Source: Candidatus Paceibacter sp.
GTDB taxonomy: Bacteria > Patescibacteriota > Minisyncoccia > Phycocordibacterales > BOKC01
NCBI GenBank assembly: GCA_020724885.1
Contig: DYGD01000002.1
Coordinates: 3,038-67,037 of the forward strand
DNA: 64,000 nucleotides
Direction of reading: 5' to 3'
Part shown: positions 1-64,000 of the stretch, piece after piece
How the letters are laid out: each line of letters opens with the position of its first letter
Numbering within the stretch: position 1 is the first letter of the stretch
Position numbers and translations under genes: made by a program
The notes under the pieces: generated by a model
What the model saw: only the letters and a program-made list of their open reading frames with translations
Told to the model about the DNA's origin: nothing
Databases searched by the model: none

Positions 1-1135
1 TCCCCGATAAGAACAATTAATTCTCTGTGTCGCCACGGAGGTCGGACTATATCATTACCTCACTTTGAACTGTCGCAAAGAATACACTCTCGCAGGCGCC
101 TCATAAGACTCAATGGGTTGTTTGAGAAGCGCTTGCTTTTCAATAGAGGGCCAGAATTTAGACGTGTGCGTTATTTGCACACCGTCTATAAATCCGACAC
201 ACTCGTGAAATCTGCGTATATCTTTCTCGGTTTCTATTTTTACTTTGCCATCCCTTGTCACATTCCGAGCTGTGATGCCCAAAACGCGCAAAAGTTCGGC
301 ATATTCTTTCCGCAGCTGCGGATGTGCACACGCAAGGTACACGCCGCGAATCACCCATTGGGTACCGCCATTCGTGCCTTTACGTCGCGCAACGTAGAGA
401 TTCACTCCTCCGTCGCAACTGAATGCTGCTTTCAGGAAATCTGACGCAACGTCGTGTTGCAGAAGTTCCTGAATCGGCAGATGAGCATCGGTGTGCTCGC
501 CGTTGCGACGCAAAGTCCGGAATGTCCCGAACCTTTTTGTGAATGCGTCTCTCGCTTCTTTAGAATTGACGATTGCGCGATAAAGTCCGTCGCTGGTTTT
601 GCCAAGACGAACGCGAGACGCCGGCAGTGCGAAACACTGCATCATGCATTCTCGGAATATCGCGACGAGTCGCTCCGATTTATTGCTGAAGTAGAACCGC
701 CAACTGCTTTTGCCTTTCGGTGAAAGACAGCCATCGGTATATAGAAGCCCGATTAATATTGCTGTTGCTTGATTCATTGTGAGGTATTCGGCGTATAGTC
801 TCTGAGGATCCTCTTATATGCTAGATAATGTGGGGAACCGGTGTTCCCCAAAAGGTCAGGTTCGGGGCTGATTGATTTTACAGCTACCCCGCAACGTCGG
901 TGAGGTGATCAACCCCTCACACATGGTCATCCCATAGCGCGATGCCCGCACGCCTTGCCATTTCGCTCTGCAGGAGCTACTTTGACTTTTTTACGAACCC
1001 GACCATTATCTAACACACAAAAGTTTCCTGCTGATTGTCCGCACCTGTAACATTTTCACTAACATAATAATTATATCATGTTTAGTAGTTCAGGATTCTC
1101 GGATGTTCCAGCATATAGCCGAATTTACACTCTGA
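1..1135 (-). mobile_element. Intron-like insertion in 16S rRNA (probably group I) carrying a LAGLIDADG ORF; extends past window start
   Basis: 16S homology ends at ~1136. Downstream sequence is not rRNA-like and contains an HE ORF; 3' boundary not in window. Confidence 0.6.
55..777 (-). CDS. LAGLIDADG homing endonuclease (double-motif), intron-encoded in 16S
   Basis: Motifs LIGLLYTDGCL and LKAAFSCDGGV. GC-rich relative to the surrounding genome. Confidence 0.8.
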   Translation of the reverse strand: MNQATAILIGLLYTDGCLSPKGKSSWRFYFSNKSERLVAIFRECMMQCFALPASRVRLGKTSDGLYRAIVNSKEARDAFTKRFGTFRTLRRNGEHTDAHLPIQELLQHDVASDFLKAAFSCDGGVNLYVARRKGTNGGTQWVIRGVYLACAHPQLRKEYAELLRVLGITARNVTRDGKVKIETEKDIRRFHECVGFIDGVQITHTSKFWPSIEKQALLKQPIESYEAPARVYSLRQFKVR

Positions 1136-2210
1136 TGTCGCCATCAGAGGGGACCAGATGCTTGATCCCGTTCGCTACCCACGCTTTCGTGTCTCAGCGT
1201 CAGGAATGCGCCAGTGTACTGCCTTCGCATTTGGTGTTCCCCTAGATATCAACGGATTTCACCCCTACACCTAGAGTTCCGTACACCTCTCGCACCCTCT
1301 AGTCCTGCCGTTTCTCCCGCGCATCTTCGGTTAAGCCGAAGGATTTTACAGGAGACTAACAGAACCGCCTACACACCCTTTACGCCCAATAATTCCGGAT
1401 AACGCTTGGGGCCTCTGTATTACCGCTACTGCTGGCACAGAGTTAGTAGCCCCTTATTCTTCGGGTACTATCAATAAACTTTCTCCCCGACAAAAGGTTT
1501 TTACGTCCCTAAGGACTTCATCAACCACGCGGCGTCGCTCCGTCAGGCTTTCGCCCATTGCGGAAGATTCTCGACTGCGGCCTCCCGTAGGAGTATGGTC
1601 CGTGTCTCAGTACCATCGGTGGGGGTCAGGCTCTCACCTCCCCTAGCCGTCATCGCCTTGGTAGGCCGTTACCCTACCAACTAGCTGATAGCCCGCAGGC
1701 CGCTCCCATAGCGTTCGAAAACTTTGGTATTGCTACAACATCGGGGATTACCCCGCCTTTCGGCGAGCTATACCCGACTATGGGGTGCGTACCTACGTGT
1801 TACTACCTCGTCTGCCGGTTGCCCGTTACCGGGCCCCCTTGACTTGCATGCCTTATCCACGCCGCCAGCGTTCATCCTGAGCTAGGATCAAACTCTTAAT
1901 GAAAATGTTAGAAATTTCCGAAGGAAATTTATTTACATTTTCTTGACCCGCTTAAGTTTTCACGAAGTGAAAATTTTGGCGGGTAATATGTCCACCAAAC
2001 TTTTTGTTTGCACAAAAACTTAGGCGGACAAGAACGGAACAAAACAAAGGATAACATTACCGCGCTTGCGCGCGGAATTTTTAATTCCCAATTCCTAATT
2101 TCTAAATTTGTTCCTAGCTTTTTTGGAATTTTTTTGACTAAACTTGCACTTATTTTTTGAATACATTCTCTATTTTTTGAACATTTCAAATTGTCAAAGA
2201 ACACATCCGG

Positions 2211-2277
2211 TAGTGAGTTTTGGCATCAGTTGAGCGAAGCTCAACTATGTGCTAAAGCACAATGCCAAAATCTACTA
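2211..2277 (-). ncRNA. Structured stem-loop in 16S leader (tagtgagttttggcat ... atgccaaaatctacta) enclosing ttgagcGAAGctcaa hairpin; member of a recurrent hairpin family
   Basis: Inverted repeat read directly from sequence. Lies between the predicted 16S promoter and the mature 5' end. Shares the cacaatgccaaa core with elements at 16078..16221 and 18655..18797. Confidence 0.5.
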
Positions 2278-2309
2278 ACCGGACACACCCTCTTTAAAGA
2301 GGTGGTACT

Positions 2310-2337
2310 AGTATAGACGAAAGGAAATTTGTGTCAA
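2310..2337 (-). promoter_or_regulatory. Sigma70-like promoter for 16S rRNA (TTGACA - 16 nt - TATACT on minus strand)
   Basis: Reverse complement of 2332..2337 is TTGACA and of 2310..2315 is TATACT, with 16-nt spacing. Located ~400 nt upstream of the 16S 5' end on the same strand. Confidence 0.55.
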
Positions 2338-2346
2338 CCCCGACCG

Positions 2347-2371
2347 TGCCGCAAGGCGGCACGGCAAACTC
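2347..2371 (-). terminator. GC hairpin (gtgccgc AAG gcggcac) upstream of 16S promoter, within secF-16S intergenic
   Basis: 9-bp perfect stem seen in sequence; role as terminator of secDF transcription is inferred. Confidence 0.3.
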
Positions 2372-2826
2372 TAAATTCTAATCTCTAAACTCTAAACAAG
2401 TTCAAAGCTCAAAATTCAAAAAGAAAAAACCGCCTAGTTCGGAAGCTGGCGGTCGGGGTCGGAGGTATTTCCACATTCGAGACATCGGTCGGTAATTCCT
2501 CGCAGGTCGTAGCCGCAGGTGAGACAATGGCCAAGCTCTCTCCGACGTACCGTTTGCTAACGTTCTAATTCGAATGAGCAGACCAACGTGACTAAGAGTG
2601 TCGGAAACCCTTAGATTGAAATAAGGACTTGCGATGTCGTTAATTTAGTAAATTAGTAAAAAATATATCAACACTCTTACGACTCAAGATCCAAATGACG
2701 GAGATCGCACCTCCGTCATTTTATAAAATTTAGAAAAGATCTTTCCCCGAAAGCACTTTTTCGCTTTTAGCGAAAAATGCTCGGGCAAGCAATTTTTGCT
2801 ATGCAAAAATTGCTTTAGCCTAAACC

Positions 2827-3756
2827 CTAGTGGCTAGCTTTCTTCCCCATCACCACCAGAAGCGGGCTGGCCAAGAAAATAGAAGAATAAGTTCCGGCAA
2901 TAACGCCAACCATCAAAACCAGGGCAAAATTCCTGGTTACTTCGCCACCAATAAAATAAAGCATCACTAGAACCAGAAAAGTGGTTAGAGAGGTGTTTAT
3001 GGACCTAACGAATGTCTGACCCAAGCTCCGGCCAACTGTTTCCCCAAAATTCTCTTTTGTATGAAGTTCTTGATTTTTTCTTAAATTTTCCCTAACCCTA
3101 TCAAAAACAATAATCGTATCATTGATAGAATAGCCCAAGATTGCCAAAAGCGCCATAACAAACAAGGCGTCAACTTCAGCGCCAATCAAAAACCCCATGA
3201 CTGCAAATATCCCGACCGGAATTATTATATCGTGAGCCAGAGCCAAAATCGCCACCAGACCGTAAATCCAAGAAGAAACAGGTTTGGAAACCGTTCTAAA
3301 AGAAAACGCGATAAAGAGGATTATAGCGATCAACGACAACCCTATGGCAATCCATGCCTTTTTTTTCAACTCCTCGCCGACAATCGGACCGACAAAGTTA
3401 AATCTCTCCTCAACCGCCTCAAACCTACCACCCAAAGACATCGCTTCAAGCAAAACTTCTTTGCCCTTTTCGTCAATCGGAGGAGTTCTCAGGATAAAAC
3501 TTCCATGATCGGAAGACCTCAAGCTGAATTCTCCGATATTCCGTTCCCTTAAAGCCAACCTCAACTCATCAAAACTCGGTGTCTCGCCAACAAAACTTAC
3601 TTCCAATAAAGACCCGCCTCGGAAATCAATTCCAAAATTAAGCCCAAAGTAGATGACAGAAAAGACAGAGGCCAGAACAGCAATCATCGAAATCAAGAAG
3701 AATATTTTTTTGTATTTTATGACAAACATATTTTTACATCCTAGGCCCGCTACCAA
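2827..3756 (-). CDS. secF: Protein-export membrane protein SecF
   Basis: GIDFRGGSLLEVSF motif, multi-TM, follows secD. Confidence 0.9.
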   Translation of the reverse strand: MVAGLGCKNMFVIKYKKIFFLISMIAVLASVFSVIYFGLNFGIDFRGGSLLEVSFVGETPSFDELRLALRERNIGEFSLRSSDHGSFILRTPPIDEKGKEVLLEAMSLGGRFEAVEERFNFVGPIVGEELKKKAWIAIGLSLIAIILFIAFSFRTVSKPVSSWIYGLVAILALAHDIIIPVGIFAVMGFLIGAEVDALFVMALLAILGYSINDTIIVFDRVRENLRKNQELHTKENFGETVGRSLGQTFVRSINTSLTTFLVLVMLYFIGGEVTRNFALVLMVGVIAGTYSSIFLASPLLVVMGKKASH

Positions 3757-5017
3757 ACAAAAAATTTCCTTTTGTTTTTTCGCTTACAACTGAAAGCAGA
3801 AAAGTCCTAGTTACAAGAATGGCTGAAAGCATACTTACTAAAACCCCGATTCCAAAAATCAAAGCGAATCCCTTAATCAGTGAACTGCCAAACCAAAAAA
3901 GAATAATAGCGATAATAACGCTAGAAATATTGCTGTCACGAATTGAAAACCACGCCCTCTTGAATCCTGATTTGATTGAATCACCCAAATTTTTGCCGGC
4001 TTTTAATTCCTCCTTCATCCTCTCGAATATTAAAATGTTTGCGTCAACCGCCATGCCAATGGAAAGAATAAAACCGGCGATACCGGCCGCCGTTATAGTA
4101 ACCGGAATAAACTTAAACAAAGCCAGCATTACTAAAACATAGACAGACAAAGCCAAAATAGCCAAAACTCCAGGTAAGCGATACCAAAAAATGAGAAACG
4201 CGACGACCAAAACAAATCCCCAAAAAGCCGCCTGGACACCGTCTTGGAGGATTTTTTCTCCAAGCGATGGTCCGACACTTTGAGTTGAAACAAGCTCAAT
4301 CGGCACCGGCAAAGCCCCAAAATTCAAATCCCTGACTAATTCCCTAGCTTCTATCGGCGTAAAACCGCCAGAAATTTGGGCTCGCCCATCTCTAATTTCT
4401 TCCCTGATAACTGGCGCTGAAATCACCTCCCCATCAAGGAAAATCGCCAGAATCCGTCCCACATTTTCTTTCGTAATTTTGGAGAACAATTCTCTCCCCT
4501 CCGGATTAAAGGACAGAAGTACCACAGGATCATTTTTGACTTGATCAAAATCCAGAGTTGATCTTTCTAAAAGCCGACCCGTCAAACCGGTATCTTCAAA
4601 GATAATTTCTCCCGAATCCTCCAGGGTGCCCACCGGCGCTAGTTTAAATTCCAGAAGCGGGGTCCTACCGATCATCGCTACCGCTTCTTTTAAGTCAGTA
4701 ACCCCGGGTAATTCCACGATTAATCTCTCGGACTCGCCAACCAAACCACCACTTTCAACTTGGACTATTGGTTCCGAAACACCGAAAATGTTCACCCGCC
4801 GCTCAATTACCTCACGCAAAGAATTCATGGCCCCAGAAATCTCACCTCTTTCCAAACCAGTAGTATCCGCCTCAAAAACCAAATGACTGCCACCGCTAAG
4901 ATCCAAACCATATCTGAAAGGAAATTGAGAATGTTCTGTCTCTGTGCGCTGCACAAAAAGCAGAATTATAACTGCCAAAATTACAATAAAAACCGCTGAG
5001 ATTCGGTACTTCAACAT
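3734..5017 (-). CDS. secD: Protein-export membrane protein SecD
   Basis: GLDLSGGSHLVFEAD motif, periplasmic domain plus 6 TM C-terminal, overlaps secF start. Confidence 0.9.
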   Translation of the reverse strand: MLKYRISAVFIVILAVIILLFVQRTETEHSQFPFRYGLDLSGGSHLVFEADTTGLERGEISGAMNSLREVIERRVNIFGVSEPIVQVESGGLVGESERLIVELPGVTDLKEAVAMIGRTPLLEFKLAPVGTLEDSGEIIFEDTGLTGRLLERSTLDFDQVKNDPVVLLSFNPEGRELFSKITKENVGRILAIFLDGEVISAPVIREEIRDGRAQISGGFTPIEARELVRDLNFGALPVPIELVSTQSVGPSLGEKILQDGVQAAFWGFVLVVAFLIFWYRLPGVLAILALSVYVLVMLALFKFIPVTITAAGIAGFILSIGMAVDANILIFERMKEELKAGKNLGDSIKSGFKRAWFSIRDSNISSVIIAIILFWFGSSLIKGFALIFGIGVLVSMLSAILVTRTFLLSVVSEKTKGNFLFGSGPRM

Positions 5018-5069
5018 AAAGTTAGAGGTACTTATAGCATAACCGAGATTAAATCACAAATTTTTTTAA

Positions 5070-5969
5070 TTACAAATACGCCCTCTTCAGCTCTTCAATC
5101 GCTTCCTCCATCTTAACTTCTGGAGACCAGCCCAAAAGCTCAAACGCCCTGGAATTGTCGGCCAAGGTATCATGCGGTTCAAGTCTGGGTGGAATATATT
5201 CCGTCGGTCCACCAATAAACTCAGCAATCTTATTTATAGAAAAATTTCTACCCGACCCAATATTCAAAACTTCTCCTTGTCCGACCTTTTGACTTTCCAC
5301 GGCTAAGAGGTTAGCTCTGACAACATCATTTACATGGGTAAAATCTCTAGTTTGAGTGCCATCACCGGTAATTGTCATAGGTTTGCCTTCTTGACGCTGT
5401 TTCAAAAACCTCGCGATAACTAAAGCGTAGGCGCCCTCTAAACTAGCCCTAGTACCATAGACGTTAAAATATCTTAAAGAAACGGTCTGCAGACCATAAA
5501 CTGAACTCCAGAGCTGACAATAAAGCTCACCTACATATTTTTGCAAACCATAAGGGCTTTTGGGGCTCGCCGACATTTCTTCCTTGAGTGGCATCACCGG
5601 CTGATCGCCGTAAACCGAACTGGAAGCGGAATACACAAACCTCTCCACTCCAGCATCTTTTGAAGCTACCAGGACATTTAAAGTCCCGCCAGCATTTACC
5701 TCGTTTGTCTCCACCGGGTTTTCGATTGAGTATTGAACCCTTGGTCGAGCCGCTAGGTGAAAAACATATTTAGCGCCAACAAAAATGGACCTGATTGATT
5801 CTAAATCGCGAATATCCAATTTATGAAAGATGGCCTTAGGATTCAAATTTTCTTTTTTACCGCCAGAAAGGTCATCAATGACATTAACTTCAAATCCCCT
5901 ATCTATAAGAGCATCCACTAAATGAGAACCGATAAATCCGGCGCCGCCGGTAACCACTGCTTTCTTCAT
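5070..5969 (-). CDS. NAD-dependent epimerase/dehydratase (UDP-sugar 4-epimerase-like)
   Basis: N-terminal GGAGFIGSHLVDAL Rossmann motif, YxxxK-type SDR extended family. Confidence 0.8.
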   Translation of the reverse strand: MKKAVVTGGAGFIGSHLVDALIDRGFEVNVIDDLSGGKKENLNPKAIFHKLDIRDLESIRSIFVGAKYVFHLAARPRVQYSIENPVETNEVNAGGTLNVLVASKDAGVERFVYSASSSVYGDQPVMPLKEEMSASPKSPYGLQKYVGELYCQLWSSVYGLQTVSLRYFNVYGTRASLEGAYALVIARFLKQRQEGKPMTITGDGTQTRDFTHVNDVVRANLLAVESQKVGQGEVLNIGSGRNFSINKIAEFIGGPTEYIPPRLEPHDTLADNSRAFELLGWSPEVKMEEAIEELKRAYL

Positions 5970-5995
5970 TTTATTTTTTCTTTAATTAAAAAATT

Positions 5996-7321
5996 CTACA
6001 CGCCGTTCGTTATCACTAACGCCTTTAGTGTCTTGAGGCCGATTTTTAAATCAAGCATCAAAGACCGATTCTTGATGTAGTAGAGATCGTAGGAAAGCTT
6101 CGTTTTGGTCTCATCGTAGTTTGGGTCAAACTTCGGCGGATTACGTTGATACAGCTGGGCCCAGCCGGAAAGCCCGGGTTTTATAATATGACGGACATTA
6201 TAATAAGGGACTTTCTTCTCATAAAGTCCAGCAATCTCCGGAATCTCCGGTCTAGGACCTATTAGTGACAAATCACCCTTCAACACATTCCACAATTGGG
6301 GAAGTTCGTCAATTCTTGTCCGCCGTATTAATTTACCGACCATAGTGATTCTTTTGGGTTCTGCGACTGTCATTGACCTGAATTTTACAACCTTAAAAAT
6401 TTTATTGTTTCGACCAACCCTGTTCTGGACAAAAAATAAAGGTCCGCCATCATCCAGCTTGATAGCGATAAAAACAAACGGATAAAATATAAGCGAAAAT
6501 ATACCCAAGGGTAGCGTCGAAACTATATCTATCGTCCTCTTCAAAAAATCAAAAGTTGAGCTGTGGGTCTTTGATATATTTTCAAGAAACCAGTTGTATC
6601 TTAGGAGCGAAAGCGGCACCCGATCAAAAATATCTTCGTAAATTTTATGCATATCTATAAACCTGACTTTCGAAAAAATAAGATTGTAAAAATGGGACAG
6701 GATCGGCTCAACCTTCTCGCTTCTCAAATCAATCGCAATAACTGAAATCTCTTCGGAATAAATTGTCTTCAAAACCTCTTCTTTAAAATCTAAACCCTCA
6801 ATTTCATCCAAATCAACTGACGAAATAAATTGGATCCCATAACGATTATTACTGTTAACCTCTGACCTGAGCTCTTTCATCTCCTCGCCACTACCAACAA
6901 TCATCGCTTTCTGCCTCTTTTGCGGGGTGAAAAAATTCTGCCCCCTCACTCTCCAAAAAAGAATCATAAGAAAAGAAACCGCCAAGTAGATGAACAGGTT
7001 GGTCTTCGGAGTGATGCCAAAGTATGGTATGAAATAAAAGAAGACGATGGCAATTAGAGTATTGATGATTTGGGCATTCAGAATCATACTGGGAAGCCGA
7101 CTCTGGAAAATCAAAGTATGCTTCTCATACAAACCAGCAATAAAGAAAACCAGTAGCCAAACGGCAAAAAGTATGGAAAATGGCTCCAAGTGGTTTAATA
7201 ACAGCTCCCTATTAGGCAGGCCTTGAGACCGAATTAGAAGCATTAGCCAAAGAGAAACTAGGAATATAAAAAGATCCCCCGCGAATAGAAAAAAAGCGTC
7301 TCTTTTACCAAAAAAAGCCAT
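5996..7321 (-). CDS. Polyprenyl-phosphate sugar phosphotransferase (WbaP/WcaJ-like bacterial sugar transferase)
   Basis: N-terminal TM segments; C-terminal ELPQLWNVLKGDLSLIGPRPE sugar-transferase signature. Confidence 0.8.
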   Translation of the reverse strand: MAFFGKRDAFFLFAGDLFIFLVSLWLMLLIRSQGLPNRELLLNHLEPFSILFAVWLLVFFIAGLYEKHTLIFQSRLPSMILNAQIINTLIAIVFFYFIPYFGITPKTNLFIYLAVSFLMILFWRVRGQNFFTPQKRQKAMIVGSGEEMKELRSEVNSNNRYGIQFISSVDLDEIEGLDFKEEVLKTIYSEEISVIAIDLRSEKVEPILSHFYNLIFSKVRFIDMHKIYEDIFDRVPLSLLRYNWFLENISKTHSSTFDFLKRTIDIVSTLPLGIFSLIFYPFVFIAIKLDDGGPLFFVQNRVGRNNKIFKVVKFRSMTVAEPKRITMVGKLIRRTRIDELPQLWNVLKGDLSLIGPRPEIPEIAGLYEKKVPYYNVRHIIKPGLSGWAQLYQRNPPKFDPNYDETKTKLSYDLYYIKNRSLMLDLKIGLKTLKALVITNGV

Positions 7322-7380
7322 ATATTTATAACTATAGTAGAAAAAAGCCCCGAATTGTCAAATATGCTAGGATAAAAGCA

Positions 7381-8574
7381 ATGGTGAACAAAAAAATCCT
7401 ATATATAATCACTAAAGCTGAACCATTCGGCGGCGCCCAGAGATATGTTTTTGATTTGGCAACTAATTTGCCAAAAGAACAATTTCAAGCGGTGGTAACT
7501 TTAGGAGAAGGCAAAACCTTAGAAGAAAAATTACAGAAAGAGGGGGTCAGAACAATCCACCTTAAAAACTCTCAAAGAAACATCAGCCCCCTCAAGGACT
7601 TTTTGCTCTTTTTTGAACTGCTGAAAATTTATAGACGAGAAAAGCCGGATGTTATCCACCTCAACAGCTCCAAAGTCGGTTTCCTCGGCTCCCTCGCCGC
7701 CCAAACTTATTCCCTATACCCTAAACCCCATACCCTAAACCCTAAAATAATTTTCACCGCTCATGGCTGGGCTTTCAACGACAGCCGATTTTTTTTGTCA
7801 AAAATATTCTGGAAATTTCTGCAGTGGCTAACCGTACTTTTAGCTGACCAAACAATCGCGGTTTCAGAAAAAACTAAAAATAATATGAACTGGTCTGGAG
7901 CGAGCGATAAAATCAAAGTTGTTTATAACGGTCTGCCCTCCTTGAATTTTTTGGAAAAAACAGAAGCGCGAATCGAGTTGTCTAAGAAAGACAGACGGTT
8001 AGAAAATATTCCGAAAGACAAAATCTGGATTGGAACAGTTTCCGAATTGCACAGAAACAAAGGCCTGGATTTAATGATTGAGGCATTATCAAAAATCAAA
8101 AACGAGAAGGCCAATTGGGTGTTTATAGTCTGTGGCGAAGGTGAAGAACGAGAGAAGTTAAACCAATTAATTCACCAAAAAGAAATGGGGAGCAAAATTT
8201 TTTTGGTCGGTTTGGTTAAAAATGCCGCCACCTATCTGAAAGCCCTTGATATTTTTACCCTGACTTCGCGAACGGAAGGCCTGCCTTATGCTCTCTTGGA
8301 GGCGGGAGCGGCCGGTCTACCGACAATTGCTTCCAACGTCGGTGGCATACCGGAAGTCATACAGCATGGTAAAAACGGGCTACTTTTTGAAAGAGAAGAT
8401 GTGGGCGAGCTAAAGAGGCAACTAGAAGACACCCTCGGAGATGAAGGAAGAGTGAGTCTTTTCGGAGCCAGTTTGCAAAAAAGTATAGCGGAGAAATTTT
8501 GTCTAGGTAATATGTTAAAATTAACAGAAAGTATTTATTGCTTTAAACACCCACAAAATGGAAGAGGAAAATAA
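7381..8574 (+). CDS. Glycosyltransferase family 4 (GT-B)
   Basis: EGLPYALLEAGAAGLPTIASNVGGIPEV motif typical of GT4. Confidence 0.8.
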   Translation: MVNKKILYIITKAEPFGGAQRYVFDLATNLPKEQFQAVVTLGEGKTLEEKLQKEGVRTIHLKNSQRNISPLKDFLLFFELLKIYRREKPDVIHLNSSKVGFLGSLAAQTYSLYPKPHTLNPKIIFTAHGWAFNDSRFFLSKIFWKFLQWLTVLLADQTIAVSEKTKNNMNWSGASDKIKVVYNGLPSLNFLEKTEARIELSKKDRRLENIPKDKIWIGTVSELHRNKGLDLMIEALSKIKNEKANWVFIVCGEGEEREKLNQLIHQKEMGSKIFLVGLVKNAATYLKALDIFTLTSRTEGLPYALLEAGAAGLPTIASNVGGIPEVIQHGKNGLLFEREDVGELKRQLEDTLGDEGRVSLFGASLQKSIAEKFCLGNMLKLTESIYCFKHPQNGRGK

Positions 8575-8764
8575 AGTTGAATTCTTGGAAGAAGAGGAAA
8601 TAATAAACGAAAAAAGAGGAGTCAGAAAAGCGGCTAGCGCTATGGCTGCGTGGCTTATAAAAAAAAGGATTGCAAGGGATGAAAAGACGGCCAACAAAAT
8701 CTTAGTCGCGATAATAATCGCCGCTTTTTTACTAACCGGTTACATACTGATAAAACAATTCTAA
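8558..8764 (+). CDS. Small hypothetical membrane protein (acidic N-term, one C-terminal TM)
   Basis: ORF only; weak RBS; overlaps GT4 stop. Confidence 0.3.
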   Translation: MEEENKVEFLEEEEIINEKRGVRKAASAMAAWLIKKRIARDEKTANKILVAIIIAAFLLTGYILIKQF

Positions 8765-8786
8765 GATGAAACGATCTAACCAGAAG

Positions 8787-9929
8787 TTATATTAAAACTC
8801 CCTCCTGCTTCTCGTCTTTGTGAAAAGTGCCTCGGTATTTTCTCATACCCATCAATATGCCCAGCGCCGAAAATTCTGCCAAGAGATGAGAGCCACCATA
8901 GCTGGTAAAAGGTAAGGTAATACCGGTAATCGGTAAGAGCCCGACATTTATCCCGACATGAACAGCAAAATGACTGATAAACCAAAAAGTTACTCCGGCG
9001 CCAAAAAGTATTTCAAAATTTGAAGAGCCATAAATCGAATTGCTGATAATCCTCCAAACCAAGACCAAAAAAACGACAGAAAATATCAAGACACCAAACA
9101 AACCCCATTCTTCAGCAAAAGCCGCGAAAATAAAATCGGTTTGGTATTCCGGCAAAAAACGCAAACGCGACTGGGTACCGAAACCAATCCCCTTTCCGAA
9201 CCACTGGCCACTACCGACAGCAATCATGGATTGCAAAGAATGATAGCCGGCGCCTTGGATATCAGCCAGTGGATTAAGAAAAGCGCTTAATCTTTGCTTC
9301 TGATAATCCGCCAGAACAAACACCCACAAAAAAGCAAAAGACAGAACTCCGGCAGTTAAGACCCCAAGAATGTGCTTTTTTGATATTCCCGAGACCATTA
9401 CCATACCAAACCAAACCAAGAAAATAATGATTGAAGAACCAAAATCCGGCTGAAGAAAAATTAAAAGAAACAAAACAAAGGCATAAAGTCCGGAAACCAA
9501 GATGTGCTTAAAGTGGGCAATTTCAATATGCCTTTTGGAAAAAAATTTAGCTAATACAATCACCAGAGCAAGCTTGGCAAAATCAGTCGGCTGAAACGAA
9601 AAAAAACCGAGATCAATCCAGCGCTCAGAACCTTTTACCGTCATACCCAAGAAAGCTAGAGACACGAGTAGCAAAAAGGCGAAAGAAAATATTGATATCG
9701 CAACCACACTCCTTCTTAGAAACCTCCAATCAACCAAGCTAAAAACAAAAAAAACAAGCAACGAGGCAGAAAGCCAGATAATTTGTCTAAAAAAAAACGG
9801 GCTTTCTTCGGAAAAAGAATGCATCGTTACTAATCCAGCGACAGAGAGAAGGAGGGCGGACAAAAGCAAAATCCAATCAATATCAAAAAAACCCCTTATT
9901 TTTGTGTAGACCAAATTAAAGGTCTTCAT
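8787..9929 (-). CDS. FtsW/RodA/SpoVE family peptidoglycan glycosyltransferase (SEDS)
   Basis: ~10 TM with the conserved C-terminal SEDS region. Confidence 0.8.
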   Translation of the reverse strand: MKTFNLVYTKIRGFFDIDWILLLSALLLSVAGLVTMHSFSEESPFFFRQIIWLSASLLVFFVFSLVDWRFLRRSVVAISIFSFAFLLLVSLAFLGMTVKGSERWIDLGFFSFQPTDFAKLALVIVLAKFFSKRHIEIAHFKHILVSGLYAFVLFLLIFLQPDFGSSIIIFLVWFGMVMVSGISKKHILGVLTAGVLSFAFLWVFVLADYQKQRLSAFLNPLADIQGAGYHSLQSMIAVGSGQWFGKGIGFGTQSRLRFLPEYQTDFIFAAFAEEWGLFGVLIFSVVFLVLVWRIISNSIYGSSNFEILFGAGVTFWFISHFAVHVGINVGLLPITGITLPFTSYGGSHLLAEFSALGILMGMRKYRGTFHKDEKQEGVLI

Positions 9930-9932
9930 ATT

Positions 9933-11318
9933 CTAAGAATTATCTACTTCTCTTGTAATAATCTCCACCACCGTCGGTGCTTCTTTGCAGATTTTTTCAG
10001 CCAAGGAGCTGAAAACCGGAAACAGGTCGGAGGAATTGGTGGCACCAAAATAATATTCCGGGCTATGGGCAATCTCCCTCAAGAAATCTTCGTCAATCTG
10101 TTCTTGGCCAAGACCGACCACAAACATCACAGCGCCGACATCTTTAATTGCCAGAGAAATTTCCTTGGCAAGGTAAATCGGATAATCTGGCTGTCCAGTC
10201 ATTTTAGGGTGAGTCGGCACGCCATCGGTAAACAAAACAACCGCTTTTTCGTTTTGGCTTCGTTCAAGTTCAAAAAGAGCAAGCTCCAGACCTTCAGCAA
10301 TATTGGTTTCTTGAGTCCAGACCTCGTCAGGAGTTTCAGCTTTAACAGATATTTTATCCACAGCGTCCTTCGCGCTGGCCGGATCGCCAACCAAAGAAAT
10401 ATCAAGACTGGCTTCTGTCGCAAATGACACTAAACCCACCCTAACATTTGAAAAAAGCTTCTCCAAAAAGCCGAGAGCCGCCCTTTTGGCAGAATTGAGG
10501 GGTTCGGGATTATCAAGATCCCAGTTGTCAAAGACCATACTCCCCGACCTGTCAAAAACCAACATTAAATCAACCGGATTCTCGCATACAAACTCCTGAA
10601 CTTCAAACGGCCTAGGCCAGGTAAAGACAAAACTTTCTCTTGCTCCGGTCCGAAAATCATCAATAAAAGTTCTAGAAGCTCCGATGGCGTTTTTGTTGCC
10701 ATCAAAGACCAGAGCGGCGACCTCTAGCCGATCAATATTAAAAATAGAGACGTTTTCCAGTTGGACATCAAGCCGTGGCGCGCTATCTTCTGCAGTTAAA
10801 TTTTTCCTACCAACCATAATGTCCGGCTGAACACTTTCGTCTTTGTACCAAACAACTTCTTCCAAAAAGATAAAATCAGTCCTAGCAACTCTGCCGTCCG
10901 TCCGGATATTTGGCTCAAAGACAACCGCATTGCGACTATTTGGTATTGAAATTTCACCCCCAGCTTCAGACAAAACTGCGCCGAAAGAATCCAACAATCT
11001 AAACCGGTAAGAAACTTTTTCGGTTGAAGAATTAAAGTTTGGATTCTCCAGAAAAGCGACCGCGCTATAAATCCCCGGGGAAACCTCAAAGGCCCGACTC
11101 CAATGAACAATCGGCTCTCTCACCTCAAAAGGACAAAGTTGCAAACACTCTCCGCCACAGTCAATCCCCAGCTCGCCCTGATTTTGAATGCCGTCAAAAC
11201 AGGTTGGCTTCTGATAAGAAAAAATAAAATAGACGGAAAAAACTATAACAAAAAGCGCGGCAAAAATTACCGACAAATATGTTAATTTCCTTTTAACCGG
11301 CCATTCAAGCGGCTGCAT
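9933..11318 (-). CDS. Membrane-anchored von Willebrand factor A domain protein
   Basis: N-terminal TM; Cys-rich segment CFDGIQNQGELGIDCGGECLQLC; vWA MIDAS motif LVFDRSGSM. Confidence 0.7.
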   Translation of the reverse strand: MQPLEWPVKRKLTYLSVIFAALFVIVFSVYFIFSYQKPTCFDGIQNQGELGIDCGGECLQLCPFEVREPIVHWSRAFEVSPGIYSAVAFLENPNFNSSTEKVSYRFRLLDSFGAVLSEAGGEISIPNSRNAVVFEPNIRTDGRVARTDFIFLEEVVWYKDESVQPDIMVGRKNLTAEDSAPRLDVQLENVSIFNIDRLEVAALVFDGNKNAIGASRTFIDDFRTGARESFVFTWPRPFEVQEFVCENPVDLMLVFDRSGSMVFDNWDLDNPEPLNSAKRAALGFLEKLFSNVRVGLVSFATEASLDISLVGDPASAKDAVDKISVKAETPDEVWTQETNIAEGLELALFELERSQNEKAVVLFTDGVPTHPKMTGQPDYPIYLAKEISLAIKDVGAVMFVVGLGQEQIDEDFLREIAHSPEYYFGATNSSDLFPVFSSLAEKICKEAPTVVEIITREVDNS

Positions 11319-11351
11319 ATAAAAAGAATTATATCAAAAAAAGTCTCGTCT

Positions 11352-11462
11352 GGGTCTTGAGCGCTTTGTGTTGGCGACTAGCTACTCTCCCCTTGCGAGT
11401 ACCATCGCCACTACTGTGCTTAACTTCCGAGTTCGGAATGGAATCGGGTGTACCCACAGCGT
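11352..11462 (-). rRNA. rrf: 5S rRNA
   Basis: Minus-strand sequence CCGATTCCATTCCGAACTCGGAAGTTAAGCACAGTAGTGGCGATGGTACTCGCAAGGGGAGAGTAG matches the 5S consensus. Confidence 0.85.
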
Positions 11463-11852
11463 TTAATCACCAACACAAAAAACTCAAGATTCCAAGAACA
11501 AAAACAGGCAAAACTTTGATTGCATAAAAGAGAGCAAAACCTTGCGATTTTCAAATTTCCCGATGAGATTGATTTATTAGTACGCCTCGGCTCAACACAT
11601 TACTGTGCTTACACCTGGCGCCTATCAACGTGATCATCTCTCACGAATCTTAATGATTCCTAATCTTGGGGTGGGCTTCCCTCTTAGATGCTTTCAGAGG
11701 TTATCCCTTCCGAACTTAGCTACCCAGCGGTGCTCCTGGCGGAACAGCTGGTAGACCAGAGGTTCGTTCCTCGAGGTCCTCTCGTACTATCGAGAACTCC
11801 CCTCAAGAATCAACGCCTGCAGTAGATAGGAGACCAACCTGTCTCACGCAAA

Positions 11853-12160
11853 AGTAGCTCACTAGGCGCTAGGCTTTGGACCTTAGGATCTAGGAACACC
11901 GCCGTTACCGGCGGGATCGGACGATACACTCGCGGTCAATCCGCGGTTGGTTTGTCGTCTCTACAAGGATTTTACTCCTCTCGGTGTTGTCCTTCTAAGG
12001 ATTCCACCGATAACCCCAACTTGTCACTGAATTAGATTCAGTGCCGCCGTGATTTGATTGGTTTCTATCTCTATTCGTAGACGAAAAGTTCGATTACGTC
12101 GTTATGAGCGGATTCAGACGGTACTTATACCGATACTTGACAAAATCTATTTTTATCAGT
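11853..12160 (-). mobile_element. ORF-less intron-like insertion (~305 nt) in 23S near E. coli site ~2585-2593
   Basis: Exon reads GCTGGGTTCAGACCGT [insert] CGTGAGACAGGTTGG versus contiguous E. coli GCTGGGTTTAGAACGTCGTGAGACAGTTCGG. Confidence 0.6.
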
Positions 12161-12289
12161 ATAACTACGGTCTGAACCCAGCTCGCGTACCTTTTTAATT
12201 GGCGAACAGCCAAACCCTTGGAAGCTTCTCCACCTCCAGGATAAGGTGAGCCGACCACTTTCAATCCCCATGTTGCCATGGGAGCAGAC

Positions 12290-13140
12290 TATACCTTTGC
12301 TTATATCCTAACTATAAGCACCAGCGTGTTATGGCAATGTTTTATCAAATTTAATTGAGGCATTTGCCATCTGTTCACTTAAGAACAAGTCGTTACGGGG
12401 CAATACAACCAATCTTGTATTCCATCGGATGGACGATGTATGGTTTTATAAGATTAATCATTTTGAGAGTTTCGGATTTATTTGCATACATCCGAAATCC
12501 TTTGTCACGATCCTTATGGTGAACCATTTGAATACCAAATTTTTTATAAATAGCATTTTCAAGAATTTTTATTTCCTCTAGCACAAAAGAATAAGTGCTG
12601 ATATCAATAATCCCTTTGTTAAAGGATCCGTCGTCCATAATCCATACTGCCATAGATTGAGGATTGAGATCGACTCCGATATCTTTTGGAATTATTTTCC
12701 TACCAACCCTATATCCATCCCCAACATAAAACCTATTGTAGATTTTTGTTAATAATGGATGTCTCACTGTCCTAAACCACCAAGATTTTCGATATTTACT
12801 TCCATTTTCATCATATCGATAACTTATCTTTGGTTCAGTTAGTACCAGGTCTTTCAATACAGAATACTTATACTCTGTATATTCTTTTTGAGCTAATCCC
12901 TGTTCTATTTTGAAGTTAGCATTTACTGCTCCCTTCCCCATTCTCATTGTTCCATCCCCAAGCAAACAACCCACTAAAAGTGAAAGTTGCTCGTCAGTCA
13001 GAAACATTTTTTCTTTAACGGGAATTAAATCCTTGTGCCAATATTTTGTTGCATAGCTTCCCACGGTGTTGACCATACTATAACGCGAATTATAACATGG
13101 CTTTCTCCGTTATGAGCTGATTTAATGTGCATGAAAAATC
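12290..13140 (-). mobile_element. Intron in 23S (near E. coli ~2500, after GGCACCTCGAT) carrying a LAGLIDADG ORF
   Basis: Exon AACAGGCTGGTTCCGCCTAAGAGTCCATATCGACGGCGGAGTTCGGCACCTCGAT is interrupted and resumes at TCGGCTCACC ~12285. Confidence 0.65.
12393..13076 (-). CDS. LAGLIDADG homing endonuclease (intron-encoded)
   Basis: Motifs LLVGCLLGDGTM and AVWIMDDGSF. Confidence 0.8.
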   Translation of the reverse strand: MVNTVGSYATKYWHKDLIPVKEKMFLTDEQLSLLVGCLLGDGTMRMGKGAVNANFKIEQGLAQKEYTEYKYSVLKDLVLTEPKISYRYDENGSKYRKSWWFRTVRHPLLTKIYNRFYVGDGYRVGRKIIPKDIGVDLNPQSMAVWIMDDGSFNKGIIDISTYSFVLEEIKILENAIYKKFGIQMVHHKDRDKGFRMYANKSETLKMINLIKPYIVHPMEYKIGCIAP

Positions 13141-13289
13141 ATACACACGAGAGAATTGTTCGTATTCTCCCCCTCGACATTCGGTATCTATCGAGGTGCC
13201 GAACTCCGCCGTCGATATGGACTCTTAGGCGGAACCAGCCTGTTCATTGTTTTAGCTGGTGAATAGACTATATCATCACCCCGCCTTGG

Positions 13290-14170
13290 CGGGGGACGGC
13301 GTATTAGTATAAATTCTTGTTCGATAGAAATTTATACTCCATTCACAAAAAGTGAATGAGTCGTTACGGGGTCAAAGAGGTGTTTGATTCTCCTAATTTG
13401 TATTGCATTGAAGGTATAACATATTCTCGAATTAGTTCGTGGAGCTTTTTTGTTTCGTTCACTCCAAAAAATAATGCGTAACCCTTCTCTTTTTTGTCGT
13501 AAATTTTTGGTTTTAGGTCAAAATTTTCGACTATTGCATTTTCTAACAATGAAGACTCTTTTTGGGATACTCTGCCGAGATAAATATAGCTAGATTTATC
13601 TCTCAAGTAGTAGTATCCGTCATCCATATACCAAACCGCCAAAGCCAATGGAGCAGTTAATAATTCGGAAATATTTTTCGGCACTTTCTTTTTGCCATCT
13701 TCGTAGAAAATATTTCTCCATTTGCCGATCTCTGGCGAAGCATTGGACTGCCATCGCCAATATCCGTATTGCTTTCTGGTAATCGGATGAATTCTTTCTA
13801 GATGAGACGGTTTTCCTTGGAAAAGGCGCGGGAATTGACTTCCCTTCCAGATTAAATAATCTTTCTGCTTTTCTCCCTGCTCAAATCTAATTCTCGCGTT
13901 TTGAGAACCAGTTTTTTGCAGAAACGCGTCTCCCAACACAGAACCTATTATTATAGATTCCTGCCTTTTGGTTAATTTCATTGTGTTTACATTTTATCAC
14001 CTCTCGACTTCCCACGGGATTGTGCACTCTAAAACTCTTTTGTAAGAGAGACCTGTGCGTTTCCCCCGTTATAAGCCGTTCTTATTCCTGCTCTTGTGGA
14101 TCAAGAAAACAGGAACGCAAGATTTAATCTCGCTTCTCCGCAGATTACTCTGCGGGAGGACAACAAACGC
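13290..14170 (-). mobile_element. Intron in 23S (near E. coli ~2449, after CCCCGGGGA) carrying a LAGLIDADG ORF
   Basis: Exon ...GGATAAAAGCTACCCCGGGGA at ~14171-14200; exon resumes at AACAGGCTGG ~13250. Confidence 0.65.
13364..13981 (-). CDS. LAGLIDADG homing endonuclease (intron-encoded)
   Basis: Motifs IIIGSVLGDAFL and AVWYMDDGYY. Confidence 0.8.
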   Translation of the reverse strand: MKLTKRQESIIIGSVLGDAFLQKTGSQNARIRFEQGEKQKDYLIWKGSQFPRLFQGKPSHLERIHPITRKQYGYWRWQSNASPEIGKWRNIFYEDGKKKVPKNISELLTAPLALAVWYMDDGYYYLRDKSSYIYLGRVSQKESSLLENAIVENFDLKPKIYDKKEKGYALFFGVNETKKLHELIREYVIPSMQYKLGESNTSLTP

Positions 14171-14363
14171 CTTATTTCAGGCGTCATCCCCGGGGTAGCT
14201 TTTATCCGATAATCTTTGGCCGCATCTAAAGCGCGCCAGCGGTTCACTTAGCCCTGCTTTCGCATCTGCTTGAGACGTACCTCTCACAGTTAAGCCAGCT
14301 TATGCCTATACACTATCGGCACGGTTTCCATTCGCGCCTAGCTGACCTTAATGGACTCCTCCG

Positions 14364-14996
14364 TTACTTTTTAGGCAATGTGTTACCCAATTTATATTTC
14401 ATAGAAGGAAGAATGTGCGGCTTAATAAGTTCCTTGAACTTTTTGGCTGACTGAGATTGTATATACAATCTCCAATACTTCCCTTTTTGCTTATGAAGTG
14501 ATGTTTGAAGATCAAACTTATTCTTTAAGATACTCTGAATGCCTTCTAACTCATCTCTACCGTATCCAAGCGTGTGTATTACATATGTTTGATGTCGAGT
14601 AGATTTGAGCGAACCATCATCCATAAACCAGATCGCCAAGCTTAGAGGAGTAAACAACTTCTCAACCACTGTTGGAATAATTTTCTTACCTTCTTGATAA
14701 AAAATCCTTCCAAAACTTCTGAATGCTTCGTGAGAATATGTTCTCACTCCTACATACACCTTTCCATTTTTAACCTTTGTGTATGGTGTGCTTGGTATCC
14801 ATGATTTTAACTCTCGGTAAAGCCATACCAAATATTCATTTTGAGCACCACAGTGTTCAATCTTCAATCTATATGTCTCACCTTTATCCTGAGTCTCAAG
14901 ATGACCGTCTCCAAGTAAAGTGCCAACGATTATTTCTTGCTGGCGCTTCGTCAAGACTAAGCTCTTCTTGAGTTCGCGGATAGCTTTAGTATTCAT
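14364..14996 (-). CDS. LAGLIDADG homing endonuclease (intron-encoded; stop codon lies ~10 nt inside the downstream 23S exon)
   Basis: Motifs IIVGTLLGDGHL and AIWFMDDGSL. Last codons cct aaa aag taa overlap exon sequence CCUAAAAAGUAACGGAGG. Confidence 0.8.
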   Translation of the reverse strand: MNTKAIRELKKSLVLTKRQQEIIVGTLLGDGHLETQDKGETYRLKIEHCGAQNEYLVWLYRELKSWIPSTPYTKVKNGKVYVGVRTYSHEAFRSFGRIFYQEGKKIIPTVVEKLFTPLSLAIWFMDDGSLKSTRHQTYVIHTLGYGRDELEGIQSILKNKFDLQTSLHKQKGKYWRLYIQSQSAKKFKELIKPHILPSMKYKLGNTLPKK

Positions 14997-15355
14997 CGGG
15001 TTCTTGTTTTCACAAGACTCACTGTCGCCAGTGAGATCGGACTATATCTTCATCCTTAATTATAAAGGATGGTTGGTGTTTAGTCTCTACGGGTGTTTAT
15101 GTGCTGGATAGTGAGGGGGAGCGTTAACTGGTAACGCTCCCCCTAGTGAACCCGCCAACATGGTATTTGCCGTAGCATGGAGGACGGGATCCACTATTCA
15201 ACACACAAACTTCCCTCGGAATTGTCTCTTTACAGAGAGTTTTTCCGATATGACCAACTTTTTCCGCCCCGATTCACATCGGGGGGTCCCCCTAATTTGT
15301 TTTTTTCGGAGTCGGAGTAACTCCATGAGGCGCCTGATTTCAAGACACGAAAAAT
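14376..15355 (-). mobile_element. Intron in 23S (domain V region ~E. coli 2250s) carrying a LAGLIDADG ORF; contains a 13-bp GC hairpin (gggggagcgttaac/gttaacgctcccc)
   Basis: Exon GTGGGGCGCTTTCCTTC at ~15356-15372; exon resumes at CCTAAAAAGTAACGGAGGAG ~14376. Boundaries approximate. Confidence 0.55.
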
Positions 15356-15689
15356 CATGTCCTGAAGGAAAGCGCCCCACTTAAACTGCCCACCAGATAA
15401 TGTCCCTTGCCGTTTTTGCCGACGAGGTTAGAACATATCCTTTCACAGAGTGGTATTTCACTGGCGACTCCATGCCGACCGAAACCGGCACTTCAAAGTC
15501 TCCCACCTATGCTACGCAGTAAAAAAATAAGCTCAATATCAAGTTGCAGTAAAGCTCCCGGGGTCTTTTCGTCTAACTGCAGGTAACCGGCATCTTCACC
15601 GGTATTGTATTTTCACCGAGCAAGTCCCCGAGACAGTTGCCCACTCGTTACGCCATTCGTGCACGTCTCTAATTAAGAGACAAGGAATT

Positions 15690-15900
15690 ACGCTCTTCTA
15701 TCCCTTTAACAGAAGGACCATGTCTTCATCTCTGCTTATTAAGCAGAGCGCACGGCGTATGGCCTCTCATATGAGCCGTGATTGGACTATTCTTGTGTCA
15801 CCACAAGAAAGGTAGCTTTCGCATAATTTATTTGTTTATCTCCATAACGATCCCAGTCCTTCTGATTCCCTTAAAAAGAGAATCAGAACCTTAGGATCGT
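15690..15900 (-). mobile_element. ORF-less intron-like insertion (~215 nt) at the classic 23S site 1917 (after CCUAAGGU)
   Basis: Exon GTCGGTCGTAACTATAACGATCCTAAGGT [insert] AGAAGAGCGTAATTCCTTGTC versus contiguous E. coli sequence. Confidence 0.6.
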
Positions 15901-16077
15901 TATAGTTACGACCGACATTCACCAGGGCTTATAACAATCACCAATACATCTTGCGACATATCAACGTCGTTACTTGACCTTCTGGCATTGGTCAGGCGTC
16001 ACCCCCTATACATCCTCTTGCGAGTTCGCAGGGAGCTGTGTTTTTGATAAACAGTCGGCAGGCATACTTTAGCTGCG

Positions 16078-16221
16078 GCCCCCGACACCAACTTTGGCAT
16101 CGTTGCATTGTGTGTTTTCGTAATTTTTGTCGCAATACTTCAGATTTTAAGTAAGAAATTATTACTTACTTTAATCTTTGGAGTTGCAACAAAAACACAA
16201 TGCCAAAGTTGGCGTCGGGGG
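16078..16221 (-). ncRNA. ~145-nt stem-loop insertion / intervening sequence in 23S (variable helix near E. coli ~1720-1750) closed by a 22-bp stem
   Basis: cccccgacaccaactttggcat ... atgccaaagttggcgtcggggg inverted repeat (one G-U); the closing stem and ~40 nt of loop are similar to the element at 18655..18797. Confidence 0.55.
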
Positions 16222-17501
16222 CAGGCCTTATTGCGAACTTACGGCCGCTTTTTTGCCGAGTTCCTTGGGGACCTCTCACTCGTTCGCCTTGGTCTTCTCG
16301 ACCTGACTACCTGTGTCGGTTTTGCGGTACGGTTTGAATCTGCTTAACCTTAGAAGTTTTTCTTGGAAGCGCGCTTTACAAAATTTGATCACCCGAAGGT
16401 TCACATTTTCGTTCTGCTTGGGTTTGTGCCTCCCGGATTTTCCTGGGAAACGCCCTCACAGCGCGAACATAAATCCAATAATATGCTTTGTATACTGCAC
16501 TCCGTCCCTCCATCGAAACAAATTCAAGTCACGGAATATTAACCGTGTGTCCATCACCTTCGGCTTTCGCCATCGGCTTAGGCCCGACTAACCCTTCCCT
16601 GATTATCATCGGGAAGGAAACCTTAGTCTTTCGGCGTCCCGGTTTCTCACCGGGATTGCGGTTACTTGTGCCAACATTCTTACTTCCACACGCTCCAGCA
16701 TGGGTTACCCCTTTGCCTTCAACGCAGAGTGGAATACTCTCCTACCACATGTCAATGCGAAGCACTGACACATCCTCAGTTTCGGTATCATGCTTGAGCC
16801 CCGATTATCTTTGGCGCAAAATCTCTGAATAAGTGAGCTGTTACGCTTTCTTTAAAGGATGGCTGCTTCTAAGCCAACCTCCTTATTGTCAGAGAAATCT
16901 TACAACCTTACGCGCACTTAGCATGAATTTAGGGACCTTAACTAGAGATCTGGGCTGTTTCCCTTTTGACCAATGGAGCTTAGCCCCCACAGTCTAACTG
17001 CCAGATTCTGGCTGCGAGTATTCGGAGTTTGATAGGTTTGACGAGGTTTCCCCCTATTCAAACCTTCCAGTGCTCTACCCCCCGCAGAAACATCTGACGC
17101 TAACCCTAAAGCTATTTCGGAGAGAACCAGCTATTACCAAGTTCGATTAGCTTTTCACTGCTTACCACAAGTCATCCGATGGAGTCGCACGACCAACCGG
17201 TTCGGGCCTCCGCACGCCTTTCGGCGCACTTCACCCTGCTCATGGCAAGATCACTTGGCTTCGGGTCTCATGTATACGACTATTATTTCGCGCTTTTAAC
17301 ACTCGGTTTCCCTGTGGCTCCACCCAGTCAAGGGCTTAGCCAGCCGCATACATAAACTCGTTGGCTCATTCTTCAATAGGCACGCCGTGATGGCTCCCCG
17401 CTTTTGAGTTGTAGAAAACTCTACTTCCCAAAAGTGGGGAGCCACTCCGACTCCTTGTAGGCATATGGTTTCAGGTCTATTTCACCGCCCTCACCGGGCT
17501 G

Positions 17502-17541
<40 letters not shown>

Positions 17542-18625
17542 TCTAACGATATTTAGCCTTACCGGTTAGTTCCGGCAGATTCACCCGAGCTATTGATGTC
17601 TCGAGTTACTCAAGAATAGCAACCAAGGAGTTTTTCTTGTTTTCGCCTACAGGGCTATCACCTCCTGGGGCTTCTCTTTCCAGAGAATTCGGCTAACAAA
17701 AAAATATTTTTTACTCCTCTGGCTAGGCCGTGTTGCTATCTTACAACCCCCCTCCCCAGTTTTGAATTATGGAAATTTCCATATCTCAAAACTGGGGAGG
17801 GGTTTGGGCTCTTTCCTTTTCGCTCGCCGCTACTAAGAAAATTCCTATTGGTCTCTTTTCCTCCGGGTACTGAAATGTTTTACTTCCCCGGGTTTGCATC
17901 TCGAACTGGTCGAGATTTCCGCCAAAAGCGGAAGGGTTTCCCCATTCGGACATCTCCGGATCAAAGGTTGCTAGGCACCTCCCCGAAGCATATCGCCGCC
18001 AAGCCGCGTCCTTCATCGCTCGTTAGAACCTAGGCATCCACCATACGCCCTTGAATTCCCATCAGGAAATTCAAAAACCGCTGTCAATGCGAAGCATTGA
18101 CCGCGGACACACGCAGACAGGACGCAGAAATACGCAGAAATCTAACTCGAAACCACATGGCTACGAATCAAGATTCTGCGACCTTCTGCGTTCGTTCTGC
18201 GATATTCTGCGGTCAGTGCTTCGCACTGACATTTTTGCTCTCTTTTATACAATCAATCTGCGCAAAGCGCAGATTTGCCTGTCCCGAAACCCTATCTTCC
18301 GAAAGAATTCCGGGATAATCTGTCTACAACAAATAAAGACCCCTCGACTACGCTCGGAGTAAACTCCTTAGTAATCAAAAGTTTTGTTGTGACAGGATTT
18401 TGTCTGCGATATCGGGCTATGCCCAACTCGCGGAACTTTTGTCAAACAACATTCCTTCATCCATTCTGGCTCTATCTTCCGGCCAAATTTCTGTTGTTTA
18501 ACAGAAATTTGGCCGAGAGACAAAAAAACCGCCTTTTAAGCGGATTTGACTATCACATAACGATAAAATCACCGTCTCCGCTTGAGTTTTGATATTAAAA
18601 AATTTATTAACATAACTTTATTCTA

Positions 18626-18653
18626 ATTATAGGAAACCGAAGAAAGAAGTCAA
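18626..18653 (-). promoter_or_regulatory. Sigma70-like promoter for 23S-5S transcript (TTGACT - 16 nt - TATAAT on minus strand)
   Basis: Reverse complement of 18648..18653 is TTGACT and of 18626..18631 is TATAAT, with 16-nt spacer, ~550 nt upstream of the 23S 5' end. The leader is rich in hairpins (gtcaatgcGAAGcattgac, gtcagtgcTTCGcactgac, atctgcgcAAAgcgcagat, ggccaaatttctgttGTTTaacagaaatttggcc). Confidence 0.55.
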
Positions 18654-18654
18654 G

Positions 18655-18797
18655 CCCCCGCACCTACTTTACCATCGTTGTGTTATGTTTTGAAAAATTT
18701 TTGTCGCACAACTTCAGAACAAGGTGAATAAATTTGTTCTGCTGGAATTCCCTAAATGCAACAAAACACAATGGCAAAGTAGGTGTGGAGGCAAGCC
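18655..18797 (-). repeat. Second copy of the 16078..16221 hairpin element, immediately upstream of the 23S promoter
   Basis: cacctactttaccatcgttgtgtt ... aacacaatggcaaagtaggtg inverted repeat. Internal tttttgtcgcacaacttcaga and gcaacaaaacacaatggcaaagt blocks align with 16120-16215. Confidence 0.55.
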
Positions 18798-18812
18798 CTT
18801 TCCCAGAAGAAA

Positions 18813-18833
18813 GCCCGGGGTATTACCCCGGGC
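18813..18833 (-). terminator. Hairpin gcccggggt-att-accccgggc followed by U-rich tract on minus strand; terminator of gene 18855..19553
   Basis: 9-bp GC stem, then ttctt after the stem on the minus strand. Confidence 0.5.
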
Positions 18834-18854
18834 CTCTCTGCCGGATTTAAGATA

Positions 18855-19553
18855 CTAGTTCTTCTCGGAAATTTCTTCTCTCAACTTAGACAAAAAGTCT
18901 GAAGCCGAATTTTGACCGCCAAGACCAAATGCCAAACCAAGACCCAAAGCTAAAGCGATAATAACTCCAGTAAACAACATTTGAACGAAGTAAGCAGCGA
19001 TTCCAAGTTGTTCCAGAGCAATAAAGACAGCGAAAATCCAGATAGACCATTTAGTTACGCTCCCCAAGAAATTTGCCGCTTTAAGGTGCGCCGAGCGGGC
19101 AGAAGCAGAAACAATCTTTTGCATTACATCAGCAATTACAACAGCAACAAGAAGAATCAACACGGAAACGATAACTTGTGGCAAATAGAACAAAACAACA
19201 TCTTTCAAGAACTCGTTGACTTGGGTCAATCTCAATGTTTCAAAGGCGGCGACAAGAAAGACGATTATTACAAACCACTTCACTAAGCCACCAATAAAGC
19301 GACCAGAGTCAAGACGTACTCCACCCCTTTGTAGCCAACCCTCAAGGCCGGCCTTCCTTAACGCCTCATCAACCTTGAGTGATTTCATAACTTGATAAAC
19401 AACTCTCCCGAAGACGGCCCCCACGAGCCAGCCAACAATGATTATCAGTAAAGCGGTTATTAGCATCGGCAAAAAACCGATAACTCCCGCCCACATATTT
19501 TGGAACGACATTATTATAGTGTCGCTTCCAAAAAAATTTGTAGTTTCAATCAT
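18855..19553 (-). CDS. Membrane protein with repeated conserved-TM-helix units (MscS-associated 'conserved TM helix' type)
   Basis: Several TM helices with repeated xVxxhhxxLxxxL pattern; assignment by pattern only. Confidence 0.45.
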   Translation of the reverse strand: MIETTNFFGSDTIIMSFQNMWAGVIGFLPMLITALLIIIVGWLVGAVFGRVVYQVMKSLKVDEALRKAGLEGWLQRGGVRLDSGRFIGGLVKWFVIIVFLVAAFETLRLTQVNEFLKDVVLFYLPQVIVSVLILLVAVVIADVMQKIVSASARSAHLKAANFLGSVTKWSIWIFAVFIALEQLGIAAYFVQMLFTGVIIALALGLGLAFGLGGQNSASDFLSKLREEISEKN

Positions 19554-19778
19554 ATTTATCGTTTTTTGGGCTAGATTTCTCTAAGAGAAAGAGCCCTTTT
19601 GGATAATTACTGCAATCGCCAGTGCAGTACTTTGGTTAATAACTAATAAAAACTTGCTCAATCATCAAATTATTGAGCCAAATTACTTCAGTGCAATTTT
19701 AACATTTTAAAAGAGGGTAATAGAAAAAGGTGTGGATAACTTCCCATCCTTGCCGAATCCTTTTCTAGTATGAGCACC

Positions 19779-20390
19779 CTATATCTCTACCTCAATCTTA
19801 TTAAGGACCTTTCTGTGCGGGTAATCAAGTACATCCCTGACCAATTTGTCACAAACGCCCAGTCGGTAAAGAAATTCGCTTGTCTCAAAAAAGCTGTATT
19901 TCAGCTCTTTCCCGACCACAGATTCAATTTCGGACATAATTGAGTTCACAACCGGCCTTTTCAGCTTGTCGCCGACAACCAGAACATCTAATCGGCTCTC
20001 CCAATCTTGTATAAAAACCCCAGACAAGATGACGAGTTTTATAATACCTGCCCGTTTGATCTTCTCTACAATCTCTTGATATTGAGTCGGCGGAATATGG
20101 ACCAGAAAATTCTGTAGTGGCTCCAGAAAAGGAAATTTATCGTTTAAAATCCAGCCCTGAATTCTCTTTTTCCTCGGTTTTTTTGCAACCAAAATTTCCC
20201 TAGTAAAATACTTTCTTCTTATCAAACCGACTCTTTCCAAATTAGAAATTTCAGACCTGATTTTCCCCGATTGGACCTTGGTTCTGGCCGTAATCTCCTT
20301 GGCATCAAAAACCGCTTGAGGGTTAAAAAGAAAAAGTCGCATCAATTTGACCTTTTGCGAACTCCCGAATATCTTTTCTAAGGTGTCCAT
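19779..20390 (-). CDS. Hypothetical protein with N-terminal winged-HTH-like region
   Basis: KLMRLFLFNPQAVFDAKEITARTKVQSGKIRSEISNLERVGLIRRK resembles wHTH; C-terminal part uncharacterised. Confidence 0.4.
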   Translation of the reverse strand: MDTLEKIFGSSQKVKLMRLFLFNPQAVFDAKEITARTKVQSGKIRSEISNLERVGLIRRKYFTREILVAKKPRKKRIQGWILNDKFPFLEPLQNFLVHIPPTQYQEIVEKIKRAGIIKLVILSGVFIQDWESRLDVLVVGDKLKRPVVNSIMSEIESVVGKELKYSFFETSEFLYRLGVCDKLVRDVLDYPHRKVLNKIEVEI

Positions 20391-20449
20391 CCTCTAATAT
20401 TACCATAATAAATTGCCTTCGTGGCTTTATAGAGGTAACATATGAATGA

Positions 20450-20770
20450 ATGACTAGTGAATATTTTAGAGAATTTCTGGCAGAAATCAACGGCCTAGAA
20501 CAGGTCTGGAAGAGCGACTCCGAAAATGCCAAATGGTCCGGCGGAGTCAGAATTTTTGTCAGCGTTTTGAAAAAAGATGGACGATACGAAATCAGGACCG
20601 GGACTGAAGACGAGGCCGAACTAGACAAGCAATTATCAGGCAAGGGGTTGGGTAGCTGGCAAGAGGTAGCTCCAACCATCCAAATTGCCGATAATGAAGA
20701 GAAAGCGGTTGAAATCGCCCAAAAAATGATTGAGGACAAGGATAACTGGCTCTCCGAAAATTACAATTAA
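20450..20770 (+). CDS. Hypothetical acidic protein
   Basis: Hydrophilic ORF with plausible composition; the antisense overlapping ORF was rejected. Confidence 0.4.
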   Translation: MTSEYFREFLAEINGLEQVWKSDSENAKWSGGVRIFVSVLKKDGRYEIRTGTEDEAELDKQLSGKGLGSWQEVAPTIQIADNEEKAVEIAQKMIEDKDNWLSENYN

Positions 20771-20852
20771 AATCCACCGAATAGGTGGATTTTAATACTG
20801 GCACAGAATTCCCCGATGCTCTGCATCGGGTTTCAGGCAGGGCTAAACTTTA

Positions 20853-21275
20853 TTACTTCAACTCCACTTTACCTCCCGCTTCTTCCACTTTCTTCTTAAT
20901 TTCTTCCGCCTCTTCTTTCTTTACCCCTTCTTTTAGAACCTTTGGAGCGCCGTCAACCAAATCCTTTGCTTCTTTCAAACCAAGCCCCAGGACTTCCTTT
21001 ACTACCTTTATAACGGCAATCTTCTGAGCGCCACCGTCAACAAGCTCAACGTTGAAAGATGACTTCTCTTCAGCTCCGGCGGCACCCCCAGCTCCTGGAG
21101 CAGCTACCGCCACCGCAGCCGCTGAAACTCCGAATTTTTTCTCAAACAATTTGACTAGCTCGTTGAGATCCAAAACAGACATTTTTTCAATAGATTCAAC
21201 TACTGTTTTGAATTTTTCTGGAACTTCAACTTGAGTTTCTTCCTCTTTTTTTTCTTCTTTATTTTCTTCAGACAT
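20853..21275 (-). CDS. rplL: 50S ribosomal protein L7/L12
   Basis: Ala-rich hinge [20 protein letters not shown] and C-terminal [23 protein letters not shown]. Confidence 0.9.
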
Positions 21276-21308
21276 GTTTTTTACTTTAAATTAATTACTT
21301 GTTAATAA

Positions 21309-21800
21309 CTATTCCCTGCCTTCCGCGATTTTGCTAATTGCTATCGCCAAGCCCTGTATAGGTGAATTGATAACGTTTACAAACTGCGCATAAAGAGTTT
21401 GCTTTGACGGAATCTTGGAAAGAGAGACCATTTCTTCTTGGCCCAAAAGTCGGCCTTCAAAAATTCCACCTGTTATCGAAAACTTATCTTTGTACTCTTT
21501 CTGGACGGCGTTTGTCTGTCGCCCCGCCTCAAGCGGTTCAACGTCTTTGGCATAAACCAAGCTAATTTCCCCCGGAAGTTCCGGAATCTCCCTAAAACCG
21601 CTTTCAGTCAAGGCCTTTTTGACCAGAGTTTTCTTCGCCACACGATAGGAGACGCCTGCTTCTTTCATTTTTCTCCTTAAAGAAGTCGTCTCCGTTACAT
21701 TTAATCCATGGAAATTAGTGAAAACCACCTCCGCCCCAGAAGCGAAAATCTTTTTCAAATCTTCAATAACAGAAAACTTTTTTTGCTTTGATACAGCCAC
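21309..21800 (-). CDS. rplJ: 50S ribosomal protein L10
   Basis: L10 family N-terminal region; immediately upstream of rplL. Confidence 0.85.
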   Translation of the reverse strand: MAVSKQKKFSVIEDLKKIFASGAEVVFTNFHGLNVTETTSLRRKMKEAGVSYRVAKKTLVKKALTESGFREIPELPGEISLVYAKDVEPLEAGRQTNAVQKEYKDKFSITGGIFEGRLLGQEEMVSLSKIPSKQTLYAQFVNVINSPIQGLAIAISKIAEGRE

Positions 21801-22080
21801 GAATAATACAATTTTAAATTAAATAACAGCTCGACCTTTTCTAATCCTTTATAATCAAGGCCGAAAACAAAAAAGAAATAACCTCGAGAGGGCTTGTTGC
21901 GAGCTTCGCTCGCATGCCTCTTGTCTTTGGCCTTATGTTTCCAATTATACAGAAAAACCTAATCTGGTCAAATTTAAACAGACAGGATAAAAATTATAAC
22001 TATACTGGCCGAGATGATTAGAAGAAAGCCGGCCAAAAAACGAAAAAAGGATCTGCTGAAATATTTCTTCATTTCAACCT

Positions 22081-22902
22081 CTAGTATACTATCTCAAACT
22101 CCCTACGGAAAGACCCACCCGGGCCGCCATGCTGTGTCGGCAAGGTGTGTTGGATGTTGGCCTCATCAACCGCACGAACCGCTTTGTTATTCAAAAAGAT
22201 TTTGGCGTCAAAAAGTTCTCCGGCAGCAGTATTTTCTCCTCGGGGCTTAACATAGACCGCAAATGTCCTCGAGCTATTTCTCGGAATAACATAAGAAAAG
22301 CCACCAAAACGGAGAGTGTATTCTCCTCTTACATCTTCAAAAAAGTCACCCGGTTTCGGGTCAATACTCACCAATGTCTTGCCACCAGCTACCAAAGTGA
22401 TCTCTTCAGCGTAGCGCCAAATTTTTTTGTCAAAGGTAACATCAACACGTCTAACCTCAATATCAGAACGCATCGGTTTAACCACAAAAGACAGCAGGGT
22501 GCTTCTGAAACTATTGCCAATATTCATTCTTACCGAATAAGCACTGTAACTTGGCTCCAACACCACCACAGCTTCACGGCTGGAAATTGGCGGTGCAAAA
22601 CCTTGCCCCGAAAAAATGCCCAGAACCTGGCCTTGAGGATAAAACTGCACAAAATTCAGCGACGCCTCTTGAATAAGAGAATTGAGAACTATAGAGATTC
22701 TCTGAATTTCCGGCTTGGCCGATTCAGGAGTTATCCTGCCTGATTGAATATCGTTGCTTAAATTTGCCAACATCAAAGAGACAACCCCCAATTCTCTTTG
22801 AAGTTCGGATAGAGAAATTGTGGCTTCTGCCTTTTTAGAATCAAAAGATACGAAAACTACAAAAATGGCCAAAAACAAAGTTAATTTTCCTAAATTTTCC
22901 AT
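22081..22902 (-). CDS. Secreted hypothetical protein
   Basis: Signal peptide MENLGKLTLFLAIFVVFVSFDSKKAEA. Confidence 0.5.
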   Translation of the reverse strand: MENLGKLTLFLAIFVVFVSFDSKKAEATISLSELQRELGVVSLMLANLSNDIQSGRITPESAKPEIQRISIVLNSLIQEASLNFVQFYPQGQVLGIFSGQGFAPPISSREAVVVLEPSYSAYSVRMNIGNSFRSTLLSFVVKPMRSDIEVRRVDVTFDKKIWRYAEEITLVAGGKTLVSIDPKPGDFFEDVRGEYTLRFGGFSYVIPRNSSRTFAVYVKPRGENTAAGELFDAKIFLNNKAVRAVDEANIQHTLPTQHGGPGGSFRREFEIVY

Positions 22903-22967
22903 AATTTACATTATACACCATCAGAGATAAAAAGTCAATTTTGAAGACGAAATGCGATAAAATTCAA

Positions 22968-23010
22968 CGCACAAAACCCCCGCTTGAGCGGGGGTTTTGT
23001 GCGTTTTTTC
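22968..23010. terminator. Rho-independent terminator (16-bp stem cgcacaaaacccccgc / gcgggggttttgtgcg plus TTTTTT)
   Basis: Perfect hairpin read from sequence, followed by ttttttc on plus; A-run upstream makes it potentially bidirectional. Confidence 0.7.
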
Positions 23011-23040
23011 TTTCACAAGCGAACAACAAATTTTATTGAT

Positions 23041-24285
23041 CTATTTTCCGTTTTTCTTTTTGAAAAGCCAGAAAACCACAAGCGCGACAACAATGGCTAG
23101 AATGATCCAAACCCAGAGAGAATTCCTTTTCCCACCGCTTTCGTTATCACCAGTCACGTTTTCAGACAGACCTTCCTGCGACAACACTTCTTCTTCAATT
23201 GGAGCTCCCTCGTTTAAAACTTGGGCTTCAACAAATTCCCCCAAAACAGAACCCGATTCTATCGTTGAGCCAGAATCCGGTATCTGTGCCAGTTTTTTAT
23301 CAAGTTCTGACTGGAGCAGAGCTATAAGTTGACTTAATAAATCAATCAAATCTGAACGAATTTCGTCCAAATAATCTCCGGAGTATGCGCCCAGGACAGA
23401 CCCGCCAGGATTAAAAGCGAAACCACCGGAACTAGAAGAACCGCCACCCGAAGAACCGCTATCGCCGTCGCCATCACCGCCATCATCATCGTCATCGTTA
23501 GAACCGCCACCCTTGCCGTCATCAATTTCTATCCCATCAACCGGCCCGTCTGCCTCACCGTCTTCGCTGCCACCTGGATCAGGAAAGACATACTCCATTC
23601 CGTCTCTGCAATCCTGCCAGACGACTAGGAAATAATCCAGGTCGTCTGATTCTAAAGAACCACTTTCGTTAAAATCAGCCGATTTTTCACCGGCATTATA
23701 GGCATTAAGAAAAGCTAAGATATCCAAAGAATTATAGACCCCATCGCCGTTAAAATCTGCTCGCAGGCAGTCCTTGCAATCAATCCATGAATCTAAGAAT
23801 AGGTGAAAATCGGCTTCATCTACAACCCCATTCCCATCCATATCTGTGGACAAATCCTCCACGTTCCAAGCATTCAGAAAATCCAGAATATCCCTGGAAT
23901 CAACCACCAAATCTCCGTTAAAGTCAGCCACAAAACACTGCGATGGCAGTTCTTCATCCTCTTCTCCACTACCTCCACCCAAAACGGGGTTTGTAATCAC
24001 AGAAGCTACAGGTGGTGGTTCTGATAGATTGGTATCCGAATCAAATCCCTCTTGATCAATTGTTCCGACTGGCAACTCTGGCGATCCGAAAAGATCTTCT
24101 TGTTGCTCGCTGTCTGTCAAGATCTGTGATTCTTCTATCGCTGATATCGCCAACTCAACAGGTGTCAATTCTGCGGTCTTGTCTGGGGCAACTGACGACA
24201 GTTCCGCTCCCGAAAATGCTGGCAATGAGACAACCGAAAGAGCCACAACAAAGAAAATCGCTAGCTTAAATTTTTTATCTTTCAT
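23041..24285 (-). CDS. Cell-surface protein with four dockerin-like Ca-binding repeats, acidic G/S/D-rich linker and C-terminal TM anchor
   Basis: Signal peptide; repeats ADFNGDLVVDSRDILDFLNAW, DMDGNGVVDEADFHLFLDSW, ADFNGDGVYNSLDILAFLNAY, ADFNESGSLESDDLDYFLVVW; C-terminal WVWIILAIVVALVVFWLFKKKNGK. Confidence 0.6.
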   Translation of the reverse strand: MKDKKFKLAIFFVVALSVVSLPAFSGAELSSVAPDKTAELTPVELAISAIEESQILTDSEQQEDLFGSPELPVGTIDQEGFDSDTNLSEPPPVASVITNPVLGGGSGEEDEELPSQCFVADFNGDLVVDSRDILDFLNAWNVEDLSTDMDGNGVVDEADFHLFLDSWIDCKDCLRADFNGDGVYNSLDILAFLNAYNAGEKSADFNESGSLESDDLDYFLVVWQDCRDGMEYVFPDPGGSEDGEADGPVDGIEIDDGKGGGSNDDDDDGGDGDGDSGSSGGGSSSSGGFAFNPGGSVLGAYSGDYLDEIRSDLIDLLSQLIALLQSELDKKLAQIPDSGSTIESGSVLGEFVEAQVLNEGAPIEEEVLSQEGLSENVTGDNESGGKRNSLWVWIILAIVVALVVFWLFKKKNGK

Positions 24286-24470
24286 AATTTTTAGTGTGCT
24301 AATAATAATTTCTACTTTTCCCTTAATGAGCCAGAGACGAACCAGCTCAATTCAAAAAGGGCACTATCAATAAAGACCACTTTTACATTAAAGCAAATGG
24401 CAAAAAAAATCAACTATGGGGGTATTGCCGAGATTATAGAAGACCGCTATTCAGGTAAGGTTTCAAAAAC

Positions 24471-24498
24471 AAAAAACCCCGCTTTCGCGGGGTTTTTT
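24471..24498. terminator. Terminator hairpin aaaaaaccccgc-tttc-gcggggtttttt
   Basis: Perfect stem with flanking A/T runs on both sides. Confidence 0.65.
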
Positions 24499-24506
24499 GT
24501 TGGCCA

Positions 24507-24539
24507 CAGCCACGATTTTGCTTCGCAAAATCGTGGCTG
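24507..24539. terminator. Second tandem hairpin (15-bp stem cagccacgattttgc / gcaaaatcgtggctg, 3-nt loop)
   Basis: Perfect inverted repeat read from sequence. Confidence 0.4.
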
Positions 24540-24594
24540 GGCTTTGGCTTAGAACGCCCTTACAGAGAACGAGCTAAGCGCGAATTCCAAAGCT

Positions 24595-26643
24595 TTACGG
24601 GAAGGTTACATCAGATGTCCTCCAGTCAGATTCTCCGTCCATGAAGGTTGCGTTCGCGACGCTTGTTTCGCCAGCTGCTACCCAGTTTGCTCTTGAGAAT
24701 TGCATTGCATACAATCCCGAAGTAAACGCGGTTCCAGCAGAAGTTCTACCTTGCAGTTGAGCGGTGATATCAAAAGATATCGTAGTTCCTTCGCTCAATC
24801 GGCAAGTGTTTGTTCCTTCAGAGACGCACTGTGAAGGAAGAGTGTAGGCGGTTGAAGTCGCGGCAGAACTTAATGTGGCATCATGAGCGCCGTTTCTGTA
24901 AACCTTGAAGCTCGGAGTTACGTCAGAACCGCTTGAGAAGAACGGTGCTGTGGTTGAGGCCGGGCCTCCGATCAAAACATCGCCTCCTCTGGCAGTTACT
25001 GAAACCCTAAAGGTTGCAGTAATCGTGGAAGTTGACAAGCTATCCCCGCTACTACCTTGAGGTACTCCCGAAGTTGTCACGCTCCTTGAACTCAAAGAGA
25101 TCTCCAGACCAACATTTCTGACAGATTGAGTGAAGCCGGTTACGGTTCCAGACATAGAAGCGTTATCTCCTTTTGAGTTTTCAGCAACAACTGCGTTAGC
25201 CCCAGAAGTTGAAACCGTGCCGTGGAAAGTGGCCGGGGTTGCGTCAGCATTCCTGACATCAATCTTTACAGTAAGGGTCTTGGTTGAATCTTTAGGAATT
25301 ACAAAATCAATGTCAGAGAAAGTGGCAACACTGCTTGTAACCGAAGCGCTGTCTATTTCGGTATTACCGTCATAAAGATAAGCGGTCTGCGCTGTTGCGG
25401 CGCCAGCACCACCCTTTACTACTCCGACCGGAAGGTCAGTGATGGTAATATCGTCTTTTTCGGCTTTAACGTCAAACGAGAACAAAGTCATTTTGTCTAA
25501 CTCATCATCGTTTGAACCGTCAGAAGCAACGACTTCGGCTTTCTTTGCAGAGTTGGCGTTCAAAGACACTTTCAAAGTGGCTGAATCAGACAAGGCCTTT
25601 GACAAGGTGACTGTTCTTGAGACATCAGAGCCGGTTGACGGGCTGTATTGGTTGATACCGGCTCCATCAACACCTCTTACTCCGTCGTTGGCCAATCTAA
25701 CTCTGCCTCTAGCTGAATCAGCATTGATGTTAGTTACATCGCTGGAATCAAAAGTTCCGTGGGTGTCAGCTTTGATAACAAGAGTCCTTGAATTGCCAAC
25801 TGGTACCAGAAGATTGAAGCCGGTGATTGTGACATAGTAGGTGCTTCCTTCTTTAACAACATTTGAAGAATTCAAGTCAAAAGAAGTCAAAACATTGCTT
25901 CCGTCAGTAACATGAAATCTTCTGTAGATTTTGTTGTAGATTTCGGTGTTAGTTCCAAGATCCAACTTTACTCTTTGAACCGCAATGTCAGAATTCTTTG
26001 CTTCAATTTTCATTCCAAGAATAGGAGCCATTGTGTCTCCTTCATACAAGGTTGAGATCAACCCGGCATTTGAAGAAGAAACGGTCAATGTTCCTTCAAC
26101 TCCCGGAGTAGTGATTCCGGTAGAACCACCGGTAGTTTCTTGTTCACATCTGAAACCTGCTGGTTGCAAAGGAACTTCAACAAATCCGGCTGGACAATTT
26201 CCACTTCCGCTTCCGCTTGAACCAGATCCAGAGCTAGAACCCGCTACATCGGCATATCTTGCCCGTGAGATTGGTCCGAAGAATCCAACGGCCGGAGAAA
26301 CTCCATTAGCGGCTTGCCATGCGGCAACAGCAGCTTGAGTTTGGCTTCCGAAATATCCGGTAGCCCCGGCTGGAATACTGAATCCAGCGCTAATAAGGTA
26401 GTTCTGCAAGCAAGTTACATCGGCTCCACTTGAGCCAACAGTCAAGCTTCTAGAGAAGGAGCAAGCGCCTGAAGAACCGGAGCCACCCCCTTGCAGAGCT
26501 GCTAGTTGCGACTGCAGTTGCGCAATCAACGCCTTCAGATCATCAACTGTCTGAGCTTGAGCGTCGTTTGTGGCGACTCCAATGGCGCCAAAGACCATCA
26601 CGAGACCCAACAAACCTGCGACTATTTTAAATTTTAAACTCAT
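24595..26643 (-). CDS. Large secreted Ser/Thr/Gly-rich protein with putative peptidoglycan-binding (PG_binding_1-like) domain
   Basis: Signal peptide, coiled segment LKALIAQLQSQLAALQ, CLQNYLISAGF...GYFGSQTQAAVAAWQAANG motif, long low-complexity beta-rich region. Confidence 0.5.
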   Translation of the reverse strand: MSLKFKIVAGLLGLVMVFGAIGVATNDAQAQTVDDLKALIAQLQSQLAALQGGGSGSSGACSFSRSLTVGSSGADVTCLQNYLISAGFSIPAGATGYFGSQTQAAVAAWQAANGVSPAVGFFGPISRARYADVAGSSSGSGSSGSGSGNCPAGFVEVPLQPAGFRCEQETTGGSTGITTPGVEGTLTVSSSNAGLISTLYEGDTMAPILGMKIEAKNSDIAVQRVKLDLGTNTEIYNKIYRRFHVTDGSNVLTSFDLNSSNVVKEGSTYYVTITGFNLLVPVGNSRTLVIKADTHGTFDSSDVTNINADSARGRVRLANDGVRGVDGAGINQYSPSTGSDVSRTVTLSKALSDSATLKVSLNANSAKKAEVVASDGSNDDELDKMTLFSFDVKAEKDDITITDLPVGVVKGGAGAATAQTAYLYDGNTEIDSASVTSSVATFSDIDFVIPKDSTKTLTVKIDVRNADATPATFHGTVSTSGANAVVAENSKGDNASMSGTVTGFTQSVRNVGLEISLSSRSVTTSGVPQGSSGDSLSTSTITATFRVSVTARGGDVLIGGPASTTAPFFSSGSDVTPSFKVYRNGAHDATLSSAATSTAYTLPSQCVSEGTNTCRLSEGTTISFDITAQLQGRTSAGTAFTSGLYAMQFSRANWVAAGETSVANATFMDGESDWRTSDVTFP

Positions 26644-26753
26644 TTTTAATAATTATTCTCTCTCCGTTTACTGATAAAGTTTTTGGAGAGAAACTTATAA
26701 CTAATAACTAACCGAACTTCGACAAAAGCCCGGCTTTGTGCTGATAAATTTCC

Positions 26754-26803
26754 TTTCCAGCACCAGTTTTGGGTTCGCGCGAACCCAAAACTGGTGCTGG
26801 AAA
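26754..26803. repeat. 50-nt perfect palindrome (tttccagcaccagttttgggttcgc|gcgaacccaaaactggtgctggaaa)
   Basis: Read directly; lies in a ~700-nt non-coding AT-rich region between two minus-strand genes. Confidence 0.8.
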
Positions 26804-27345
26804 CTGACTAATAATTTTTAACTAATTTTTAGATTTTCTCGACTTAAGCAAATCTAAAAAAATTAGTTTACAAATTTTTAACTGAAATCCAGAAGATCAG
26901 TAATTAAGCAGAGTCAACGGTCATTTCAGAAAATTTTAATTAACAATTTTTAATTTTTCAGAATATTTAATTTTCAAAGGACACAACCATTCAGCCCGCC
27001 AGTAATCCTCTAAATAAACAAGACCAATCAGGCAAACAATTAAGACGTTGGCGACTTGCATTACTTACAGAATTCACAATCTTCTTGACGCATCCAACAC
27101 AAAACCAGTATATCACAAAATACGCCAAAAACAAGCAGTGCGGCAAAAACTGTCCGAACTTAAATCCTTGCTAAATTTTACACCAAGAAGGTTGCTATAT
27201 CCAAAAGATTTAGTGTGGATAACTTAAAGATAACTTAAACTAGGGTTCAGGGTTTAGCCACTAACCAATAGGGAAGCACAAGTGGAACCTTCTGCTACTA
27301 GTCGCCAGTGGCTAGTGGCTAAATCCTAGTCGACAGTGGCTAGCC

Positions 27346-28218
27346 CTAGAGATTCAATGAATACCTACTCCAACGACGCTCCCCTTCTTTCTTCAAAACT
27401 CCGCCATTTACCATCAAAATAAGCTCTCTTTGTATAGTTTTTTCACTACAGTCCTTTATTTTGTCTGATATGTCCTTTATAGATGCTTCTTTGATGTCTT
27501 TTATCACATCTAGAATTTTAATTTGTCTTTTATTTTTTCTGTCTTTCTTTTCAACCCTATTCATTAAATGCCCATTATCCACAACCTTGCGCGTCGGAAC
27601 AGCCAGGTTGTCTAATGGATCTCCATAGTCAATCTTTTTCAGATCTTTTCCAATATCCAAACCCGACAACTTAGCGCCAGATGATTCATTCCGTGAATTA
27701 AAATCAGACGGACCCTCCGGAGACAAATCTAAAGCTTCCTCTTCTATTTCTAAGCCATCTACGTAAGATCTGGCTAATTCAAAAAGCTTTTCCAACTCAC
27801 TTTTTATAACTCTAAAATTCATTTCAGAAACAAGTCCGGAAAGAAAAGACGTCTCTAACAAAGAAGAGATCTTTAAGAGATCCGACCTCCAAATCTCCAA
27901 CCATTGTTTTTTGCCATTTTTTACAACTCCGTTTTTAATAGAAGAAGAAGAATTTAAAATCCCCAACGCGCTCTTCTTAAGGCCGATCCTTAACGGCTCA
28001 CCGGTGTCCAATAGACCCGTCAAAAGATAGACAGCCGATACAACCCTTACTGTCTTTTTGTGGAACGAAGAAAGTTTATCGTCCTTTAGATTTATTAATC
28101 TGTCCTTTAAAGAAATCTGATTTCCGCCTTCGTAATTAAGGGTATTTTCTGGGTATCTTTTTATTTGTCCTTTTTCTGACATATTGTGTCCTTTTAAAAA
28201 GCTCTGGTAAAAAAACAA
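27346..28218 (-). CDS. Hypothetical protein with C-terminal winged-HTH DNA-binding domain
   Basis: C-terminal ILDVIKDIKEASIKDISDKIKDCSEKTIQRELILMVNGGVLKKEGERRW; divergent from ftsK. Confidence 0.4.
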   Translation of the reverse strand: MFFYQSFLKGHNMSEKGQIKRYPENTLNYEGGNQISLKDRLINLKDDKLSSFHKKTVRVVSAVYLLTGLLDTGEPLRIGLKKSALGILNSSSSIKNGVVKNGKKQWLEIWRSDLLKISSLLETSFLSGLVSEMNFRVIKSELEKLFELARSYVDGLEIEEEALDLSPEGPSDFNSRNESSGAKLSGLDIGKDLKKIDYGDPLDNLAVPTRKVVDNGHLMNRVEKKDRKNKRQIKILDVIKDIKEASIKDISDKIKDCSEKTIQRELILMVNGGVLKKEGERRWSRYSLNL

Positions 28219-28484
28219 ATGTCTTTTTAAATTTTTGGAAACTTTGAAAAAGACATTATATTCATAAAAGACAACAATTGCAAGGTTTCATCTTAATCCT
28301 ATAAAAAAGCCTGCTCCGACCGAGTGCATGATTAAAGATTTCGCCTTATCGCAGGGCAATCACACAGGAATCTAAAAGATAAAAAGATGAATAGATCACG
28401 GGTCCGGAGCCGAATCCGTGTGGGGTTTTGTGTGTTATCATTGTATTGATTATCTAAAATGTTTAAACCAAAAAATATTTTAAA

Positions 28485-30695
28485 ATGGGCAAAAAAAGGA
28501 AGAAAAACATTAAACGAGATTCGGAAAGATATTCATTTATCCGGACAGAAACATTCCAAAGTATATTAGCGGTCTTAATGTTTGTTGCCGCAATTTTCAT
28601 CTCTTTGGCTTTTTTTGGAAAAGCCGGAGTGGTTGGTGCCACTGTCGCAAAAATACTAAAACCTTTACTCGGGTGGGGTTATTTTATTTTGCCACTGATA
28701 TTCATCATTATCGGAGCGTCTTTCCTACTATCCGTTCAGAAGAGAATCGCCCTACCTCAAATTCTAGGGGGCGTGTTGTTTTTTCTCTCTGGTATGGGGG
28801 CGCTGGAGATAATTTTTGAAGATAAGGGTGGAAAAATCGGTGGATTAGTAGCTGCCCCCACGTTAAAACTTTTTGATGTTTTGGTGGCAACGATTTTATT
28901 GTTTTCGCTTATCATCATATCTCTAATTATTATCTTTGAATCAAAACTGAGATTTCTATACTTTCTGAATCTTTTTGTAAACCTAAAGAAGTTCTTTTCT
29001 AAAGATAAAGGGGAAAGTGACCACGAGATTGATAATGTCAAAATCAATGGAAATGTTGAAACCCAGAATGCAGAGAACGACCAAGACGAAAACGAAAACT
29101 CAAAACAAATAAAAGAAAGTCCCAAGAAAGACGGGGATAAAAAATCTGCTGCCAGCAAAAAAACCGATGACGACATTTCCATCAATCTCAACAAAGTCAG
29201 TATAAGTGGGATGGTTTACAAGGCGCCGACACTCGACCTCTTGTCCCGTGATACCGGCAAGCCGGGTGTCGGCGACATTAAGGCCAACGCAAATATCATT
29301 AAAAGAACGCTCCAGAATTTCGGTATCCATGTGGAGATGGACGAAATAACGATTGGACCAACCGTTACTCGCTACGCCTTAAAGCCGGCTGAAGGCGTTA
29401 AACTTTCCAGGATTGTCGGACTGCAAAACGACTTGGCTCTGGCTCTAGCCGCCCATCCAATTAGAATAGAAGCCCCAATTCCGGGCAAATCGCTGGTTGG
29501 AATTGAAATACCGAACAGCATAAAAACCACAGTTGGTCTTGGCAGTATTCTTTCCGAAAAAGATTTTCAAAACTCTCCGAAACCTCTTTTCATCGCCTTG
29601 GGCAAAGCAATCTCGGGTAAAGCCCACTTTGATGATGTCGCCAGAATGCCACACCTGCTTATCGCCGGTGCAACCGGTAGTGGCAAAAGCGTGATGGTCC
29701 ATTCGCTTATCACTTCCCTGCTTTACAGAAATTCTCCAGAAAATTTGAAACTTATTCTGATTGACCCAAAAAGAGTGGAACTAACTTTATACAACAAAAT
29801 TCCGCACCTTCTAACTCCGGTTTTGACCGATCCCAAAAAAGCTATACTAGCTCTGAAATGGGCGGCTAAAGAGATGGATCGGCGCTACGATATTTTGGAA
29901 GCCGAAAAGGTCAGAGACATCGGTTCTTACCACAAAAATGTCTTGGAGCCGGCTTTGAAAAAACAAAAGGGTGGGGCCGGTGACACTGATTTGCCGGAAG
30001 CAATGCCTTATATTGTTGTCGTCATAGACGAATTGGCCGACATAATGACCAATTACCCGCGTGAAATGGAAGCGGCCGTGGTCCGTTTGGCGCAAATGTC
30101 CAGAGCGGTCGGCATTCACCTTGTTTTATCCACCCAGAGACCTTCAGTCAATGTCATCACCGGACTTATAAAAGCCAACATCCCGACAAGAATAGCGCTC
30201 CAGGTCGCCAGCCAGATTGACTCCCGCACTATTCTTGATATGGCTGGAGCAGAAAAACTCTTGGGGGCCGGCGATATGCTGTTCCTCTCAAGCGAAATGT
30301 CAAAGCCACACAGAATTCAAACGGCATACATTTCGGAAACAGAAGTAAAAGAAGTCGTCAAATTTATATCTGAAAATAATCCAAGCGACGGTATGTCTTT
30401 AGATATCAACCTTGAGACAGCCCAGAGCGCCGTTGAAATTGGCACCGACGGAGGCGACGGCGAGGAGGATGATCTCTACGAAGAAGCCCGAGAGCTGGTC
30501 TTAAAGGCAGGCAAGGCCTCTACTTCTTATCTGCAAAGACGTCTAAGAATCGGCTATGCCAGGGCCGCCCGGTTGATTGATATGTTAGAAGAAAGAGGTG
30601 TGGTCGGCGCCGGTGAGGGCTCAAAACCGCGCGAAGTTTTGTCAGCAAACAATGGCGGTCAGGTGCCAGAAGAAGATGACCTTCAATATAATTAA
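28485..30695 (+). CDS. ftsK: DNA translocase FtsK/SpoIIIE
   Basis: N-terminal TM segments, Walker A AGATGSGKS, Walker B VVVIDELAD, C-terminal gamma wHTH (STSYLQRRLRIGYARAARLIDMLEE). Confidence 0.9.
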   Translation: MGKKRKKNIKRDSERYSFIRTETFQSILAVLMFVAAIFISLAFFGKAGVVGATVAKILKPLLGWGYFILPLIFIIIGASFLLSVQKRIALPQILGGVLFFLSGMGALEIIFEDKGGKIGGLVAAPTLKLFDVLVATILLFSLIIISLIIIFESKLRFLYFLNLFVNLKKFFSKDKGESDHEIDNVKINGNVETQNAENDQDENENSKQIKESPKKDGDKKSAASKKTDDDISINLNKVSISGMVYKAPTLDLLSRDTGKPGVGDIKANANIIKRTLQNFGIHVEMDEITIGPTVTRYALKPAEGVKLSRIVGLQNDLALALAAHPIRIEAPIPGKSLVGIEIPNSIKTTVGLGSILSEKDFQNSPKPLFIALGKAISGKAHFDDVARMPHLLIAGATGSGKSVMVHSLITSLLYRNSPENLKLILIDPKRVELTLYNKIPHLLTPVLTDPKKAILALKWAAKEMDRRYDILEAEKVRDIGSYHKNVLEPALKKQKGGAGDTDLPEAMPYIVVVIDELADIMTNYPREMEAAVVRLAQMSRAVGIHLVLSTQRPSVNVITGLIKANIPTRIALQVASQIDSRTILDMAGAEKLLGAGDMLFLSSEMSKPHRIQTAYISETEVKEVVKFISENNPSDGMSLDINLETAQSAVEIGTDGGDGEEDDLYEEARELVLKAGKASTSYLQRRLRIGYARAARLIDMLEERGVVGAGEGSKPREVLSANNGGQVPEEDDLQYN

Positions 30696-30696
30696 A

Positions 30697-31074
30697 ATGA
30701 ATAGAGGTAAAGATTTCCAAGTAAAAAATGCTCTGACGCTCTTGTTTATTTTAATAATCGCCGGCTATTCCCTCTTTGAGGCCAGAGGTATAATTAGCGG
30801 GCCATCATTAGAAGTCCACGAACCAAAAAATGGCAGCGGATTTAAACAAAGCTTGATGACAGTTTCCGGCACGGCAAAAAAAATAGTTTTTTTAAGCATA
30901 AACGATCATCCGACTTCAACCGATGAAAAAGGCGGGTTTGAGGAGAGGGTTCTTTTGGCGCCGGGATACAATACCCTAAAAGTAAAAGTCGAGGACAGGT
31001 TGGGGCGAGAAAAGATAAAAATATACGAATTGGTGTATAATTTAGAAAATAACACGACACTAATCCACGAATGA
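30697..31074 (+). CDS. Small membrane-anchored hypothetical protein (start re-assigned to ATG just after ftsK stop)
   Basis: TM LTLLFILIIAGYSLF then soluble domain; ORF-track start at 30598 would overlap ftsK. Confidence 0.4.
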   Translation: MNRGKDFQVKNALTLLFILIIAGYSLFEARGIISGPSLEVHEPKNGSGFKQSLMTVSGTAKKIVFLSINDHPTSTDEKGGFEERVLLAPGYNTLKVKVEDRLGREKIKIYELVYNLENNTTLIHE

Positions 31075-31149
31075 GCACGAATAACGCGAATAGAAATTTG
31101 TGTCATTCGTCTGCCGAAGGCGGGCAGGTAAATTTGTGTCAAGATAATT

Positions 31150-32190
31150 ATGACTAAAACTAAAGAATCTAAAAAAGCGGGGGGCGAAACTAAAAATATT
31201 GACGCTACTTTGAAAGATATAAAATCAAGGTTCGGAGAAGAAGCGATAATGAAACTCGGCGAAAAGCCAAAAGTCAATGTTGATGCCATACCGACCGGCT
31301 CTATCGGCCTAGACGCGGCGCTCGGAGTCGGCGGTGTGCCAAGAGGGCGAATTATTGAAATCTACGGACCAGAATCTTCTGGAAAAACCACCTTGTCTCT
31401 CCACATTGTGGCTGAGGCCCAAAAGCGCGGCGGAATCTGCGCATTTATTGATGCCGAACACGCTATGGATCCGGAATATTCAAAAAAGATAGGGGTTAAA
31501 ATTGACGAACTCTTGATTTCCCAACCGGATACGGGTGAGCAAGCGCTGGAAATTGTTGAGTCGCTAGTCCGTTCCGGAAAAATTGATGTGATTGTGGTTG
31601 ATTCAGTCGCGGCCCTGACTCCCAAAGATGAAATAGAGGGTGAGATGGGGGCGCATCACGTCGGCAAGCAAGCGCGACTTATGTCTCAAGCGCTCCGCAA
31701 ACTGACCGCGATTGTCGCAAAAAGTAAAACTATTGTGATTTTCATCAATCAAATCAGGATGCAAATCGGCGTGATGTTTGGGAACCCGGAGACCACCCCT
31801 GGCGGCAAAGCTCTAAAATTTTATACTTCGGTCAGAATTGATGTCAGAAGAATCGCTCAGATTAAAAAAGGAGAAGAAATTATGGGCTCGCGGGTCAGAG
31901 CCAAAGTGGTTAAAAATAAAGTGGCGGCGCCGTTTCGCCAGACCGAGTTTGATTTGATGTATAACGAAGGAATTTCCAAAGAAGGAGAAATAATGGCTTT
32001 GGGAGAAAAATTGAAAGTCATTGAAAAATCAAGCGGTGGTTCCTACAGCTACCTGCCTGACGGCAAGGCAGGCGGAGAGATTAAACTTGGCCGTGGTTAT
32101 GACGCCGCCCGCCAATTCTTAAAAAGTGAGCCCAAAATCTCCGGGGAGATTTTGAAAAAAATCAAAGAAAAACTAGCTGAAAAAGCCTAG
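31150..32190 (+). CDS. recA: Recombinase RecA
   Basis: GPESSGKTT Walker A, L1/L2 loop region, full-length alignment pattern. Confidence 0.95.
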
Positions 32191-32309
32191 CTTGTTACAA
32201 CACGCGTCTTAAAACAGCTAGAATATCAGAAAAATTGACCTGCGACTTTCGCCCACGCGGAATGCAAACCTTGCAATTAAAGCCGGTTTGATATAAGTTA
32301 TTCCCCATT

Positions 32310-32873
32310 ATGCTCCAATACAACGAGATAACAGAAAAAAAGGTCATAGAATTAGACGGCGAACCGTATGAGGTTTTGAGCTCTCATGTCTTTCGCAAAC
32401 AACAGAGAAAACCTGTAAACGCCACAAAATTGAAAAACCTTGTCACCGGTAAAGTCACCGAGCGCTCTTTTCATGTCTCAGAAAAAGCCGAAGAAGCAGA
32501 CCTGAATCTCCAAGAGATCAAATATCTTTACAATAATCGAGGCGAATTCTGGTTTTGTGACAAAGATAATCCCAAAGATCGATTCAACCTCCCGGAAGAG
32601 TTGATTGGATCGCAAGTAAAATTCTTAAAGGAAAATTCGGTAATTGACGCCATGGTATTTAACGAAAAAATAATCGGCCTAAAAATGCCGATAAAAGCGG
32701 ATTTAAAAGTTACTGAAGCCCACCCGGCGGTCAAAGGCAACACTGCGCAAGGCGCCACAAAAGAAGCGGTTTTAGAAACCGGCGTCACTATTCAAGTCCC
32801 TCTTTTTGTCAAGGAAGGAGACATTGTGCGAGTCAATACCGAAACCGGACAGTATGTTGAGAGAGTAAACTAA
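32310..32873 (+). CDS. efp: Translation elongation factor P
   Basis: Three-domain EF-P pattern ending VPLFVKEGDIVRVNTETGQYVERV. Confidence 0.9.
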   Translation: MLQYNEITEKKVIELDGEPYEVLSSHVFRKQQRKPVNATKLKNLVTGKVTERSFHVSEKAEEADLNLQEIKYLYNNRGEFWFCDKDNPKDRFNLPEELIGSQVKFLKENSVIDAMVFNEKIIGLKMPIKADLKVTEAHPAVKGNTAQGATKEAVLETGVTIQVPLFVKEGDIVRVNTETGQYVERVN

Positions 32874-32876
32874 CCC

Positions 32877-33012
32877 ATACAACCTATACAACCTATACAA
32901 CAAAATCAGCGAATAAATCCCCCCCCCTTCGCCTTGCCAGCTTGGCACCTCCTTTAGGAAAGGGAGAATAGAAGCCAACGGATTTGAGCGGTTGTTGGTT
33001 GTATAGGTTGTA
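32877..33012. repeat. Long imperfect inverted repeat (catacaacctatacaacctatacaacaa ... ttgttggttgtataggttgtagaggttgttgg) between convergent efp and rpsR
   Basis: Arms read from sequence; the right arm shares an 18-mer (ggttgtagaggttgttgg) with an in-frame repeat inside argS (52950..52985). Confidence 0.7.
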
Positions 33013-33023
33013 GAGGTTGTTGG

Positions 33024-33269
33024 CTACTTCTGCACGTATGGCAGAAGTCCCATAAAACGAGCTCTCTTTATTGCCAAAGAAAGTTTGCGTTGGTTTTTGG
33101 CAGAAACGCCCGTTCTTTTTCTGGCCAAAATCCGACCATGTGGATTAAGAAATTTCTTCAGGATTTCAACATCCTTGTAATCAACGTGTCTTATATTATT
33201 TTGGGTGAAAAAACATTGGGTCATATTTTTGTTGGACATTAGTTTACTAGATCTTGGAATTTGGGTCAA
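33024..33269 (-). CDS. rpsR: 30S ribosomal protein S18
   Basis: S18 family pattern [29 protein letters not shown]. Confidence 0.9.
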
Positions 33270-33310
33270 GTTGATTTTCCCTAACGCTTAGCGCCTAATT
33301 TCCAAAAAAC

Positions 33311-33754
33311 CTAGAAAGGTATGTCATCCGGATTAACTTCTTCCTCTGGATACGCAATCTCGCCTTCGTCTTTTGAACCGCTCTCAGATTTTACTTCTTC
33401 TTTCTTAGGACCCTCACTAAAACCACCGGCTTTCGGACCAAATTGAACTCGATCGGCGACAATTTCAGTGCGATACCTCTTGTTGCCGTCTTGGCCGTCC
33501 CAGCTTCTGGTTTGGATCCTCCCTTCCACCAACACATTTTGGCCTTTTTTCAAATATTGGGCTGATGTTTCTGCCTGCCTACCAAAAACCACAATATTAT
33601 GATACTCGGTGCTTTCCTGTTTCGCTCCATCCTTATCTCTCCAGACCCGATTGGTAGCTACTCCCAAAGTACAGACCGCAGTCCCAGAAGGTAAAGATTT
33701 AAGTTCCGGGTCTCTGGTCAAGTTTCCTATTATTATAGCTTTGTTTAAATACAT
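33311..33754 (-). CDS. ssb: Single-stranded DNA-binding protein (start set at MYLNK; ORF extends to 33802)
   Basis: OB-fold MYLNKAIIIGNLTRDPELK..., acidic C-terminal tail DDIPF. Confidence 0.9.
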   Translation of the reverse strand: MYLNKAIIIGNLTRDPELKSLPSGTAVCTLGVATNRVWRDKDGAKQESTEYHNIVVFGRQAETSAQYLKKGQNVLVEGRIQTRSWDGQDGNKRYRTEIVADRVQFGPKAGGFSEGPKKEEVKSESGSKDEGEIAYPEEEVNPDDIPF

Positions 33755-34092
33755 CCCGTTGTAAGATTTAGGATTGTTAAATTTTTCGACTTCTGTTTGC
33801 AAAATAATCTCTTAATCTTTTTCTTAGCATGCTTCTTCCTTGTGTAGATTTAAGATATTTCTCTCGTCTTCTGACATCAGATTACCCTCTGCAACCTTCC
33901 ACATAAACATACTTCCAGGGTTTTTATTTCCTAGTCGAAAAATTTAACCCTTAATTATGTTCTTCCAAACGTCTTTTTAGATTATTGGTAAACCCGATGT
34001 GCAATTCACTAGTTTTTGAATTATCTATGACATAGACGAAGAACATAATCTATCCTAAATTCTACGACGGGATACATATCCTAAATTTGAAA

Positions 34093-34629
34093 TCAACCAG
34101 TAGACACCAATTTCTCAATACTTTTATCAAGTTCTTCTGGAGACACTTCTTCTGATTTTGAGCTTACTTCAGCAGTAGCCGGACCTGCGCCTCTCGCCTC
34201 CCTGTCTCTCTTCATCGTCAACTTATGAGAATAAATGGTATTCTCTCTAACCGTATCCAACAAAATAAATCTTATAACATTCAGATTATTTTGGAAAGAA
34301 GAATTAACCACCGGAACTTCAGATGGTTTTAATTCAAACTTTACCCAGCCAAAGTAGGCCTGATTGTATTTTTGATTTTTATTGTCAATTTTTTTGACCA
34401 TTGTGTAAGCTAAGGGTCTCAATTTTGGAAAATCTTCGGAAATAAAAAAACCGCCCCGCTCTTCTATAACGGATTTTAAAGCAGATACTTCTTCAGGCAA
34501 TTTTTCTTCGGCAACTGTCGGAGCTAAAAGAAAGCCAATTTCATAGACCTTCAGGCCGTCATTTTCGGACCCGTCTTCGGTCATATTTTCGTCTCTTTTT
34601 TCTTCGTCCATAGGCAGATAGGTTAGCAT
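34093..34629 (-). CDS. rpsF: 30S ribosomal protein S6 (with N- and C-terminal extensions)
   Basis: VYEIGFLLAPT...LRPLAYTMVKK core; rpsF-ssb-rpsR gene order. Confidence 0.8.
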   Translation of the reverse strand: MLTYLPMDEEKRDENMTEDGSENDGLKVYEIGFLLAPTVAEEKLPEEVSALKSVIEERGGFFISEDFPKLRPLAYTMVKKIDNKNQKYNQAYFGWVKFELKPSEVPVVNSSFQNNLNVIRFILLDTVRENTIYSHKLTMKRDREARGAGPATAEVSSKSEEVSPEELDKSIEKLVSTG

Positions 34630-34653
34630 ATAAGCAGGAAATTAGCAACGAAT

Positions 34654-35478
34654 TCAACAAATGACCATAGACCTTAATTTCTCTGTGTTTCCATGCTTCA
34701 ACACTCCTAAATACGAAGTAATGGTTTCCGGCTTCGGATTTCCTTTTATTCTCTTTATCACTCTCCTCCTAGTCGCCGTCCTCAACACCCGGTGTTTGGG
34801 AAAATTCACCCAGCCCAGGAAATCAACTCCGGAAGCGAAGGTTTTTATATAGACCTTATCAGGATGCAAGTTCAATTTGAGCTTGGTTTCAAGAAATTCT
34901 TTGATTTTTGGAATTAAATGTTCAAGTTCTGCTTTGTTGTCTGAAAGAAACACAAAATCATCGGCGTAGCGGATGTAGTATTTTTGTTTGAGTTGGTGTT
35001 TAACAAATTGGTCAAACTCGTTCATATAGACATTGACCAGAAGTTGGGAGGTTAGGTTCCCCAGAGGCAGGCCTTTATTTGGCATTCCAGAGTTGAAGCT
35101 TTTGATGATTGTTTCCAGAAGTTCAATCACTTCCGGTTCAAGGCGGTGTTTCTTTAGAATTTCAATTAGAATGTCTTGGTCAATAGAAGCAAAGAACTTT
35201 CTGATGTCGCACTTCAAGACCCAAGAGGTTCTGGTGTTGTTTTTGCTGACTTTAAAGAAGAATCTCTGGAATCTGGCGATGGCTTTGTGAGTGCCTTTGC
35301 CTATCCGGCAGGAGTATGAATCGGCGATGAATTTTTTATCAAAAAAGGGATAGAGTTGTCGGTAGATGGCGTGGTGGAGCAGGCGGTCCTTGACGCTGGC
35401 TTTGTGGATGGTGCGGGGCTTGGGGTCGGAGATGTTGAATGAATGGTAACTTCCATGCTCATAAGTTAAATTTTTCAA
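34654..35478 (-). CDS. Reverse transcriptase, DGR-type (diversity-generating retroelement RT)
   Basis: Complete RT motifs 1-7: KPRTIHKASVKDRLLHHAI (1), FIADSYSCRIGKGTHKAI (2), LKCDIRKFFASIDQDIL (3), GLPLGNLTSQLLVNVYM (4, LGxxxSQ signature of DGR RTs instead of QGxxxSP), YIRYADDFVFL (5), LKLNLHPDKVYIKT (6), GVDFLGW (7). No maturase/En domain; 274 aa. Confidence 0.8.
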   Translation of the reverse strand: MKNLTYEHGSYHSFNISDPKPRTIHKASVKDRLLHHAIYRQLYPFFDKKFIADSYSCRIGKGTHKAIARFQRFFFKVSKNNTRTSWVLKCDIRKFFASIDQDILIEILKKHRLEPEVIELLETIIKSFNSGMPNKGLPLGNLTSQLLVNVYMNEFDQFVKHQLKQKYYIRYADDFVFLSDNKAELEHLIPKIKEFLETKLKLNLHPDKVYIKTFASGVDFLGWVNFPKHRVLRTATRRRVIKRIKGNPKPETITSYLGVLKHGNTEKLRSMVIC

Positions 35479-35707
35479 ATCTTCATGAAGGGAAAAGACA
35501 TTATCGGCAAGTTTAAGAGAAAACTCTTGAACATCCTTTCTGTTTTGGGCACACGCCCGTTTGTTTCGCCAGAGGACTAACCACCGTGGTAGTCATAGCC
35601 AGAAAACCTCGTCCGCCGGCTGGCGGATTTCAAGACCTTTTGGCTATGACCACTTTTTTCGCAACAGCACTTCAAAGAACAAAAACTGCTTATATGATAC
35701 ACGAAAC

Positions 35708-36658
35708 CTATATTTTGTCAAGGTTAAAAAACTTTACCGCATTTTGCACCAGAGCGGTGCGGACTTTGAAAAAGTCCGCACCGCGTATTTCCGCGATTTT
35801 CTTAACGACTTCTTTGACGTAAATCGGCTCGTTTCTCCGGCCCCGAAACGGCTCTGGCGCCACATACGGACAATCGGTCTCAGCCATTATCCTGTCTAGC
35901 GGCGCGTTTTTTATAATTTCATCATACTGCCGAGCAAATGTAATCACGCCGGTAAAAGACAGAAAAAAACCGGCATCCAAAATTTCTTTAGCTTCGTCCC
36001 AAGAGCCGGCAAAGAAATGGAAGTTAGCCGGAACTTTGGCTTCGGACCTTAAAATTTCTAACGCCTCTCTGTAAGCCGAGCGATCAGAGCCGTTTCGAAC
36101 GTGAAGCATTAGAGGTTTCCCGACCTTGTTTGCTAAAGCGATTTGTTGAGAGAAAGCTTCGCGTTGTTTTTTTTCGGTTTCCGGTGTGCATCTATAATAA
36201 TCCAGCCCGCACTCGCCTATTCCAACCACTTTGGGATGACTTGCCATACTATGATATTTCATTATATCAAAGCGTTCGCCACGAGAGGCAAATTCTTTGC
36301 TACCGGCGCCAAGTTCTTTTTCATCGTGGAATGATTTGTCGGTGTGAATCGGATGAACGCCAACAATAGCATACACCCCCACACCTTTCCTCCGATAGTA
36401 TTCTACGCGCTCCGACTTTGTCGGAGCAATCGGAGGAAAGGTGTGGGGGTAAACCCCTTCTTCATATTTTTCGGCAAGTTCCACGGCCGACTTTGAAGTA
36501 TCTTTCTGCGTGCCGACATTTATCATCCAGACCTTGTTATCCAAAGCGCGTTTTATAACCTCCTCTCGGTCTTCATCATAAGCGGCAAAATTAACGTGAG
36601 CGTGGATATCAATGTATTCAGGCATAAGATTAGGGTTTAGGATACGGTCAATAGCCAA
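35708..36658 (-). CDS. tatD: TatD-family metal-dependent DNase/hydrolase
   Basis: HAHVNF, GIGECGLDYY, LHVRNG, ETDCPYVAP motifs. Confidence 0.85.
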   Translation of the reverse strand: MAIDRILNPNLMPEYIDIHAHVNFAAYDEDREEVIKRALDNKVWMINVGTQKDTSKSAVELAEKYEEGVYPHTFPPIAPTKSERVEYYRRKGVGVYAIVGVHPIHTDKSFHDEKELGAGSKEFASRGERFDIMKYHSMASHPKVVGIGECGLDYYRCTPETEKKQREAFSQQIALANKVGKPLMLHVRNGSDRSAYREALEILRSEAKVPANFHFFAGSWDEAKEILDAGFFLSFTGVITFARQYDEIIKNAPLDRIMAETDCPYVAPEPFRGRRNEPIYVKEVVKKIAEIRGADFFKVRTALVQNAVKFFNLDKI

Positions 36659-36663
36659 TGAGG

Positions 36664-38100
36664 TTAATCTTTTCTTGGAAAAAGCGGTTTTTCCGGAATT
36701 TTGTTTTCCTTTACGGCTTTTTTTATTGTATCAGAAGTGATAGGCATTACAGGATTCAACATTCTGCCAATCGTATATAACCCAATCACAAGCTCTTTTA
36801 TAATCTCTTTTGCTTTTTCAGGATCGGTCTTTACCACTTTAAAGGGCTCCGTTTCTTGAATTTTTAAATCAAGCTCTCCTATTTTCTGCCATATGATATT
36901 TGTCGCCCCTTGAATGTTAAATTCGTCCAACGCATCTTTAAAATTTTGAGGAATTGTGTTTTTAGGAATTTCTGGCGCCAACTGCAAATTAGTTTCTGCC
37001 ATCTTCATAACCCTTGAAACCAAATTCCCCAAACCATTGGCGAGGTCGGCATTATAAGCGGTTTTGAATTTTTCAAAAGTAAATTCGCTGTCTTCAAATG
37101 GATGAACATGGCGAGCGAGATAAAAACGCAGAGAGTCGGTGCCATATTCTTTAATAATTTCAAGCGGGTCAATGGTATTGCCCAAGCTTTTGCTCATTTT
37201 TACTGCTCCATCGCCCAAAATAAAGCCGTTTATAATAATTTGCTTACTTGGCGAAAGTTCAGCTGACATTAACATCGCTTGCCACATTGCCGACTGTTGG
37301 CGAAGATTGTCCTTGCCGCAATATTGAGTCACCGGCCACCATTTATTGAATTGCTCTAAATCATTGGGCCAGCCGATTGTCGAAATGTAATTTACCAAAG
37401 CGTCAAACCAGACATACATCACATGATCCGGATCATCCGGCACTTCCACCCCCCAAGGCATTTTGCTTTTTAAGCGGGAAATACTGAAATCTTCAAGTCC
37501 TCTCTCAACAAAACGCCTTATTTCATTGAACCGGAAATCAGGAATCACAAACCCGGGATTTTTCTCGTAAAAATCCAAAAGCGATTTTTGATATTTGGAA
37601 AATCGGAAAAAATAATTTTCTTCCTCAAGAATCTCAATTTCCAACGCGGGGTGCTCGGGACATTTGCCGACAATTAGTTCGGAGTCGGTTTTCTCCAGTT
37701 CACAACCGACGCAGTACTTAATTCTGTAGCTTTTCTTGTATATGTCGCCTTTCCTTTCACAAATTTTCCAAAATTCTTGCGCCGCTTTTTTATGATAAGG
37801 ATCAGTCGTTCTTATAAAATTCAGGTCTTCCGTCATCCCAAGTTTTTTGACAAAACTCTTAAATTTGTCGGCGTATTCATCAACATATTCCTGTGGGTCT
37901 TTTCCTAGCTCAAGCGCTTTGCGATAAATCTTTAAACCATGCTCATCGGTGCCAGTATTAAGAAAAACATCAAAACCGCTTAGTTTTTTGTAGCGTGCGA
38001 TAATATCCGCCCGAACAAATTCCAAAGCATGCCCAAGGTGCGGCTCAGCATTAACATAGGGCAGGGTGGTGGTGATGTAGAAGGTTTTTTCTTGCGCCAC
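36664..38100 (-). CDS. metG: Methionyl-tRNA synthetase
   Basis: HLGHALEFV (HIGH-type) and KMSKSLGN motifs. Confidence 0.95.
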   Translation of the reverse strand: MAQEKTFYITTTLPYVNAEPHLGHALEFVRADIIARYKKLSGFDVFLNTGTDEHGLKIYRKALELGKDPQEYVDEYADKFKSFVKKLGMTEDLNFIRTTDPYHKKAAQEFWKICERKGDIYKKSYRIKYCVGCELEKTDSELIVGKCPEHPALEIEILEEENYFFRFSKYQKSLLDFYEKNPGFVIPDFRFNEIRRFVERGLEDFSISRLKSKMPWGVEVPDDPDHVMYVWFDALVNYISTIGWPNDLEQFNKWWPVTQYCGKDNLRQQSAMWQAMLMSAELSPSKQIIINGFILGDGAVKMSKSLGNTIDPLEIIKEYGTDSLRFYLARHVHPFEDSEFTFEKFKTAYNADLANGLGNLVSRVMKMAETNLQLAPEIPKNTIPQNFKDALDEFNIQGATNIIWQKIGELDLKIQETEPFKVVKTDPEKAKEIIKELVIGLYTIGRMLNPVMPITSDTIKKAVKENKIPEKPLFPRKD

Positions 38101-38110
38101 GGGTTATTTT

Positions 38111-39193
38111 TTATTTAGAAGAATTAGGGGAGCCAGAACTTTTGGAGACAGTAGCGTGCTTTCTCTTATCCATATCTTCCAGAAAGACCATCACCACCGC
38201 GGCCAATGGAACCGAAATCAAAATTCCCAAAAAGCCGGCGAGCTTAAAGCCGACTACCAAAGACAGAATAACCACAATCGGCGACAGGCCCACAACTTTC
38301 TTGACAACCAGAGGGTAAATAAGTTGGCTTTCAAACTGCTGGATAATGACGTAGAGACCAACAACAATCAGAGCCACGGTCAATCCACCATCTAAAAAAC
38401 CCAAAGCGATAGCCGGCACCGCAGCAATAATCGGCCCAAAAACCGGAATAATTTCCATCAGAGCCGCCAAAAAAGCCAGAAGCAGAGCGTTGGGAATTCC
38501 GAGAAGCAAAAGGCCTAAGTAAGTTAAAACACCGACAATGACCGCCAAAACGATTTGCCCCTGCACCCAAAGACCGATCTTGACTTCCGAACGGCGCCAT
38601 AAGTCCAAAACGTATTCTTCGTATTTAATCGGCGTCACTAATCGCAAAAATCTGGAAACCCCGCCCTCCTGGACTGATAGATAGAAAGACAGAACAATAA
38701 TCAAAACAAAAGATAGCATGCCGCCAAAGAAGATTGAGGCGGCGCCGAGAAAATTAAAACTGCCGGAAAGCGCCAAATTGGCTTGATTGATAGCTTCTCG
38801 GAGAGAGAAGTCACGAATTACCGACTGGCCGAAGAAGCCATCCTGCAGGGGGTTCCAAACTTCCAATTCAGTCAAATGCGCCGGTAAATCTTTGAGCAAA
38901 GTGGTGGTCTCGCTCAAAAGCGGGATGAGTAAGAAATAAAAAGAAACAGCGAAAATCAGTCCTGCTAAAAGATAAACAATCAAAACTGCCATCACCCGCG
39001 GCACTTTGTATTTTTTAAACCAGCGGGTAGCCGGCTCTACGGCCGAAGCGATTAGAATAGCGGTCAAAACCACCAAAACCAAATCGCGCAGGACAAACAA
39101 AGCCCAAAAAAGAATCAGAATGAAAATTACTTTGAAAATACTGCTGGCCGAGATGTTGAGCATAGAAATATTGTAGCACAAACCCGACACCAA
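38111..39193 (-). CDS. AI-2E family transporter (PerM/UPF0118 permease)
   Basis: 8-TM topology with C-terminal conserved region; pattern-level assignment. Confidence 0.7.
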   Translation of the reverse strand: MVSGLCYNISMLNISASSIFKVIFILILFWALFVLRDLVLVVLTAILIASAVEPATRWFKKYKVPRVMAVLIVYLLAGLIFAVSFYFLLIPLLSETTTLLKDLPAHLTELEVWNPLQDGFFGQSVIRDFSLREAINQANLALSGSFNFLGAASIFFGGMLSFVLIIVLSFYLSVQEGGVSRFLRLVTPIKYEEYVLDLWRRSEVKIGLWVQGQIVLAVIVGVLTYLGLLLLGIPNALLLAFLAALMEIIPVFGPIIAAVPAIALGFLDGGLTVALIVVGLYVIIQQFESQLIYPLVVKKVVGLSPIVVILSLVVGFKLAGFLGILISVPLAAVVMVFLEDMDKRKHATVSKSSGSPNSSK

Positions 39194-39262
39194 TACACGA
39201 ATTCACCCTCTTAACTTTCAAAGAAAGTTTGGCGGGTAAGAGCAAATGACATGAATATTTTT

Positions 39263-39295
39263 GCCCCCGAATTTTGCGGAGCAAAATTCGGGGGC
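39263..39295. terminator. Hairpin gcccccgaattttgc-GGAG-gcaaaattcgggggc
   Basis: 15-bp perfect stem; U-tract on the plus-strand 5' side only. Confidence 0.4.
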
Positions 39296-39402
39296 AATCC
39301 GCGCTAATCCGCGTCTGCTATTTGCGAATTAAATGTAATAAAAAAGGACAGGAGGTGAATCCTGTCCAGGAGGCCATTGGATGTGTATTTCATGGACATC
39401 GA

Positions 39403-39795
39403 TCATCGAGGCAGGAGGTCTGCCATTTGCCTGACAAGGATCCGAGCCATGTCGTTGAATCGTGGATCAGCTTCCTTGACCGGAATATGACGAAATTCCA
39501 TCAGAGCAGCCAACTGAATCTTTTCAGGTTGACAACGGCCAGAATCCGGGCACACCCACAGATCACCGCCCAGGCGAGGATTACGGACGAAAAACCCTTG
39601 AAGAACACACACGTCCCCGCGGTACTCCAACAGGTCTCCCTCACTCACTCCTTCCCAAGACGTACCCTTCGTCATCTCGTCCACAGCGTCTCTTGTCTTC
39701 TTGTCCATAGTTATCAACTCCGTAAGCGTAAGCACACTCCTGAAACCAGAAAGCGACCATCGCTTTCCGCGAACATCTAACCAGGCATTATCCAT
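39403..39795 (-). CDS. Hypothetical protein, GC-rich (probably horizontally acquired), immediately downstream of higA
   Basis: 130-aa ORF with protein-like composition; local GC clearly above genome background; the opposite-strand ORF was rejected. Confidence 0.45.
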   Translation of the reverse strand: MDNAWLDVRGKRWSLSGFRSVLTLTELITMDKKTRDAVDEMTKGTSWEGVSEGDLLEYRGDVCVLQGFFVRNPRLGGDLWVCPDSGRCQPEKIQLAALMEFRHIPVKEADPRFNDMARILVRQMADLLPR

Positions 39796-39829
39796 AAACC
39801 ACGAATTTTGTCAAATTTTTTTAGAAGAC

Positions 39830-40147
39830 CTAAACCAATTTTAATTCCTTACCAACGGTCCGAGCTACTTTTTGCAGAGTGGCAACAGATAAATTATGTC
39901 GGCCGCTTTCCAAACGGGAAATTACCGATTGCGGCATTTTGGCCCGTTTGGCAACTTCTTTCTGGGTCAAGCGATGAATTAACCGCGCTTCTCTGATTTG
40001 TCGCGCCAGTTTCAATTGATTTACTCTCTCGTTATATGCCTCGCGAAATTTTTTAGAACGAAGTTTTTTCTCTAGAATCTCTTCCAAAGAATATGATTTG
40101 AGAGTCAATAGTTTTTTATTTTTTTGTCTGATTTTAATTGTTTGCAT
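39830..40147 (-). CDS. higA: XRE-family HTH antitoxin (HigA-like)
   Basis: HTH LTQKEVAKRAKMPQSVISRLESG; follows toxin gene with 5-nt spacing. Confidence 0.75.
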   Translation of the reverse strand: MQTIKIRQKNKKLLTLKSYSLEEILEKKLRSKKFREAYNERVNQLKLARQIREARLIHRLTQKEVAKRAKMPQSVISRLESGRHNLSVATLQKVARTVGKELKLV

Positions 40148-40152
40148 ATTTT

Positions 40153-40458
40153 TTAATTTATTAACTTGTTAATTTTCTCCGCATAATCTATTTCCCGCTT
40201 TGGGGTCTTTTGGCTTTTTTTGACAAAACCATTGGTGACATAAACAGAACCGCTGCGGATAAAAAACAAAATTCGGTATTTTCTAACAATAAGTTCTTTA
40301 ATTTTACCCTTCAATATTTTTACCTTGATTATCTCAAAATCACTTTGCTTCACTGCTCCTAAATCAGCCAAAATATCTGCTTGATCTTTACTTGGTAAAG
40401 AATCAATAAATTTTTTTGCTGACTCCAGAATTTGCAACTGATATTCAGACCTATTCAT
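40153..40458 (-). CDS. higB: RelE/ParE-superfamily toxin, HigB/Gp49-like
   Basis: ~100 aa, KYRILFFIRSGSVYVTNGFVKKSQKTPKREI, toxin-first order typical of HigBA. Confidence 0.65.
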   Translation of the reverse strand: MNRSEYQLQILESAKKFIDSLPSKDQADILADLGAVKQSDFEIIKVKILKGKIKELIVRKYRILFFIRSGSVYVTNGFVKKSQKTPKREIDYAEKINKLIN

Positions 40459-40535
40459 TTTTGTTCAAAACAAATATAGCAAATATGCTATATTAAGTCA
40501 ACAAGTTTCCTGTGGATATCTTGCGTGAATAAGAG

Positions 40536-41804
40536 TTAGAGCTTGAAGATTTTCTGGAGAGAGTTTTTGTTAATATCCTGACCGATAACAGCCAGATTGA
40601 GTTTATGATTTTGAAAAATTTCTTTGGCGATTTTTTGGATGTCGCGAGCAGAAACTTTTTTTATTTCTTTCGCCATATCTTGCGGTGTTTCAAGCGAATG
40701 TTTCAAGACCTCTTGATAACCGAAAAACTCGGCCGTAGCGTCTGACGTCTCAAGACCTAAAAATAAATTGCCAATCAAATAATCTTTGGCTTTTTGCAAT
40801 TCGTTGGCCGGCACTACTTCATTTTCCAGCCGGCGAAATTCCTCTAAAATCGCATTTACAACCTCCTCAACTCTTTTTTTATCAACCCCGCAAGCCACAC
40901 CCAAATAACCGTGGTCGGTGTATTCGTCGGTAAATGACTTAACATAATAGCCAACCCCCATTTCTTCGCGAAGTTTCTGGAACAATCGACTGCTCATTCC
41001 ACTACCTAAAATAGTATTCAAGACCTTAAGCGCCGGAATTTTAGGGCTCTTTATCGGGTATGCTCTGGCACCTAAAATCAAATGGGTTTGGTCGGTCTGC
41101 TTTTGTTTGATTAAAATTTGCGGACTCCCCTGCTTTTCAACTACCTTCGGTTTGCTCTGGCGGTTTCGGTGAGACAAGTCGGCAAAAGCTCTTTTGGCTT
41201 CACGCTCCACCTCTTTTTGGTCAAAATTTCCGGCGACAATCAAAGTGGTGGTGTTGGCCAGATAATGCTTTTTCCGATAATTCACAAAATCCTCCCGCTT
41301 CATACTCCTCACGGTTTCTCTGGTGCCGGCAATGTTCCAACCGGCCGGCTGGTCGCCATAAAGAAGTGACATAAACAAATCGTAAATGTGCCTTTGCGGC
41401 GTATCTTCATACATATTTATTTCTTCAACAATCACACCCTTCTCTTTCTCCATTTCTTCTGTCGGAAAAGTCGGGTTTAGATACAAGTCGGAAATTATGT
41501 CTATGAGTTTGCGAAGGTGTTTCGGATGGGCTTTGGCGTAGTAGCCGGTAAATTCTTGAGCTGTAAAAGCATTATATTGCGAACCGATAGAATCCAGCTC
41601 TCGGCTAATATCTATGGCCTTTGGTCTTTTAATTGTGCCTTTAAAACACATATGCTCCAAAAAGTGCGACAAGCCACTTATTTTTTTGTTCTCATATTTT
41701 GAGCCGGCCTCAACCATTATCAAAACCGTCACCGCCGGATTATCCTTATGCGGCACGGTGATAAGGCGCAGGCCGTTTGGCAGAATTTGTTTTTTGTAGC
41801 GCAT
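40536..41804 (-). CDS. M16 family zinc peptidase (insulinase-like)
   Basis: Inverted zinc motif HFLEHMCF...E. Confidence 0.85.
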   Translation of the reverse strand: MRYKKQILPNGLRLITVPHKDNPAVTVLIMVEAGSKYENKKISGLSHFLEHMCFKGTIKRPKAIDISRELDSIGSQYNAFTAQEFTGYYAKAHPKHLRKLIDIISDLYLNPTFPTEEMEKEKGVIVEEINMYEDTPQRHIYDLFMSLLYGDQPAGWNIAGTRETVRSMKREDFVNYRKKHYLANTTTLIVAGNFDQKEVEREAKRAFADLSHRNRQSKPKVVEKQGSPQILIKQKQTDQTHLILGARAYPIKSPKIPALKVLNTILGSGMSSRLFQKLREEMGVGYYVKSFTDEYTDHGYLGVACGVDKKRVEEVVNAILEEFRRLENEVVPANELQKAKDYLIGNLFLGLETSDATAEFFGYQEVLKHSLETPQDMAKEIKKVSARDIQKIAKEIFQNHKLNLAVIGQDINKNSLQKIFKL

Positions 41805-41815
41805 CAGGTAAAAGA

Positions 41816-43042
41816 TTAACCTAATTTCGTAAATTGCAAAATTTCCCCGCTCAATACCCTTTCTTGCTCGCCGGTATCACGATCACGAATTGTTACCGTG
41901 TCGTCCTCAAGTGTTTGAAAATCAATCGTGACGCAAAAAGGCGTGCCGATTTCATCTTGCCTTCGATAACGTTTGCCGATATTGCCGTTGTCGTCAAAAA
42001 TATCTGTTAGCTTTGAGCTGTTAGCTTTTAGTTTCTGGTAAATTCCCCTGGCTTTTTCCACCAACTGCGGCTTGTTGCGTAAAAGCGGAAAAACAGCGAT
42101 TTGCACCGGCGCGATTTCCGGCTTTAGACGCAAAACTATCCTCTTTTCACCGTTCATTTCATCTTCATCATAAGCTGACACTAGCAGAGCCAAAACCAGT
42201 CGATCTAGACCGAAAGACGGCTCAATGCAATGAGGCACAAATTTTTCTTTGGTTTCTTCGTCAAAATAGCTTAAATCAGCAGAACTGGCTTCCATATGGC
42301 TTTTTAAATCAAAGTCGGTCCGGTAAGCCAAACCGCAAAGCTCTTTCCGGCCGAATGGAAAATCAAATTCAAAGTCAATTGTTCGTTTGGAATAATGGGC
42401 GCGTTCTTTATCAGGCACTTCAAGTTCGTGGAGTCGCGCCGGATCAACACCGATGTTTTCAATCCACCCCTTCATTTCTTTCCGCCACTCTTCAAAAAAT
42501 TCTTGCCAGTTTTTTTCTTTAATGAAATATTCAATCTCCATTTGTTCAAATTCTCTAGTCCGAAAGATAAAATCCCGAGGTGAAATTTCGTTTCGGAAGG
42601 CCTTGCCGATTTGGGCGATACCAAAAGGTAGAGCGGGGCTGAAGGCATCTAAATAATTTTTAAAATTAGCGAAGATTCCTTGCGCGGTTTCCGGCCGGAG
42701 ATAAGAAGTCACAGCATCTTCGCCGGCGCCAACCGAGGTCTGAAACATAGTGTTGAACCTGCCCCCGTCTTGCGTCGGATCGGAAAATCCAGACACATGG
42801 CCTGATGTCTCCCAAACCTTTGGATTCAAAATAATCGCGGAATCAATCCCAAACAAATCTTCCCGACCTCTGACAAATTTCTGCCACCAAAGATTCTTAA
42901 TATTCTGCTTCAACATCAAACCGTAATGCCCGTAGTCCCAAAACCCCGCGAAACCACCGTAAATTTCAGAACCGGGAAAAACAAATCCGCGACGTTTACA
43001 GAGAGAAACAATTTTTTGCATCAAGTCCGTTTTATCCTCCAT
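41816..43042 (-). CDS. glyQS: Glycyl-tRNA synthetase, alpha2 dimeric type
   Basis: Class II motifs; FVFPGSEIYGGFAGFWDYGHYG N-terminus typical of GlyQS. Confidence 0.9.
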   Translation of the reverse strand: MEDKTDLMQKIVSLCKRRGFVFPGSEIYGGFAGFWDYGHYGLMLKQNIKNLWWQKFVRGREDLFGIDSAIILNPKVWETSGHVSGFSDPTQDGGRFNTMFQTSVGAGEDAVTSYLRPETAQGIFANFKNYLDAFSPALPFGIAQIGKAFRNEISPRDFIFRTREFEQMEIEYFIKEKNWQEFFEEWRKEMKGWIENIGVDPARLHELEVPDKERAHYSKRTIDFEFDFPFGRKELCGLAYRTDFDLKSHMEASSADLSYFDEETKEKFVPHCIEPSFGLDRLVLALLVSAYDEDEMNGEKRIVLRLKPEIAPVQIAVFPLLRNKPQLVEKARGIYQKLKANSSKLTDIFDDNGNIGKRYRRQDEIGTPFCVTIDFQTLEDDTVTIRDRDTGEQERVLSGEILQFTKLG

Positions 43043-43053
43043 TTTTTTTTGAT

Positions 43054-45018
43054 TTAGGGCGACTCTACCCGACCCATTTGAAATGAATAAATGGGATCGG
43101 TATTAATCCTGATAGTTGCTGGCGGTTTTCGGTCTGAGACCTCGCTCCCAGTAAAAATATCGCGCCCAACTGAAAAAACTTCACCAACCAATTCCGGCTC
43201 TTTATTAACCTGGCTTAAGCTTGGAGAAAATCTCAATTGAAAAGCCACTTCCAAAGGCGCGTTCACAACGCCTTGGCCGGCCGGCAACCGATTTACACTC
43301 CACTTAATAATACGGGTTTCGGGATCAAATTTCAAATCTGCCGAAGACGGACTGAATCTACCCAACCATTCCACATACACAGGCAAAACAGCGCTGGCTT
43401 CAAAACCCTCAACATCGTTTATATTATTCACCGCCGACCAAATAATAGTATAAGTAGTTGTTCTTTCGGCCACTGGAGGTAGCGGACCGGAATTAACAAA
43501 TGGCCCTATGGAATAAACTGCGCGCGAGCCAACTGACATATTTGTCTCAATTTTTATCGGTCTCGTGGAAGAAATCGTGACTTCTTCCGGCGGACGACCT
43601 TCCAGGAGCCGTGTCCCGACAATTACGGCTTCAAGATCAACGCGAGAATTTCTTAAATTTTCCCAATCTCGAGCGGTAAAATTATTGATCTTGAAAGAAA
43701 AATCAAAAACACCCCCCTGGCCGGCGCGAACCTTTAGGAGCTCAGAAAAAGTGTTCTTGTCCCAAACCACGGAATTATCCTGCGAGCGATAAAATCCTCT
43801 GCGATCCGGCAACACAGACGCCCTGTCCCAACCGTTGCCGTCGAAAGATAGAACGACAGAAACATCATTCAGGTCGTCTGGTAGATTGTTGCGCCAATTA
43901 ACCTGACCGCGAATAGTGTTACCGAGCTTGCTTACATATTCGCCAGATCCGGAGCCATCAATTGTCAAAGATAAATCAGCCGCGGGTTGCCTCACGAAGA
44001 TTGACTCGTTTTGAGAAACAAGCTCTGTACCAATCAACCGCTCATCGTTTTGATTTTGTATTCCAACTGAATACCTGAAATTTTTTTCTTCTCCTTCTCG
44101 ACCGACAATAATGCCGTTTATCAAGATCTCTTTCCTCTGACGCGGTTCTAAATCACCCAAAAACCAGATCCTGTTATCAAAAGTAGGGGCTGGATTGGAA
44201 CTGCTGAAAGAAAAATCATCTGGATATTCGGCGACCAACATCGCATTTTTTAAAGCAAAATTAGAGTTTGAAACAATTGTGACGCTTGTCCCGATATTTT
44301 GTCCAGACCGCGCCTCCGGCAAAGCGGAGATAAAGACCGAAACTGGGGAAGAACGGAGTTCAACTTTATAAATTTTTTCTTTCGTAAAAACACTGCGTCC
44401 TTCACCTGTCCGATATTGAACCGTAATCTTAATTTCCTTGACACTCTGAGCGGAACCGAAAAGAACCGCCTCAAAAACTTTTGAAAATCTGCCTGTTTTC
44501 GGGGCCAAAATCCCAATATCATCTTCTTGCCGTAAAATTGGTCTTTGGAGATCTTCGGGGTCGCGAGTTTCTTCCGGATATTCCAAAATCAAAACCACAT
44601 CCTCCAAAGGTATCCTATTTCTATTCAAAACCGAGACATCCAGAGAGATTCGCTCGCCGGCTTCTACTGAAGTCACCCCTCTGACCTCAATAGAAATCTT
44701 GTCAGGACTAACACGATTAAAACCAAGAAAGACCGAGAGCATTGCAACTGCTGTAGCCAAAAACGCAAAAACTACCGAAGAGATAAGTGTCCTCTTCAAA
44801 ATCGACGGGGAAATCCTTAATTTTTTCTTTTGTTTTTTAGGTTCTGTGGGCGTCCAAGTTTTTTGGGCCTGAGGTTCATTTTTCCGCAAACCATGCTTAA
44901 ATTGCCTCAAAACCGGCGGGCGGCCCTGGGCGTAAAGTTCTCGTTCCAACCGATTTATAGCATCTGGCTTGTCGTCCTGTTCAGAGTTGCCATTTTGGTT
45001 TTTTCTTTCTTCATCCAT
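43054..45018 (-). CDS. Large membrane-anchored hypothetical protein (single N-terminal TM, ~550-aa extracytoplasmic region)
   Basis: TM LISSVVFAFLATAVAMLSVFLGF; no recognisable domains. Confidence 0.45.
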   Translation of the reverse strand: MDEERKNQNGNSEQDDKPDAINRLERELYAQGRPPVLRQFKHGLRKNEPQAQKTWTPTEPKKQKKKLRISPSILKRTLISSVVFAFLATAVAMLSVFLGFNRVSPDKISIEVRGVTSVEAGERISLDVSVLNRNRIPLEDVVLILEYPEETRDPEDLQRPILRQEDDIGILAPKTGRFSKVFEAVLFGSAQSVKEIKITVQYRTGEGRSVFTKEKIYKVELRSSPVSVFISALPEARSGQNIGTSVTIVSNSNFALKNAMLVAEYPDDFSFSSSNPAPTFDNRIWFLGDLEPRQRKEILINGIIVGREGEEKNFRYSVGIQNQNDERLIGTELVSQNESIFVRQPAADLSLTIDGSGSGEYVSKLGNTIRGQVNWRNNLPDDLNDVSVVLSFDGNGWDRASVLPDRRGFYRSQDNSVVWDKNTFSELLKVRAGQGGVFDFSFKINNFTARDWENLRNSRVDLEAVIVGTRLLEGRPPEEVTISSTRPIKIETNMSVGSRAVYSIGPFVNSGPLPPVAERTTTYTIIWSAVNNINDVEGFEASAVLPVYVEWLGRFSPSSADLKFDPETRIIKWSVNRLPAGQGVVNAPLEVAFQLRFSPSLSQVNKEPELVGEVFSVGRDIFTGSEVSDRKPPATIRINTDPIYSFQMGRVESP

Positions 45019-45041
45019 ACAAAGAAAATTTTATCATAAAA

Positions 45042-45638
45042 CTAAATCAACTGACTGGCTCGAAGTGATTGGTTTATTTCCTTAATTGCTGCCCGGCGCC
45101 AGGAACTAAAAACATCCAAGTCGCCAGGAGAAATCTTCCGCCCGGACAAAAGACCGCGCCAAGGACCGCCTTCCCCAAGATATCCGAGAGAATCCAGCAA
45201 TTTCAACACAGCTATGCATTCAAAGTTCCTTAGATTATCACCCGTCAATTCATTCTCCAAAAGAAAATGAATATCATTACGAATCACATCAAACAAAAGC
45301 GGGTTTGACTGATCTGCCGGCAATAATTTCAAAAGCAGAGCTGAAAATCTTGAAACAAATAAAACCTTTTCCTTCGATTGCCAGCTAAGTAAAAAATACA
45401 AATTAAAAAAAGTGAAAGCATCGGTAATTTTCCAACCATTCTTGCCTTTAATAAAGGTAAATCTACCGACAGAATAGTCGGTTAAAGCCGGTTTAAGTTT
45501 TGAGTGTGGGGCCCGGGCACTTTGCGCCCGGGCATAAATCAATCCCAACTCGCGAGTAAAAATTTTATATATTTTACTGGCTTCGCCGGAATTAAAATTT
45601 GCCAAAACAAAGCCAGAAGTATGATATTTGTGATACAT
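45042..45638 (-). CDS. recO: DNA repair protein RecO-like
   Basis: N-terminal OB region GFVLANFNSGEASKIYKIFTRELGLIYARAQSAR; size ~200 aa. Confidence 0.55.
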   Translation of the reverse strand: MYHKYHTSGFVLANFNSGEASKIYKIFTRELGLIYARAQSARAPHSKLKPALTDYSVGRFTFIKGKNGWKITDAFTFFNLYFLLSWQSKEKVLFVSRFSALLLKLLPADQSNPLLFDVIRNDIHFLLENELTGDNLRNFECIAVLKLLDSLGYLGEGGPWRGLLSGRKISPGDLDVFSSWRRAAIKEINQSLRASQLI

Positions 45639-48600
45639 TTATAACTCGTCCAACTTAATGCCGCTTTCAGCGAACTTAATTTTAACTTTAGTCTGTCTGT
45701 AAATTTCTTTCTCCGAACCGCTTATAAAATTTTCCAAACCACGGTCAAAGACAAATTCAACTTCTTCGTTCGGTTTTAGATTTTTTTTCTTTCTTAAATC
45801 TTGAATCTGGCGAATAAGATCTCTTAGGAGTCCTTTCTTTTTCAATTCAGGAGTGATATTGGTATCAAGCATAACATCATTTTCTTGGCTTGAATCAAAA
45901 ACAATAATTTCAACATTAACCTCATCCTTAATGATTTTTAATAAATCCTCTAAGTATTTTAAATTTTCGTCTTTTAAGATCAGCTTTCCTAAAGGTTGGC
46001 GCACTTTTACACCTGCTCTAGCTCTGGCCTCAAGCGCCTTAGAAGTAATTTGTCTTACAATTTTCATGTCTTCAATTATCTTTTGATCAACCTCGCCCGC
46101 TACTGGCCAGTTTTCCAAATGGACACTTTCTTTTTTGCCTACAAAGTTCAGCTCCTGATAAATCCGCTCGGCTAAAAACGGCGTAAACGGGGCCATGAGT
46201 TTTGAAAGCTCAAGCAAAACAAAGCTCAATGTCTCCACCGCCTCTCTTCGGCTGTCTTCTGCTCTAAATCTGTCTCGCGAGCGGCGAACATACCAAGTTG
46301 AAAAATCGTCAACAAAATCAGCTATCGGACGCGTCGCTCTATCAAGCTCGTAATTTTCCAAAGATTTTGTAATTTCTTTGATCAGCTGATTGAGCCGCGC
46401 GAGAACCCATCCATCCAAAACATTTTTAGAATTTGTAGCGACACTGGCTGCCAACCCCTGATTTTCATACAACTTGTAAAACTGCAAGACATTTCCGAGA
46501 CGCAAAAGAACCTTTTGCATTGTTTCTTGCACTCCTTTTTCCGAAAAATTTAAGTCCTGGCCACGGACGACCGGCGAAGACAGGAGGTACAGACGTAGCG
46601 CATCGGCGCTATATTTGTTTGCAACCTCCAAAGGGTCTGGGTAATTCTTCAGCCGCTTGGACATTTTTTGCCCGTCTTCCGCCAAAATTGTTCCGTTAAC
46701 CACAACCGTTTTATAGGAACTTTTGCCGAAAAGTAAAGTGCCTAAAACAAGCATTGAATAAAACCAACCGCGGGTTTGGTCAAGGCCTTCGGCGATAAAA
46801 TCGGCCGGATAACCTTTAGACCTTCGCAAAAATCCGGACTTAGGATTAAATTCAATAAGATTTTCAAAAGGATAATGTTTTTGGGCGTAAGGCATTGAAC
46901 CGGATTCAAACCAGCAATCAAAAACTTCCGGCACCCTCTTCATCTTGCTACCGCACCTGCAAGACAACTTTATTTCATCAATAAACGGCCGGTGCAATTC
47001 AAGCTCAAAATTTTCATTTCTGGGCAAAGGAGAATATTCTATTTCTTTAAACTGGCCGGTCGTAACATAATCTTCATACTTGTCTTTAACTCTGGCCGAA
47101 GTTTTGCTGTCCCAACCCAAGGCGCCCGCTTCCATCATCCAAATCGGATATTCATGACTGACAACTAAAATAGTTTTATTTTTAAACCGTTTTTCCAAAT
47201 CGGTAAGAAAATTGCAAACTCTGATTTTAACATCTAGCAAATTTTCACCGTCGGGCGGTCTTTTGGAAAACTTTTCCAAAGTAGAAGAAAAATGTTTTCT
47301 GTATTCTTCAATCGGACGAAGATTAAATTCACCGGAATTTATTTCTCTGATTCTCTCGTCAAAAATTATTTTTTCTTTTGGAAATCCTGTTTCGGAAGCG
47401 ATAATTTCGGCCGTTTCCCTAGTTCTGGCAAAGTCAGAAGAAAAAATGGTGTCTATTTTCTTGCCTCTAAGTTTGGCGGCAACGGTTTGCGCTTCTTGCC
47501 TGCCCTTCTCGGTCAGATTATGCGGATTCTCCGGTCGGCCGCTAACAATGTTTTTAGCATTGCTTTCAGCCTCGCCGTGGCGAATCAAAATATAGCGATT
47601 ACCACTTTTTTCACAATTTGCTGAAAGCTCGCCCACCGAACCAACAAATTTTTTTTCCTCGCATTTTTCGCATTCCCAAACTGGAATCGGCGCGCCCCAA
47701 AAACGACTGCGAGAAATTGACCAATCTTTGGCCTCCGAAAGCCAATTGCCGAAGCGATATTTGCCGACCTCTTCCGGCACCCACCTGATTTTTTTATTTT
47801 CCGAAACCAGCTTTTCGCGATGTTTTGAGACCTCAACAAACCACGAGTTTGAGCCGTAGTTCAAAAGTGGCGTGTCGCAACGCCAGCAGTGAGGATAAGA
47901 ATGCGAAACTTTTCTCTTTGAGAATAAGAGTCCTTTATGCGCTAGATGTTTTATAATTTCAATGTCGGTTTTTTGATTGTCCTCTTTCGGCTTCGCGCTC
48001 ATTCCGGAAAATTCCTCAATCTCCGACTTAAATTTGCCACTAATATCCACATGCTGAACGAATGGTAAATTTTCTCTGCGTTGCAATTCATAATCTTCCG
48101 AGCCGAAAGCCGGCGCGACGTGAACAATGCCCGTCCCCTCTTCAAGAGAAACGAAATCGGCACTGTAAACCTTCCAGCCGTTTTCTCGGCTTTTTAGTTT
48201 TTTGTCACTTGAGTAATAATCAAAAAGTGGCTCGTATTCAAGACCAATTAATTTCTTGCCTTTGAATTCTTCAACAATTTCAAATCTTTTATCAGCAAAA
48301 ATTTCCTCCGCCCGATTTTTGGCAACAACATACTCTCCGTCTTCAAGTTTTGCTTTGACATAATCAATGTCAGAATTAACCGCTAAAGCGACATTCCCCG
48401 GCAATGTCCACGGTGTTGTCGTCCAAGCTAGCAAGTAAGTTTTGCCGTGTTTTGGAATTTCGAATTTGGAATTTATTTGTGATTTGGCGCTTGTGATTTG
48501 GAATTTAGCAACAACTGATATATCAGTCACGTCGCGATATCCTTGTGCAACTTCAAAGTTGGAAAGAGTGGTTTCGCAACGCGGACAAAGGTGCATTGAC

Positions 48601-49157
48601 TTAAATCCCTCATACACCACACCTTTTTGAAAAAGGGTTTTGAAAGCCCACCAGACCGACTCGGTGTAGGTCCAGTCCATTGTCCGGTAGTCGTTTTCCA
48701 TATCCACCCACCGGCCGAAGCGCGGAATTTGTTTGCGCCACTCATCGGCATAACGCAAAACGCTTTCGCTAGCAATTTGATTAAATTTGTCCAATCCGTA
48801 GTCAATTATTTCTTTTTTTGACTTCAGATTTAGCTCGCCTTCAACCAAGTTTTCAACCGGTAGGCCATGGCAATCCCAGCCCCACCGTCTCGGCACATAG
48901 TAACCTTGCATAGTTTTGAAACGAGGAATAACATCTTTTATCGTTCCGGCCAAAATATGGCCGTAGTGCGGCAAGCCGGTCGCAAAAGGCGGTCCGTCAT
49001 AAAATATAAACTCCTTGCCCGCAGAAGCTATGGCTTTGGCGGGACCTATTGGAGATGTCTTCTGCAGAGTTTTTTCAAAAATTTTATTTTCCCGCCAAAA
49101 TTGTAGAATTTCTTCCTCATTTTCCGAAAGCGGGTTTTTCTTAGTTTCTTCGGGCAT
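45639..49157 (-). CDS. ileS: Isoleucyl-tRNA synthetase with an internal histidine-phosphatase (phosphoglycerate-mutase family) domain insertion
   Basis: HIGH-type PHYGHIL, KMSKRLKN. Between ...GAPIPVWECEKCE and ...RCGSKMKRVPEVFDCWFESGSMPYAQ lies a ~220-aa insertion with ILIRHGEAESN, SSDFARTRETAEII and VVSHEYPI motifs. Confidence 0.9.
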   Translation of the reverse strand: MPEETKKNPLSENEEEILQFWRENKIFEKTLQKTSPIGPAKAIASAGKEFIFYDGPPFATGLPHYGHILAGTIKDVIPRFKTMQGYYVPRRWGWDCHGLPVENLVEGELNLKSKKEIIDYGLDKFNQIASESVLRYADEWRKQIPRFGRWVDMENDYRTMDWTYTESVWWAFKTLFQKGVVYEGFKSMHLCPRCETTLSNFEVAQGYRDVTDISVVAKFQITSAKSQINSKFEIPKHGKTYLLAWTTTPWTLPGNVALAVNSDIDYVKAKLEDGEYVVAKNRAEEIFADKRFEIVEEFKGKKLIGLEYEPLFDYYSSDKKLKSRENGWKVYSADFVSLEEGTGIVHVAPAFGSEDYELQRRENLPFVQHVDISGKFKSEIEEFSGMSAKPKEDNQKTDIEIIKHLAHKGLLFSKRKVSHSYPHCWRCDTPLLNYGSNSWFVEVSKHREKLVSENKKIRWVPEEVGKYRFGNWLSEAKDWSISRSRFWGAPIPVWECEKCEEKKFVGSVGELSANCEKSGNRYILIRHGEAESNAKNIVSGRPENPHNLTEKGRQEAQTVAAKLRGKKIDTIFSSDFARTRETAEIIASETGFPKEKIIFDERIREINSGEFNLRPIEEYRKHFSSTLEKFSKRPPDGENLLDVKIRVCNFLTDLEKRFKNKTILVVSHEYPIWMMEAGALGWDSKTSARVKDKYEDYVTTGQFKEIEYSPLPRNENFELELHRPFIDEIKLSCRCGSKMKRVPEVFDCWFESGSMPYAQKHYPFENLIEFNPKSGFLRRSKGYPADFIAEGLDQTRGWFYSMLVLGTLLFGKSSYKTVVVNGTILAEDGQKMSKRLKNYPDPLEVANKYSADALRLYLLSSPVVRGQDLNFSEKGVQETMQKVLLRLGNVLQFYKLYENQGLAASVATNSKNVLDGWVLARLNQLIKEITKSLENYELDRATRPIADFVDDFSTWYVRRSRDRFRAEDSRREAVETLSFVLLELSKLMAPFTPFLAERIYQELNFVGKKESVHLENWPVAGEVDQKIIEDMKIVRQITSKALEARARAGVKVRQPLGKLILKDENLKYLEDLLKIIKDEVNVEIIVFDSSQENDVMLDTNITPELKKKGLLRDLIRQIQDLRKKKNLKPNEEVEFVFDRGLENFISGSEKEIYRQTKVKIKFAESGIKLDEL
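46985..47615 (-). other. Histidine phosphatase (RHG branch-1) domain inserted in IleS (aa ~505-725)
   Basis: RHGE[ST]xxN, SSDxxRxxxTA and SHE motifs in order. Confidence 0.7.
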
Positions 49158-49233
49158 AAAAACAATTTTATCACTTTTGTAATGACTTACAAAAACAAAA
49201 CTCCCCCGCGCAAGCAGGAGAGAAAGAAGAGAT

Positions 49234-49349
49234 TTGCGAGGAGAGCGGGGTTGTTCCGGTTCCAGTCGTTGTCGAGCCAGTTCCAGTTGACCTTGACGCG
49301 GTTGCCGTTCCAGATGAGGTAGGCAACCTTGCGATTGCCGCCGGACTCC
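49234..49349 (-). repeat. DGR template repeat (TR), 116 bp, in the leader of ileS
   Basis: Minus strand reads ...AAT CGC AAG ... AAC GGC AAC ... AAC TGG AAC TGG ... AAC GAC TGG AAC CGG AAC AAC CCC GCT CTC CTC GCA A (Asn/AAC-rich); identical to VR except at adenines. Confidence 0.85.
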
Positions 49350-49622
49350 TGTTGTGTGTGAAGCGCCGTCCGTGCCACCACCCAGCGTGAATGATTTTTA
49401 TCAATCTTCTGGATTGAATCTTATGCCGCATCTCAAATGCGAGAGCGCTTCAAACCAAGTTCCTTCATTTTTTGAAGTTACCCGCATACCACTCTCCCTG
49501 AAGCCTTGACCACAGGAACTCTCGATATACGGATACTGGTTTCGGTAGCCGGAAGCCGTAACCGCCGGTAACTATTCACCTAATACCGCTTTTATTTATA
49601 TCAAATTTTTTGAGGTACGAAA

Positions 49623-49643
49623 ATGCCGCGCACTGCGTGCGCG
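49623..49643 (-). promoter_or_regulatory. GC hairpin gccgcgcac-tgc-gtgcgcggc ~70 nt downstream of VR (candidate DGR-associated hairpin/cruciform)
   Basis: 9-bp perfect GC stem read from sequence; role inferred from position relative to VR. Confidence 0.4.
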
Positions 49644-49697
49644 GCACAAGATCCAATGGCCAAAGTGCCAAAGCACAGAAACCAAAGGATCAAGAGT

Positions 49698-50249
49698 TCA
49701 AAAATCAAAGGAACTTGCGAGGAGAGCGGGGCAGTCCCGGCGCCAGTCGTCGCCGAGCCAGCGCCAGAGGACCAAGACGCGGTCGCCGTACCAGACGAGG
49801 TAGGCAACCCTGCGACGGCCGCCGGACTCCCGGACAGAACCCCACAGGGAAACCACCTTGTCTTTGAACTCGTCCGGGTAAGTCGTCGGATTGTCGAGCC
49901 AGCCCTTGACCTCCGGGCTCTCCAATGAGCTAGCGCGCTTGATCATACCGGTCTGATCAAGATGTCTAAAGAGTTCAAATCCATCAATCACCCCTCCGCC
50001 TTCTTGTGTTGGATGGAAGTAGAGTTCGTAATCAGGAGGCATCAGCGCCTCGCGAAGCGTTCTGGTGAGAGAACCCTGATTTGTGATCCATCCCTGGGCC
50101 ACATCAGGATCCATGTCTCGAGGCAGACCCCGCGCAACCGCAGACATCAGTTCAGAGAACTGATCAATTCCCATCAGTCCTCCCCGTCCTTCTTTCTTTT
50201 TCCTACCCATTCCGAATTCTCCTTTCTGGCTTACCTCTGATTCGGCCAC
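49698..50249 (-). CDS. DGR target protein with C-terminal variable region (GC-rich gene; probable start at Met26, 50174, preceded by GGAGG)
   Basis: C-terminus ESGGRRRVAYLVWYGDRVLVLWRWLGDDWRRDCPALLA corresponds to TR-encoded ESGGNRKVAYLIWNGNRVKVNWNWLDNDWNRNNPALLA; no signal peptide. Confidence 0.75.
   Translation of the reverse strand: MAESEVSQKGEFGMGRKKKEGRGGLMGIDQFSELMSAVARGLPRDMDPDVAQGWITNQGSLTRTLREALMPPDYELYFHPTQEGGGVIDGFELFRHLDQTGMIKRASSLESPEVKGWLDNPTTYPDEFKDKVVSLWGSVRESGGRRRVAYLVWYGDRVLVLWRWLGDDWRRDCPALLASSFDF
49715..49830 (-). repeat. DGR variable repeat (VR), 116 bp, 3' end of target gene
   Basis: Aligned base-for-base with TR; ~22 mismatches, every one at a TR adenine (coding strand), e.g. 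AAT->CGT, AAC->TAC/GAC/CTC/CGC/TGC, AAG->TTG; ends with GC-rich CCCCGCTCTCCTCGCAA (IMH-like). Confidence 0.85.
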
Positions 50250-50331
50250 AAGCCAAACTTAAGGCATACCATTTTTTCCGAGCTGGAGTATAACATAAAG
50301 TATCCCAAAATGTCAAATAGAAAAGTTCTAT

Positions 50332-50362
50332 AAAATGTGCAACACCAGGTGTTGCACATTTT
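50332..50362 (-). terminator. Palindrome aaaatgtgcaacacc-a-ggtgttgcacatttt followed by U-rich tract (terminator of 50432..51754; possibly also operator upstream of DGR target)
   Basis: 15-bp arms, perfect. Confidence 0.55.
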
Positions 50363-50431
50363 ATGAATTCGCATGAGCAACGTTTGTAATGGAGATGTTG
50401 CTAAAAATAAAACCTAAGTAATGACTGAAGC

Positions 50432-51754
50432 TTAGTACAGAGTCCGCCAAGCATAGTTATTTGTCGCGTCTTTGGCACAAACAGAAACATTGTCTTTTAC
50501 ACCGGTTGCTCCTTGCTCAAACCAAAAAGTGCCACGGAAAGTCACCGAGCAAGCGGGCCTGGTATTTGCCGGAGGTAAGACCTTTACTCCACCGCTAACC
50601 TCCAACTTGGTCCCCGGATTGGTTGTGCCGATGCCAATATTTCCATTGCTATTTATCATAAACTCCGGGATCTGGCTTTGATCTTGTCTGATAGTAAAAG
50701 AACCCTGGCGAGTGCCGTCATTACTTACTTCCCAATTTCCTTCTCTGTTTACTAGTTTAACCAAAGAATTTTCTTGGACACCTCCAGATTCTATTAAAAT
50801 ACCCGACCAACCATCCGGACGGAAAATATGTAGTTTAAAAACTGGTTGAGTAGTACCTAATCCGACATTACCATTCGGAGCTATTCTTAAATGCTCTGCA
50901 TTATTAGTGCCTAAGCGAAGATAGCCGTTTTCATAATTCCAAATGGTGGCATTTACTTGATTATTGTTTACTCCAACCAACAAACCATCGTTTGCGCCAT
51001 GTCCGGTCACATTGTTAGTAAACAACGCGGAACTTTCACCTGTGCCATCAACAGCGACATGAAGTTTTCTAAAAGGATTTTCTGTGCCAATACCCAGCTG
51101 GCCTTCAAAAGAACTGTTATTATTTAGATACTGCCTAAAACTGCCGACCGAGACAACTCCTTGTCCAAAAGTGCTAATACCAAAAACTCCAGTGCCATGT
51201 TGACTAGACCCCATTATTCCCTTTCCAAACTCGCTAACTCCTTTTATTCCTGCTCCTGCGATAAAAGGGTTTTTACTATATCCATATATAGCAGTAGGAG
51301 TCTCCGGGCCGTTAGGACCATCTACTTCTTCTACCGCAACTACCTCTAATTTTATCGGGAGAGGTGGTGTCCAGTCATCGCCAATATGAACCAGTCCGCC
51401 AAAGTTTTTTAGAAAACTATCCGCCACCCACTTCTTACCATCACACCTGACTGTTTGCCCTAATATTCCAACCGGAAGAGGTGTCTGACCGCACAAACTT
51501 TTCACATCCACCGGGTCCACTCTATTTAACAAGTCATCTTTTTGTTCAATTAAGCGATGGGTATCTGCCTGTGTTTGATTAGATAATTGCGCCGGACGAA
51601 GCAACCTGACATTGGTTACTTGGCCCAAAAAATTTCCCATCAATTCTTGAAATCGCTCTAGCAAAGTCGCTTGTTCAGCTTGATTTTGAGCATTAACCGG
51701 AAGAAAAGGAAGAACCATGCCTAAAACCAAAACTGCCATTAAAAATTTTTTCAT
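50432..51754 (-). CDS. Secreted protein with tail-fibre-like repeats (GxxGIGTTNPxxKLxV) upstream of DGR target
   Basis: Signal peptide MKKFLMAVLVLGMVLPFLPVNAQ; repeats NGNVGLGTTQPVFKLHI and NGNIGIGTTNPGTKLEV. Confidence 0.5.
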   Translation of the reverse strand: MKKFLMAVLVLGMVLPFLPVNAQNQAEQATLLERFQELMGNFLGQVTNVRLLRPAQLSNQTQADTHRLIEQKDDLLNRVDPVDVKSLCGQTPLPVGILGQTVRCDGKKWVADSFLKNFGGLVHIGDDWTPPLPIKLEVVAVEEVDGPNGPETPTAIYGYSKNPFIAGAGIKGVSEFGKGIMGSSQHGTGVFGISTFGQGVVSVGSFRQYLNNNSSFEGQLGIGTENPFRKLHVAVDGTGESSALFTNNVTGHGANDGLLVGVNNNQVNATIWNYENGYLRLGTNNAEHLRIAPNGNVGLGTTQPVFKLHIFRPDGWSGILIESGGVQENSLVKLVNREGNWEVSNDGTRQGSFTIRQDQSQIPEFMINSNGNIGIGTTNPGTKLEVSGGVKVLPPANTRPACSVTFRGTFWFEQGATGVKDNVSVCAKDATNNYAWRTLY

Positions 51755-51799
51755 TAATTTTTATTTAATAAACTAATAAAGAAAGACCTTAAAATTAAA

Positions 51800-53518
51800 C
51801 TACATTTTCTCCGGCACCTCAATCCCCAATAGCCACAATCCATTTTGGAGAGTAATAAAAACCGCTTCGGTTAAGGCAATTTTATAAGGAGAATTTTTGT
51901 CTGTTTTATCCACAATTTTTTCTTTAGCGTAAAAGCCGTTGAACTCGCCGGCCAGCTCAATCAAATATGTAGCCAATTTTTGCGGCGCAAATTCTTTCGC
52001 CGCCTCTTCCACCACTTCCGGAAACTTATAAAGTAATCTTTCTACATTATTTATCTCCGTTGATTCAGAATTGGCAGACGGCTTAATCTTTTCCTGCCCG
52101 GCTTTTTCTAAAACTGATTTGGCGCGCACCGCCGAATACTGCAAGTACGGACCGGAGTCGCCCTCAAACGAGAGCGATTTTTCAAAATCAAAAACAATAT
52201 TTTTGCCCGGCGCTTGTTTTAAAATTGAATACTTGAGCGCGGCAACGGCAACTTTGTCGGCAACATCTTCTTTATTTTCTATCTCACGCTCCGCCATTTT
52301 TTGAAGAGCCAGATTATGAAGCTGATTTAAAAGCTCTTCCCCGCCAATGATGTTGCCGGTCCGCGAAGACATCCGGCCTTCGGAAAGACGCAAGCGACCG
52401 TGAGACAAGTGTTCAATTTTTCCTTTGAGTTTAGGAAAAACAAATTCAGACGCTTTAACAACCACTTTATAATATTCGGACTGCTCAACATCGGTAACAG
52501 TAATGGAACGGTCAAATTTAAAAAACTTGCGCTTCAATTCAATTAACCCTAAATCTTTAGCTTCATAAGTCGGCAGGCCTTCGGAATTTATGAAAACGCG
52601 GGTGTGAAGGCCTGATTTCTCACCAGATAAAATTATTGCATTTTCACTTTTCTCAAACATGCCTTCAGCTAAAAATTTGGCGACCAATTTCCGGCCGACT
52701 TCTCCCGCTTCGCTTTCAAAAAAACTGGCGTCAAATTTGCTACCGAGCCGAGTGTAAATTTTTTTAAAATGACTAAGAGAGAGCTCCAGTCCTTTTTTAT
52801 AAATTTCGTTTATCTCCGGGTCGCTCTGTTCGTAGATTTTTTTGTTTATTTCTACAATTTCTTTTCTAGCTGCCTCATCTGCTTCATAAGCTCTATCCCC
52901 TTCCGCATACGCTTTTCCAAGAATTTCTATCGTAAGCTGTTGACTGCTCGTTGTAGAGGTTGTTGGTTGTAGAGGTTGTTGGTTGATTAATGCCCAAACC
53001 ACCTTGGCAACATGAAGCCCGACATCGCCGTGATAAGTCGCTCTTTTAAGTTTTGGCCCTTCCGCTTCAATAAGGCGAGAAACTGCTTCACCGACAATGT
53101 TGTTTACCAAGTGGCCAATATGAAAAACTTTAAAAGGATTCGGCTGGGTGTATTCAATTATTATTTTCTGTCCAACTAGATTCTTGTTCAAACCAAAATC
53201 TTTTTTCTCTTTTAGAATTTCTTTTGTTGAAGAAATAAAAAAATCTTTTGAAAGATAAAAATTTATAAATCCCGGCCCGGCGATTTCGATTTTTTGCAAA
53301 AAATCGAAATCGCCCTGGGTTCGCCGAAGAATAGACACGATTTTCTCCGCCAACTCTCTTGGGTTTTTGCCTAAATCTTTGGCATATAAAAGCGAAACAT
53401 TGGATGAAAAATCGCCGTGAGAAATTTCGGCCGGGTGCTCAAGCTCCACTTTTGGATTTTCTACCCCAAAATCTTCCAGCGCCCTCTTTATTAAATTTTC
53501 CAATTTTTCTTTAATCAC
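51800..53518 (-). CDS. argS: Arginyl-tRNA synthetase (carries an in-frame repeat insertion QQPLQPTTSTTSSQQ)
   Basis: HIGHLVNNIVGEAVSRL (HIGH) and MSSRTGN (KMSKS-equivalent) motifs. Confidence 0.9.
   Translation of the reverse strand: MIKEKLENLIKRALEDFGVENPKVELEHPAEISHGDFSSNVSLLYAKDLGKNPRELAEKIVSILRRTQGDFDFLQKIEIAGPGFINFYLSKDFFISSTKEILKEKKDFGLNKNLVGQKIIIEYTQPNPFKVFHIGHLVNNIVGEAVSRLIEAEGPKLKRATYHGDVGLHVAKVVWALINQQPLQPTTSTTSSQQLTIEILGKAYAEGDRAYEADEAARKEIVEINKKIYEQSDPEINEIYKKGLELSLSHFKKIYTRLGSKFDASFFESEAGEVGRKLVAKFLAEGMFEKSENAIILSGEKSGLHTRVFINSEGLPTYEAKDLGLIELKRKFFKFDRSITVTDVEQSEYYKVVVKASEFVFPKLKGKIEHLSHGRLRLSEGRMSSRTGNIIGGEELLNQLHNLALQKMAEREIENKEDVADKVAVAALKYSILKQAPGKNIVFDFEKSLSFEGDSGPYLQYSAVRAKSVLEKAGQEKIKPSANSESTEINNVERLLYKFPEVVEEAAKEFAPQKLATYLIELAGEFNGFYAKEKIVDKTDKNSPYKIALTEAVFITLQNGLWLLGIEVPEKM
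52950..52985. repeat. Tandem 18-mer repeat gttgtagaggttgttgg x2 inside argS, shared with intergenic repeat at 32981..33012
   Basis: Exact 18-mer match between the two loci. Confidence 0.75.
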
Positions 53519-53595
53519 TATGAAATTTTAGCACACCAAAAGAAAGGGGCTGGTGCTTCACACCAAACCCCGATGGGAGAGTGTCTGACGACGCT

Positions 53596-53868
53596 TCATC
53601 GCTTTCTTCGGCAACCGCGTCGGGTGCACTGTTGTCCTCGGATGTACCTTTTGCAGTTTTGGAGAAGAATTTCCTCCGGCAAGTCCATCCTGCCGGCGCC
53701 GCCGGCGACTTCAGGTAATGCGCGGTTATACAATCGGCAATCCAGGAGCCAACAGCGAGCGTTCCCCTCCGCTCTCTTGTGAGAGCGAATCAGTTCCCTT
53801 AAGCGCCGGATCTCCTGCCCCCTTTGTCCAGAAGTCATTTTTTTGATATCCGGATCGAGTTTTCCCAC
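53596..53868 (-). CDS. Small basic hypothetical protein in GC-rich island (GTG start after GGAGG)
   Basis: 90-aa ORF, Arg/Lys-rich C-terminus, SD GGAGG 4 nt upstream of GTG; preceded by GTTCCG repeat array 53890..53935. Confidence 0.35.
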   Translation of the reverse strand: MGKLDPDIKKMTSGQRGQEIRRLRELIRSHKRAEGNARCWLLDCRLYNRALPEVAGGAGRMDLPEEILLQNCKRYIRGQQCTRRGCRRKR

Positions 53869-54004
53869 CAGACACCTCCTTCAGTGTGTTGCGTGTTCCG
53901 TGTCCTGTTCCGTGTTCCGTTTCTTGTTCCACTTCTCAATATATCATATTTCGCTTATCTAAAATTATCTAAAAAACCACTTCTACCCAACAAAAATAAC
54001 GAAA

Positions 54005-54828
54005 TAACGACATCGTAAGTCATTATTTTTTAATCTTCCAAAATTAAATCCTTAATATCAAAAATATTCTCTGAGTCAAGCTCTTTCAACCATTCGGCTA
54101 TACCTTTTTTGTAATTTTTTGCTCCACCCCAGAAATCATTTAAAAGATTGCGTTGAGTTACTGAAGGGAAATTTTTATTGTCCATATAATCCAGATGGCT
54201 AGACCAGCGATAACTGTTTAAAAATTTCATAGCTTCGCGGACACTTCTTAATTCTCCGCTTCGCCATTCTTTAAATTTTAGATCAAGTGGATTCAAATGA
54301 ATATAGTATGGTAGATGAATAAAATGAGCATCGTTATTAACAATAATTGACTTATATCTTCCTTCAAATAAGGTGCCCGTTCTTTTATAACGTTCGTTGA
54401 AATACTTAGCGTAGCCGATATTTAATTTTTTCATAAACTGCGAAATGCCTCGCTCTATTCTCGGTCGCAGAAGCAAGTGGTAGTGATTAGGCATCAAACA
54501 AAAAGCAAGAAGATCAACCAGTAATTTTCTCGGTCGCTTTTTCACATTAATATGATGACTTACGATGTTGTTATTTTGAGAAAAGCGGTGAAATGAATTA
54601 TTTACCGGTTGTTGATCGTTAAATTCAAATAAGTCGTGGATAAATCTCATTCGATCACGATCATCCATAAAAATTTTTCGTCGATCAACACCCCGACTCA
54701 AAACATGATAAATCTCGCTCATATCATATTATGACAATTAATCTTTTTTTATTTAAATAATTTGATTTCTTTTAAATTTTAACCAAATTAATAATAACAT
54801 ACCACTACAACAAACATAACGACTTACG
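54005..54828 (-). mobile_element. IS200/IS605-family-like insertion sequence (Y1 HUH transposase plus subterminal palindromic ends)
   Basis: Near-identical imperfect palindromes ataacgacatcgtaagtcattat (54005..54027) and ataacgacttacgatgtcattat (54806..54828; reverse-complement-related) flank the tnpA ORF; element ~0.82 kb. Confidence 0.6.
54030..54722 (-). CDS. tnpA: IS200-like / REP-associated tyrosine (Y1 HUH) transposase
   Basis: N-terminal YHVLSRGVDRRKIF, HUH motif HYHLLL, downstream EGRYKS tyrosine. Confidence 0.7.
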   Translation of the reverse strand: MSEIYHVLSRGVDRRKIFMDDRDRMRFIHDLFEFNDQQPVNNSFHRFSQNNNIVSHHINVKKRPRKLLVDLLAFCLMPNHYHLLLRPRIERGISQFMKKLNIGYAKYFNERYKRTGTLFEGRYKSIIVNNDAHFIHLPYYIHLNPLDLKFKEWRSGELRSVREAMKFLNSYRWSSHLDYMDNKNFPSVTQRNLLNDFWGGAKNYKKGIAEWLKELDSENIFDIKDLILED

Positions 54829-54947
54829 ATGTCATTATATTTGATATTAAAATAGGAGATGTTTTTCTAAGCTTCTATAATCTCCTAATTTTTGTTTTTT
54901 ACTCTAATATCCTCCCCTATTAGCTATTGGATTGAAGTGGTTTAAGC

Positions 54948-55376
54948 TTATTTCCTCCCCGTGCTTCCCCACCGACCCTCGCCACGACTGGATGTAGAGA
55001 GTTCTTCAACTTGCTCAAAAGCAACAATCTCCACCGGACAAACCACCAATTGAGCGATTTTGTCGCCTTTTTCAATTTTGTATGGTTCGGAGCCCAGATT
55101 AACCAAATGAACATTATACTCGCCACGATAACCGGCATCATAAACCCCACCCATGGTTGAAAGACCGGCTTTGGCCATACTGCCTTTATCCCAAATCAAC
55201 GCCGCATATCCTTCCGGAAATTCCATAGCAAACCCGAGAAAAAAAATGTGGTGTTCGCCCGAATTTAAAACTTTGTCTTCCAAAGAATACAAATCCATTC
55301 CTACATCGCCCGGATGAGCATAGGAAGGAAGTTTGGACTCTGGATTTAATATTTTTATTTTAAAAATTTGAGGCAT
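54948..55376 (-). CDS. dut: dUTP diphosphatase (start set at MPQIFKIKIL; ORF extends to 55505)
   Basis: Motifs AGYRGE and RGEGRWGSTG. Confidence 0.85.
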   Translation of the reverse strand: MPQIFKIKILNPESKLPSYAHPGDVGMDLYSLEDKVLNSGEHHIFFLGFAMEFPEGYAALIWDKGSMAKAGLSTMGGVYDAGYRGEYNVHLVNLGSEPYKIEKGDKIAQLVVCPVEIVAFEQVEELSTSSRGEGRWGSTGRK

Positions 55377-55508
55377 AAGTAATTTTGGATATTTGAATAA
55401 GTAAACAAATGAATAACAGAATTTTAACATGGAATGAAAAAGGCGCCCGCGACCGGAGGGGGTCACAGGCGCCGTTGGAGAGAACACAGAGTACGAGCTC
55501 TTCATTCG

Positions 55509-56087
55509 TCAGAAGAAGACGATCACGATAGTTGGTTTTTTGAATCTGCAGGTGTTGTTTGTGGAGTCGGTGCATTCCTGCACCTTCTCGCACCGGAGTC
55601 GTGTACAGCCCATGCTGATCCCATCGTCGCAATCGCATGCGTCTGCGACGATGACATTGGCCTTTCCCTGCGCCATGAAGAACTGCTTGGCCTTCATGGC
55701 GACCAGAGAGCCGTCCACGAAGTGGATGTCAATCCACATCGTGATTCTCCCGCCTTCCAAGCCAACGTCGGCCTCGATTGCGAAGATGTCGCTCGCCTCC
55801 GGATCGGGCGAGATAGCGAGGAAGGTGATGCGGTCGGTTTCGACATTGACCGCCTGCTCGGCAGTCGTGAACTCCACCGAGCCGTAGCCGTTGGAGACGC
55901 TGATCTGGATGCCATCCCAGCTGATGCGGAGACCGCCTTCCAGGTAGAAGAGATCCCCGATGGGGATCTCTTCCTGGATTGTGGAGACGGGAGTCGGCTC
56001 GTCAGAGTAGACCACCTGCCCGCTCACGAGGAGCGGACAGAACATCATGGCGACAACCGCCACCAGAATCGAGAGGACTTGCTTCAT
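55509..56087 (-). CDS. Secreted Cys-rich hypothetical protein in GC-rich island
   Basis: Signal peptide MKQVLSILVAVVAMMFCPLLVSGQ; C-terminal CDCDDGISMGCTRLRCEKVQEC; GC far above background. Confidence 0.45.
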   Translation of the reverse strand: MKQVLSILVAVVAMMFCPLLVSGQVVYSDEPTPVSTIQEEIPIGDLFYLEGGLRISWDGIQISVSNGYGSVEFTTAEQAVNVETDRITFLAISPDPEASDIFAIEADVGLEGGRITMWIDIHFVDGSLVAMKAKQFFMAQGKANVIVADACDCDDGISMGCTRLRCEKVQECTDSTNNTCRFKKPTIVIVFF

Positions 56088-56117
56088 GGTTTTTCACTCC
56101 TTGTGTTTTGTCTTGAC

Positions 56118-57092
56118 TCACTCACGGATGTCCCACTCGTACGTCCGAGTGGTCAGCAGACCGGACTGGTATTTTCCTTTCCGGTTGTGGATTCTGAAGT
56201 TCTCCTTTCCGACCATAAGCCCGGTCTCGGCATCCAGGAAGTAGGTGTTGGCGCCGAAAGACACACCGTGGTGTCCTTCTTCAGCGTCCTCTTCGACATC
56301 GTCGTAGAACAGACAGTAGGCCCTGTAGAGTTTGCGACCACTTGGATCAGTCACCGAGTCCAGTAACTGACCTCGGCTGGCGATGACTTTGGCGATGCTG
56401 TCGGCTTCGCCGTTCTGCCAGATCACCCAGGCCTCGGCGTTGGCGCCACAGGCAGCTGGCAGTCCGACAAGCGCCGGATTGCCCAAGACATTCTCCGCTT
56501 GGTCAATCCATTCCTCGTCGTAGAAATCCGACAAGGGGAACGATCCGGACTGCCAAGTGATTCTATTAGACTGCGAAGTGGAACCGTTCAGGAGATTTTC
56601 CACCGAACCGACCGGCCGACCAGTGTCCTCATCCGCCTTGATGCAGATCACAGAAACCGGTTCATCAGAGATGTCGGGTCGGTAGACCTTCGACTCCAAG
56701 CTTCTTGGTGTTGTAGAGATGAATGAGACGATTCTGATCGAGATGTATGTGCCCTTCTCGCCAGCCGCGAGCGCTTGTTGGCTAGCCACTCGGGCATCTC
56801 TTTCTCCAAATTCTCCGTCTTCAAGACCCATTTCGTAGTAGATGACGTCCTCGGTCATCTTGATCTGTATCTCGTGAGACGAGTTGACCGCCTCACGGAA
56901 CCGCTCCGCGAGAATCTTGGCGTCCATCTCTTCCGTAGAGGTGGCGGCCGGTGGCGCGCTCTGATTGGTCTCCTCATCCTGCTGAGGACCGGTAGGATTA
57001 ACCAACAGAGCAAGCACCGCCAAAACCGCAGAGACCGTTTGTGCTTTCATATATGCTCTCCCTTTTCGAGGTGCAGGCAAACCAACCATCAA
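56118..57092 (-). CDS. Secreted hypothetical protein in GC-rich island
   Basis: Signal peptide MKAQTVSAVLAVLALLVNPTGP; GC-rich. Confidence 0.45.
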   Translation of the reverse strand: MMVGLPAPRKGRAYMKAQTVSAVLAVLALLVNPTGPQQDEETNQSAPPAATSTEEMDAKILAERFREAVNSSHEIQIKMTEDVIYYEMGLEDGEFGERDARVASQQALAAGEKGTYISIRIVSFISTTPRSLESKVYRPDISDEPVSVICIKADEDTGRPVGSVENLLNGSTSQSNRITWQSGSFPLSDFYDEEWIDQAENVLGNPALVGLPAACGANAEAWVIWQNGEADSIAKVIASRGQLLDSVTDPSGRKLYRAYCLFYDDVEEDAEEGHHGVSFGANTYFLDAETGLMVGKENFRIHNRKGKYQSGLLTTRTYEWDIRE

Positions 57093-57197
57093 CCGAAACG
57101 CTCGGTTGCGATTAGTTTTAAGTCCATTTTCAGTATAGGAAGTTGGGGCAGCTTGTCAAGAGGTAGATTCAGGGCTGGGGATTACCGCTTCGAGTTC

Positions 57198-58370
57198 TTA
57201 ATTTCTTAAAATTTTATCAATATGTCGAGCTACCCGAATCATATCCTTCTCCGTCTTGCCACGAGTCGTTTCAGCCGCCGTGCCGAGCCGGATGCCAGAT
57301 GGGTCAATCGGACTTCTGGTGTCAAACGGGATGGTATTTTTGTTGACGATAATTCCGGCTTTTTCAAGTTTGTCGCTCGCAACTTTCCCGCTGATTCCTC
57401 TTCCATCCATCCAAACATCCACCAAAATTAAATGGGAATCAGTGCCACCGGAAATTATCCTCCAGCCCGACCGCGAAAGTTCATTGCTTAAAACTTTTGC
57501 ATTTTTAATAACTTGCTTGGCGTATTTTTTAAATTCGGGCGACATCGCTTCTTTGAGCGCAACAGCCGTCGCCGCGATTTGGTTCAAATGCGGCCCACCC
57601 TGAAGACCCGGAAAAACCGCTTTATCAATTTTTTTATTTAATTCCCTCTCATCAACTTTTGAAAAAATCATTGCTGCGCGGGGGCCACGCAAAGTTTTAT
57701 GAACGGTTGTCGTTACAACATCGGCATACAAAAAAGGCGACGGATAAACTCCGCCGGCAATCAGCCCGGCAATATGAGACATATCCACCATCAAAAACGC
57801 GCCACAACTATTTGCAATTTCTCTGAATTTTTTCCAATCAATTAAACGCGGATACGCGGTAAAACCGGCAACGATGATTTTTGGCTTTTCTTTTTGAGCA
57901 ATCTTTTTTAGTTCATCGTAATCCAAAACTTCCGTATTTTTATCAACTCCGAAAGACACTTGCCGCCAAATTTTACCGGTTGCCGACACCTTATGACCGT
58001 GGGTTAAGTGTCCGCCGTGGTCCAAAGACATTCCCATTATCTTCCCTCCGGTCGGGACAAGAGCCAAATAAACCACTAAATTTGCCGGACTGCCGGAAAG
58101 TGGCTGAACATTAACTGCCCACTCTTCCGGATTTAATCTAAAAAGTTTAAGCGCTCTTTTTTGGGCTAAAATTTCAATTTTGTCTGAAATTTCGTTACCG
58201 CCATAGTAGCGGAAATTCGGATAACCTTCGGCATATTTATTAGTCAATTCGGAGCCGAGAGATTTCAAAACATCTTTTGAAACATAATTCTCGGAAGCAA
58301 TTAAATTTATAACGTTTTTCTGCCTCTTGTTCTCGGCTTTGATGAGTTTTTCTACTTCTTTATCTTGCAT
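57198..58370 (-). CDS. glyA: Serine hydroxymethyltransferase
   Basis: LIASENY and VVTTTVHKTLRGPR (PLP-lysine region) motifs. Confidence 0.9.
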   Translation of the reverse strand: MQDKEVEKLIKAENKRQKNVINLIASENYVSKDVLKSLGSELTNKYAEGYPNFRYYGGNEISDKIEILAQKRALKLFRLNPEEWAVNVQPLSGSPANLVVYLALVPTGGKIMGMSLDHGGHLTHGHKVSATGKIWRQVSFGVDKNTEVLDYDELKKIAQKEKPKIIVAGFTAYPRLIDWKKFREIANSCGAFLMVDMSHIAGLIAGGVYPSPFLYADVVTTTVHKTLRGPRAAMIFSKVDERELNKKIDKAVFPGLQGGPHLNQIAATAVALKEAMSPEFKKYAKQVIKNAKVLSNELSRSGWRIISGGTDSHLILVDVWMDGRGISGKVASDKLEKAGIIVNKNTIPFDTRSPIDPSGIRLGTAAETTRGKTEKDMIRVARHIDKILRN

Positions 58371-58435
58371 CCGAATTATGATAGCACAGCAACAGACACC
58401 CTGCCCCGCCAGAATCCCAGTAAAAGGAGCATTAC

Positions 58436-58645
58436 ATGGGTGAGAAAGATTTGGGAATCTGCACTTGTTCTTGCCATGAAGACGCCAACCGAAGCTGTCG
58501 CCAATGTGAGCAATGTGTGGAATGTCCTTCTTGCGAAACGTTCTTCACAGGACACAAACCCCTTGAGAGGCATCAGGATCCATGCAAAATGGCTCAAAAG
58601 CGATTTTCTCAACATCTCGCCAAGAAAATTCACAGAAAACGCTAG
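58436..58645 (+). CDS. Small Cys-rich (8 Cys) hypothetical protein, probable zinc-ribbon
   Basis: CTCSCH...CRQCEQCVECPSCE; AAAGGAG RBS 8 nt upstream of ATG. Confidence 0.4.
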   Translation: MGEKDLGICTCSCHEDANRSCRQCEQCVECPSCETFFTGHKPLERHQDPCKMAQKRFSQHLAKKIHRKR

Positions 58646-58718
58646 CACGGCACCGACTCAAGCGACCGCTAGACAGGTCACTTTTTTCATATCTAAAATC
58701 TTAGTCAAAAACCACATA

Positions 58719-58752
58719 TTAACAATTTGTCACGGCCGTGTTAAATTGTTAA
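58719..58752. promoter_or_regulatory. 34-nt near-perfect palindrome ttaacaatttgTcacggccgtgTTAaattgttaa upstream of 58870..59391
   Basis: Degenerate copy of the perfect palindrome at 59559..59592. Confidence 0.6.
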
Positions 58753-58869
58753 TATTGTAAAAAATGTTAGAATACTATTAAAAGACAGATAGATTTTGGA
58801 TAGAAATAAAGGAAAGAAACAAAAGAGAAAAAAGAAAAGTAAGAAAATCAAAAAAGTGAAATTAAAATT

Positions 58870-59391
58870 ATGATATACAGAGGAACATTTACCGAGATAC
58901 TTCTTAAAATTTTACTCTACAAAACTCATACTTTTCGACAGGTGGAGGAAATGGTGAGAAGACATCGGCAGTTTGAAGATGTTTCCACCGACTCTATTCG
59001 AAGCACCCTTTCCCGACTTAAAAAGAAAAAGTTGGCGGTAAAAACATCGGCCGGCTGGTCGGCCAGTAATCTGGCTTTGGCTACCTTAGGAAGCAGGAGT
59101 GATTTTAACAAGATTAGCCGTCAGGCGACAAAAAACAATCAGAAAGGAAAATCGAGAGGAAAAGAAGTGGATGAAGACAGAATGATTGTAATGTATGACA
59201 TTCCGGAAAAACTAAGAAGTAAACGTGATCGATTGAGAGACGGATTAAAAATTCTAGGTTTCAAACAAAAGCAGCAAAGTGTCTGGATTGGACCGGCTCC
59301 TTTGCCTCGCGAATTTGTAGAGTTCCTTGGAGAATTAAGAATATTAAAATATATAAACTTTTTTCAGGTTAAGAGTGAAGATATTGTGTAA
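58870..59391 (+). CDS. wHTH + Cas2-like (ferredoxin-fold) domain protein, PaaX-like minimal regulator
   Basis: C-terminal RMIVMYDIPEKLRSKRDRLRDGLKILGFKQKQQSVWIG follows the Cas2 pattern (hVhYDh....RR..h...L...G.R.Q.SV); N-terminal winged-helix-like region. Confidence 0.5.
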   Translation: MIYRGTFTEILLKILLYKTHTFRQVEEMVRRHRQFEDVSTDSIRSTLSRLKKKKLAVKTSAGWSASNLALATLGSRSDFNKISRQATKNNQKGKSRGKEVDEDRMIVMYDIPEKLRSKRDRLRDGLKILGFKQKQQSVWIGPAPLPREFVEFLGELRILKYINFFQVKSEDIV

Positions 59392-59558
59392 GAAAAAGTA
59401 AAAAAACAAAAAGGAGTAAAAAAGTTTCTTATTTAATCCCGCCACAGAATTCTCCATAGCCCGGCCAGTGAGATAGTTTATTTCTTATAAGATTACAATT
59501 CCAATTTGATATTTATTCTCAATCTTTTCTTATCTCATTTCTTATCTCATTCTCAATC

Positions 59559-59592
59559 TTAACAATTTGCCACGGCCGTGGCAAATTGTTAA
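59559..59592. promoter_or_regulatory. 34-nt perfect palindrome ttaacaatttgccacggccgtggcaaattgttaa downstream of 58870..59391
   Basis: Perfect dyad read from sequence. Confidence 0.7.
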
Positions 59593-59733
59593 GGTGTGAT
59601 TTTTAATTAATTTTGATCACTAATTAGTAGCCATTTAGTTACTATTTTAATCAATTTTCAAGCTGTGGAATCTCAACCAAACTCAATCAAACCATACGGA
59701 AGAAGGATGGAAGGATAATTAAGACAGATAATT

Positions 59734-60423
59734 TTAAAGGATTCTTTCAACTATATTAAAGACCTTCTCGTTAATTTGCTCCGGCAACATACAGATCGGA
59801 CCTTTGCAGCAAGAGATTTTCTTCCAGTTTTTATTTATTTTTGCCAAATACAGGGCGCTGTTTCGGGAATCCTTGAGATGGAGCAAATTGTCTTCGGCAA
59901 CATCACGCTTGCCATTGAGATATTTCTTGCTTTTTTGGGCAACTTTTTTCTGAAGCCACATTTTGCTGACCTCAAACGGCACGTCAAGATAGATAACTAA
60001 ATCCGGCCTCGGAATTTCAAAAATCCCGTATTCCATTTTGTCCAACCATTCCAAAAATTTCTTTCTTTCAGTTGCGGACTTGATTTTCCCGCCCTGATGA
60101 ATTTGGTTAGCGCTGACATAACGATCGGAAATTACAATAAATCCAGCGTCAAGCCAGCTTCTAATTTGCCTGCTTGATTCAAAGCGGTCAGCCGCGTAAA
60201 GAACCGAAGCCACCCGCGGGTCGGTCTGAATAAAGTCGCCAAACTTACCACTTAAATAATTACCAATCAGCTCGCCGAAAAAGTTATCGTAGTAACGCGG
60301 AAAATCAATCGTTTTTACCTTGTATCCTTCTTTTTTAAGACGCTCGGCCAAAAGCGTAGTCTGAGTGGCCTTCCCCGAACCATCAATGCCGTCAATAACT
60401 ATGAGCTTCCCTTTCATTAGCAT
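59734..60423 (-). CDS. tmk: Thymidylate kinase
   Basis: P-loop IVIDGIDGSGKAT; dTMP kinase family pattern. Confidence 0.85.
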   Translation of the reverse strand: MLMKGKLIVIDGIDGSGKATQTTLLAERLKKEGYKVKTIDFPRYYDNFFGELIGNYLSGKFGDFIQTDPRVASVLYAADRFESSRQIRSWLDAGFIVISDRYVSANQIHQGGKIKSATERKKFLEWLDKMEYGIFEIPRPDLVIYLDVPFEVSKMWLQKKVAQKSKKYLNGKRDVAEDNLLHLKDSRNSALYLAKINKNWKKISCCKGPICMLPEQINEKVFNIVERIL

Positions 60424-60468
60424 AGATGATACCAGATGAATAATTAATTATGCTAAGATGTCCTGTAA

Positions 60469-61401
60469 ATGTTTGAAAATATCGCAAATATGAGGCCGGT
60501 TTCGGAAAGAAAAGCCGACATCCAATATCAGGGATTGTTGGAAGAAATTTTGAAAAAGGGCGTTAAATCCAAAAGCCAGCAAGGGGTGGACGCCTTGACA
60601 GTCATCGGTCCGAAAAATCTTCGCTTCAAGCTTGAAAACGGCTTTCCTATCATCAACGAGCGCAACATGGCTCCGAAAGAATCAGACCGCCTCCCGGTTA
60701 CAATCTGGAAGCAGGCAATCGGAGAAATTTTTGCTTTTGTAAACGGCGCCAGAACATTAGAGCAAATCCGTTCTTTTGGATGCAATTGGTGGGACCCTTG
60801 GGCGACAGAAGATAAATGTAGAAGCAGAGGCCTTGAAACCGGAGATTTAGGACCGGGTTCTTACGGTGCCGCCTTTCACGACTTTCCTACAACAGAGGGA
60901 GAATCATATAATCAATTTGGCGGAATTGTTCAGCAAATAAAAGAAAGACCTCACCTGCGAACTCATTTTATAACCCCTTGGGTACCACAATACACGGCGA
61001 GAATTGAAGGTAGACAGCAAAAAGTAACCATATGCCCATGCCACGGCTGGGTGCATATACGAGTTATAGACAACAAATTGACTTTGCATATGATACAGCG
61101 ATCTGCTGATGTGCCAGTGGGAGTTCCTTCAAATATGGTGCAATACGCGGCTCTCACAATGGCTATAGCGCACGTTACTGGCACGGTTCCCTATGAATTC
61201 GTGCACAGCTTTTCTGACGCTCACATTTATGTAAATCAGGTAGACGCAGTAAAAACCATGCTTGAAAGAGAACCTAAACCTTTGGCTACAATGAAAATTA
61301 ACACTAAAAAGAAAAGTTTATTTGATTTCAGAAAAGATGATTTTGAACTTTCGGACTACAATCCGCATCCGGGGATAAAGGCAATACCGGTGGCTATTTA
61401 A
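60469..61401 (+). CDS. thyA: Thymidylate synthase (ThyA type)
   Basis: Catalytic Cys region VTICPCHGWVHIRV and QRSADVPVGVPSNMVQYA. Confidence 0.9.
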   Translation: MFENIANMRPVSERKADIQYQGLLEEILKKGVKSKSQQGVDALTVIGPKNLRFKLENGFPIINERNMAPKESDRLPVTIWKQAIGEIFAFVNGARTLEQIRSFGCNWWDPWATEDKCRSRGLETGDLGPGSYGAAFHDFPTTEGESYNQFGGIVQQIKERPHLRTHFITPWVPQYTARIEGRQQKVTICPCHGWVHIRVIDNKLTLHMIQRSADVPVGVPSNMVQYAALTMAIAHVTGTVPYEFVHSFSDAHIYVNQVDAVKTMLEREPKPLATMKINTKKKSLFDFRKDDFELSDYNPHPGIKAIPVAI

Positions 61402-61407
61402 AATACT

Positions 61408-61917
61408 ATGGAGACAAAAAAACCCCGCATCAGTGTAGTGGTCGCCATTGGAAAAAATAACAGAGCCATAGGAAACAACAATAAGCTCCTTTGGCACATA
61501 CCAGAAGACCTAAAGCGCTTTAAAAGCATTACTTTGGGGCACCCGGTTATTATGGGCCGTAAAACTTTTGAATCAATTTTGGAAATTTTAGGCAAGCCCC
61601 TGCCGGGAAGAAAAAATATAGTCGTAACCAGACAAAAAGATTATGATGGTAGAGGCGCAGATGTAGTAAACTCTCTTGAAGAAGGAATAGCTCTGGCGAA
61701 AAAAGAAGAAAAAGAAGAAATATTTATAGGAGGGGGCCAGAAAATCTATGAAGAAGCTATGCCTCTAGTTGATAGAATTTATTTAACTGTAGTGGAATCA
61801 GAAAAAGAAGGAGACGCCTTTTTCCCAGAATATGAGCAGATATTCAAACGAGTTCTGGAAAGAGAAGAGGGGGGTTACAAAGGTCTGAAATATTTATGGC
61901 TAATTCTTGAAAGATGA
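61408..61917 (+). CDS. folA: Dihydrofolate reductase
   Basis: ISVVVAIGKNNRAIGNNNKLLWHIPEDLKRFK and GGGQKIYEEAMP motifs. Confidence 0.9.
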   Translation: METKKPRISVVVAIGKNNRAIGNNNKLLWHIPEDLKRFKSITLGHPVIMGRKTFESILEILGKPLPGRKNIVVTRQKDYDGRGADVVNSLEEGIALAKKEEKEEIFIGGGQKIYEEAMPLVDRIYLTVVESEKEGDAFFPEYEQIFKRVLEREEGGYKGLKYLWLILER

Positions 61918-62429
61918 CCAATAAAGATCCAAAAAACAGATTCATAAACATGGATCTCATAAGACGTGAAGACCAAAAAATGGTTATGGAAGAAATAAAA
62001 AAGCAGGGACACTGCCCTTTTTGCCGTGAAAATTTAGACAAGTACCACAAAAATCCTATTTTAAAAGAAGGGAAATTCTGGCTTTTAACTGAAAACCAGT
62101 GGCCTTACGAAAAAGTAAAGCATCAGCTTTTGGCAATTTACAAAACCCACATCGAGCATTTGGAAGAAATAGACCCTGAAGCAGGGAAAGAGCTTATAGA
62201 GCTTTTCGCCGAAGAGAGTAAAAAAAGAAATGTGGAAGGAGGGGGGATAGCAATGCGCTTTGGTTCATCAGAGCACGGAAATTACGGCTCATCCGTCTTG
62301 CACATACACGCGCATCTCATAGAACCGGATCTAGAAAATCTGGAAGAAACGGAGGCGTGGAGGTTTAAGTTCGGCCAGCCGAAAAATTACAGAAAAGGCG
62401 GTGTGGAAACAAAACCGCAAGATAATTGA
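61914..62429 (+). CDS. HIT-family hydrolase/phosphorylase (Cys-x2-Cys plus HIHAHLI)
   Basis: CPFCRE and histidine triad LHIHAHLI. Confidence 0.7.
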   Translation: MTNKDPKNRFINMDLIRREDQKMVMEEIKKQGHCPFCRENLDKYHKNPILKEGKFWLLTENQWPYEKVKHQLLAIYKTHIEHLEEIDPEAGKELIELFAEESKKRNVEGGGIAMRFGSSEHGNYGSSVLHIHAHLIEPDLENLEETEAWRFKFGQPKNYRKGGVETKPQDN

Positions 62430-62485
62430 CTCGGCCTTAGAAAAAAGTAAAATATGCCGAGGTTCTTTCACTCACACTTAGCGCT

Positions 62486-63127
62486 TTGAGAGCGAGGAGG
62501 TGTTTTTTGACAAGTGTCCAAGAACTCCGACAAAAGTTCCGTGTGCCGGGAATAAATGACCCCGAAACGCTGGTCCATATCGCCAGATCTCGAAGATACA
62601 GCCAACACTGCAAGATGGTAGAAAACGCCCTCGCCGGCAAATGCCCCTTCTGCCAGATTGATCAAGAACACAACCAGGTAATCCTTGAAACCCAATTCTG
62701 GACTGCCGTCCACTGCAACCCGCCAGAAGATCACACCAGATTCCACGTGCTCTTCATACCCAAACGCCACATAACTAATTCAGAAGCTCTCAATGAAGAT
62801 GAGTGGATCGAGCTGCGCTCCATCCGCGAGCAAGTGCGACAGAGGTTGGATTACCAAAGCCGTGGCTTGTTCATACGGGACGGCGACGCTCGACGATCTG
62901 CCGGAACAATAGCACATCTACACATCCATGAAATAGTTCCCGACGGAACCGGCCGTGTGGAGTTAACCCTCTACAAGGGAGATGAGGACGAAATCAGGGG
63001 CCTTCAGAGAGCGATAGTCTACGAGAAGCTCCGCCAAGCGGGAATCCGCCCAGACGAATCTTCGGTTCTCGCCCGAAACGTTCTCTCGCCGGAGGAACAT
63101 GAGCTGGTAGCAGATCGCCTCGGGTGA
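62486..63127 (+). CDS. Second HIT-family protein, GC-rich paralogue
   Basis: CPFCQID and histidine triad HLHIHEIV; GC above background. Confidence 0.65.
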   Translation: MRARRCFLTSVQELRQKFRVPGINDPETLVHIARSRRYSQHCKMVENALAGKCPFCQIDQEHNQVILETQFWTAVHCNPPEDHTRFHVLFIPKRHITNSEALNEDEWIELRSIREQVRQRLDYQSRGLFIRDGDARRSAGTIAHLHIHEIVPDGTGRVELTLYKGDEDEIRGLQRAIVYEKLRQAGIRPDESSVLARNVLSPEEHELVADRLG

Positions 63128-63187
63128 AAAGCGAAGACAGAGTGTTCAAGCCCAGCCCGGTTCGCAAAACGAGCCGGGCTTTTGTTT

Positions 63188-63997
63188 TTATCCAAAATCA
63201 ACAAAAATTATTTCTACCCCTTGGCTTTTGAGAATGCTCTCTTGATCCAAAACCGAATAGCCGCCGGAATAAAATAATTTTTTTATTCCCGAAAAAGCAA
63301 TTTGTTTCGCACATGGAGGACAAGGAAAAGTGGAGACATACATACTTGTACCTTCAAGAGAAATACCTTTCTTTGCCGCTTCTGCAATAAGACCGGCTTC
63401 TGAATGTAAAACGCTTGAATACTCAACCCCCACCCCCTTATGAAGAGTATTTCGAGGATCGCCATGCGCATAGGGTGTGTGCTCAGAAGGAACATGCTTG
63501 TTGTGGGTTATTAAAATTATCTTCCCATCTTTTACAACAGCCGCCCCTATTCTTCTCCACCAGTCAGAGCTTTTGTCCGCCTCTCTCTCTAGTTTTTCAA
63601 TAATTTTTTTATCAAATTCTTCTACGGAAATTTTTTGATCTGCTTCAACTGGTTTTTTTTCCATCACTTTATGCTTATCCCAACGGAGAAAAACATCATC
63701 AAAATCAACATTCTCTCCGACAAGGTTGTTGGTGGCGAAAGACCTTGAAACATCTTCTTCCGGCAATACGATTTTGAACCTTCTCCCCAAAATCCCTTTT
63801 AAAGACCCTGCTTTTAAGACGCGGACTTCATCAAAAATTTTCCAGCTCTCAATCGCTGTCTTTAGCAGGTCTGGCTGAATAGACCTGATTTCTTTGTCCA
63901 AATAGTCAGGCCAGCCCGCAATGTCAGAATCAATCAGAAACAAAATTCTTGCGTCCGCGTGCTTCCTGAAGAAACGATAATAACCTTCATGAAGCAC
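63188..63997 (-). CDS. dCMP/cytidine deaminase-family protein with N-terminal extension domain
   Basis: HSEAGLIAEA ... PCPPCAKQI zinc-binding deaminase motifs. Confidence 0.8.
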   Translation of the reverse strand: MLHEGYYRFFRKHADARILFLIDSDIAGWPDYLDKEIRSIQPDLLKTAIESWKIFDEVRVLKAGSLKGILGRRFKIVLPEEDVSRSFATNNLVGENVDFDDVFLRWDKHKVMEKKPVEADQKISVEEFDKKIIEKLEREADKSSDWWRRIGAAVVKDGKIILITHNKHVPSEHTPYAHGDPRNTLHKGVGVEYSSVLHSEAGLIAEAAKKGISLEGTSMYVSTFPCPPCAKQIAFSGIKKLFYSGGYSVLDQESILKSQGVEIIFVDFG

Positions 63998-64000
63998 CGG

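Follow-up and report, generated by a model that had tools for sequence, protein, structure and literature searches.

The 16S rRNA gene at the edge of this stretch of DNA raises two questions, namely what kind of element breaks the gene in the universally conserved 790 loop, and whether that element is a recent arrival. The window (the whole stretch of DNA analysed, 64,000 nucleotides) carries the gene on the minus strand, as it does all features located below. A break near position 790 had been claimed in a preliminary description made from the letters alone. This is borne out, and the insert is a group I intron placed exactly after U788 (E. coli numbering), with a P1/P10 guide, a covarying core and a terminal G.

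Exon 1 of the gene (E. coli positions ~1-788) occupies 1165..1903, and the bacterial SSU model of Rfam (RF00177, 683 bits for the whole match) aligns to it without a break up to the GGGAU junction. This model (SSU_rRNA_bacteria) begins at 1903, while the 5' end at 1898 given in the preliminary description is the start of the archaeal model. The 3' end of the exon, ..GCGAACGGGAU, lies at window position 1165 and is equivalent to U788. The homology had been described as running on to ~1136, an overshoot of 29 nt that arose because the guide sequence of the intron, AUCUGGUCCCC, loosely resembles the next stretch of 16S rRNA and was forced into the alignment. No part of 1..1164 aligns to 16S rRNA with the Rfam SSU models; thus, the ~1.1 kb after the exon is non-rRNA, as had been proposed, and no 16S model runs gap-free through 1136-780.

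The 3' exon, for which an extension of the contig had been recommended, lies outside the window and was found in two public contigs (L001 and L002) that are 100 % identical to the window and reach past its edge. The extension past the window was reached through a cluster member, P0121. In both, the intron closes with ..AAAAUUG, followed by UAGAUACCCCGGUAGUCC, which places its end 41 nt past window position 1. Exon 2 begins with UAGAUACCCC, equivalent to position 789, and matches the bacterial SSU model from that position on. The archaeal SSU model outscores the bacterial one on the full gene; since each exon alone is matched best by the bacterial model, the higher score is an artefact of bridging the intron. 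Open reading frames on the plus strand of 1-1898 were also considered as genes, and were set aside as lying antisense to the rRNA or to the intron ORF and as being without support.

The 16S rRNA gene of this ultra-small CPR/Patescibacteria bacterium is, then, confirmed to be broken in the 790 loop by a group I intron of the self-splicing type that carries a homing-endonuclease gene. With a probability of roughly 90 %, the locus represents a mobile group I intron at S788 (E. coli 788/789, in the '790 loop' of helix 24), lodged in the only 16S rRNA gene seen here, in a host of the Parcubacteria type, which would be spliced in two steps and would home by means of the endonuclease encoded in its P8 loop. 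The part of the intron inside the window is 1..1164, out of a full length of 1,205 nt. The Rfam family Intron_gpI (RF00028) matches window 1174..23 over model positions 1-253, at 51.1 bits, narrowly above its gathering score of 50.

The guide sequence pairs with both exons. P1 (1150..1169), read from the sequence, pairs exon GGGAU (1169-1165) with intron GUCCC (1154-1150), so that U788 forms the U·G wobble at the 5' splice site; the remainder of the guide lies in the P1 loop. Across 23 homologues, 91 % of the P1 cells are paired, and the U·G at the splice site is kept in 22 of the 23. The adjoining guide segment GCAUCUG (1155..1161) pairs with the start of exon 2, UAGAUAC, to give a P10 of 5-7 bp in which 90.6 % of cells are paired. 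Directly before the 3' splice site stands the terminal G (..AAAAUUG|UAGAUAC in L001 and L002).

Next to P1 is the P2 hairpin (1130..1149), formed by CUCUGAUG and CAUCAGAG and closed by a GCGA (GNRA) tetraloop, with compensatory changes in all eight of its pairs. P3 (786..1124) pairs AUUCGGC (1124-1118) with GCCGAAU (792-786) and encloses the P4-P6 domain; five of its seven pairs show compensatory changes and 97.5 % of cells are paired. Within this domain (1030..1112), P4 (1112-1108 with 1034-1030) and P5 (1103-1100 with 1041-1038) are both 100 % paired with compensatory changes, and an extension of P5 (1099-1042), read from the alignment, holds the A-rich segment GUGAAAAUG. P6 (805..1029), as paired in the family alignment, joins AGGA (1029-1026) to UCCU (808-805) and carries a branched extension of ~200 nt (1025-809) that is absent from most relatives; this extension folds at -99 kcal/mol, with z = -6.4 against shuffles.

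The 5' strand of P7, GACUA (796..800), pairs with UAGUC (45..49), which lies inside the conserved J8/7-P7 stretch AAUGAUAUAGUCC; both strands agree with the Rfam core and the family alignment. P7 is pairable in 23 of 23 sequences and invariant, and therefore contributes no covariation support. P8 (57..785) pairs ACCUCAC (785-779) with GUGAGGU (63-57), with compensatory changes in six of seven pairs, and the endonuclease ORF forms its loop. Translation would start at an AUG 2 nt past the 5' strand of P8, and the 3' strand of P8 is made of the last codons of the ORF and the first base of its stop codon. The P9 hairpin (23..40; CUCCGUG and CACAGAG around a GCGA tetraloop) has compensatory changes in six of seven pairs and is 99.4 % paired across the family, although this copy has one C·A mismatch. 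The peripheral P9.1/P9.2 region, as traced on L001 (positions 1176-1238) and in the alignment of the 3' parts, starts at 1..22; beyond the window edge follow its remainder, the conserved UAACA motif and the terminal G. The fold as read from sequence establishes that the intron RNA would be able to form a complete group I architecture, comprising P1, P10, P2-P9, the P3/P7 pseudoknot, GNRA loops L2 and L9, and the terminal G. The absence of P7.1/P7.2, the A-rich segment in the P5 extension, the GNRA loops L2 and L9, and the presence of P9.1/P9.2 are peripheral features that give a first lead towards an IC-like subgroup.

Homologous introns recur at the same site. Among 24 GTDB-representative genomes that encode a homologue of the endonuclease, 23 have it in an insertion at exactly ..GGAU|..G|UAGA.., as does contig L029, giving a recurrence of S788 at 24 loci. 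The homologous introns that at least 23 other, diverse CPR genomes carry at this very site maintain the fold through compensatory substitutions. Across the 59 pairs of the trimmed cores, 94.6 % of cells are paired, compared with 34-40 % when the partners are slid by 1-3 columns; 31 of the 59 pairs have changed on both sides, and none of 500 shuffles reaches the observed values. Compensatory changes occur in each of P3, P4, P5, P6 and P8, where 92-100 % of cells are paired. The contacts to the exons follow changes in the exons themselves: P1 does so in L023, where exon CAGAU faces GUCUG, and P10 in L024, L026 and L027, where exon UAGAG faces CUCUA/G in the intron (A-U replaced by C-G). The 5' part of the intron varies from 180 to 500 nt over the family. 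As a result of these comparisons, the S788 intron family now has a clean secondary structure supported by covariation.

Judged by its 16S rRNA, the host is a CPR/Patescibacteria bacterium, a placement deduced solely from the 16S relatives. The best of these are 80-84 % identical and belong to MAGs named Kaiser-, Zambryski- and Vogelbacteria and Paceibacterota. The 16S 3' end is without the anti-SD motif, which is likewise missing from the 16S 3' end in a Parcubacteria subgroup (PMC9297842). The same 16S gene has, outside the window, a second insertion of ~566 nt at position 1398/1399, which has no ORF and contains a group II-like domain V. An Rfam search of the region past exon 2 assigned neither group II nor any other family to this second insertion; its hairpin resembling domain V was identified by visual inspection together with covariation in four relatives. 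The neighbouring 23S rRNA gene has at least four introns.

The intron ORF (55..777), which had been described as a 240-aa LAGLIDADG frame with two motifs, holds up in every respect examined. It contains LIGLLYTDG and AAFSCDGG and belongs to LAGLIDADG_3: the Pfam profile PF14528 matches it in two stretches with E 1.4e-11 and 44.9 bits, where the cut-off is 22.5. A search gave 168 homologues. In an alignment of the protein with 30 homologues (31 sequences in all), the putative catalytic residues, D15 and D122, do not vary. In the AlphaFold model (pLDDT 92, pTM 0.90), the helices 3-15 and 111-122 each end at one of these Asp residues and are followed by beta hairpins, in a pseudo-dimer of alpha-beta-beta-alpha-beta-beta-alpha domains. 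Foldseek aligns the model over its full length with E-DreI, I-Tsp061I, I-AniI, I-OnuI and the bI3 maturase (E 1e-8 to 1e-7, TM 0.5-0.65). A search of the PDB with the single sequence gave no match at E <= 1, and a profile search gave one marginal match, to the I-DmoI half of E-DreI (E 0.025). The model looks like a monomeric single-chain enzyme with two LAGLIDADG_3 domains. It shares with I-DmoI/E-DreI, I-Tsp061I, I-AniI, I-OnuI and the bI3 maturase a pseudo-dimeric two-domain fold, acidic ends of the LAGLIDADG helices and an intron-encoded origin, but is only 8-17 % identical to the solved single-chain LAGLIDADG structures and its 240 aa make it more compact than enzymes of the I-OnuI class. 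The public annotation (NCBI) gives the protein 196 aa, without the first motif; this shorter version was rejected on conservation grounds only.

The ORF is under purifying selection, with dN/dS of 0.12-0.19 against five relatives, and is intact at all 25 loci inspected, as it is in over 160 homologues from the databases. The protein has therefore probably kept an activity, be it that of a nuclease, that of a splicing helper (maturase), or both. There is no Shine-Dalgarno-like sequence upstream of the AUG, and the pairing of P8 would compete with the initiation of translation. In the usual homing cycle, an endonuclease gene is expected to decay once the intron is fixed. It is tempting to speculate that the gene is kept beyond continued homing because the host needs a maturase for its sole 16S rRNA gene. 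The leads in this direction are the intact ORFs, the low dN/dS over deep divergences, and the presence of the bifunctional I-AniI and the bI3 maturase among the structural neighbours; as an explanation of the conservation it is nevertheless improbable.

Given its architecture, the intron would be removed from the pre-rRNA by the standard two-step transesterification initiated by guanosine, which would join U788 to U789 and restore the universal sequence GGAUUAGAUACCC. Such splicing has to be efficient, given the essential function of the 790 loop. The C·A mismatch in P9 and the unusual insertion of ~200 nt in P6 are to be kept in mind with regard to the unaided self-splicing of this copy. The endonuclease, for its part, may cut intron-less 16S rDNA (target GCGAACGGGAU/UAGAUACCCCGG) across 788/789, and repair from an intron-bearing copy would then insert the intron. 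Homing of this kind would explain the patchy and site-specific spread over CPR lineages. Empty sites do exist: nine contigs in JGI metagenomes carry an uninterrupted, identical junction of 62 nt, in 16S genes that are 79-82 % identical to this one and thus as distant from it as the intron-bearing ones.

Would an insert of another kind account for the locus equally well? Intervening sequences that are excised by RNase III without ligation, leaving a fragmented rRNA, are common in bacterial 23S rRNA, and some CPR insertions fit neither intron class (PMC11270868). Archaeal introns of the bulge-helix-bulge type also occur in rRNA and also carry LAGLIDADG genes, for example, that of I-Tsp061I, one of the structural matches. 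In either case the insert would not be self-splicing. However, the group I core of the insert is complete and covaries, P1, P10, the U·G at the splice site and the terminal G are all present, and the long terminal stem needed to bracket an RNase III substrate is absent, as the ends pair with the exons through the internal guide sequence. Breaks in the 790 loop are not known to be tolerated. No bulge-helix-bulge is formed at the exon-intron junctions, where the P1/P10 guide pairing and the group I core are found instead. An insert of either type is therefore very improbable, and the group I intron is the reading retained here.

The chances are slimmer still that the 16S gene is a decaying pseudogene or an assembly chimera, in which case the group I intron would be without consequence. 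Such a state might be suspected in a gene that has two insertions and is unlinked from the 23S-5S genes; one relative, L013, lacks part of exon 1. Unlinked and intron-rich rRNA genes are, however, the norm in CPR (PMC11270868). The SSU model is matched by each of the three exons across conserved regions, with high posterior probability, and no second 16S gene is present in the 64 kb window and its 2.7 kb extension. The sequence is the same base for base in five independent assemblies; it is 100 % identical over 1.2-10.6 kb in four independent Logan assemblies (SRR5011273, SRR5011275, SRR6488413 and SRR6488455), which rules out an assembly artefact for the window sequence.

The second question, that of a recent arrival, goes back to the preliminary description, which took an ORF GC content clearly above the host background to suggest recent horizontal acquisition of the homing endonuclease. 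The ORF is indeed richer in GC (0.492) than the non-rRNA part of the window (0.426) and 40 long host ORFs (0.435 +/- 0.049), but 'clearly' overstates the difference: z is 1.17 (0.65 for GC3), and four of the 40 host ORFs are equally rich or richer. Its codon-usage distance is surpassed by 8.8 % of length-matched pieces of host genes and is no outlier. By codon position, the GC content in the ORF and the host is 0.548 and 0.504 at position 1, 0.432 and 0.361 at position 2, and 0.498 and 0.439 at position 3; as the excess is largest at position 2, amino-acid composition accounts for much of it. GC content thus does not establish a recent horizontal acquisition, and the earlier interpretation as a whole is partly supported.

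There are, nonetheless, some indications of a recent gain, from a donor richer in GC, of the intron or, at the least, of the endonuclease gene. At the 23 loci with enough flanking DNA, the GC of the ORF follows that of the flanks (r 0.79), with a mean offset of -0.032 (sd 0.043); the offset of this copy, +0.064, is the largest positive one of the 23. Hosts with ~46-49 % GC, whose 16S exons are only ~80 % identical to this one, harbour the nearest endonucleases (86 % and 78 % amino-acid identity). Within the clade of at least 80 % 16S identity, endonuclease identity appears decoupled from 16S identity (rho -0.39, n = 12, not significant). The nearest relatives in hosts so distant and of higher GC make lateral transfer of the intron or endonuclease family likely, and the discord between endonuclease and 16S identity is a better indication of such spread than is the GC of the ORF. 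Against a new acquisition, besides a GC content and codon usage within the host range, stands the divergence of the nearest sampled endonuclease, which amounts to 14 % of the protein (dS ~0.5), so that none of the sampled relatives qualifies as a recent donor. The search for a close relative lacking the intron was likewise negative: the exact spliced junction of 82 nt, as it would read in an empty allele of this species or a sister species, had no match in the JGI metagenomes. The nine empty sites are silent on recency, since they occur only in 16S genes of 79-82 % identity. A recent transfer into this host is possible, and an acquisition from a GC-richer donor is on this evidence doubtful, though the least unlikely of the alternatives weighed here.

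How does the intron compare with known ones? Group I introns with LAGLIDADG genes in the 16S rRNA of CPR/Patescibacteria were reportedly described by Brown et al. in 2015. Insertions in CPR 16S genes are often group I introns with LAGLIDADG genes, with LAGLIDADG_3 confined to the 16S, and several of the group I sites were formerly unreported in bacteria (Tsurumaki 2024, PMC11270868). The intron described here agrees with these in host group, conserved 16S region, Rfam group I call, LAGLIDADG_3 type and patchy, site-specific distribution, without any essential difference; a second, group II-like insertion near 1400 in the same 16S gene is a further shared trait. We infer that S788 is the site named '16IS5' in Tsurumaki 2024. 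A CPR enzyme of the LAGLIDADG_1 type, I-ShaI, cuts its own insertion site in vitro (PMC11270868). The CPR LAGLIDADG proteins of that study are mostly single-domain, LAGLIDADG_3 having an N-terminal 'non-domain' region, whereas the N-terminal region of the present protein has the first LAGLIDADG motif and is modelled as part of a two-domain monomer. Given that group I introns with LAGLIDADG_3 genes have been published for CPR 16S rRNA (Tsurumaki 2024), there is little new in this one, an unremarkable representative of a class that was known from CPR before.

More distant parallels exist. The intron Mcr.S788 of Mucilago crustacea (IC1) is also a group I intron at the identical site after U788, but in the nuclear SSU rDNA of a eukaryote; the available text of the report mentions no endonuclease gene, and the likeness is one of site and class (PMC8395846). 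The 16S rRNA of giant sulfur bacteria, as summarised in PMC11270868 from Salman et al. 2012, contains introns of group I (and group II) whose splicing was shown by experiment, some of them with LAGLIDADG genes; their hosts are Gammaproteobacteria, unlike the CPR host here.

Some practical consequences follow. Introns of the S788 type lie inside the 785F/806R primer region, and amplicons that span it would be ~1.2 kb longer, which is one reason why amplicon surveys can overlook CPR bacteria or record them with a wrong length. Automatic gene calling also goes wrong here, the 196-aa call without the first catalytic motif being a case in point. Compact two-domain LAGLIDADG_3 monomers with a predicted recognition of universally conserved 16S rDNA may be of interest for enzyme engineering. 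Current understanding is unchanged by these results. The locus is a further example of the tolerance of CPR rRNA genes to mobile introns, with two in this 16S gene alone, and if the endonuclease were indeed kept as a maturase, ribosome production in these bacteria would hang on an intron-encoded protein.

The 16S rRNA gene lies on the minus strand, where the match to the bacterial SSU rRNA model begins at window position 1903. The alignment is continuous, with high posterior probability, through ..GAAAGCGUGGGUAGCGAACGGGAU, the last base of which is window position 1165. This U is E. coli position 788, with GGAUUAGAUACCC representing positions 785-797 (the 785F/806R primer site). The sequence that follows (CAAGCAUCUGGUCCCCUCUGAUGG..) is non-16S. 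The cmscan match extends down to 1137, with a few extra columns of low identity; these are spurious, since the guide sequence of the intron resembles the next stretch of 16S. Alignment of the guide sequence as 16S also explains the break at about 1136 in the preliminary description: the interruption is real, as the model match does stop, while the true exon end is at 1165. On two Logan contigs (L001 and L002), the intron continues for 41 nt beyond window position 1, giving a full length of 1,205 nt. It ends in ..UUAACAAAAUUG, and exon 2 (UAGAUACCCCGGUAGUCCACGCC), which the preliminary description had left to be sought by extending the contig, follows directly after the terminal G. Exon 2 by itself matches the bacterial SSU model from the junction onward (534.7 bits), and exon joining regenerates the universal GGAUUAGAUACCC. 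The insertion is therefore between positions 788 and 789, with a U preceding it and a G as its last base, as is usual for group I introns. Positions 788 and 789 belong to the 790 loop, part of helix 24 at the subunit interface.

For the interrupted gene as a whole, the archaeal SSU model scored higher (761 bits, L002 7100-9693) than the bacterial one, whereas the single exons favour the bacterial model; the archaeal lead looks like an effect of the way the two models span the intron. The exact endonuclease protein is encoded on L001, a contig of 1,268 nt, and three further contigs (L002-L004) were reached through a protein that clusters with the public 196-aa gene call. Each of the four contigs agrees with the window at 100 % identity, over lengths of 1.2-10.6 kb, and the arrangement is thus not an assembly accident.

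The Rfam group I intron model matches the minus strand at 1174..23 with 51.1 bits (gathering score 50), and the match was obtained in each of three scans. Its alignment carries insertions of 47 nt in the P5 loop, 200 nt in P6 and 700 nt in the P8 loop. Because the score is marginal, the fold was tested comparatively. Databases hold 168 homologues of the endonuclease, and a scan of GTDB, with a single genome for each species, located 24 endonuclease loci, with hosts that are all CPR/Patescibacteria MAGs (including Doudna-, Kaiser-, Vogel-, Zambryski-, Uhr- and Daviesbacteria, Microgenomates and Paceibacterota). The same junction, with an upstream exon ending in GGAU, an intron ending in G and a downstream exon beginning with UAGA, is shared by 23 of the 24 loci and a metagenome contig (L029), where it surrounds an ORF-bearing insertion of 960-1,310 nt. 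The exception, a Vogelbacteria MAG (L013), has the S788 intron and lacks part of the upstream exon. At about 3150-3300 of this locus, ~100 nt of 16S (roughly 690-788) are absent, including the exon strand of P1, so that the gene is either damaged or mis-assembled.

For alignment, 23 introns were reduced to their cores, leaving out the ORF as well as the extensions of P5 and P6, which are variable; a structure written from the window sequence was projected onto the aligned cores. Standard pairs occupy 94.6 % of cells (59 pairs in 23 cores), compared with 34-40 % when the 3' partners are slid by 1-3 columns. Changes on both sides occur in 31 pairs and in 189 cells, and neither value is reached in any of 500 shuffles. 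On the minus strand of the window, compensatory changes affect 8 of 8 pairs in P2 (1149-1130, with a GCGA tetraloop), 5 of 7 in P3 (1124-1118 with 792-786), 6 of 7 in P8 (785-779 with 63-57) and 6 of 7 in P9 (40-23, also with a GCGA tetraloop); P9.1 and P9.2 lie 3' of P9 and extend beyond the window edge. P4 (1112-1108 with 1034-1030), P5 (1103-1100 with 1041-1038) and P6 (1029-1026 with 808-805) are paired in 100 %, 100 % and 97.8 % of cases, and in each of these three helices one pair or more is altered on both sides. The P5 extension has an A-rich segment. P7 (800-796 with 49-45) is invariant across the cores and carries no weight for or against the fold. The helices that involve the exons follow changes in these exons. 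P1 joins exon GGGAU (1169-1165) to intron GUCCC (1154-1150), and in L023 an exon reading CAGAU is matched by the guide GUCUG. Similarly, the P10 guide (1161-1155) pairs with exon 2, and UAGAG in exon 2 of L024, L026 and L027 is matched by the guide CUCUA/G. GNRA tetraloops cap P2 and P9 in the whole S788 family. On this comparative evidence, the identification of the S788 insertion as a group I intron is regarded as secure. The intron with a LAGLIDADG gene that had been proposed near position 790 of the 16S is thereby borne out by the model match, the covarying fold and the Pfam assignment of its product.

Three features are particular to the window copy. The first is a branched P6 extension of ~200 nt, which folds much more stably than shuffled sequence (-99 kcal/mol, z = -6.4) and is absent from most relatives; the 5' part of the intron is 387 nt long in this copy, within a family range of 180 to 500 nt. 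The second is one C·A mismatch in P9. Third, the ORF (777..55) fills the entire P8 loop: its AUG is 2 nt past the P8 5' strand, and the P8 3' strand consists of the last codons and the first base of the stop codon. This placement suggests that P8 formation would compete with translation initiation.

The 240-aa ORF corresponds to the 700-nt P8 insertion of the Rfam alignment and matches Pfam LAGLIDADG_3 in two stretches (E 1.4e-11). In an alignment of the window protein with 30 homologues, 34 columns are invariant, including D15-G16, which closes motif 1 (LIGLLYTDG), and D122-G123-G124, which closes motif 2 (AAFSCDGG). An AlphaFold2 model built from this alignment (pLDDT 92, pTM 0.90) places an Asp at the end of each of two helices (3-15 and 111-122), followed by beta hairpins. 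A sequence search of the PDB gave essentially no match, and Foldseek returned LAGLIDADG proteins only, with full-length alignments; the top matches are E-DreI, bI3 maturase, I-Tsp061I, I-AniI and I-OnuI (E 1e-8 to 1e-7, TM 0.5-0.65, identity 8-17 %). The invariant motifs, the model and the fold matches thus indicate a compact single-chain, two-domain enzyme. The public gene call (P0005, 196 aa, on a 71,225-nt NCBI contig) begins at Met45 and misses motif 1, and several relatives' proteins are likewise called at about 196-200 aa. Residues 1-44 are conserved, which favours the 240-aa form. Against five relatives, dN/dS is 0.12-0.19, and the endonuclease is therefore under purifying selection.

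The preliminary description had taken the GC content of the ORF to be clearly higher than that of the host, and hence a sign of recent acquisition. The ORF has a GC content of 0.492, the rest of the intron 0.46-0.47, 16S exon 1 0.547, the window without rRNA 0.426 and 40 long host ORFs 0.435 ± 0.049. This gives the ORF a z of 1.17 overall and 0.65 for third codon positions; its GC content is equalled or exceeded in 4 of these host ORFs. The excess is greatest at codon position 2 (0.432 vs 0.361) and smaller at positions 1 (0.548 vs 0.504) and 3 (0.498 vs 0.439). The synonymous codon-usage distance from the host pool (0.139) is unexceptional compared with 0.116 ± 0.023 for 240-codon host pieces, 8.8 % of which lie at this distance or beyond. 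The composition of the ORF alone is no evidence for recent import.

Comparison across loci keeps the idea of a recent import open. In 23 loci with enough flanking DNA, ORF GC follows flank GC (r = 0.79, p = 6e-6), with a mean that is 3 points lower; the window copy is 6.4 points above its flank, the greatest positive offset. The nearest endonucleases (L029, 86 %; L005, 78 %) belong to loci with 16S exons only about 80 % identical to those of the window, whereas hosts with 84 % identical 16S have endonucleases of 64-72 % identity. Endonuclease and 16S identity correlate over all 25 loci (rho = 0.67) and are uncorrelated in the clade with at least 80 % 16S identity (rho = -0.39, n = 12). Empty sites with an identical 62-nt target exist in equally distant relatives. 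No close relative of the window organism, intron-bearing or intron-less, came to light; an exact search of JGI metagenomes with the 82-nt spliced junction gave no match. Taken together, the GC offset, the identity mismatch and the empty sites indicate that the intron has long resided in CPR and has repeatedly moved laterally, in line with an earlier proposal (PMC11270868); they do not date its arrival in this host.

The S788 intron is one of several insertions in the rRNA genes of this organism. A second 16S insertion of about 566 nt (L002 9679-10244, about 680-1,250 nt past window position 1) separates E. coli positions 1398 and 1399, between ..CUUGUACUCA and CCGCCCGUCA; the interrupted gene spans ~3.3 kb and the mature 16S ~1.5 kb. 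The second insertion has no ORF and no Rfam match. A hairpin resembling domain V (CGCGUAGUGCGG-GAAA-UCCGCUCGCUACGUG) occupies its 3' part and shows covariation in L005, L018, L019 and L027; the insertion fits the group II-like class of CPR insertions described at "position 1400". The usual GUGYG 5' end is absent at the apparent boundary, with AUGCG 7 nt inside. In L029 (1-5298), one 16S gene has three endonuclease-bearing insertions (LAGLIDADG_2, LAGLIDADG_3 and LAGLIDADG_1). The equivalent of exon-1 position 467/468, empty in the window's gene, is occupied by an insertion in many relatives. The 23S gene (18050..11569, minus strand, 6.5 kb) matches in at least five pieces and contains three LAGLIDADG_2 ORFs (12393-13076, 13364-13981 and 14364-14996) and an ORF-less group I intron match (15018-15367, 71.7 bits).

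Linkage between the rRNA genes is absent and their order is unusual: on the minus strand 23S-5S comes first, and 16S lies ~9.4 kb downstream, beyond genes for VWA-domain, FtsW-type, glycosyltransferase, epimerase and SecD/SecF proteins. A near-consensus sigma-70-like site (TTGACA-16-TATACT; 2337-2310, minus strand), ~400 nt upstream of the 16S, may be its own promoter. Over the 64 kb of the window ARAGORN found no tRNA genes; three are located shortly beyond its edge (L002 11333-11609), 1.6 kb from the 16S 3' end. The 16S 3' tail, ..GUGGAAUAUUUCAAG (L002 10326-10380, outside the window), is without the CCUCC anti-Shine-Dalgarno motif, which is equally missing in relatives with 79-84 % 16S identity (tails of L008, L015 and L030-L038), whereas more distant CPR retain GGAUCACCUCCUUUCU. 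A GGAG/GAGG/AGGA motif precedes only 5 of 40 long host ORFs. Absence of the anti-Shine-Dalgarno has been reported before, for a Parcubacteria subgroup (PMC9297842).

CPR rRNA genes are rich in insertions: 48 % of the 16S genes carry them, Rfam assigns 35 % of those in 16S to group I, LAGLIDADG_3 is confined to 16S, and one CPR enzyme has been demonstrated to cleave its own site (PMC11270868). The S788 intron is one more member of this class; eukaryotic nuclear SSU rDNA is likewise known to carry group I introns at S788 (PMC8395846). Three small additions are made here: a structure of the S788 family that is written out explicitly and tested by covariation; the finding that the family's LAGLIDADG_3 proteins look like two-domain monomers, rather than proteins of one domain whose N-terminus is unassigned; and a corrected public gene call (240 aa, not 196 aa).

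The data demonstrate the fold, the splice-site geometry, an intact nuclease fold and fidelity to the site across genomes. By the established group I mechanism, guanosine would attack after U788, and the freed exon would then attack past the terminal G to give ligated 16S. The protein, acting like other LAGLIDADG enzymes, would cut both strands of intron-less 16S rDNA at the junction, and repair of the break would copy the intron into the empty site. No 16S other than the interrupted gene was seen on the stretch; unspliced rRNA would therefore be useless, and efficient splicing must be under selection.

Follow-up and report, generated by a model that had tools for sequence, protein, structure and literature searches.

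A candidate translation-dependent attenuator ahead of the 23S rRNA gene in Paceibacteria with unlinked rRNA genes

We analysed a 64-kb stretch of DNA (hereafter the window) in which the 23S and 5S rRNA genes lie apart from the 16S rRNA gene, and found that the candidate promoter of the 23S–5S unit first reads into a conserved leader of about 100 nt that holds a mini-ORF of 8–15 codons, an intrinsic terminator and an antiterminator pairing over the end of the ORF. This leader mini-gene with its terminator switch has apparently not been described before. Our best explanation of the region, taken as a whole, is highly probable: the window comes from a genome of the Paceibacteria (Parcubacteria; CPR/Patescibacteria) in which a single rRNA set is split into two same-strand transcription units.

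All coordinates refer to the window, and features lie on its minus strand unless stated otherwise. Along this strand the order is 23S (18064–11556), 5S (11474–11369; Rfam 5S_rRNA, 77.7 bits), seven protein genes, one of them on the plus strand, and 16S, which starts at 1903. Rfam places pieces of bacterial LSU rRNA from 18050 to 11569 and the beginning of an SSU rRNA match at 1903, and detects no other rRNA gene and no tRNA gene within the 64 kb. The 23S gene is upstream of 5S, and 9,465 nt separate the 5S end (11369) from the 16S start (1903). These coordinates bear out the preliminary description of this DNA, in which 16S lay downstream of, and separate from, 23S–5S on the minus strand. That description was also right that protein genes intervene, but it counted ten of them, all on the minus strand. 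From ORFs and Pfam matches, the seven that we find encode a vWA protein (11318–9933), RodA/FtsW (9929–8787), a GT4 glycosyltransferase (7381–8574, plus strand), a Bac_transf sugar transferase (7321–5996), an NAD epimerase (5969–5070), SecD (5017–3734) and SecF (3756–2827). Their functions are in the cell envelope and in secretion.

Patescibacteria are already known to have unlinked rRNA genes (Brewer et al., bioRxiv 10.1101/705046), and the 9,465 nt between 5S and 16S make the rRNA genes of the window unlinked by the criterion of that study. They also belong to class D of Lui et al. (2021, PMC8172020): they share a strand, are separated by more than 2 kb and have the opposite-strand GT4 gene between them; the class is defined by such an intervening opposite-strand gene, which prevents transcription of both from one promoter. 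In S1 Table of the latter study, 16S in Paceibacteria is often nearer 5S than 23S, at 6.5–16 kb.

Each unit is preceded by a candidate sigma-70-type promoter that matches the consensus at 11 of 12 positions. The site ahead of 23S–5S spans 18653–18626 (TTGACT at 18653–18648, a 16-nt spacer and TATAAT at 18631–18626), and that ahead of 16S spans 2337–2310 (TTGACA at 2337–2332, a 16-nt spacer and TATACT at 2315–2310), exactly the positions and sequences given in the preliminary description. These are the only 11/12 matches in positions 1–20000, where the total number of promoter-like matches is not above that in shuffled sequence. In relatives, the 800 nt upstream of the gene hold a match of at least 11/12 for 13 of the 27 16S genes and 13 of the 23 genes for 23S; of background 800-nt segments, 2.5% hold one. 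A promoter of at least 10/12 is found upstream of 23S in 21 of 23 relatives and 125–350 nt upstream of 16S in 23 of 27. This conservation supports separate predicted promoters for the 23S–5S and 16S units, as had been claimed. The first unit would run from its promoter through a leader of about 560 nt into 23S and 5S, and the second through a leader of about 400 nt into 16S. The scan, which covered the sigma-70 type only, found no second promoter between the leader terminator and 23S in the window, and no promoter of at least 10/12 in the same interval in 20 of 21 leaders.

The arrangement is widely shared. The block MscS–23S–5S–vWA–RodA–GT4 (opposite strand)–sugar transferase–(epimerase)–SecD–SecF–16S was found again in dozens of Paceibacteria genomes. 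In a sample of 80 RodA-anchored loci from Paceibacteria/Parcubacteria species genomes, 23S/5S lies upstream of RodA on the same strand at 64 of 66 informative loci and 16S lies downstream of SecF at 27 of 37, so that conservation in related genomes, which the preliminary description had proposed as a check, is borne out. The seven-gene block (2827–11318) keeps its order and orientation in relatives, and the GT4 gene runs the opposite way in all 66. At the 21 loci with both block ends on one contig the gap is 6.0–12.8 kb (median 9.7 kb), and Rfam upholds the order 23S–5S…16S on single contigs in four relatives. The best matches have 62% identity for RodA and about 85% identity over the 5′ part of 16S. 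Judged from such sequence comparison, the lineage of the window is without a close sequenced relative.

Short-read assemblies typically break and join at ribosomal RNA genes, and several related contigs stop just past the MscS gene, as might be expected if the arrangement were an artefact of joined contigs. However, many independent assemblies show the same order within one contig, among them contigs of 562 kb (L014) and 523 kb (L050), and published closed Paceibacteria genomes have 16S 6.5–16 kb from 5S (PMC8172020). The recurrence of the gene order across relatives excludes an assembly join for practical purposes, and we give this reading almost no probability. It is also very improbable that 23S, 5S and 16S form one long transcript from the promoter at 18653, with the site at 2337 unused. 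Such a transcript would fit the lack of a strong terminator between 5S and vWA, an interval that holds only a T7 run and a weak hairpin. Against it stands the GT4 gene, whose opposite orientation here and in 66 of 66 relatives makes a single transcript across both units implausible. Several terminator-like hairpins follow SecF and precede the 16S promoter, a terminator-like CCGCC-N13-GGCGG-T6 site also follows SecF, and a near-consensus promoter, a hairpin and a boxA-like motif are kept ahead of the 16S genes of relatives.

Thus the arrangement stands as first described, but the earlier account missed the leader mini-ORF and terminator, five insertions in 23S, an intron in 16S and the fact that 16S runs off the window. 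The mini-ORF (MLINFLISKLKRRR, followed by a stop codon) occupies 18613–18569, with its ATG at 18613–18611, starting 12 nt after the −10 hexamer, and its TGA at 18571–18569. In all 21 leaders compared an ATG or GTG stands 7–17 nt after the −10 hexamer and opens an ORF of 8–15 codons; a short open ORF directly after the promoter, as in leader attenuators, is therefore kept throughout (21/21). From the start codon to segment A of the switch described below, frame 0 has no stops in 177 codons, compared with 31 in 166 and 17 in 161 in the other frames. Relative to the first nucleotide of segment A, the frame-0 stop falls at −2 to +15 nt in every leader, and its U forms a column conserved at 90% or more. 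Most mini-ORFs would have a 5′ UTR of 2–10 nt and so would not be strictly leaderless. Two loci (L086 and L087) have an insertion of about 115 nt between promoter and ATG, and in another (L088) the stop is shifted into the inner hairpin. Leaderless or short-leader starts are in use in this genome, Shine–Dalgarno sequences are nearly absent (5 of 46 ORFs), and the 16S genes of relatives are without the CCUCC tail. No run of regulatory codons for a sensed amino acid was found in the peptides, which share only K/R near the C-terminus, residues dictated by the AAGCGG of segment A. Thus the element does not fit the amino-acid-sensing subclass of attenuators.

The predicted switch (18583–18522) consists of segment A (AAGCGG, 18583–18578), which falls within the final codons of the mini-ORF, a variable inner hairpin, segment B (CCGCTT, 18543–18538), segment C (AGGCGG, 18534–18529) and a T7 run (18528–18522). 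A GC-rich hairpin followed by U5–8 ends 92–111 nt after the −10 hexamer in all 21 leaders, weakest in L020, so that an intrinsic terminator lies between the ORF and the 23S gene. When the RNA is cut before C, segments A and B pair in the minimum-energy fold of 20 of 21 leaders, providing an alternative pairing that overlaps the ORF and excludes the terminator; the A:B pairing is retained in 15 of 21 full-leader folds. With a median of −16.2 kcal/mol, the A–B hairpin exceeds the terminator hairpin (median −9.8 kcal/mol) in stability, and the cognate A:B duplex energy beat permuted partners in all of 5,000 trials (0/5,000 as good). At one locus (L045) all three segments are altered (GGUGAC/GUCGCC/GGCGAC) and both pairings are preserved. 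Column covariation in a MAFFT alignment was not above shuffles, because the core GCGG/CCGC letters are nearly invariant. Segment A shares its sequence with C, and the complementarity of A and B could partly be a by-product of this. A composite motif built on the element has 17 matches in 2.2 Mb, all upstream of 23S genes, and four further lineages bear the element. No family in Rfam 15 matches it, and no description of a leader-peptide attenuator ahead of an rRNA gene was found in Rfam 15 or the searchable literature.

Both leaders also carry a further motif. Reading of the sequence places TGTTGTTTGACAA in the 23S leader (18451–18439) and TGTTCTTTGACAA in the 16S leader (2203–2191), both of which are boxA-like by comparison with the boxA consensus. 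In the 23S leaders of relatives (U)UUGA(C/A)AA recurs downstream of the terminator, and in their 16S leaders the promoter is followed by a conserved hairpin and then by (C)UUUGA(A/C)AA. A boxA-like sequence is thus kept in both leaders, which suggests that Nus-type antitermination may operate on both. Because the terminator of the 23S leader is upstream of boxA, a boxA-loaded complex could not suppress it. The 23S gene is bracketed by its own processing stem of about 25 bp, with a duplex energy of −38.8 kcal/mol compared with −18.1 ± 3.6 kcal/mol for shuffles.

On the basis of this architecture, we think that there is an even chance that the leader is a translation-dependent attenuator of 23S–5S synthesis, with a translated mini-ORF and a switch direction as predicted here. 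Transcription from the 23S promoter would yield the near-leaderless mini-ORF first, and segment A at its 3′ end could pair with B, the 5′ arm of the terminator formed by B:C and the U-run. In naked RNA the A:B pairing would prevail and polymerase would continue into 23S, whereas a ribosome on the mini-ORF would cover A, free B and allow the terminator to form. As naked RNA favours read-through, translation as such, and not amino-acid starvation, would trigger termination, and 23S–5S synthesis would drop when translating ribosomes are plentiful. We propose tentatively, with slightly less than even credence, that the mini-ORF and terminator act as a cis-acting ribosome sensor, in which free ribosomes abort 23S–5S transcription and their scarcity leaves the antiterminator to form by default. 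Feedback by whole ribosomes, in its simple form, would be asymmetric, since the 16S unit is without the leader switch element. If the proposal is true, rRNA synthesis would be under hard-wired ribosome feedback in a lineage with unlinked rRNA genes and without Shine–Dalgarno pairing. It would be a simple, testable way to match rRNA output to translational capacity, and would give a handle on the balancing of two subunits in organisms with split rRNA units.

The leader could instead be an independent tiny gene, for a peptide or for an RNA of about 100 nt, with 23S–5S transcription coming from unregulated leak-through or from a kind of promoter unseen by our scan. A promoter, a short ORF and a strong intrinsic terminator do resemble a complete mini transcription unit, and the scan was limited to sigma-70-type promoters. 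However, 20 of 21 leaders are without a promoter of at least 10/12 from the terminator to 23S, the peptide sequence is not conserved except for the K/R set by segment A, and the element is confined to sites ahead of 23S genes. The 5′ arm of the terminator is, moreover, always complementary to the ORF end, in a pairing that is preferred in naked RNA. We regard an independent gene as unlikely, at perhaps one chance in five. Somewhat less credible again is a switch of A, B and C that is real but is read by a ligand or an RNA-binding factor (a ribosomal protein or a Nus factor), the mini-ORF being incidental. Protein-mediated attenuation is known in the leaders of ribosomal operons, for example B. 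subtilis rplJL (PMC4538822), and the order of hairpin then boxA is that of rrn antitermination sites. A factor of this kind is hard to reconcile with an inner hairpin, the obvious binding surface, that is free to vary in sequence and length, or with a frame that is open in 21 of 21 leaders and has its stop fixed beside A; nor does any Rfam family match.

The rRNA genes themselves are interrupted. The 23S gene was delimited with Rfam LSU, by blastn comparison to E. coli rrlH and by comparison to the 23S of L064, which has no introns; it is about 6.5 kb long because it contains five insertions (3,376 nt in total). By the same comparisons its exons lie at 18064–15888, 15694–15366, 14375–14186, 13244–13190, 12255–12167 and 11848 to about 11556, and a helix expansion of about 125 nt lies at 16211–16087. 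The insertions occupy the classic group I intron sites L1931, L2262, L2449, L2504 and L2593, and all five follow a U at the end of the 5′ exon and terminate in G, in keeping with the group I boundary rule. The first (I1, 15887–15695, 193 nt, after E. coli position 1931) has no ORF and matches Intron_gpI over the whole insert at a sub-threshold score (17.7 bits, E = 0.017). The second, at L2262 (I2, 15365–14376, 990 nt), is a group I intron (Rfam Intron_gpI, 71.7 bits at 15367–15018) with a LAGLIDADG_2 ORF (14996–14364; Pfam E = 1.8e-43) that extends 12 nt into the 3′ exon. LAGLIDADG_2 ORFs are also present in the third, at L2449 (I3, 14185–13245, 941 nt; ORF 13981–13364, Pfam E = 7e-35), and in the fourth, at L2504 (I4, 13189–12256, 934 nt; ORF 13076–12393, Pfam E = 3e-39). 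I3 has no Rfam match and carries an exact GATATAGTC (P7′-type) motif 30 nt from its 3′ end; I4 has a weak, sub-threshold Intron_gpI match at 12396–12266 (20 bits, E = 0.031). The last, at L2593 (I5, 12166–11849, 318 nt), with junctions from blastn and the L064 comparison, has no ORF, no Intron_gpI match in Rfam and no recognised ribozyme type; L014 has a homologous insert at this site.

In 16S, a 739-nt first exon (1903–1165, E. coli about 1–788; Rfam SSU, with blastn placing E. coli 7–788 at 1897–1165) is followed after U788 by a group I intron (1164–1; Rfam Intron_gpI, 51.1 bits at 1174–23) with a LAGLIDADG_3 ORF (777–55; Pfam E = 1.4e-11). The intron runs off the window; its 3′ end and the 3′ part of 16S lie outside, and the 3′-exon sequence UAGAUACCC does not occur before position 1 is reached. 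The gathering score of Rfam RF00028 is reached by I2, at 71.7 bits, and by the 16S intron, at 51.1 bits, but by none of the other four insertions. Four of the six contain an ORF with a LAGLIDADG endonuclease domain above the curated Pfam cut-off, at 148.8, 120.9 and 135.1 bits for the three LAGLIDADG_2 ORFs of 23S (cut-off 25) and 44.9 bits for the LAGLIDADG_3 ORF of 16S (cut-off 22.5). The insertions would be mobile elements that have to be removed from the rRNA, presumably by splicing.

Insertions with LAGLIDADG genes are common in the rRNA of CPR bacteria (Tsurumaki et al. 2024, PMC11270868). There, as in the set found here (S788, L1931, L2262, L2449, L2504 and L2593), several insertions crowd the 3′ third of 23S, with positions 1931 and 2593 named, LAGLIDADG_3 occurs only in 16S and the Rfam group I model recognises about half. 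The 23S endonucleases of the window are LAGLIDADG_2, whereas LAGLIDADG_1 is commoner in that survey; otherwise nothing essential differs. Unlinked and intron-laden rRNA genes are thus already documented hallmarks of the CPR, and the arrangement described here adds little to them. Split, intron-bearing rRNA genes of this kind defeat 16S–ITS–23S amplicon methods and standard rRNA annotation. The part that merits follow-up is the leader element.

As with other unlinked rRNA genes of CPR/Patescibacteria (10.1101/705046; PMC8172020), 16S is more than 1.5–2 kb from 23S–5S, an opposite-strand gene lies between, and there is probably a single rRNA copy in the genome. Those two papers, in the parts available to us, give distances and classes and do not describe the conserved block vWA–RodA–GT4–Bac_transf–epimerase–SecDF, the conserved promoters and boxA, or the leader element. 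The split rRNA units of Buchnera, Wolbachia/Rickettsia, Thermus and Helicobacter (cited in PMC8172020) form two separately promoted units with 23S and 5S together, as is predicted for the window, but they are usually tens to hundreds of kilobases apart, whereas here the distance is 9.5 kb, the order is fixed and a conserved block lies between.

The leaders resemble rrn antitermination signals (boxB hairpin–boxA–boxC, with NusB/NusE loading) in that a hairpin precedes a U-rich, boxA-like UGUUCUUUGACAA or UUUGAAAA in both leaders, a pattern kept in relatives; the hairpin of the 23S leader differs in being a full intrinsic terminator with U5–8. With leader-peptide attenuators (trp, his and pyrBI) and the attenuators of ribosomal-protein operons (S10/L4; B. 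subtilis rplJL, PMC4538822), the element has in common a short ORF close to the promoter, an intrinsic terminator and, upstream of it, a pairing over the end of the ORF that cannot coexist with the terminator. Unlike in those systems, the gene that would be regulated encodes rRNA, there is no fourth segment, and the ORF has a near-leaderless start in an organism without an anti-Shine–Dalgarno sequence.

On the minus strand, Rfam matches bacterial large-subunit rRNA pieces from 18050 to 11569, 5S at 11474-11369 and a small-subunit rRNA that begins at 1903, and it detects no further rRNA genes and no tRNA genes in the 64-kb window. The 5S and 16S genes are 9,465 nt apart. The seven ORFs between them are all clearly assigned by Pfam: a vWA protein (11318-9933), RodA/FtsW (9929-8787), a Bac_transf sugar transferase (7321-5996), an NAD-dependent epimerase (5969-5070), SecD (5017-3734) and SecF (3756-2827) on the minus strand, and a GT4 glycosyltransferase (7381-8574) on the plus strand. 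A 91-aa ORF at 2204-1929 was rejected as a gene, having no Pfam match and sitting in the 16S leader. The order of 23S, 5S, protein-coding genes and 16S is thus as a preliminary description of this DNA had it, with coordinates that hold; that description counted ten intervening genes where we find seven, GT4 among them on the opposite strand, and it overlooked both the introns and the truncation of the 16S gene.

The arrangement is shared with related genomes. Relatives of the window's RodA in a species-level genome collection all come from Parcubacteria/Paceibacteria MAGs (55-62% identity), and we searched 80 such RodA loci with the rRNA exons and proteins of the window. The block common to these relatives runs from an MscS-like gene through 23S, 5S, vWA, RodA, GT4 (opposite strand), Bac_transf, SecD and SecF to 16S, with the epimerase present only sometimes, between Bac_transf and SecD. 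The 23S and 5S genes are found upstream in 64 of the 66 loci with sufficient upstream flank, and 16S follows SecF in 27 of the 37 with sufficient downstream flank; GT4 is opposite in strand in 66/66. Where both ends lie on a single contig (21 loci), the gap from 5S to 16S is 6.0-12.8 kb, with a median of 9.7 kb. Because the block recurs across relatives, and Rfam independently confirmed the order 23S-5S...16S on the contigs of four of them, an assembly join is untenable as an explanation of the arrangement. In one related locus, L014, 23S and 5S are separated by a tRNA gene (8035-8106) that the window lacks, and in some other lineages (L089 and L090) ribosomal-protein genes, not 23S, lie downstream of the MscS homologue. 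Upstream of the MscS-like gene, L10-L7/L12 is conserved, at times together with the tuf-S10 cluster. From these neighbours, the 23S unit appears to lie inside or beside a ribosomal-protein gene neighbourhood.

The two units had each been assigned a sigma70-type promoter. A consensus scan of window positions 1-20000 returned 34 promoter-like sites, a number not above that in shuffled sequence, but the two proposed promoters are at the positions claimed for them and are the only 11/12 matches: TTGACT-16-TATAAT (18653..18626) for 23S and TTGACA-16-TATACT (2337..2310) for 16S. In relatives, most 16S genes are preceded at a distance of 125-350 nt, and most 23S genes at 200-560 nt, by TTGAC(T/A)-16/17-TATA(A/C)T. 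A match of at least 11/12 is present in 13 of 27 leaders for 16S and in 13 of 23 for 23S; the rate is 2.5% in 800-nt segments taken at random from these loci and 1-2% in shuffled leaders. The 16S leaders of relatives have a small hairpin directly past the start site and then a boxA-like (C)UUUGA(A/C)AA; the window's copy is TGTTCTTTGACAA (2203-2191, minus strand). Its 23S leader also has a boxA-like motif (18451-18439, minus strand), as do the 23S leaders of relatives. We considered and rejected a second -35 element in the TTGACA of the boxA-like motif, since no relative has a -10 behind it. The 23S flanks are predicted to pair as a processing stem of ~25 bp (-38.8 kcal/mol, versus -18.1 +/- 3.6 in shuffles). 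Downstream of the SecF stop, a 490-nt non-coding stretch (2338-2826, minus strand), in which Rfam has no match, leads up to the 16S promoter. It contains two near-perfect 13-bp hairpins (about 2815-2745), a further hairpin ACGGAG...CTCCGT (about 2715-2690) and, ahead of the 16S promoter, a terminator-like CCGCC-N13-GGCGG-T6 (about 2452-2415). The promoters, whose activity we infer from sequence, together with the leader and flank features and the opposite-strand GT4 gene, support two independent rRNA units and hence the earlier interpretation of the arrangement. The window's 23S leader measures 561 nt, more than most relatives have, and its distal part (18083-18235, minus strand) carries the long inverted repeats GTCAGTGCGAAGCACTGAC and GTCAATGCTTCGCATTGAC and CGCAGA-rich arms (18210-18170 versus 18140-18100).

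The 23S gene extends over 6.5 kb (~18064-11556). By alignment to E. coli rrlH and to the intron-less 23S gene of the related locus L064, we placed five insertions in it, all on the minus strand: I1 (15887-15695, 193 nt, after E. coli 1931), I2 (15365-14376, 990 nt, after 2262), I3 (14185-13245, 941 nt, after 2449), I4 (13189-12256, 934 nt, after 2504) and I5 (12166-11849, 318 nt, after 2593). All five have a U at the end of the 5' exon and a G at the end of the insert, the group I rule. Two group I introns are matched by Rfam in the 64-kb window, in I2 (71.7 bits, a confident assignment) and in the 16S gene (51.1 bits). I1 and I4 give group I matches below the Rfam threshold only; I3 has no Rfam group I match and has an exact GATATAGTC core motif close to its 3' end; for I5 Rfam returned noise and no group I match, leaving it unclassified. 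LAGLIDADG_2 proteins are encoded in I2, I3 and I4 (Pfam, E = 1.8e-43, 7e-35 and 3e-39), and the I2 homing-endonuclease ORF runs past the insertion, its stop coming after 12 nt of the downstream 23S exon (14364-14375, minus strand). An additional insert of ~125 nt in the E. coli ~1710-1760 region (16211-16087, minus strand), absent from the related loci L064, L014 and L079, was rejected as an intron on account of its terminal inverted repeats (CAACTTTGG...CCAAAGTTG); its sequence suggests a helix expansion or an IVS. Intron content is fluid: across relatives the 23S gene measures between 3.06 and 6.55 kb. Homologues of I1 and I5 are present in L014, and in several relatives (L002, L011, L013, L048, L053, L062, L066 and L068) a 600-930-nt insertion that the window does not have interrupts the last 23S exon ~50-60 nt from its start, at roughly E. 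coli 2650.

The 16S gene is broken after U788 by its group I intron, which fills positions 1164-1 and encodes a LAGLIDADG_3 ORF (777-55). No 3' exon was found before the window ends, so only the 5' half of 16S is present. An exact SecF protein look-up and two exact-DNA scans of metagenome contigs, aimed at the source contig for the remainder of 16S and for independent support of the assembly, gave no match, and the contig of the closest MscS homologue (92% identity) stops 41 nt past that gene.

We compared 21 23S leaders from the -10 hexamer onward and found that they follow a common plan, complete 92-111 nt past it; no further promoter of 10/12 or better was found between this plan and 23S in 20 of them. 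A mini-ORF of 8-15 codons starts 7-17 nt past the -10 with ATG, or with GTG in two leaders; in the window it occupies 18613-18569 (minus strand) and encodes MLINFLISKLKRRR followed by a stop. The last mini-ORF codons contain segment A (AAGCGG, 18583-18578), which is followed, after a variable hairpin, by segment B (CCGCTT, 18543-18538) and, past a short loop, by segment C (AGGCGG, 18534-18529) and a run of 5-8 U, all on the minus strand. B:C and the U-run form a canonical intrinsic terminator. From start codon to segment A, frame 0 is free of stops over 177 codons, compared with 31/166 and 17/161 in the other two frames. In 21/21 leaders the frame-0 stop is placed -2 to +15 nt from the start of segment A, and its U belongs to the small set of columns with at least 90% conservation. 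A composite scan of 2.2 Mb for the plan returned 17 instances, all 215-487 nt upstream of 23S, and none away from 23S or before 16S; the 16S unit has no counterpart of the element. Four further lineages, reached via MscS homologues, also have it. Relative to the close locus L088, in which a variant of the leader has its mini-ORF stop displaced, the loci L086 (10900-11030) and L087 (same region) have an insertion of ~115 nt between the 23S promoter and the mini-ORF. The contigs of these two loci have a Y1 transposase gene a few kb upstream.

Folding predicts an alternative partner for B, namely A. When RNA cut just before C is folded, the minimum-energy structure has B paired with A in 20/21 leaders; the predicted A..B hairpin has a median energy of -16.2 kcal/mol, against -9.8 for the less stable terminator hairpin, and A:B pairing is kept in the full-leader fold in 15/21. 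A whole-leader MAFFT alignment misaligned segment B, and on a shorter alignment neither A:B nor B:C showed column covariation above that of shuffles, because the core helices are almost invariant. The case for pairing therefore rests on the in-register pairing, on an alignment-free permutation in which the cognate A:B duplex had a better energy than permuted partners in 5000/5000 trials, and on the divergent locus L045, where all three segments differ in their letters (GGUGAC/GUCGCC/GGCGAC) and both pairings are retained. We consider it probable that the leader element is real and conserved.

The start context of the mini-ORF is normal for this organism. A Shine-Dalgarno-like motif (GGAG/GAGG/AGGA) precedes only 5 of the 46 window ORFs of at least 150 aa. 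In many genes an extended -10-like TGnTAnAAT stands just 6-10 nt ahead of the ATG, implying mRNAs with no leader or a very short one; vWA, for example, starts 50 nt past 5S with TGATATAAT 9 nt ahead of its ATG (11318-11345). The 16S 3' ends of four relatives (L014:18048-18087, L006:12684-12723, L063:17463-17502 and L050:18621-18660) read ...GGAGUAUUUCAAAU or ...GGAUUAUUUCAAUU and have no CCUCC anti-Shine-Dalgarno. Most mini-ORFs are predicted to have a few nt of 5' UTR and not to be strictly leaderless. A literature search found no papers on leaderless translation in Patescibacteria.

The element could act as a translation-dependent terminator, a reading we hold tentatively. Without a ribosome, A:B would pair as the RNA emerges, making B unavailable, and polymerase would pass the U-run and boxA to transcribe 23S-5S. 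A ribosome at the mini-ORF stop codon would hide A and part of the inner hairpin, freeing B for C, and transcription would stop. Leader translation would in this way lower 23S-5S synthesis, a negative feedback from translational capacity. Caveats to the attenuator reading are that segments A and C are identical in sequence, that column covariation is not significant, that most mini-ORFs would fall short of being strictly leaderless, and that 16S lacks a counterpart of the element. Rival readings are that the element is a separate mini-gene ending at a terminator of its own, or that the switch between A:B and B:C is sensed by a protein or ligand instead of a ribosome.

Unlinked rRNA genes are reported to be a clade-wide trait of Patescibacteria (10.1101/705046). 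They are found in 27/34 closed CPR genomes, and in many Paceibacteria 5S, at 6.5-16 kb, is nearer to 16S than 23S is (PMC8172020, S1 Table); the window has that Paceibacteria pattern. In CPR bacteria, insertions are reported for 48% of the 16S genes and 82% of those for 23S, at named sites that include 1931 and 2593; about half are recognised as group I, and they mostly encode LAGLIDADG enzymes, with LAGLIDADG_3 restricted to 16S (PMC11270868). The organisation of the window is therefore already documented for the group: it is a known kind, here in a new lineage, and was correctly described. For a leader-peptide attenuator before an rRNA gene, we found no Rfam family and, in a literature search, no paper. 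The nearest systems in concept to the 23S leader element are the trp/his/pyr attenuators and those of ribosomal-protein operons, from which it differs in having no regulatory codons; it would sense something else.

Follow-up and report, generated by a model that had tools for sequence, protein, structure and literature searches.

A 5′-truncated DGR-clade reverse transcriptase between tatD and rpsF, and a separate RT-less TR/VR module, in a Patescibacteria genome

The closest solved relative of the reverse transcriptase (RT) described here is that of the Bordetella phage BPP-1 DGR (bRT–Avd–TR–Sp; PDB 8ub7 series). By cryo-EM of bRT with Avd and RNA (bioRxiv 10.1101/2023.10.23.563531), the N-terminal extension (NTE) of the enzyme touches two Avd protomers, an Avd-braced loop brings lysine K29 into contact with the 5′ phosphate of the initiating template nucleotide, and catalysis depends on Avd. 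DGRs from CPR bacteria are handled as a group in the parts of Wu et al. 2018 (PMC5758913) that concern them. Sections of the same paper and of Roux et al. 2021 (PMC8144416) describe remote-target DGRs (Treponema and others), in which VR-bearing targets lie away from the RT and the separated parts need to act in trans, as they do here; experiments cited in a passage of PMC5758913 demonstrate that avd, TR and brt of the Bordetella DGR can act in trans. Remote VR targets and trans action being already known from these sections, even a working split DGR at the present locus would be a variant of a known system, unusual mainly for a remote template repeat (TR) and for an RT without NTE and Avd.

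Our locus lies in a stretch of 64,000 nucleotides (the whole of it hereafter 'the window'), on whose minus strand metG, tatD (36658..35708), an RT ORF (34654..35478; 274 aa, TTG start at 35478), rpsF, ssb and rpsR follow one another. The first-pass annotation had wedged this RT between tatD and the rpsF–ssb–rpsR genes on one strand, which is exactly what we find, and had considered a trans-acting, split DGR the simplest reading, which we come to dispute. Like BPP-1, the window RT has the RT fold, LGxxxSQ and YxDD; its intact relatives share the N-terminal ENLL..GKR with bRT and have an Avd-like four-helix partner, and adenine-specific TR-to-VR differences are likewise seen in the window. Unlike BPP-1, the window RT has no equivalent of bRT residues ~1–33 (~1–52 if the TTG is used), the window holds no Avd gene, and the TR lies 13.7 kb from the RT. 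The clade as such also differs from the phage system: its Avd gene lies antisense in the interval from TR to RT, and its TR RNA ends at a terminator at most ~50 nt from the TR, with no 140-nt Sp running into the RT gene. Compared with the remote-target DGRs, as those sections describe them, it is here the TR and the whole cis RNA unit that lie away from the RT, and the window RT is in addition short of its N-terminus and has no Avd.

Membership of the RT in the DGR clade, which the annotation had claimed, is firm. The ORF matches Pfam RVT_1 (E 2e-27), and the [I/L/V]GxxxSQ form of motif 4 attributed to it is present as GLPLGNLTSQ (GLPLGNLTSQLLVNVYM), as is YADD. A PDB search returns as its top match 8ub7_A, a 328-aa 'Reverse transcriptase' (139 bits, E 1.8e-39), taken as bRT because of its ENLL..GKR N-terminus and K29, both described for bRT. 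Group II RTs score 64 bits in the same search and retron RTs at most 31, placing bRT ahead by 75 bits, so the proposed comparison with other RT families comes out on the DGR side. Homologs with 64–77% identity number in the thousands and, like the relatives of the adjoining tatD, all derive from Patescibacteria/CPR-type MAGs. Genomic context weighs more than these scores: wherever upstream sequence exists, homologs at 64–74% identity are embedded in DGR cassettes, flanked by an A-biased VR/TR pair and an Avd-like ORF. PHROGs assigns the protein to a phage 'Reverse transcriptase' family (307 bits). That the RT might be of another class (retron, group II intron, DRT/Abi), or the locus an assembly chimera, is scarcely credible. 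Another class might be read from NCBIfam, where the top model is the group II RT/maturase TIGR04416 (138 bits, with the RT part alone aligning) and weaker matches are to Drt3a and retron models, or from PADLOC, where generic RT and UG models match; but the PADLOC matches are sub-threshold and the NCBIfam scores all fall far under their cut-offs (138 versus 300; 89 versus 200; retron models at most 72 versus at least 235). Domain searches of the ORF find no maturase (X) or endonuclease domain, Rfam no group II intron RNA in the window, and no msr/msd-like element lies at the RT, the structured RNA upstream being a DGR target-gene leader. The rRNA genes of the window are interrupted by group I introns.

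Comparison with relatives reveals what is missing around this gene. Across 80 genome loci plus L001–L005, each locus with enough upstream sequence has a variable repeat (VR), ~460 nt on an A-biased TR and ~430 nt on the RT, all on the RT strand; in 80 loci the opposite strand carries an Avd-like ORF in the TR–RT interval, and the 5 loci with no Avd match begin at the RT. One such ORF, from L017, matches Pfam bAvd with E 2.6e-9. The clade layout is therefore promoter, hairpin leader, target gene with VR, conserved spacer, TR, terminator, antisense Avd and RT. Three loci considered as RT loci without a TR/VR pair (L039, L068 and L080) turned out to have pairs with a weaker A bias. With the CPR/Patescibacteria cassettes (L001, L017 and 60+ loci) the window shares the leader hairpin, the spacer element, the TR terminator and the target family, and the cassette RTs fall within the above identity range; but target/VR, TR, Avd and RT are contiguous within ~1.7 kb in the cassettes, whereas the window site comprises a leader and a truncated RT. 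The annotation was right that neither an Avd partner nor a maturase or endonuclease domain accompanies the RT: over the 64 kb, a profile made from the Avd sequences of 81 relatives gives a best E of 0.83, and an IVP-like query a best E of 1.4. An Avd gene could lie elsewhere in the genome, beyond the visible 64 kb, and Wu and colleagues are said to have found some DGRs without a recognisable Avd. An antisense Avd 'tail' (KQNSPAQAGEK) 3′ of the TR, considered as a trace of a lost Avd, is indistinguishable from conservation of the terminator hairpin.

The RT gene itself is a deletion product, truncated at its 5′ end (34654..35538, minus strand; homology from family codon ~29 to the stop), and this we regard as firm. 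RT homologs are 305–350 aa long, with the N-terminus M..ENLLxAWxEFxxGKRxKxDVQEF. The window frame stays open for 38 codons 5′ of the TTG without an ATG, GTG or TTG, leaving TTG 35478 as the sole canonical start; this first usable start corresponds to family codon ~50, so that the 274-aa product is without the entire NTE, and no Shine–Dalgarno sequence is seen by eye before it. An alignment of 118 homologs has 108 columns that are at least 95% conserved, and the window RT differs at 6 of these, 5 of which fall in residues 1–15 of the open stretch upstream of the TTG. All five conserved columns 5′ of KDVQEF are lost, while from KDVQEF on 102 of 103 are kept, the single change being M to V; with five of the six losses N-terminal, true RT homology begins at KDVQEF, family codon ~29–31. 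With the ~28 N-terminal codons have gone the conserved ENLL..GKR motif and its lysine, the counterpart of bRT K29 (residues 7–35 of P0003 align to bRT 10–38, and its GKR lysine, K26, corresponds to K29). The 274-aa ORF with seven motifs described earlier thus does contain RT1–7, but as an incomplete gene whose N-terminal extension (RT0 region) is missing.

What remains of the gene is well preserved. The RT body runs for 310 codons with no stop and no frameshift, and its mean identity to 112 outgroup RTs (0.679) compares with 0.667–0.675 for its nearest relatives, whose loci are intact where checked (L001–L005); by this comparison its evolution is not accelerated. Showing neither decay nor acceleration, the body points either to a deletion that is recent relative to RT divergence or to continuing selection, under which the gene may still be.

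Immediately 5′ of the truncated gene stand the first elements of a cassette. The sigma-70-type promoter TTGACA-N16-TATCAT (35694..35721, minus; 11/12 consensus positions), which lies in the terminal codons of tatD, served the DGR cassette that formerly occupied the tatD–rpsF site: L001, the closest intact relative of the window RT, likewise has AACCTTGACA-N16-TATAAT upstream of its leader, and L113 has TTGACA at the equivalent tatD 3′-end position, upstream of a DGR-target homolog. Next comes the leader (5′ UTR) motif of DGR target genes at 35580..35684 (minus; covariance model R1, 71.8 bits, E 2.9e-18), with a long hairpin at 35653..35589 and a second, small one at 35558..35547 (both minus). 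The leader folds with −58.7 kcal/mol (z −2.9), and 5 of 6 apical pairs of the hairpin covary in 23 sequences; a pattern scan finds the hairpin in 23 metagenome loci, with a TTGACA/TATAAT promoter 5′ of it and an RBS and small gene 3′. R1 matches lie on the RT strand 1.5–1.75 kb upstream of the RT, before the target gene, in ~28 RT-anchored loci; the window has one strong match, ~45 nt from the start of RT homology. Rfam has no match for the leader region (gathering thresholds for the whole window; E ≤ 5 for 35400–35800), and a scan of viral contigs for the leader gave 0 matches. A weak model match at 24428–24513 proved to be a bidirectional terminator.

These data leave no room for a further suggestion of the annotation, that the structured region 35479–35710 is a spacer-like priming RNA: the region consists of a promoter and the hairpin that leads into DGR target genes, and in canonical loci the element sits ~1 kb from the TR and 1.5–1.75 kb from the RT, which speaks against an Sp-like role. 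We also considered the hairpin as a small insertion in the RT 5′ end, with a remnant of the N-terminus in another frame, and rejected this because the whole stretch aligns to the L001 leader: positions 35658..35534 are 78% identical to the sequence 5′ of the L001 target gene, and the hairpin stems are nearly identical. The leader ends in a deletion junction at 35532..35541 (minus), where the microhomology AGAAAGGATG joins the leader RBS region to RT codon ~29. Its left side matches the L001 leader (…CAAGAAAGGAGGATG) and its right side L001 RT codons 28–35 (…AAGAAAGATGTTCAAGAG); between the L001 leader RBS region (CAAGAAAGGAGGATG) and L001 RT codons 28–31 (AAGAAAGATGTT) the microhomology amounts to 6–10 nt. 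The junction creates an ATG at 35534 that is out of the RT frame and opens a uORF of 19 codons, whose TGA overlaps TTG 35478; no convincing slippery site was seen that would let ribosomes shift by programme from the uORF to the RT frame. An independent assembly (L120, SRR6488413) reproduces the junction, with 6265 of 6265 bases identical, so that it is not an assembly artefact; this also counts against the chimera. Fusion of leader and RT at the tatD–rpsF site is thus firm.

On the other flank, homology to the relatives' rpsF upstream region resumes directly 3′ of the RT stop codon. The promoter-like block GTTGCTAA-N-TAACCT-ATCTGCCT (34612..34653, minus), followed by the conserved rpsF ATG at 34611, aligns with the region 5′ of rpsF in L111, L113 and L115, which have no RT. 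As rpsF keeps this block of its own, it is independent of read-through from the RT, and co-transcription of the two, which the annotation took to be implied, is not: the same block is found in relatives without any RT. The 25-nt gap given between RT and rpsF is in fact 24 nt to the first in-frame ATG; measured to the ATG that relatives share (34611), it is 42 nt.

The history of the site can be read from genomes whose tatD is 72–75% identical to that of the window, which have an AI-2E transporter, metG, tatD, rpsF, ssb and rpsR in this order, efp and recA on the opposite strand, and no RT. Two of the loci, L113 and L114, carry between tatD and rpsF a 164-aa ORF that is a homolog of the window DGR target (…LHPTQ.DG.VI.G…SLESPEVKGW…PTTYPDEFK.K…LW…, ending in PALLAS), and its VR-like end carries the same GC-rich IMH-like CCCGCTCTCCTCGC as the window. 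No TR, Avd or RT is found at the tatD–rpsF site of L113 or L114. Going by these alignments, the window and L113 seem each to have kept a different part of a single ancestral insertion. That the site once held a full DGR is firm.

We therefore favour, with reasonable though far from complete confidence, a reading in which the RT is a recent wreck and not the engine of a split DGR. A canonical DGR cassette formerly stood between tatD and rpsF, and the RT is what is left of it. With the leader fused near the start of RT homology, compared with 1.5–1.75 kb away in relatives, an internal deletion of ~1.5 kb seems likely; it would have run across the 6–10 nt microhomology, from the leader RBS region to RT codon ~29, and would have taken with it the target gene, the VR, the spacer, the TR, Avd and the NTE of the RT. 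Promoter, leader, out-of-frame ATG and RT body would have been left behind. The remnant can probably no longer make adenine-mutagenised cDNA, because the segment missing from it binds Avd and holds the template in bRT, where Avd is required for catalysis. By analogy with bRT, it should be incapable of cis-primed reverse transcription that depends on Avd. Counting against the wreck are the intact RT body, the promoter with 11 of 12 consensus positions and an intact TR/VR module elsewhere in the window, with its fully conserved TR core and with a VR that differs at TR adenines from that of a second copy (see below).

This module comprises the window's only long direct repeat pair, 49227–49349 and 49708–49830. 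The two copies are 82% identical on the minus strand, and their 19–22 mismatches fall essentially all at adenines of one copy; since at all core mismatches it is the downstream copy that has the A, this is the TR (49227..49349, minus) and the other is the VR (49708..49830, minus). That there is a single pair, physically apart from the RT on the same strand, holds as claimed, the distance given as ~13.9 kb being 13.75 kb from the TR to the RT start. A promoter, TTGACA-N18-TATACT (50287..50316, minus; 11/12 consensus positions), precedes a short leader in which R1 finds no hairpin, and then a target gene with the VR at its C-terminus (49698..50210, minus; 170 aa from the ATG, 183 aa from GTG 50249). 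The target protein has no Pfam domain and has homologs in P0242–P0245. The central ~200 nt of the spacer between VR and TR form a conserved non-coding element (49400..49605, minus), probably the 5′ part of the TR-containing RNA; at least 26 canonical loci have it in the corresponding place, with 67–80% identity. An intrinsic terminator (49191..49222, minus; 9-bp stem, UUGC loop, TTTTGTTTTT) closes the TR RNA unit, its hairpin at 49222..49201 being followed by a T-run; at least 20 canonical loci retain it with 82–90% conservation, and there the 3′ end of the antisense Avd gene runs into it. The promoter and start codon of ileS follow directly after it. The TR/VR pair is firmly a separate, self-contained module, and the TR RNA of this clade appears to be a free-standing transcription unit. 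A scan of viral contigs for the TR gave 0 matches.

The same module, also without an RT, occurs in another organism (L118/L119). The two copies are 87–100% identical; taken region by region, the figures are 100% for the TR core, ~95% for the spacer and ~85% for the coding sequence before the VR. Homology to L119 stops exactly after the T-run of the terminator, where a Bac_transf gene stands instead of ileS. Housekeeping genes of that organism have 66–72% nucleotide identity to those of the window; with an identity so far above this, the module has been either horizontally shared or extraordinarily constrained. Its TR core is 100% identical to that of L119, while the spacer differs by ~5%. The VRs of the two modules have 23 differences at TR adenines and 3 at other sites, and there has therefore been at least one round of mutagenic homing since the modules separated, with no adjacent RT. 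It follows that trans diversification occurred in this lineage or its donor and, since the self-contained module is RT-less in both genomes, that some RT must have served it in trans. As to diversification at present, VR and target protein (P0241) are identical on all 5 contigs that carry P0241, and two loci from other samples (L086 and L087) match the window without a difference through 9.5 kb, the VR among it; these being consensus assemblies, the comparison is a weak test of VR invariance. A search of metagenomes for VR variants (TR with N at each A) gave 0 matches, in a collection that evidently lacks this contig.

The trans action proposed by the annotation is thus sound insofar as an RT-less module needs some RT in trans; the truncated RT as its engine is the part of the proposal that finds less support. 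We consider it unlikely that the two loci form a functional split DGR, in which the truncated RT, made from TTG 35478 and perhaps coupled to the uORF, copies TR RNA 13.7 kb away, without an NTE and either without Avd or with an Avd from outside the window. Such an arrangement would fit the intact RT body, whose evolution is not accelerated, its strong promoter (11/12), the overlap of the uORF TGA with the TTG, an intact module with promoter and terminator of its own whose TR RNA any cognate RT must reach in trans, VRs that differ at TR adenines, and the Bordetella trans experiments as cited in that passage of PMC5758913. Against it, the conserved NTE is gone, and with it the lysine equivalent to bRT K29 and the docking surface for Avd, which bRT needs for catalysis; no Avd occurs in the 64 kb although it is adjacent in every relative with upstream sequence; by eye no Shine–Dalgarno sequence precedes the TTG, and the leader RBS abuts the out-of-frame ATG; and the consensus assemblies show no VR variation. 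A split DGR is hence not the simplest reading of an RT that is truncated and has lost the Avd, TR and target that are adjacent in every relative. More doubtful still is a minimised two-locus DGR, in which an NTE-less, Avd-free RT on a captured promoter and leader diversifies in trans a module shared horizontally among distantly related Patescibacteria. In a weaker form, TR/VR modules that lack an RT but have all their cis RNA elements would be mobile 'satellites', reliant on whichever DGR RT a host has.

On the preferred reading, a remnant left by deletion, the module either never had an adjacent RT or lost it long ago, and whatever diversified it in trans must have been either this RT, while it was still complete, or a second DGR in the same genome. 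The latter option, a complete DGR (RT and Avd) elsewhere that serves the module and makes the RT at 35 kb an irrelevant relic, is possible but on the whole improbable; it is compatible with the deletion account and really a sub-case of it. Several CPR contigs hold two RTs of the clade (L007 and L016 on one contig; L074 also has two), and the gap between module and housekeeping identity suggests that the module arrived independently of the resident cassette. Many leader-bearing genes of the target type have no TR or RT within 2–14 kb, so that service in trans appears common. Set against such a second DGR is the lack of any second RT or Avd within the 64 kb.

For annotation, the locus means that an RT may show each of the seven core motifs as well as the DGR signature and yet be a dead remnant, and that NTE and Avd partner need checking before a split or trans-acting DGR is called. 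The covarying 5′ leader hairpin is specific to Patescibacteria DGR target-type genes and absent from Rfam. In this clade the TR RNA appears to be a unit of its own, with a conserved upstream element and a terminator, so that the RT would always work in trans at the RNA level. An RT-less module common to genomes with only ~70% identical housekeeping genes, and with VRs that differ at TR adenines, suggests mobility of such modules between genomes and their diversification through an RT from another locus.

A conserved 5′ leader hairpin lies directly upstream of the reverse transcriptase gene (window 35580..35684, minus strand), combining conserved sequence (consensus GUGGUCAUAGCCAAAAGG…UUUUCUGGCUAUGACYAC) with an apical stem that covaries. 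Further copies occur at the 23 metagenome loci L088–L110 and, among the loci of related DGR reverse transcriptases, in L001 (6345–6431) and about 28 of L006–L085 (at roughly 2200–2550). These loci share an order of TTGACA/TATAAT promoter, hairpin and RBS, and all 21 distinct genes 3′ of the leader (21/21) encode small proteins whose C termini resemble CPR DGR targets. For many leader-bearing genes, the surrounding 2–14 kb contain neither a TR nor an Avd or RT gene. The motif has no match in Rfam 15 and none in IMG/VR. We propose the hairpin as a candidate for a new cis-regulatory RNA restricted to DGR target genes.

The 3′ end of the neighbouring tatD (35708..36658, minus strand) seems to have been remodelled by DGR insertion, because the DGR promoter TTGACA sits within its final codons; the window protein is 316 aa long, against 276–290 aa in its closest homologues (75% identity, 96% of the query covered). 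On the other flank, the start region of rpsF (34609..34629, minus strand) holds two candidate starts: the mechanical ORF begins at 34629 (MLTYLPMDEEK), and the ATG kept in relatives is 34611 (MDEEK); the in-frame ATG upstream of 34611 falls within a conserved promoter-like block. The syntenic relative L113 (GCA_016860785.1, BOKC01000002.1) carries a DGR-target homologue between tatD and rpsF (5483..5977) without TR, Avd or RT, and a 113-aa ORF resembling 23S-rRNA-IVP/bAvd is inserted between its ssb and rpsR (7400..7741). Elsewhere in the window, Rfam matches reveal fragmented rRNA genes on the minus strand (23..1903 and 11369..18050), with the 23S rRNA in four separate pieces and group I intron matches at 15018–15367 and 23–1174. 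Fragmented rRNA genes with group I introns are typical of CPR genomes.

In this CPR DGR clade the TR RNA seems to be a discrete non-coding RNA of approximately 400 nt, since a conserved VR–TR spacer element lies upstream of TR (49400..49605, minus strand; 67–80% identity in at least 26 canonical loci) and a conserved intrinsic terminator follows it (49191..49222, minus strand). Canonical loci conserve the terminator as well, and there the antisense Avd gene overlaps it with its 3′ end. The functional counterpart of the Bordetella Sp may here be placed upstream of TR.

The TR/VR module (49191..49922, minus strand) is 87–100% identical to those of another organism (L118, 349–1073, and L119), whereas the Bac_transf, epimerase and SecD genes of that genome are only 66–72% identical to those of the window. 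The chromosomal sites differ (upstream of ileS in the window, upstream of Bac_transf in L118/L119), homology stops exactly at the terminator, and 23 TR-adenine positions distinguish the VRs of the two modules. Together, these comparisons of sequence suggest that DGR modules lacking an RT are horizontally mobile.
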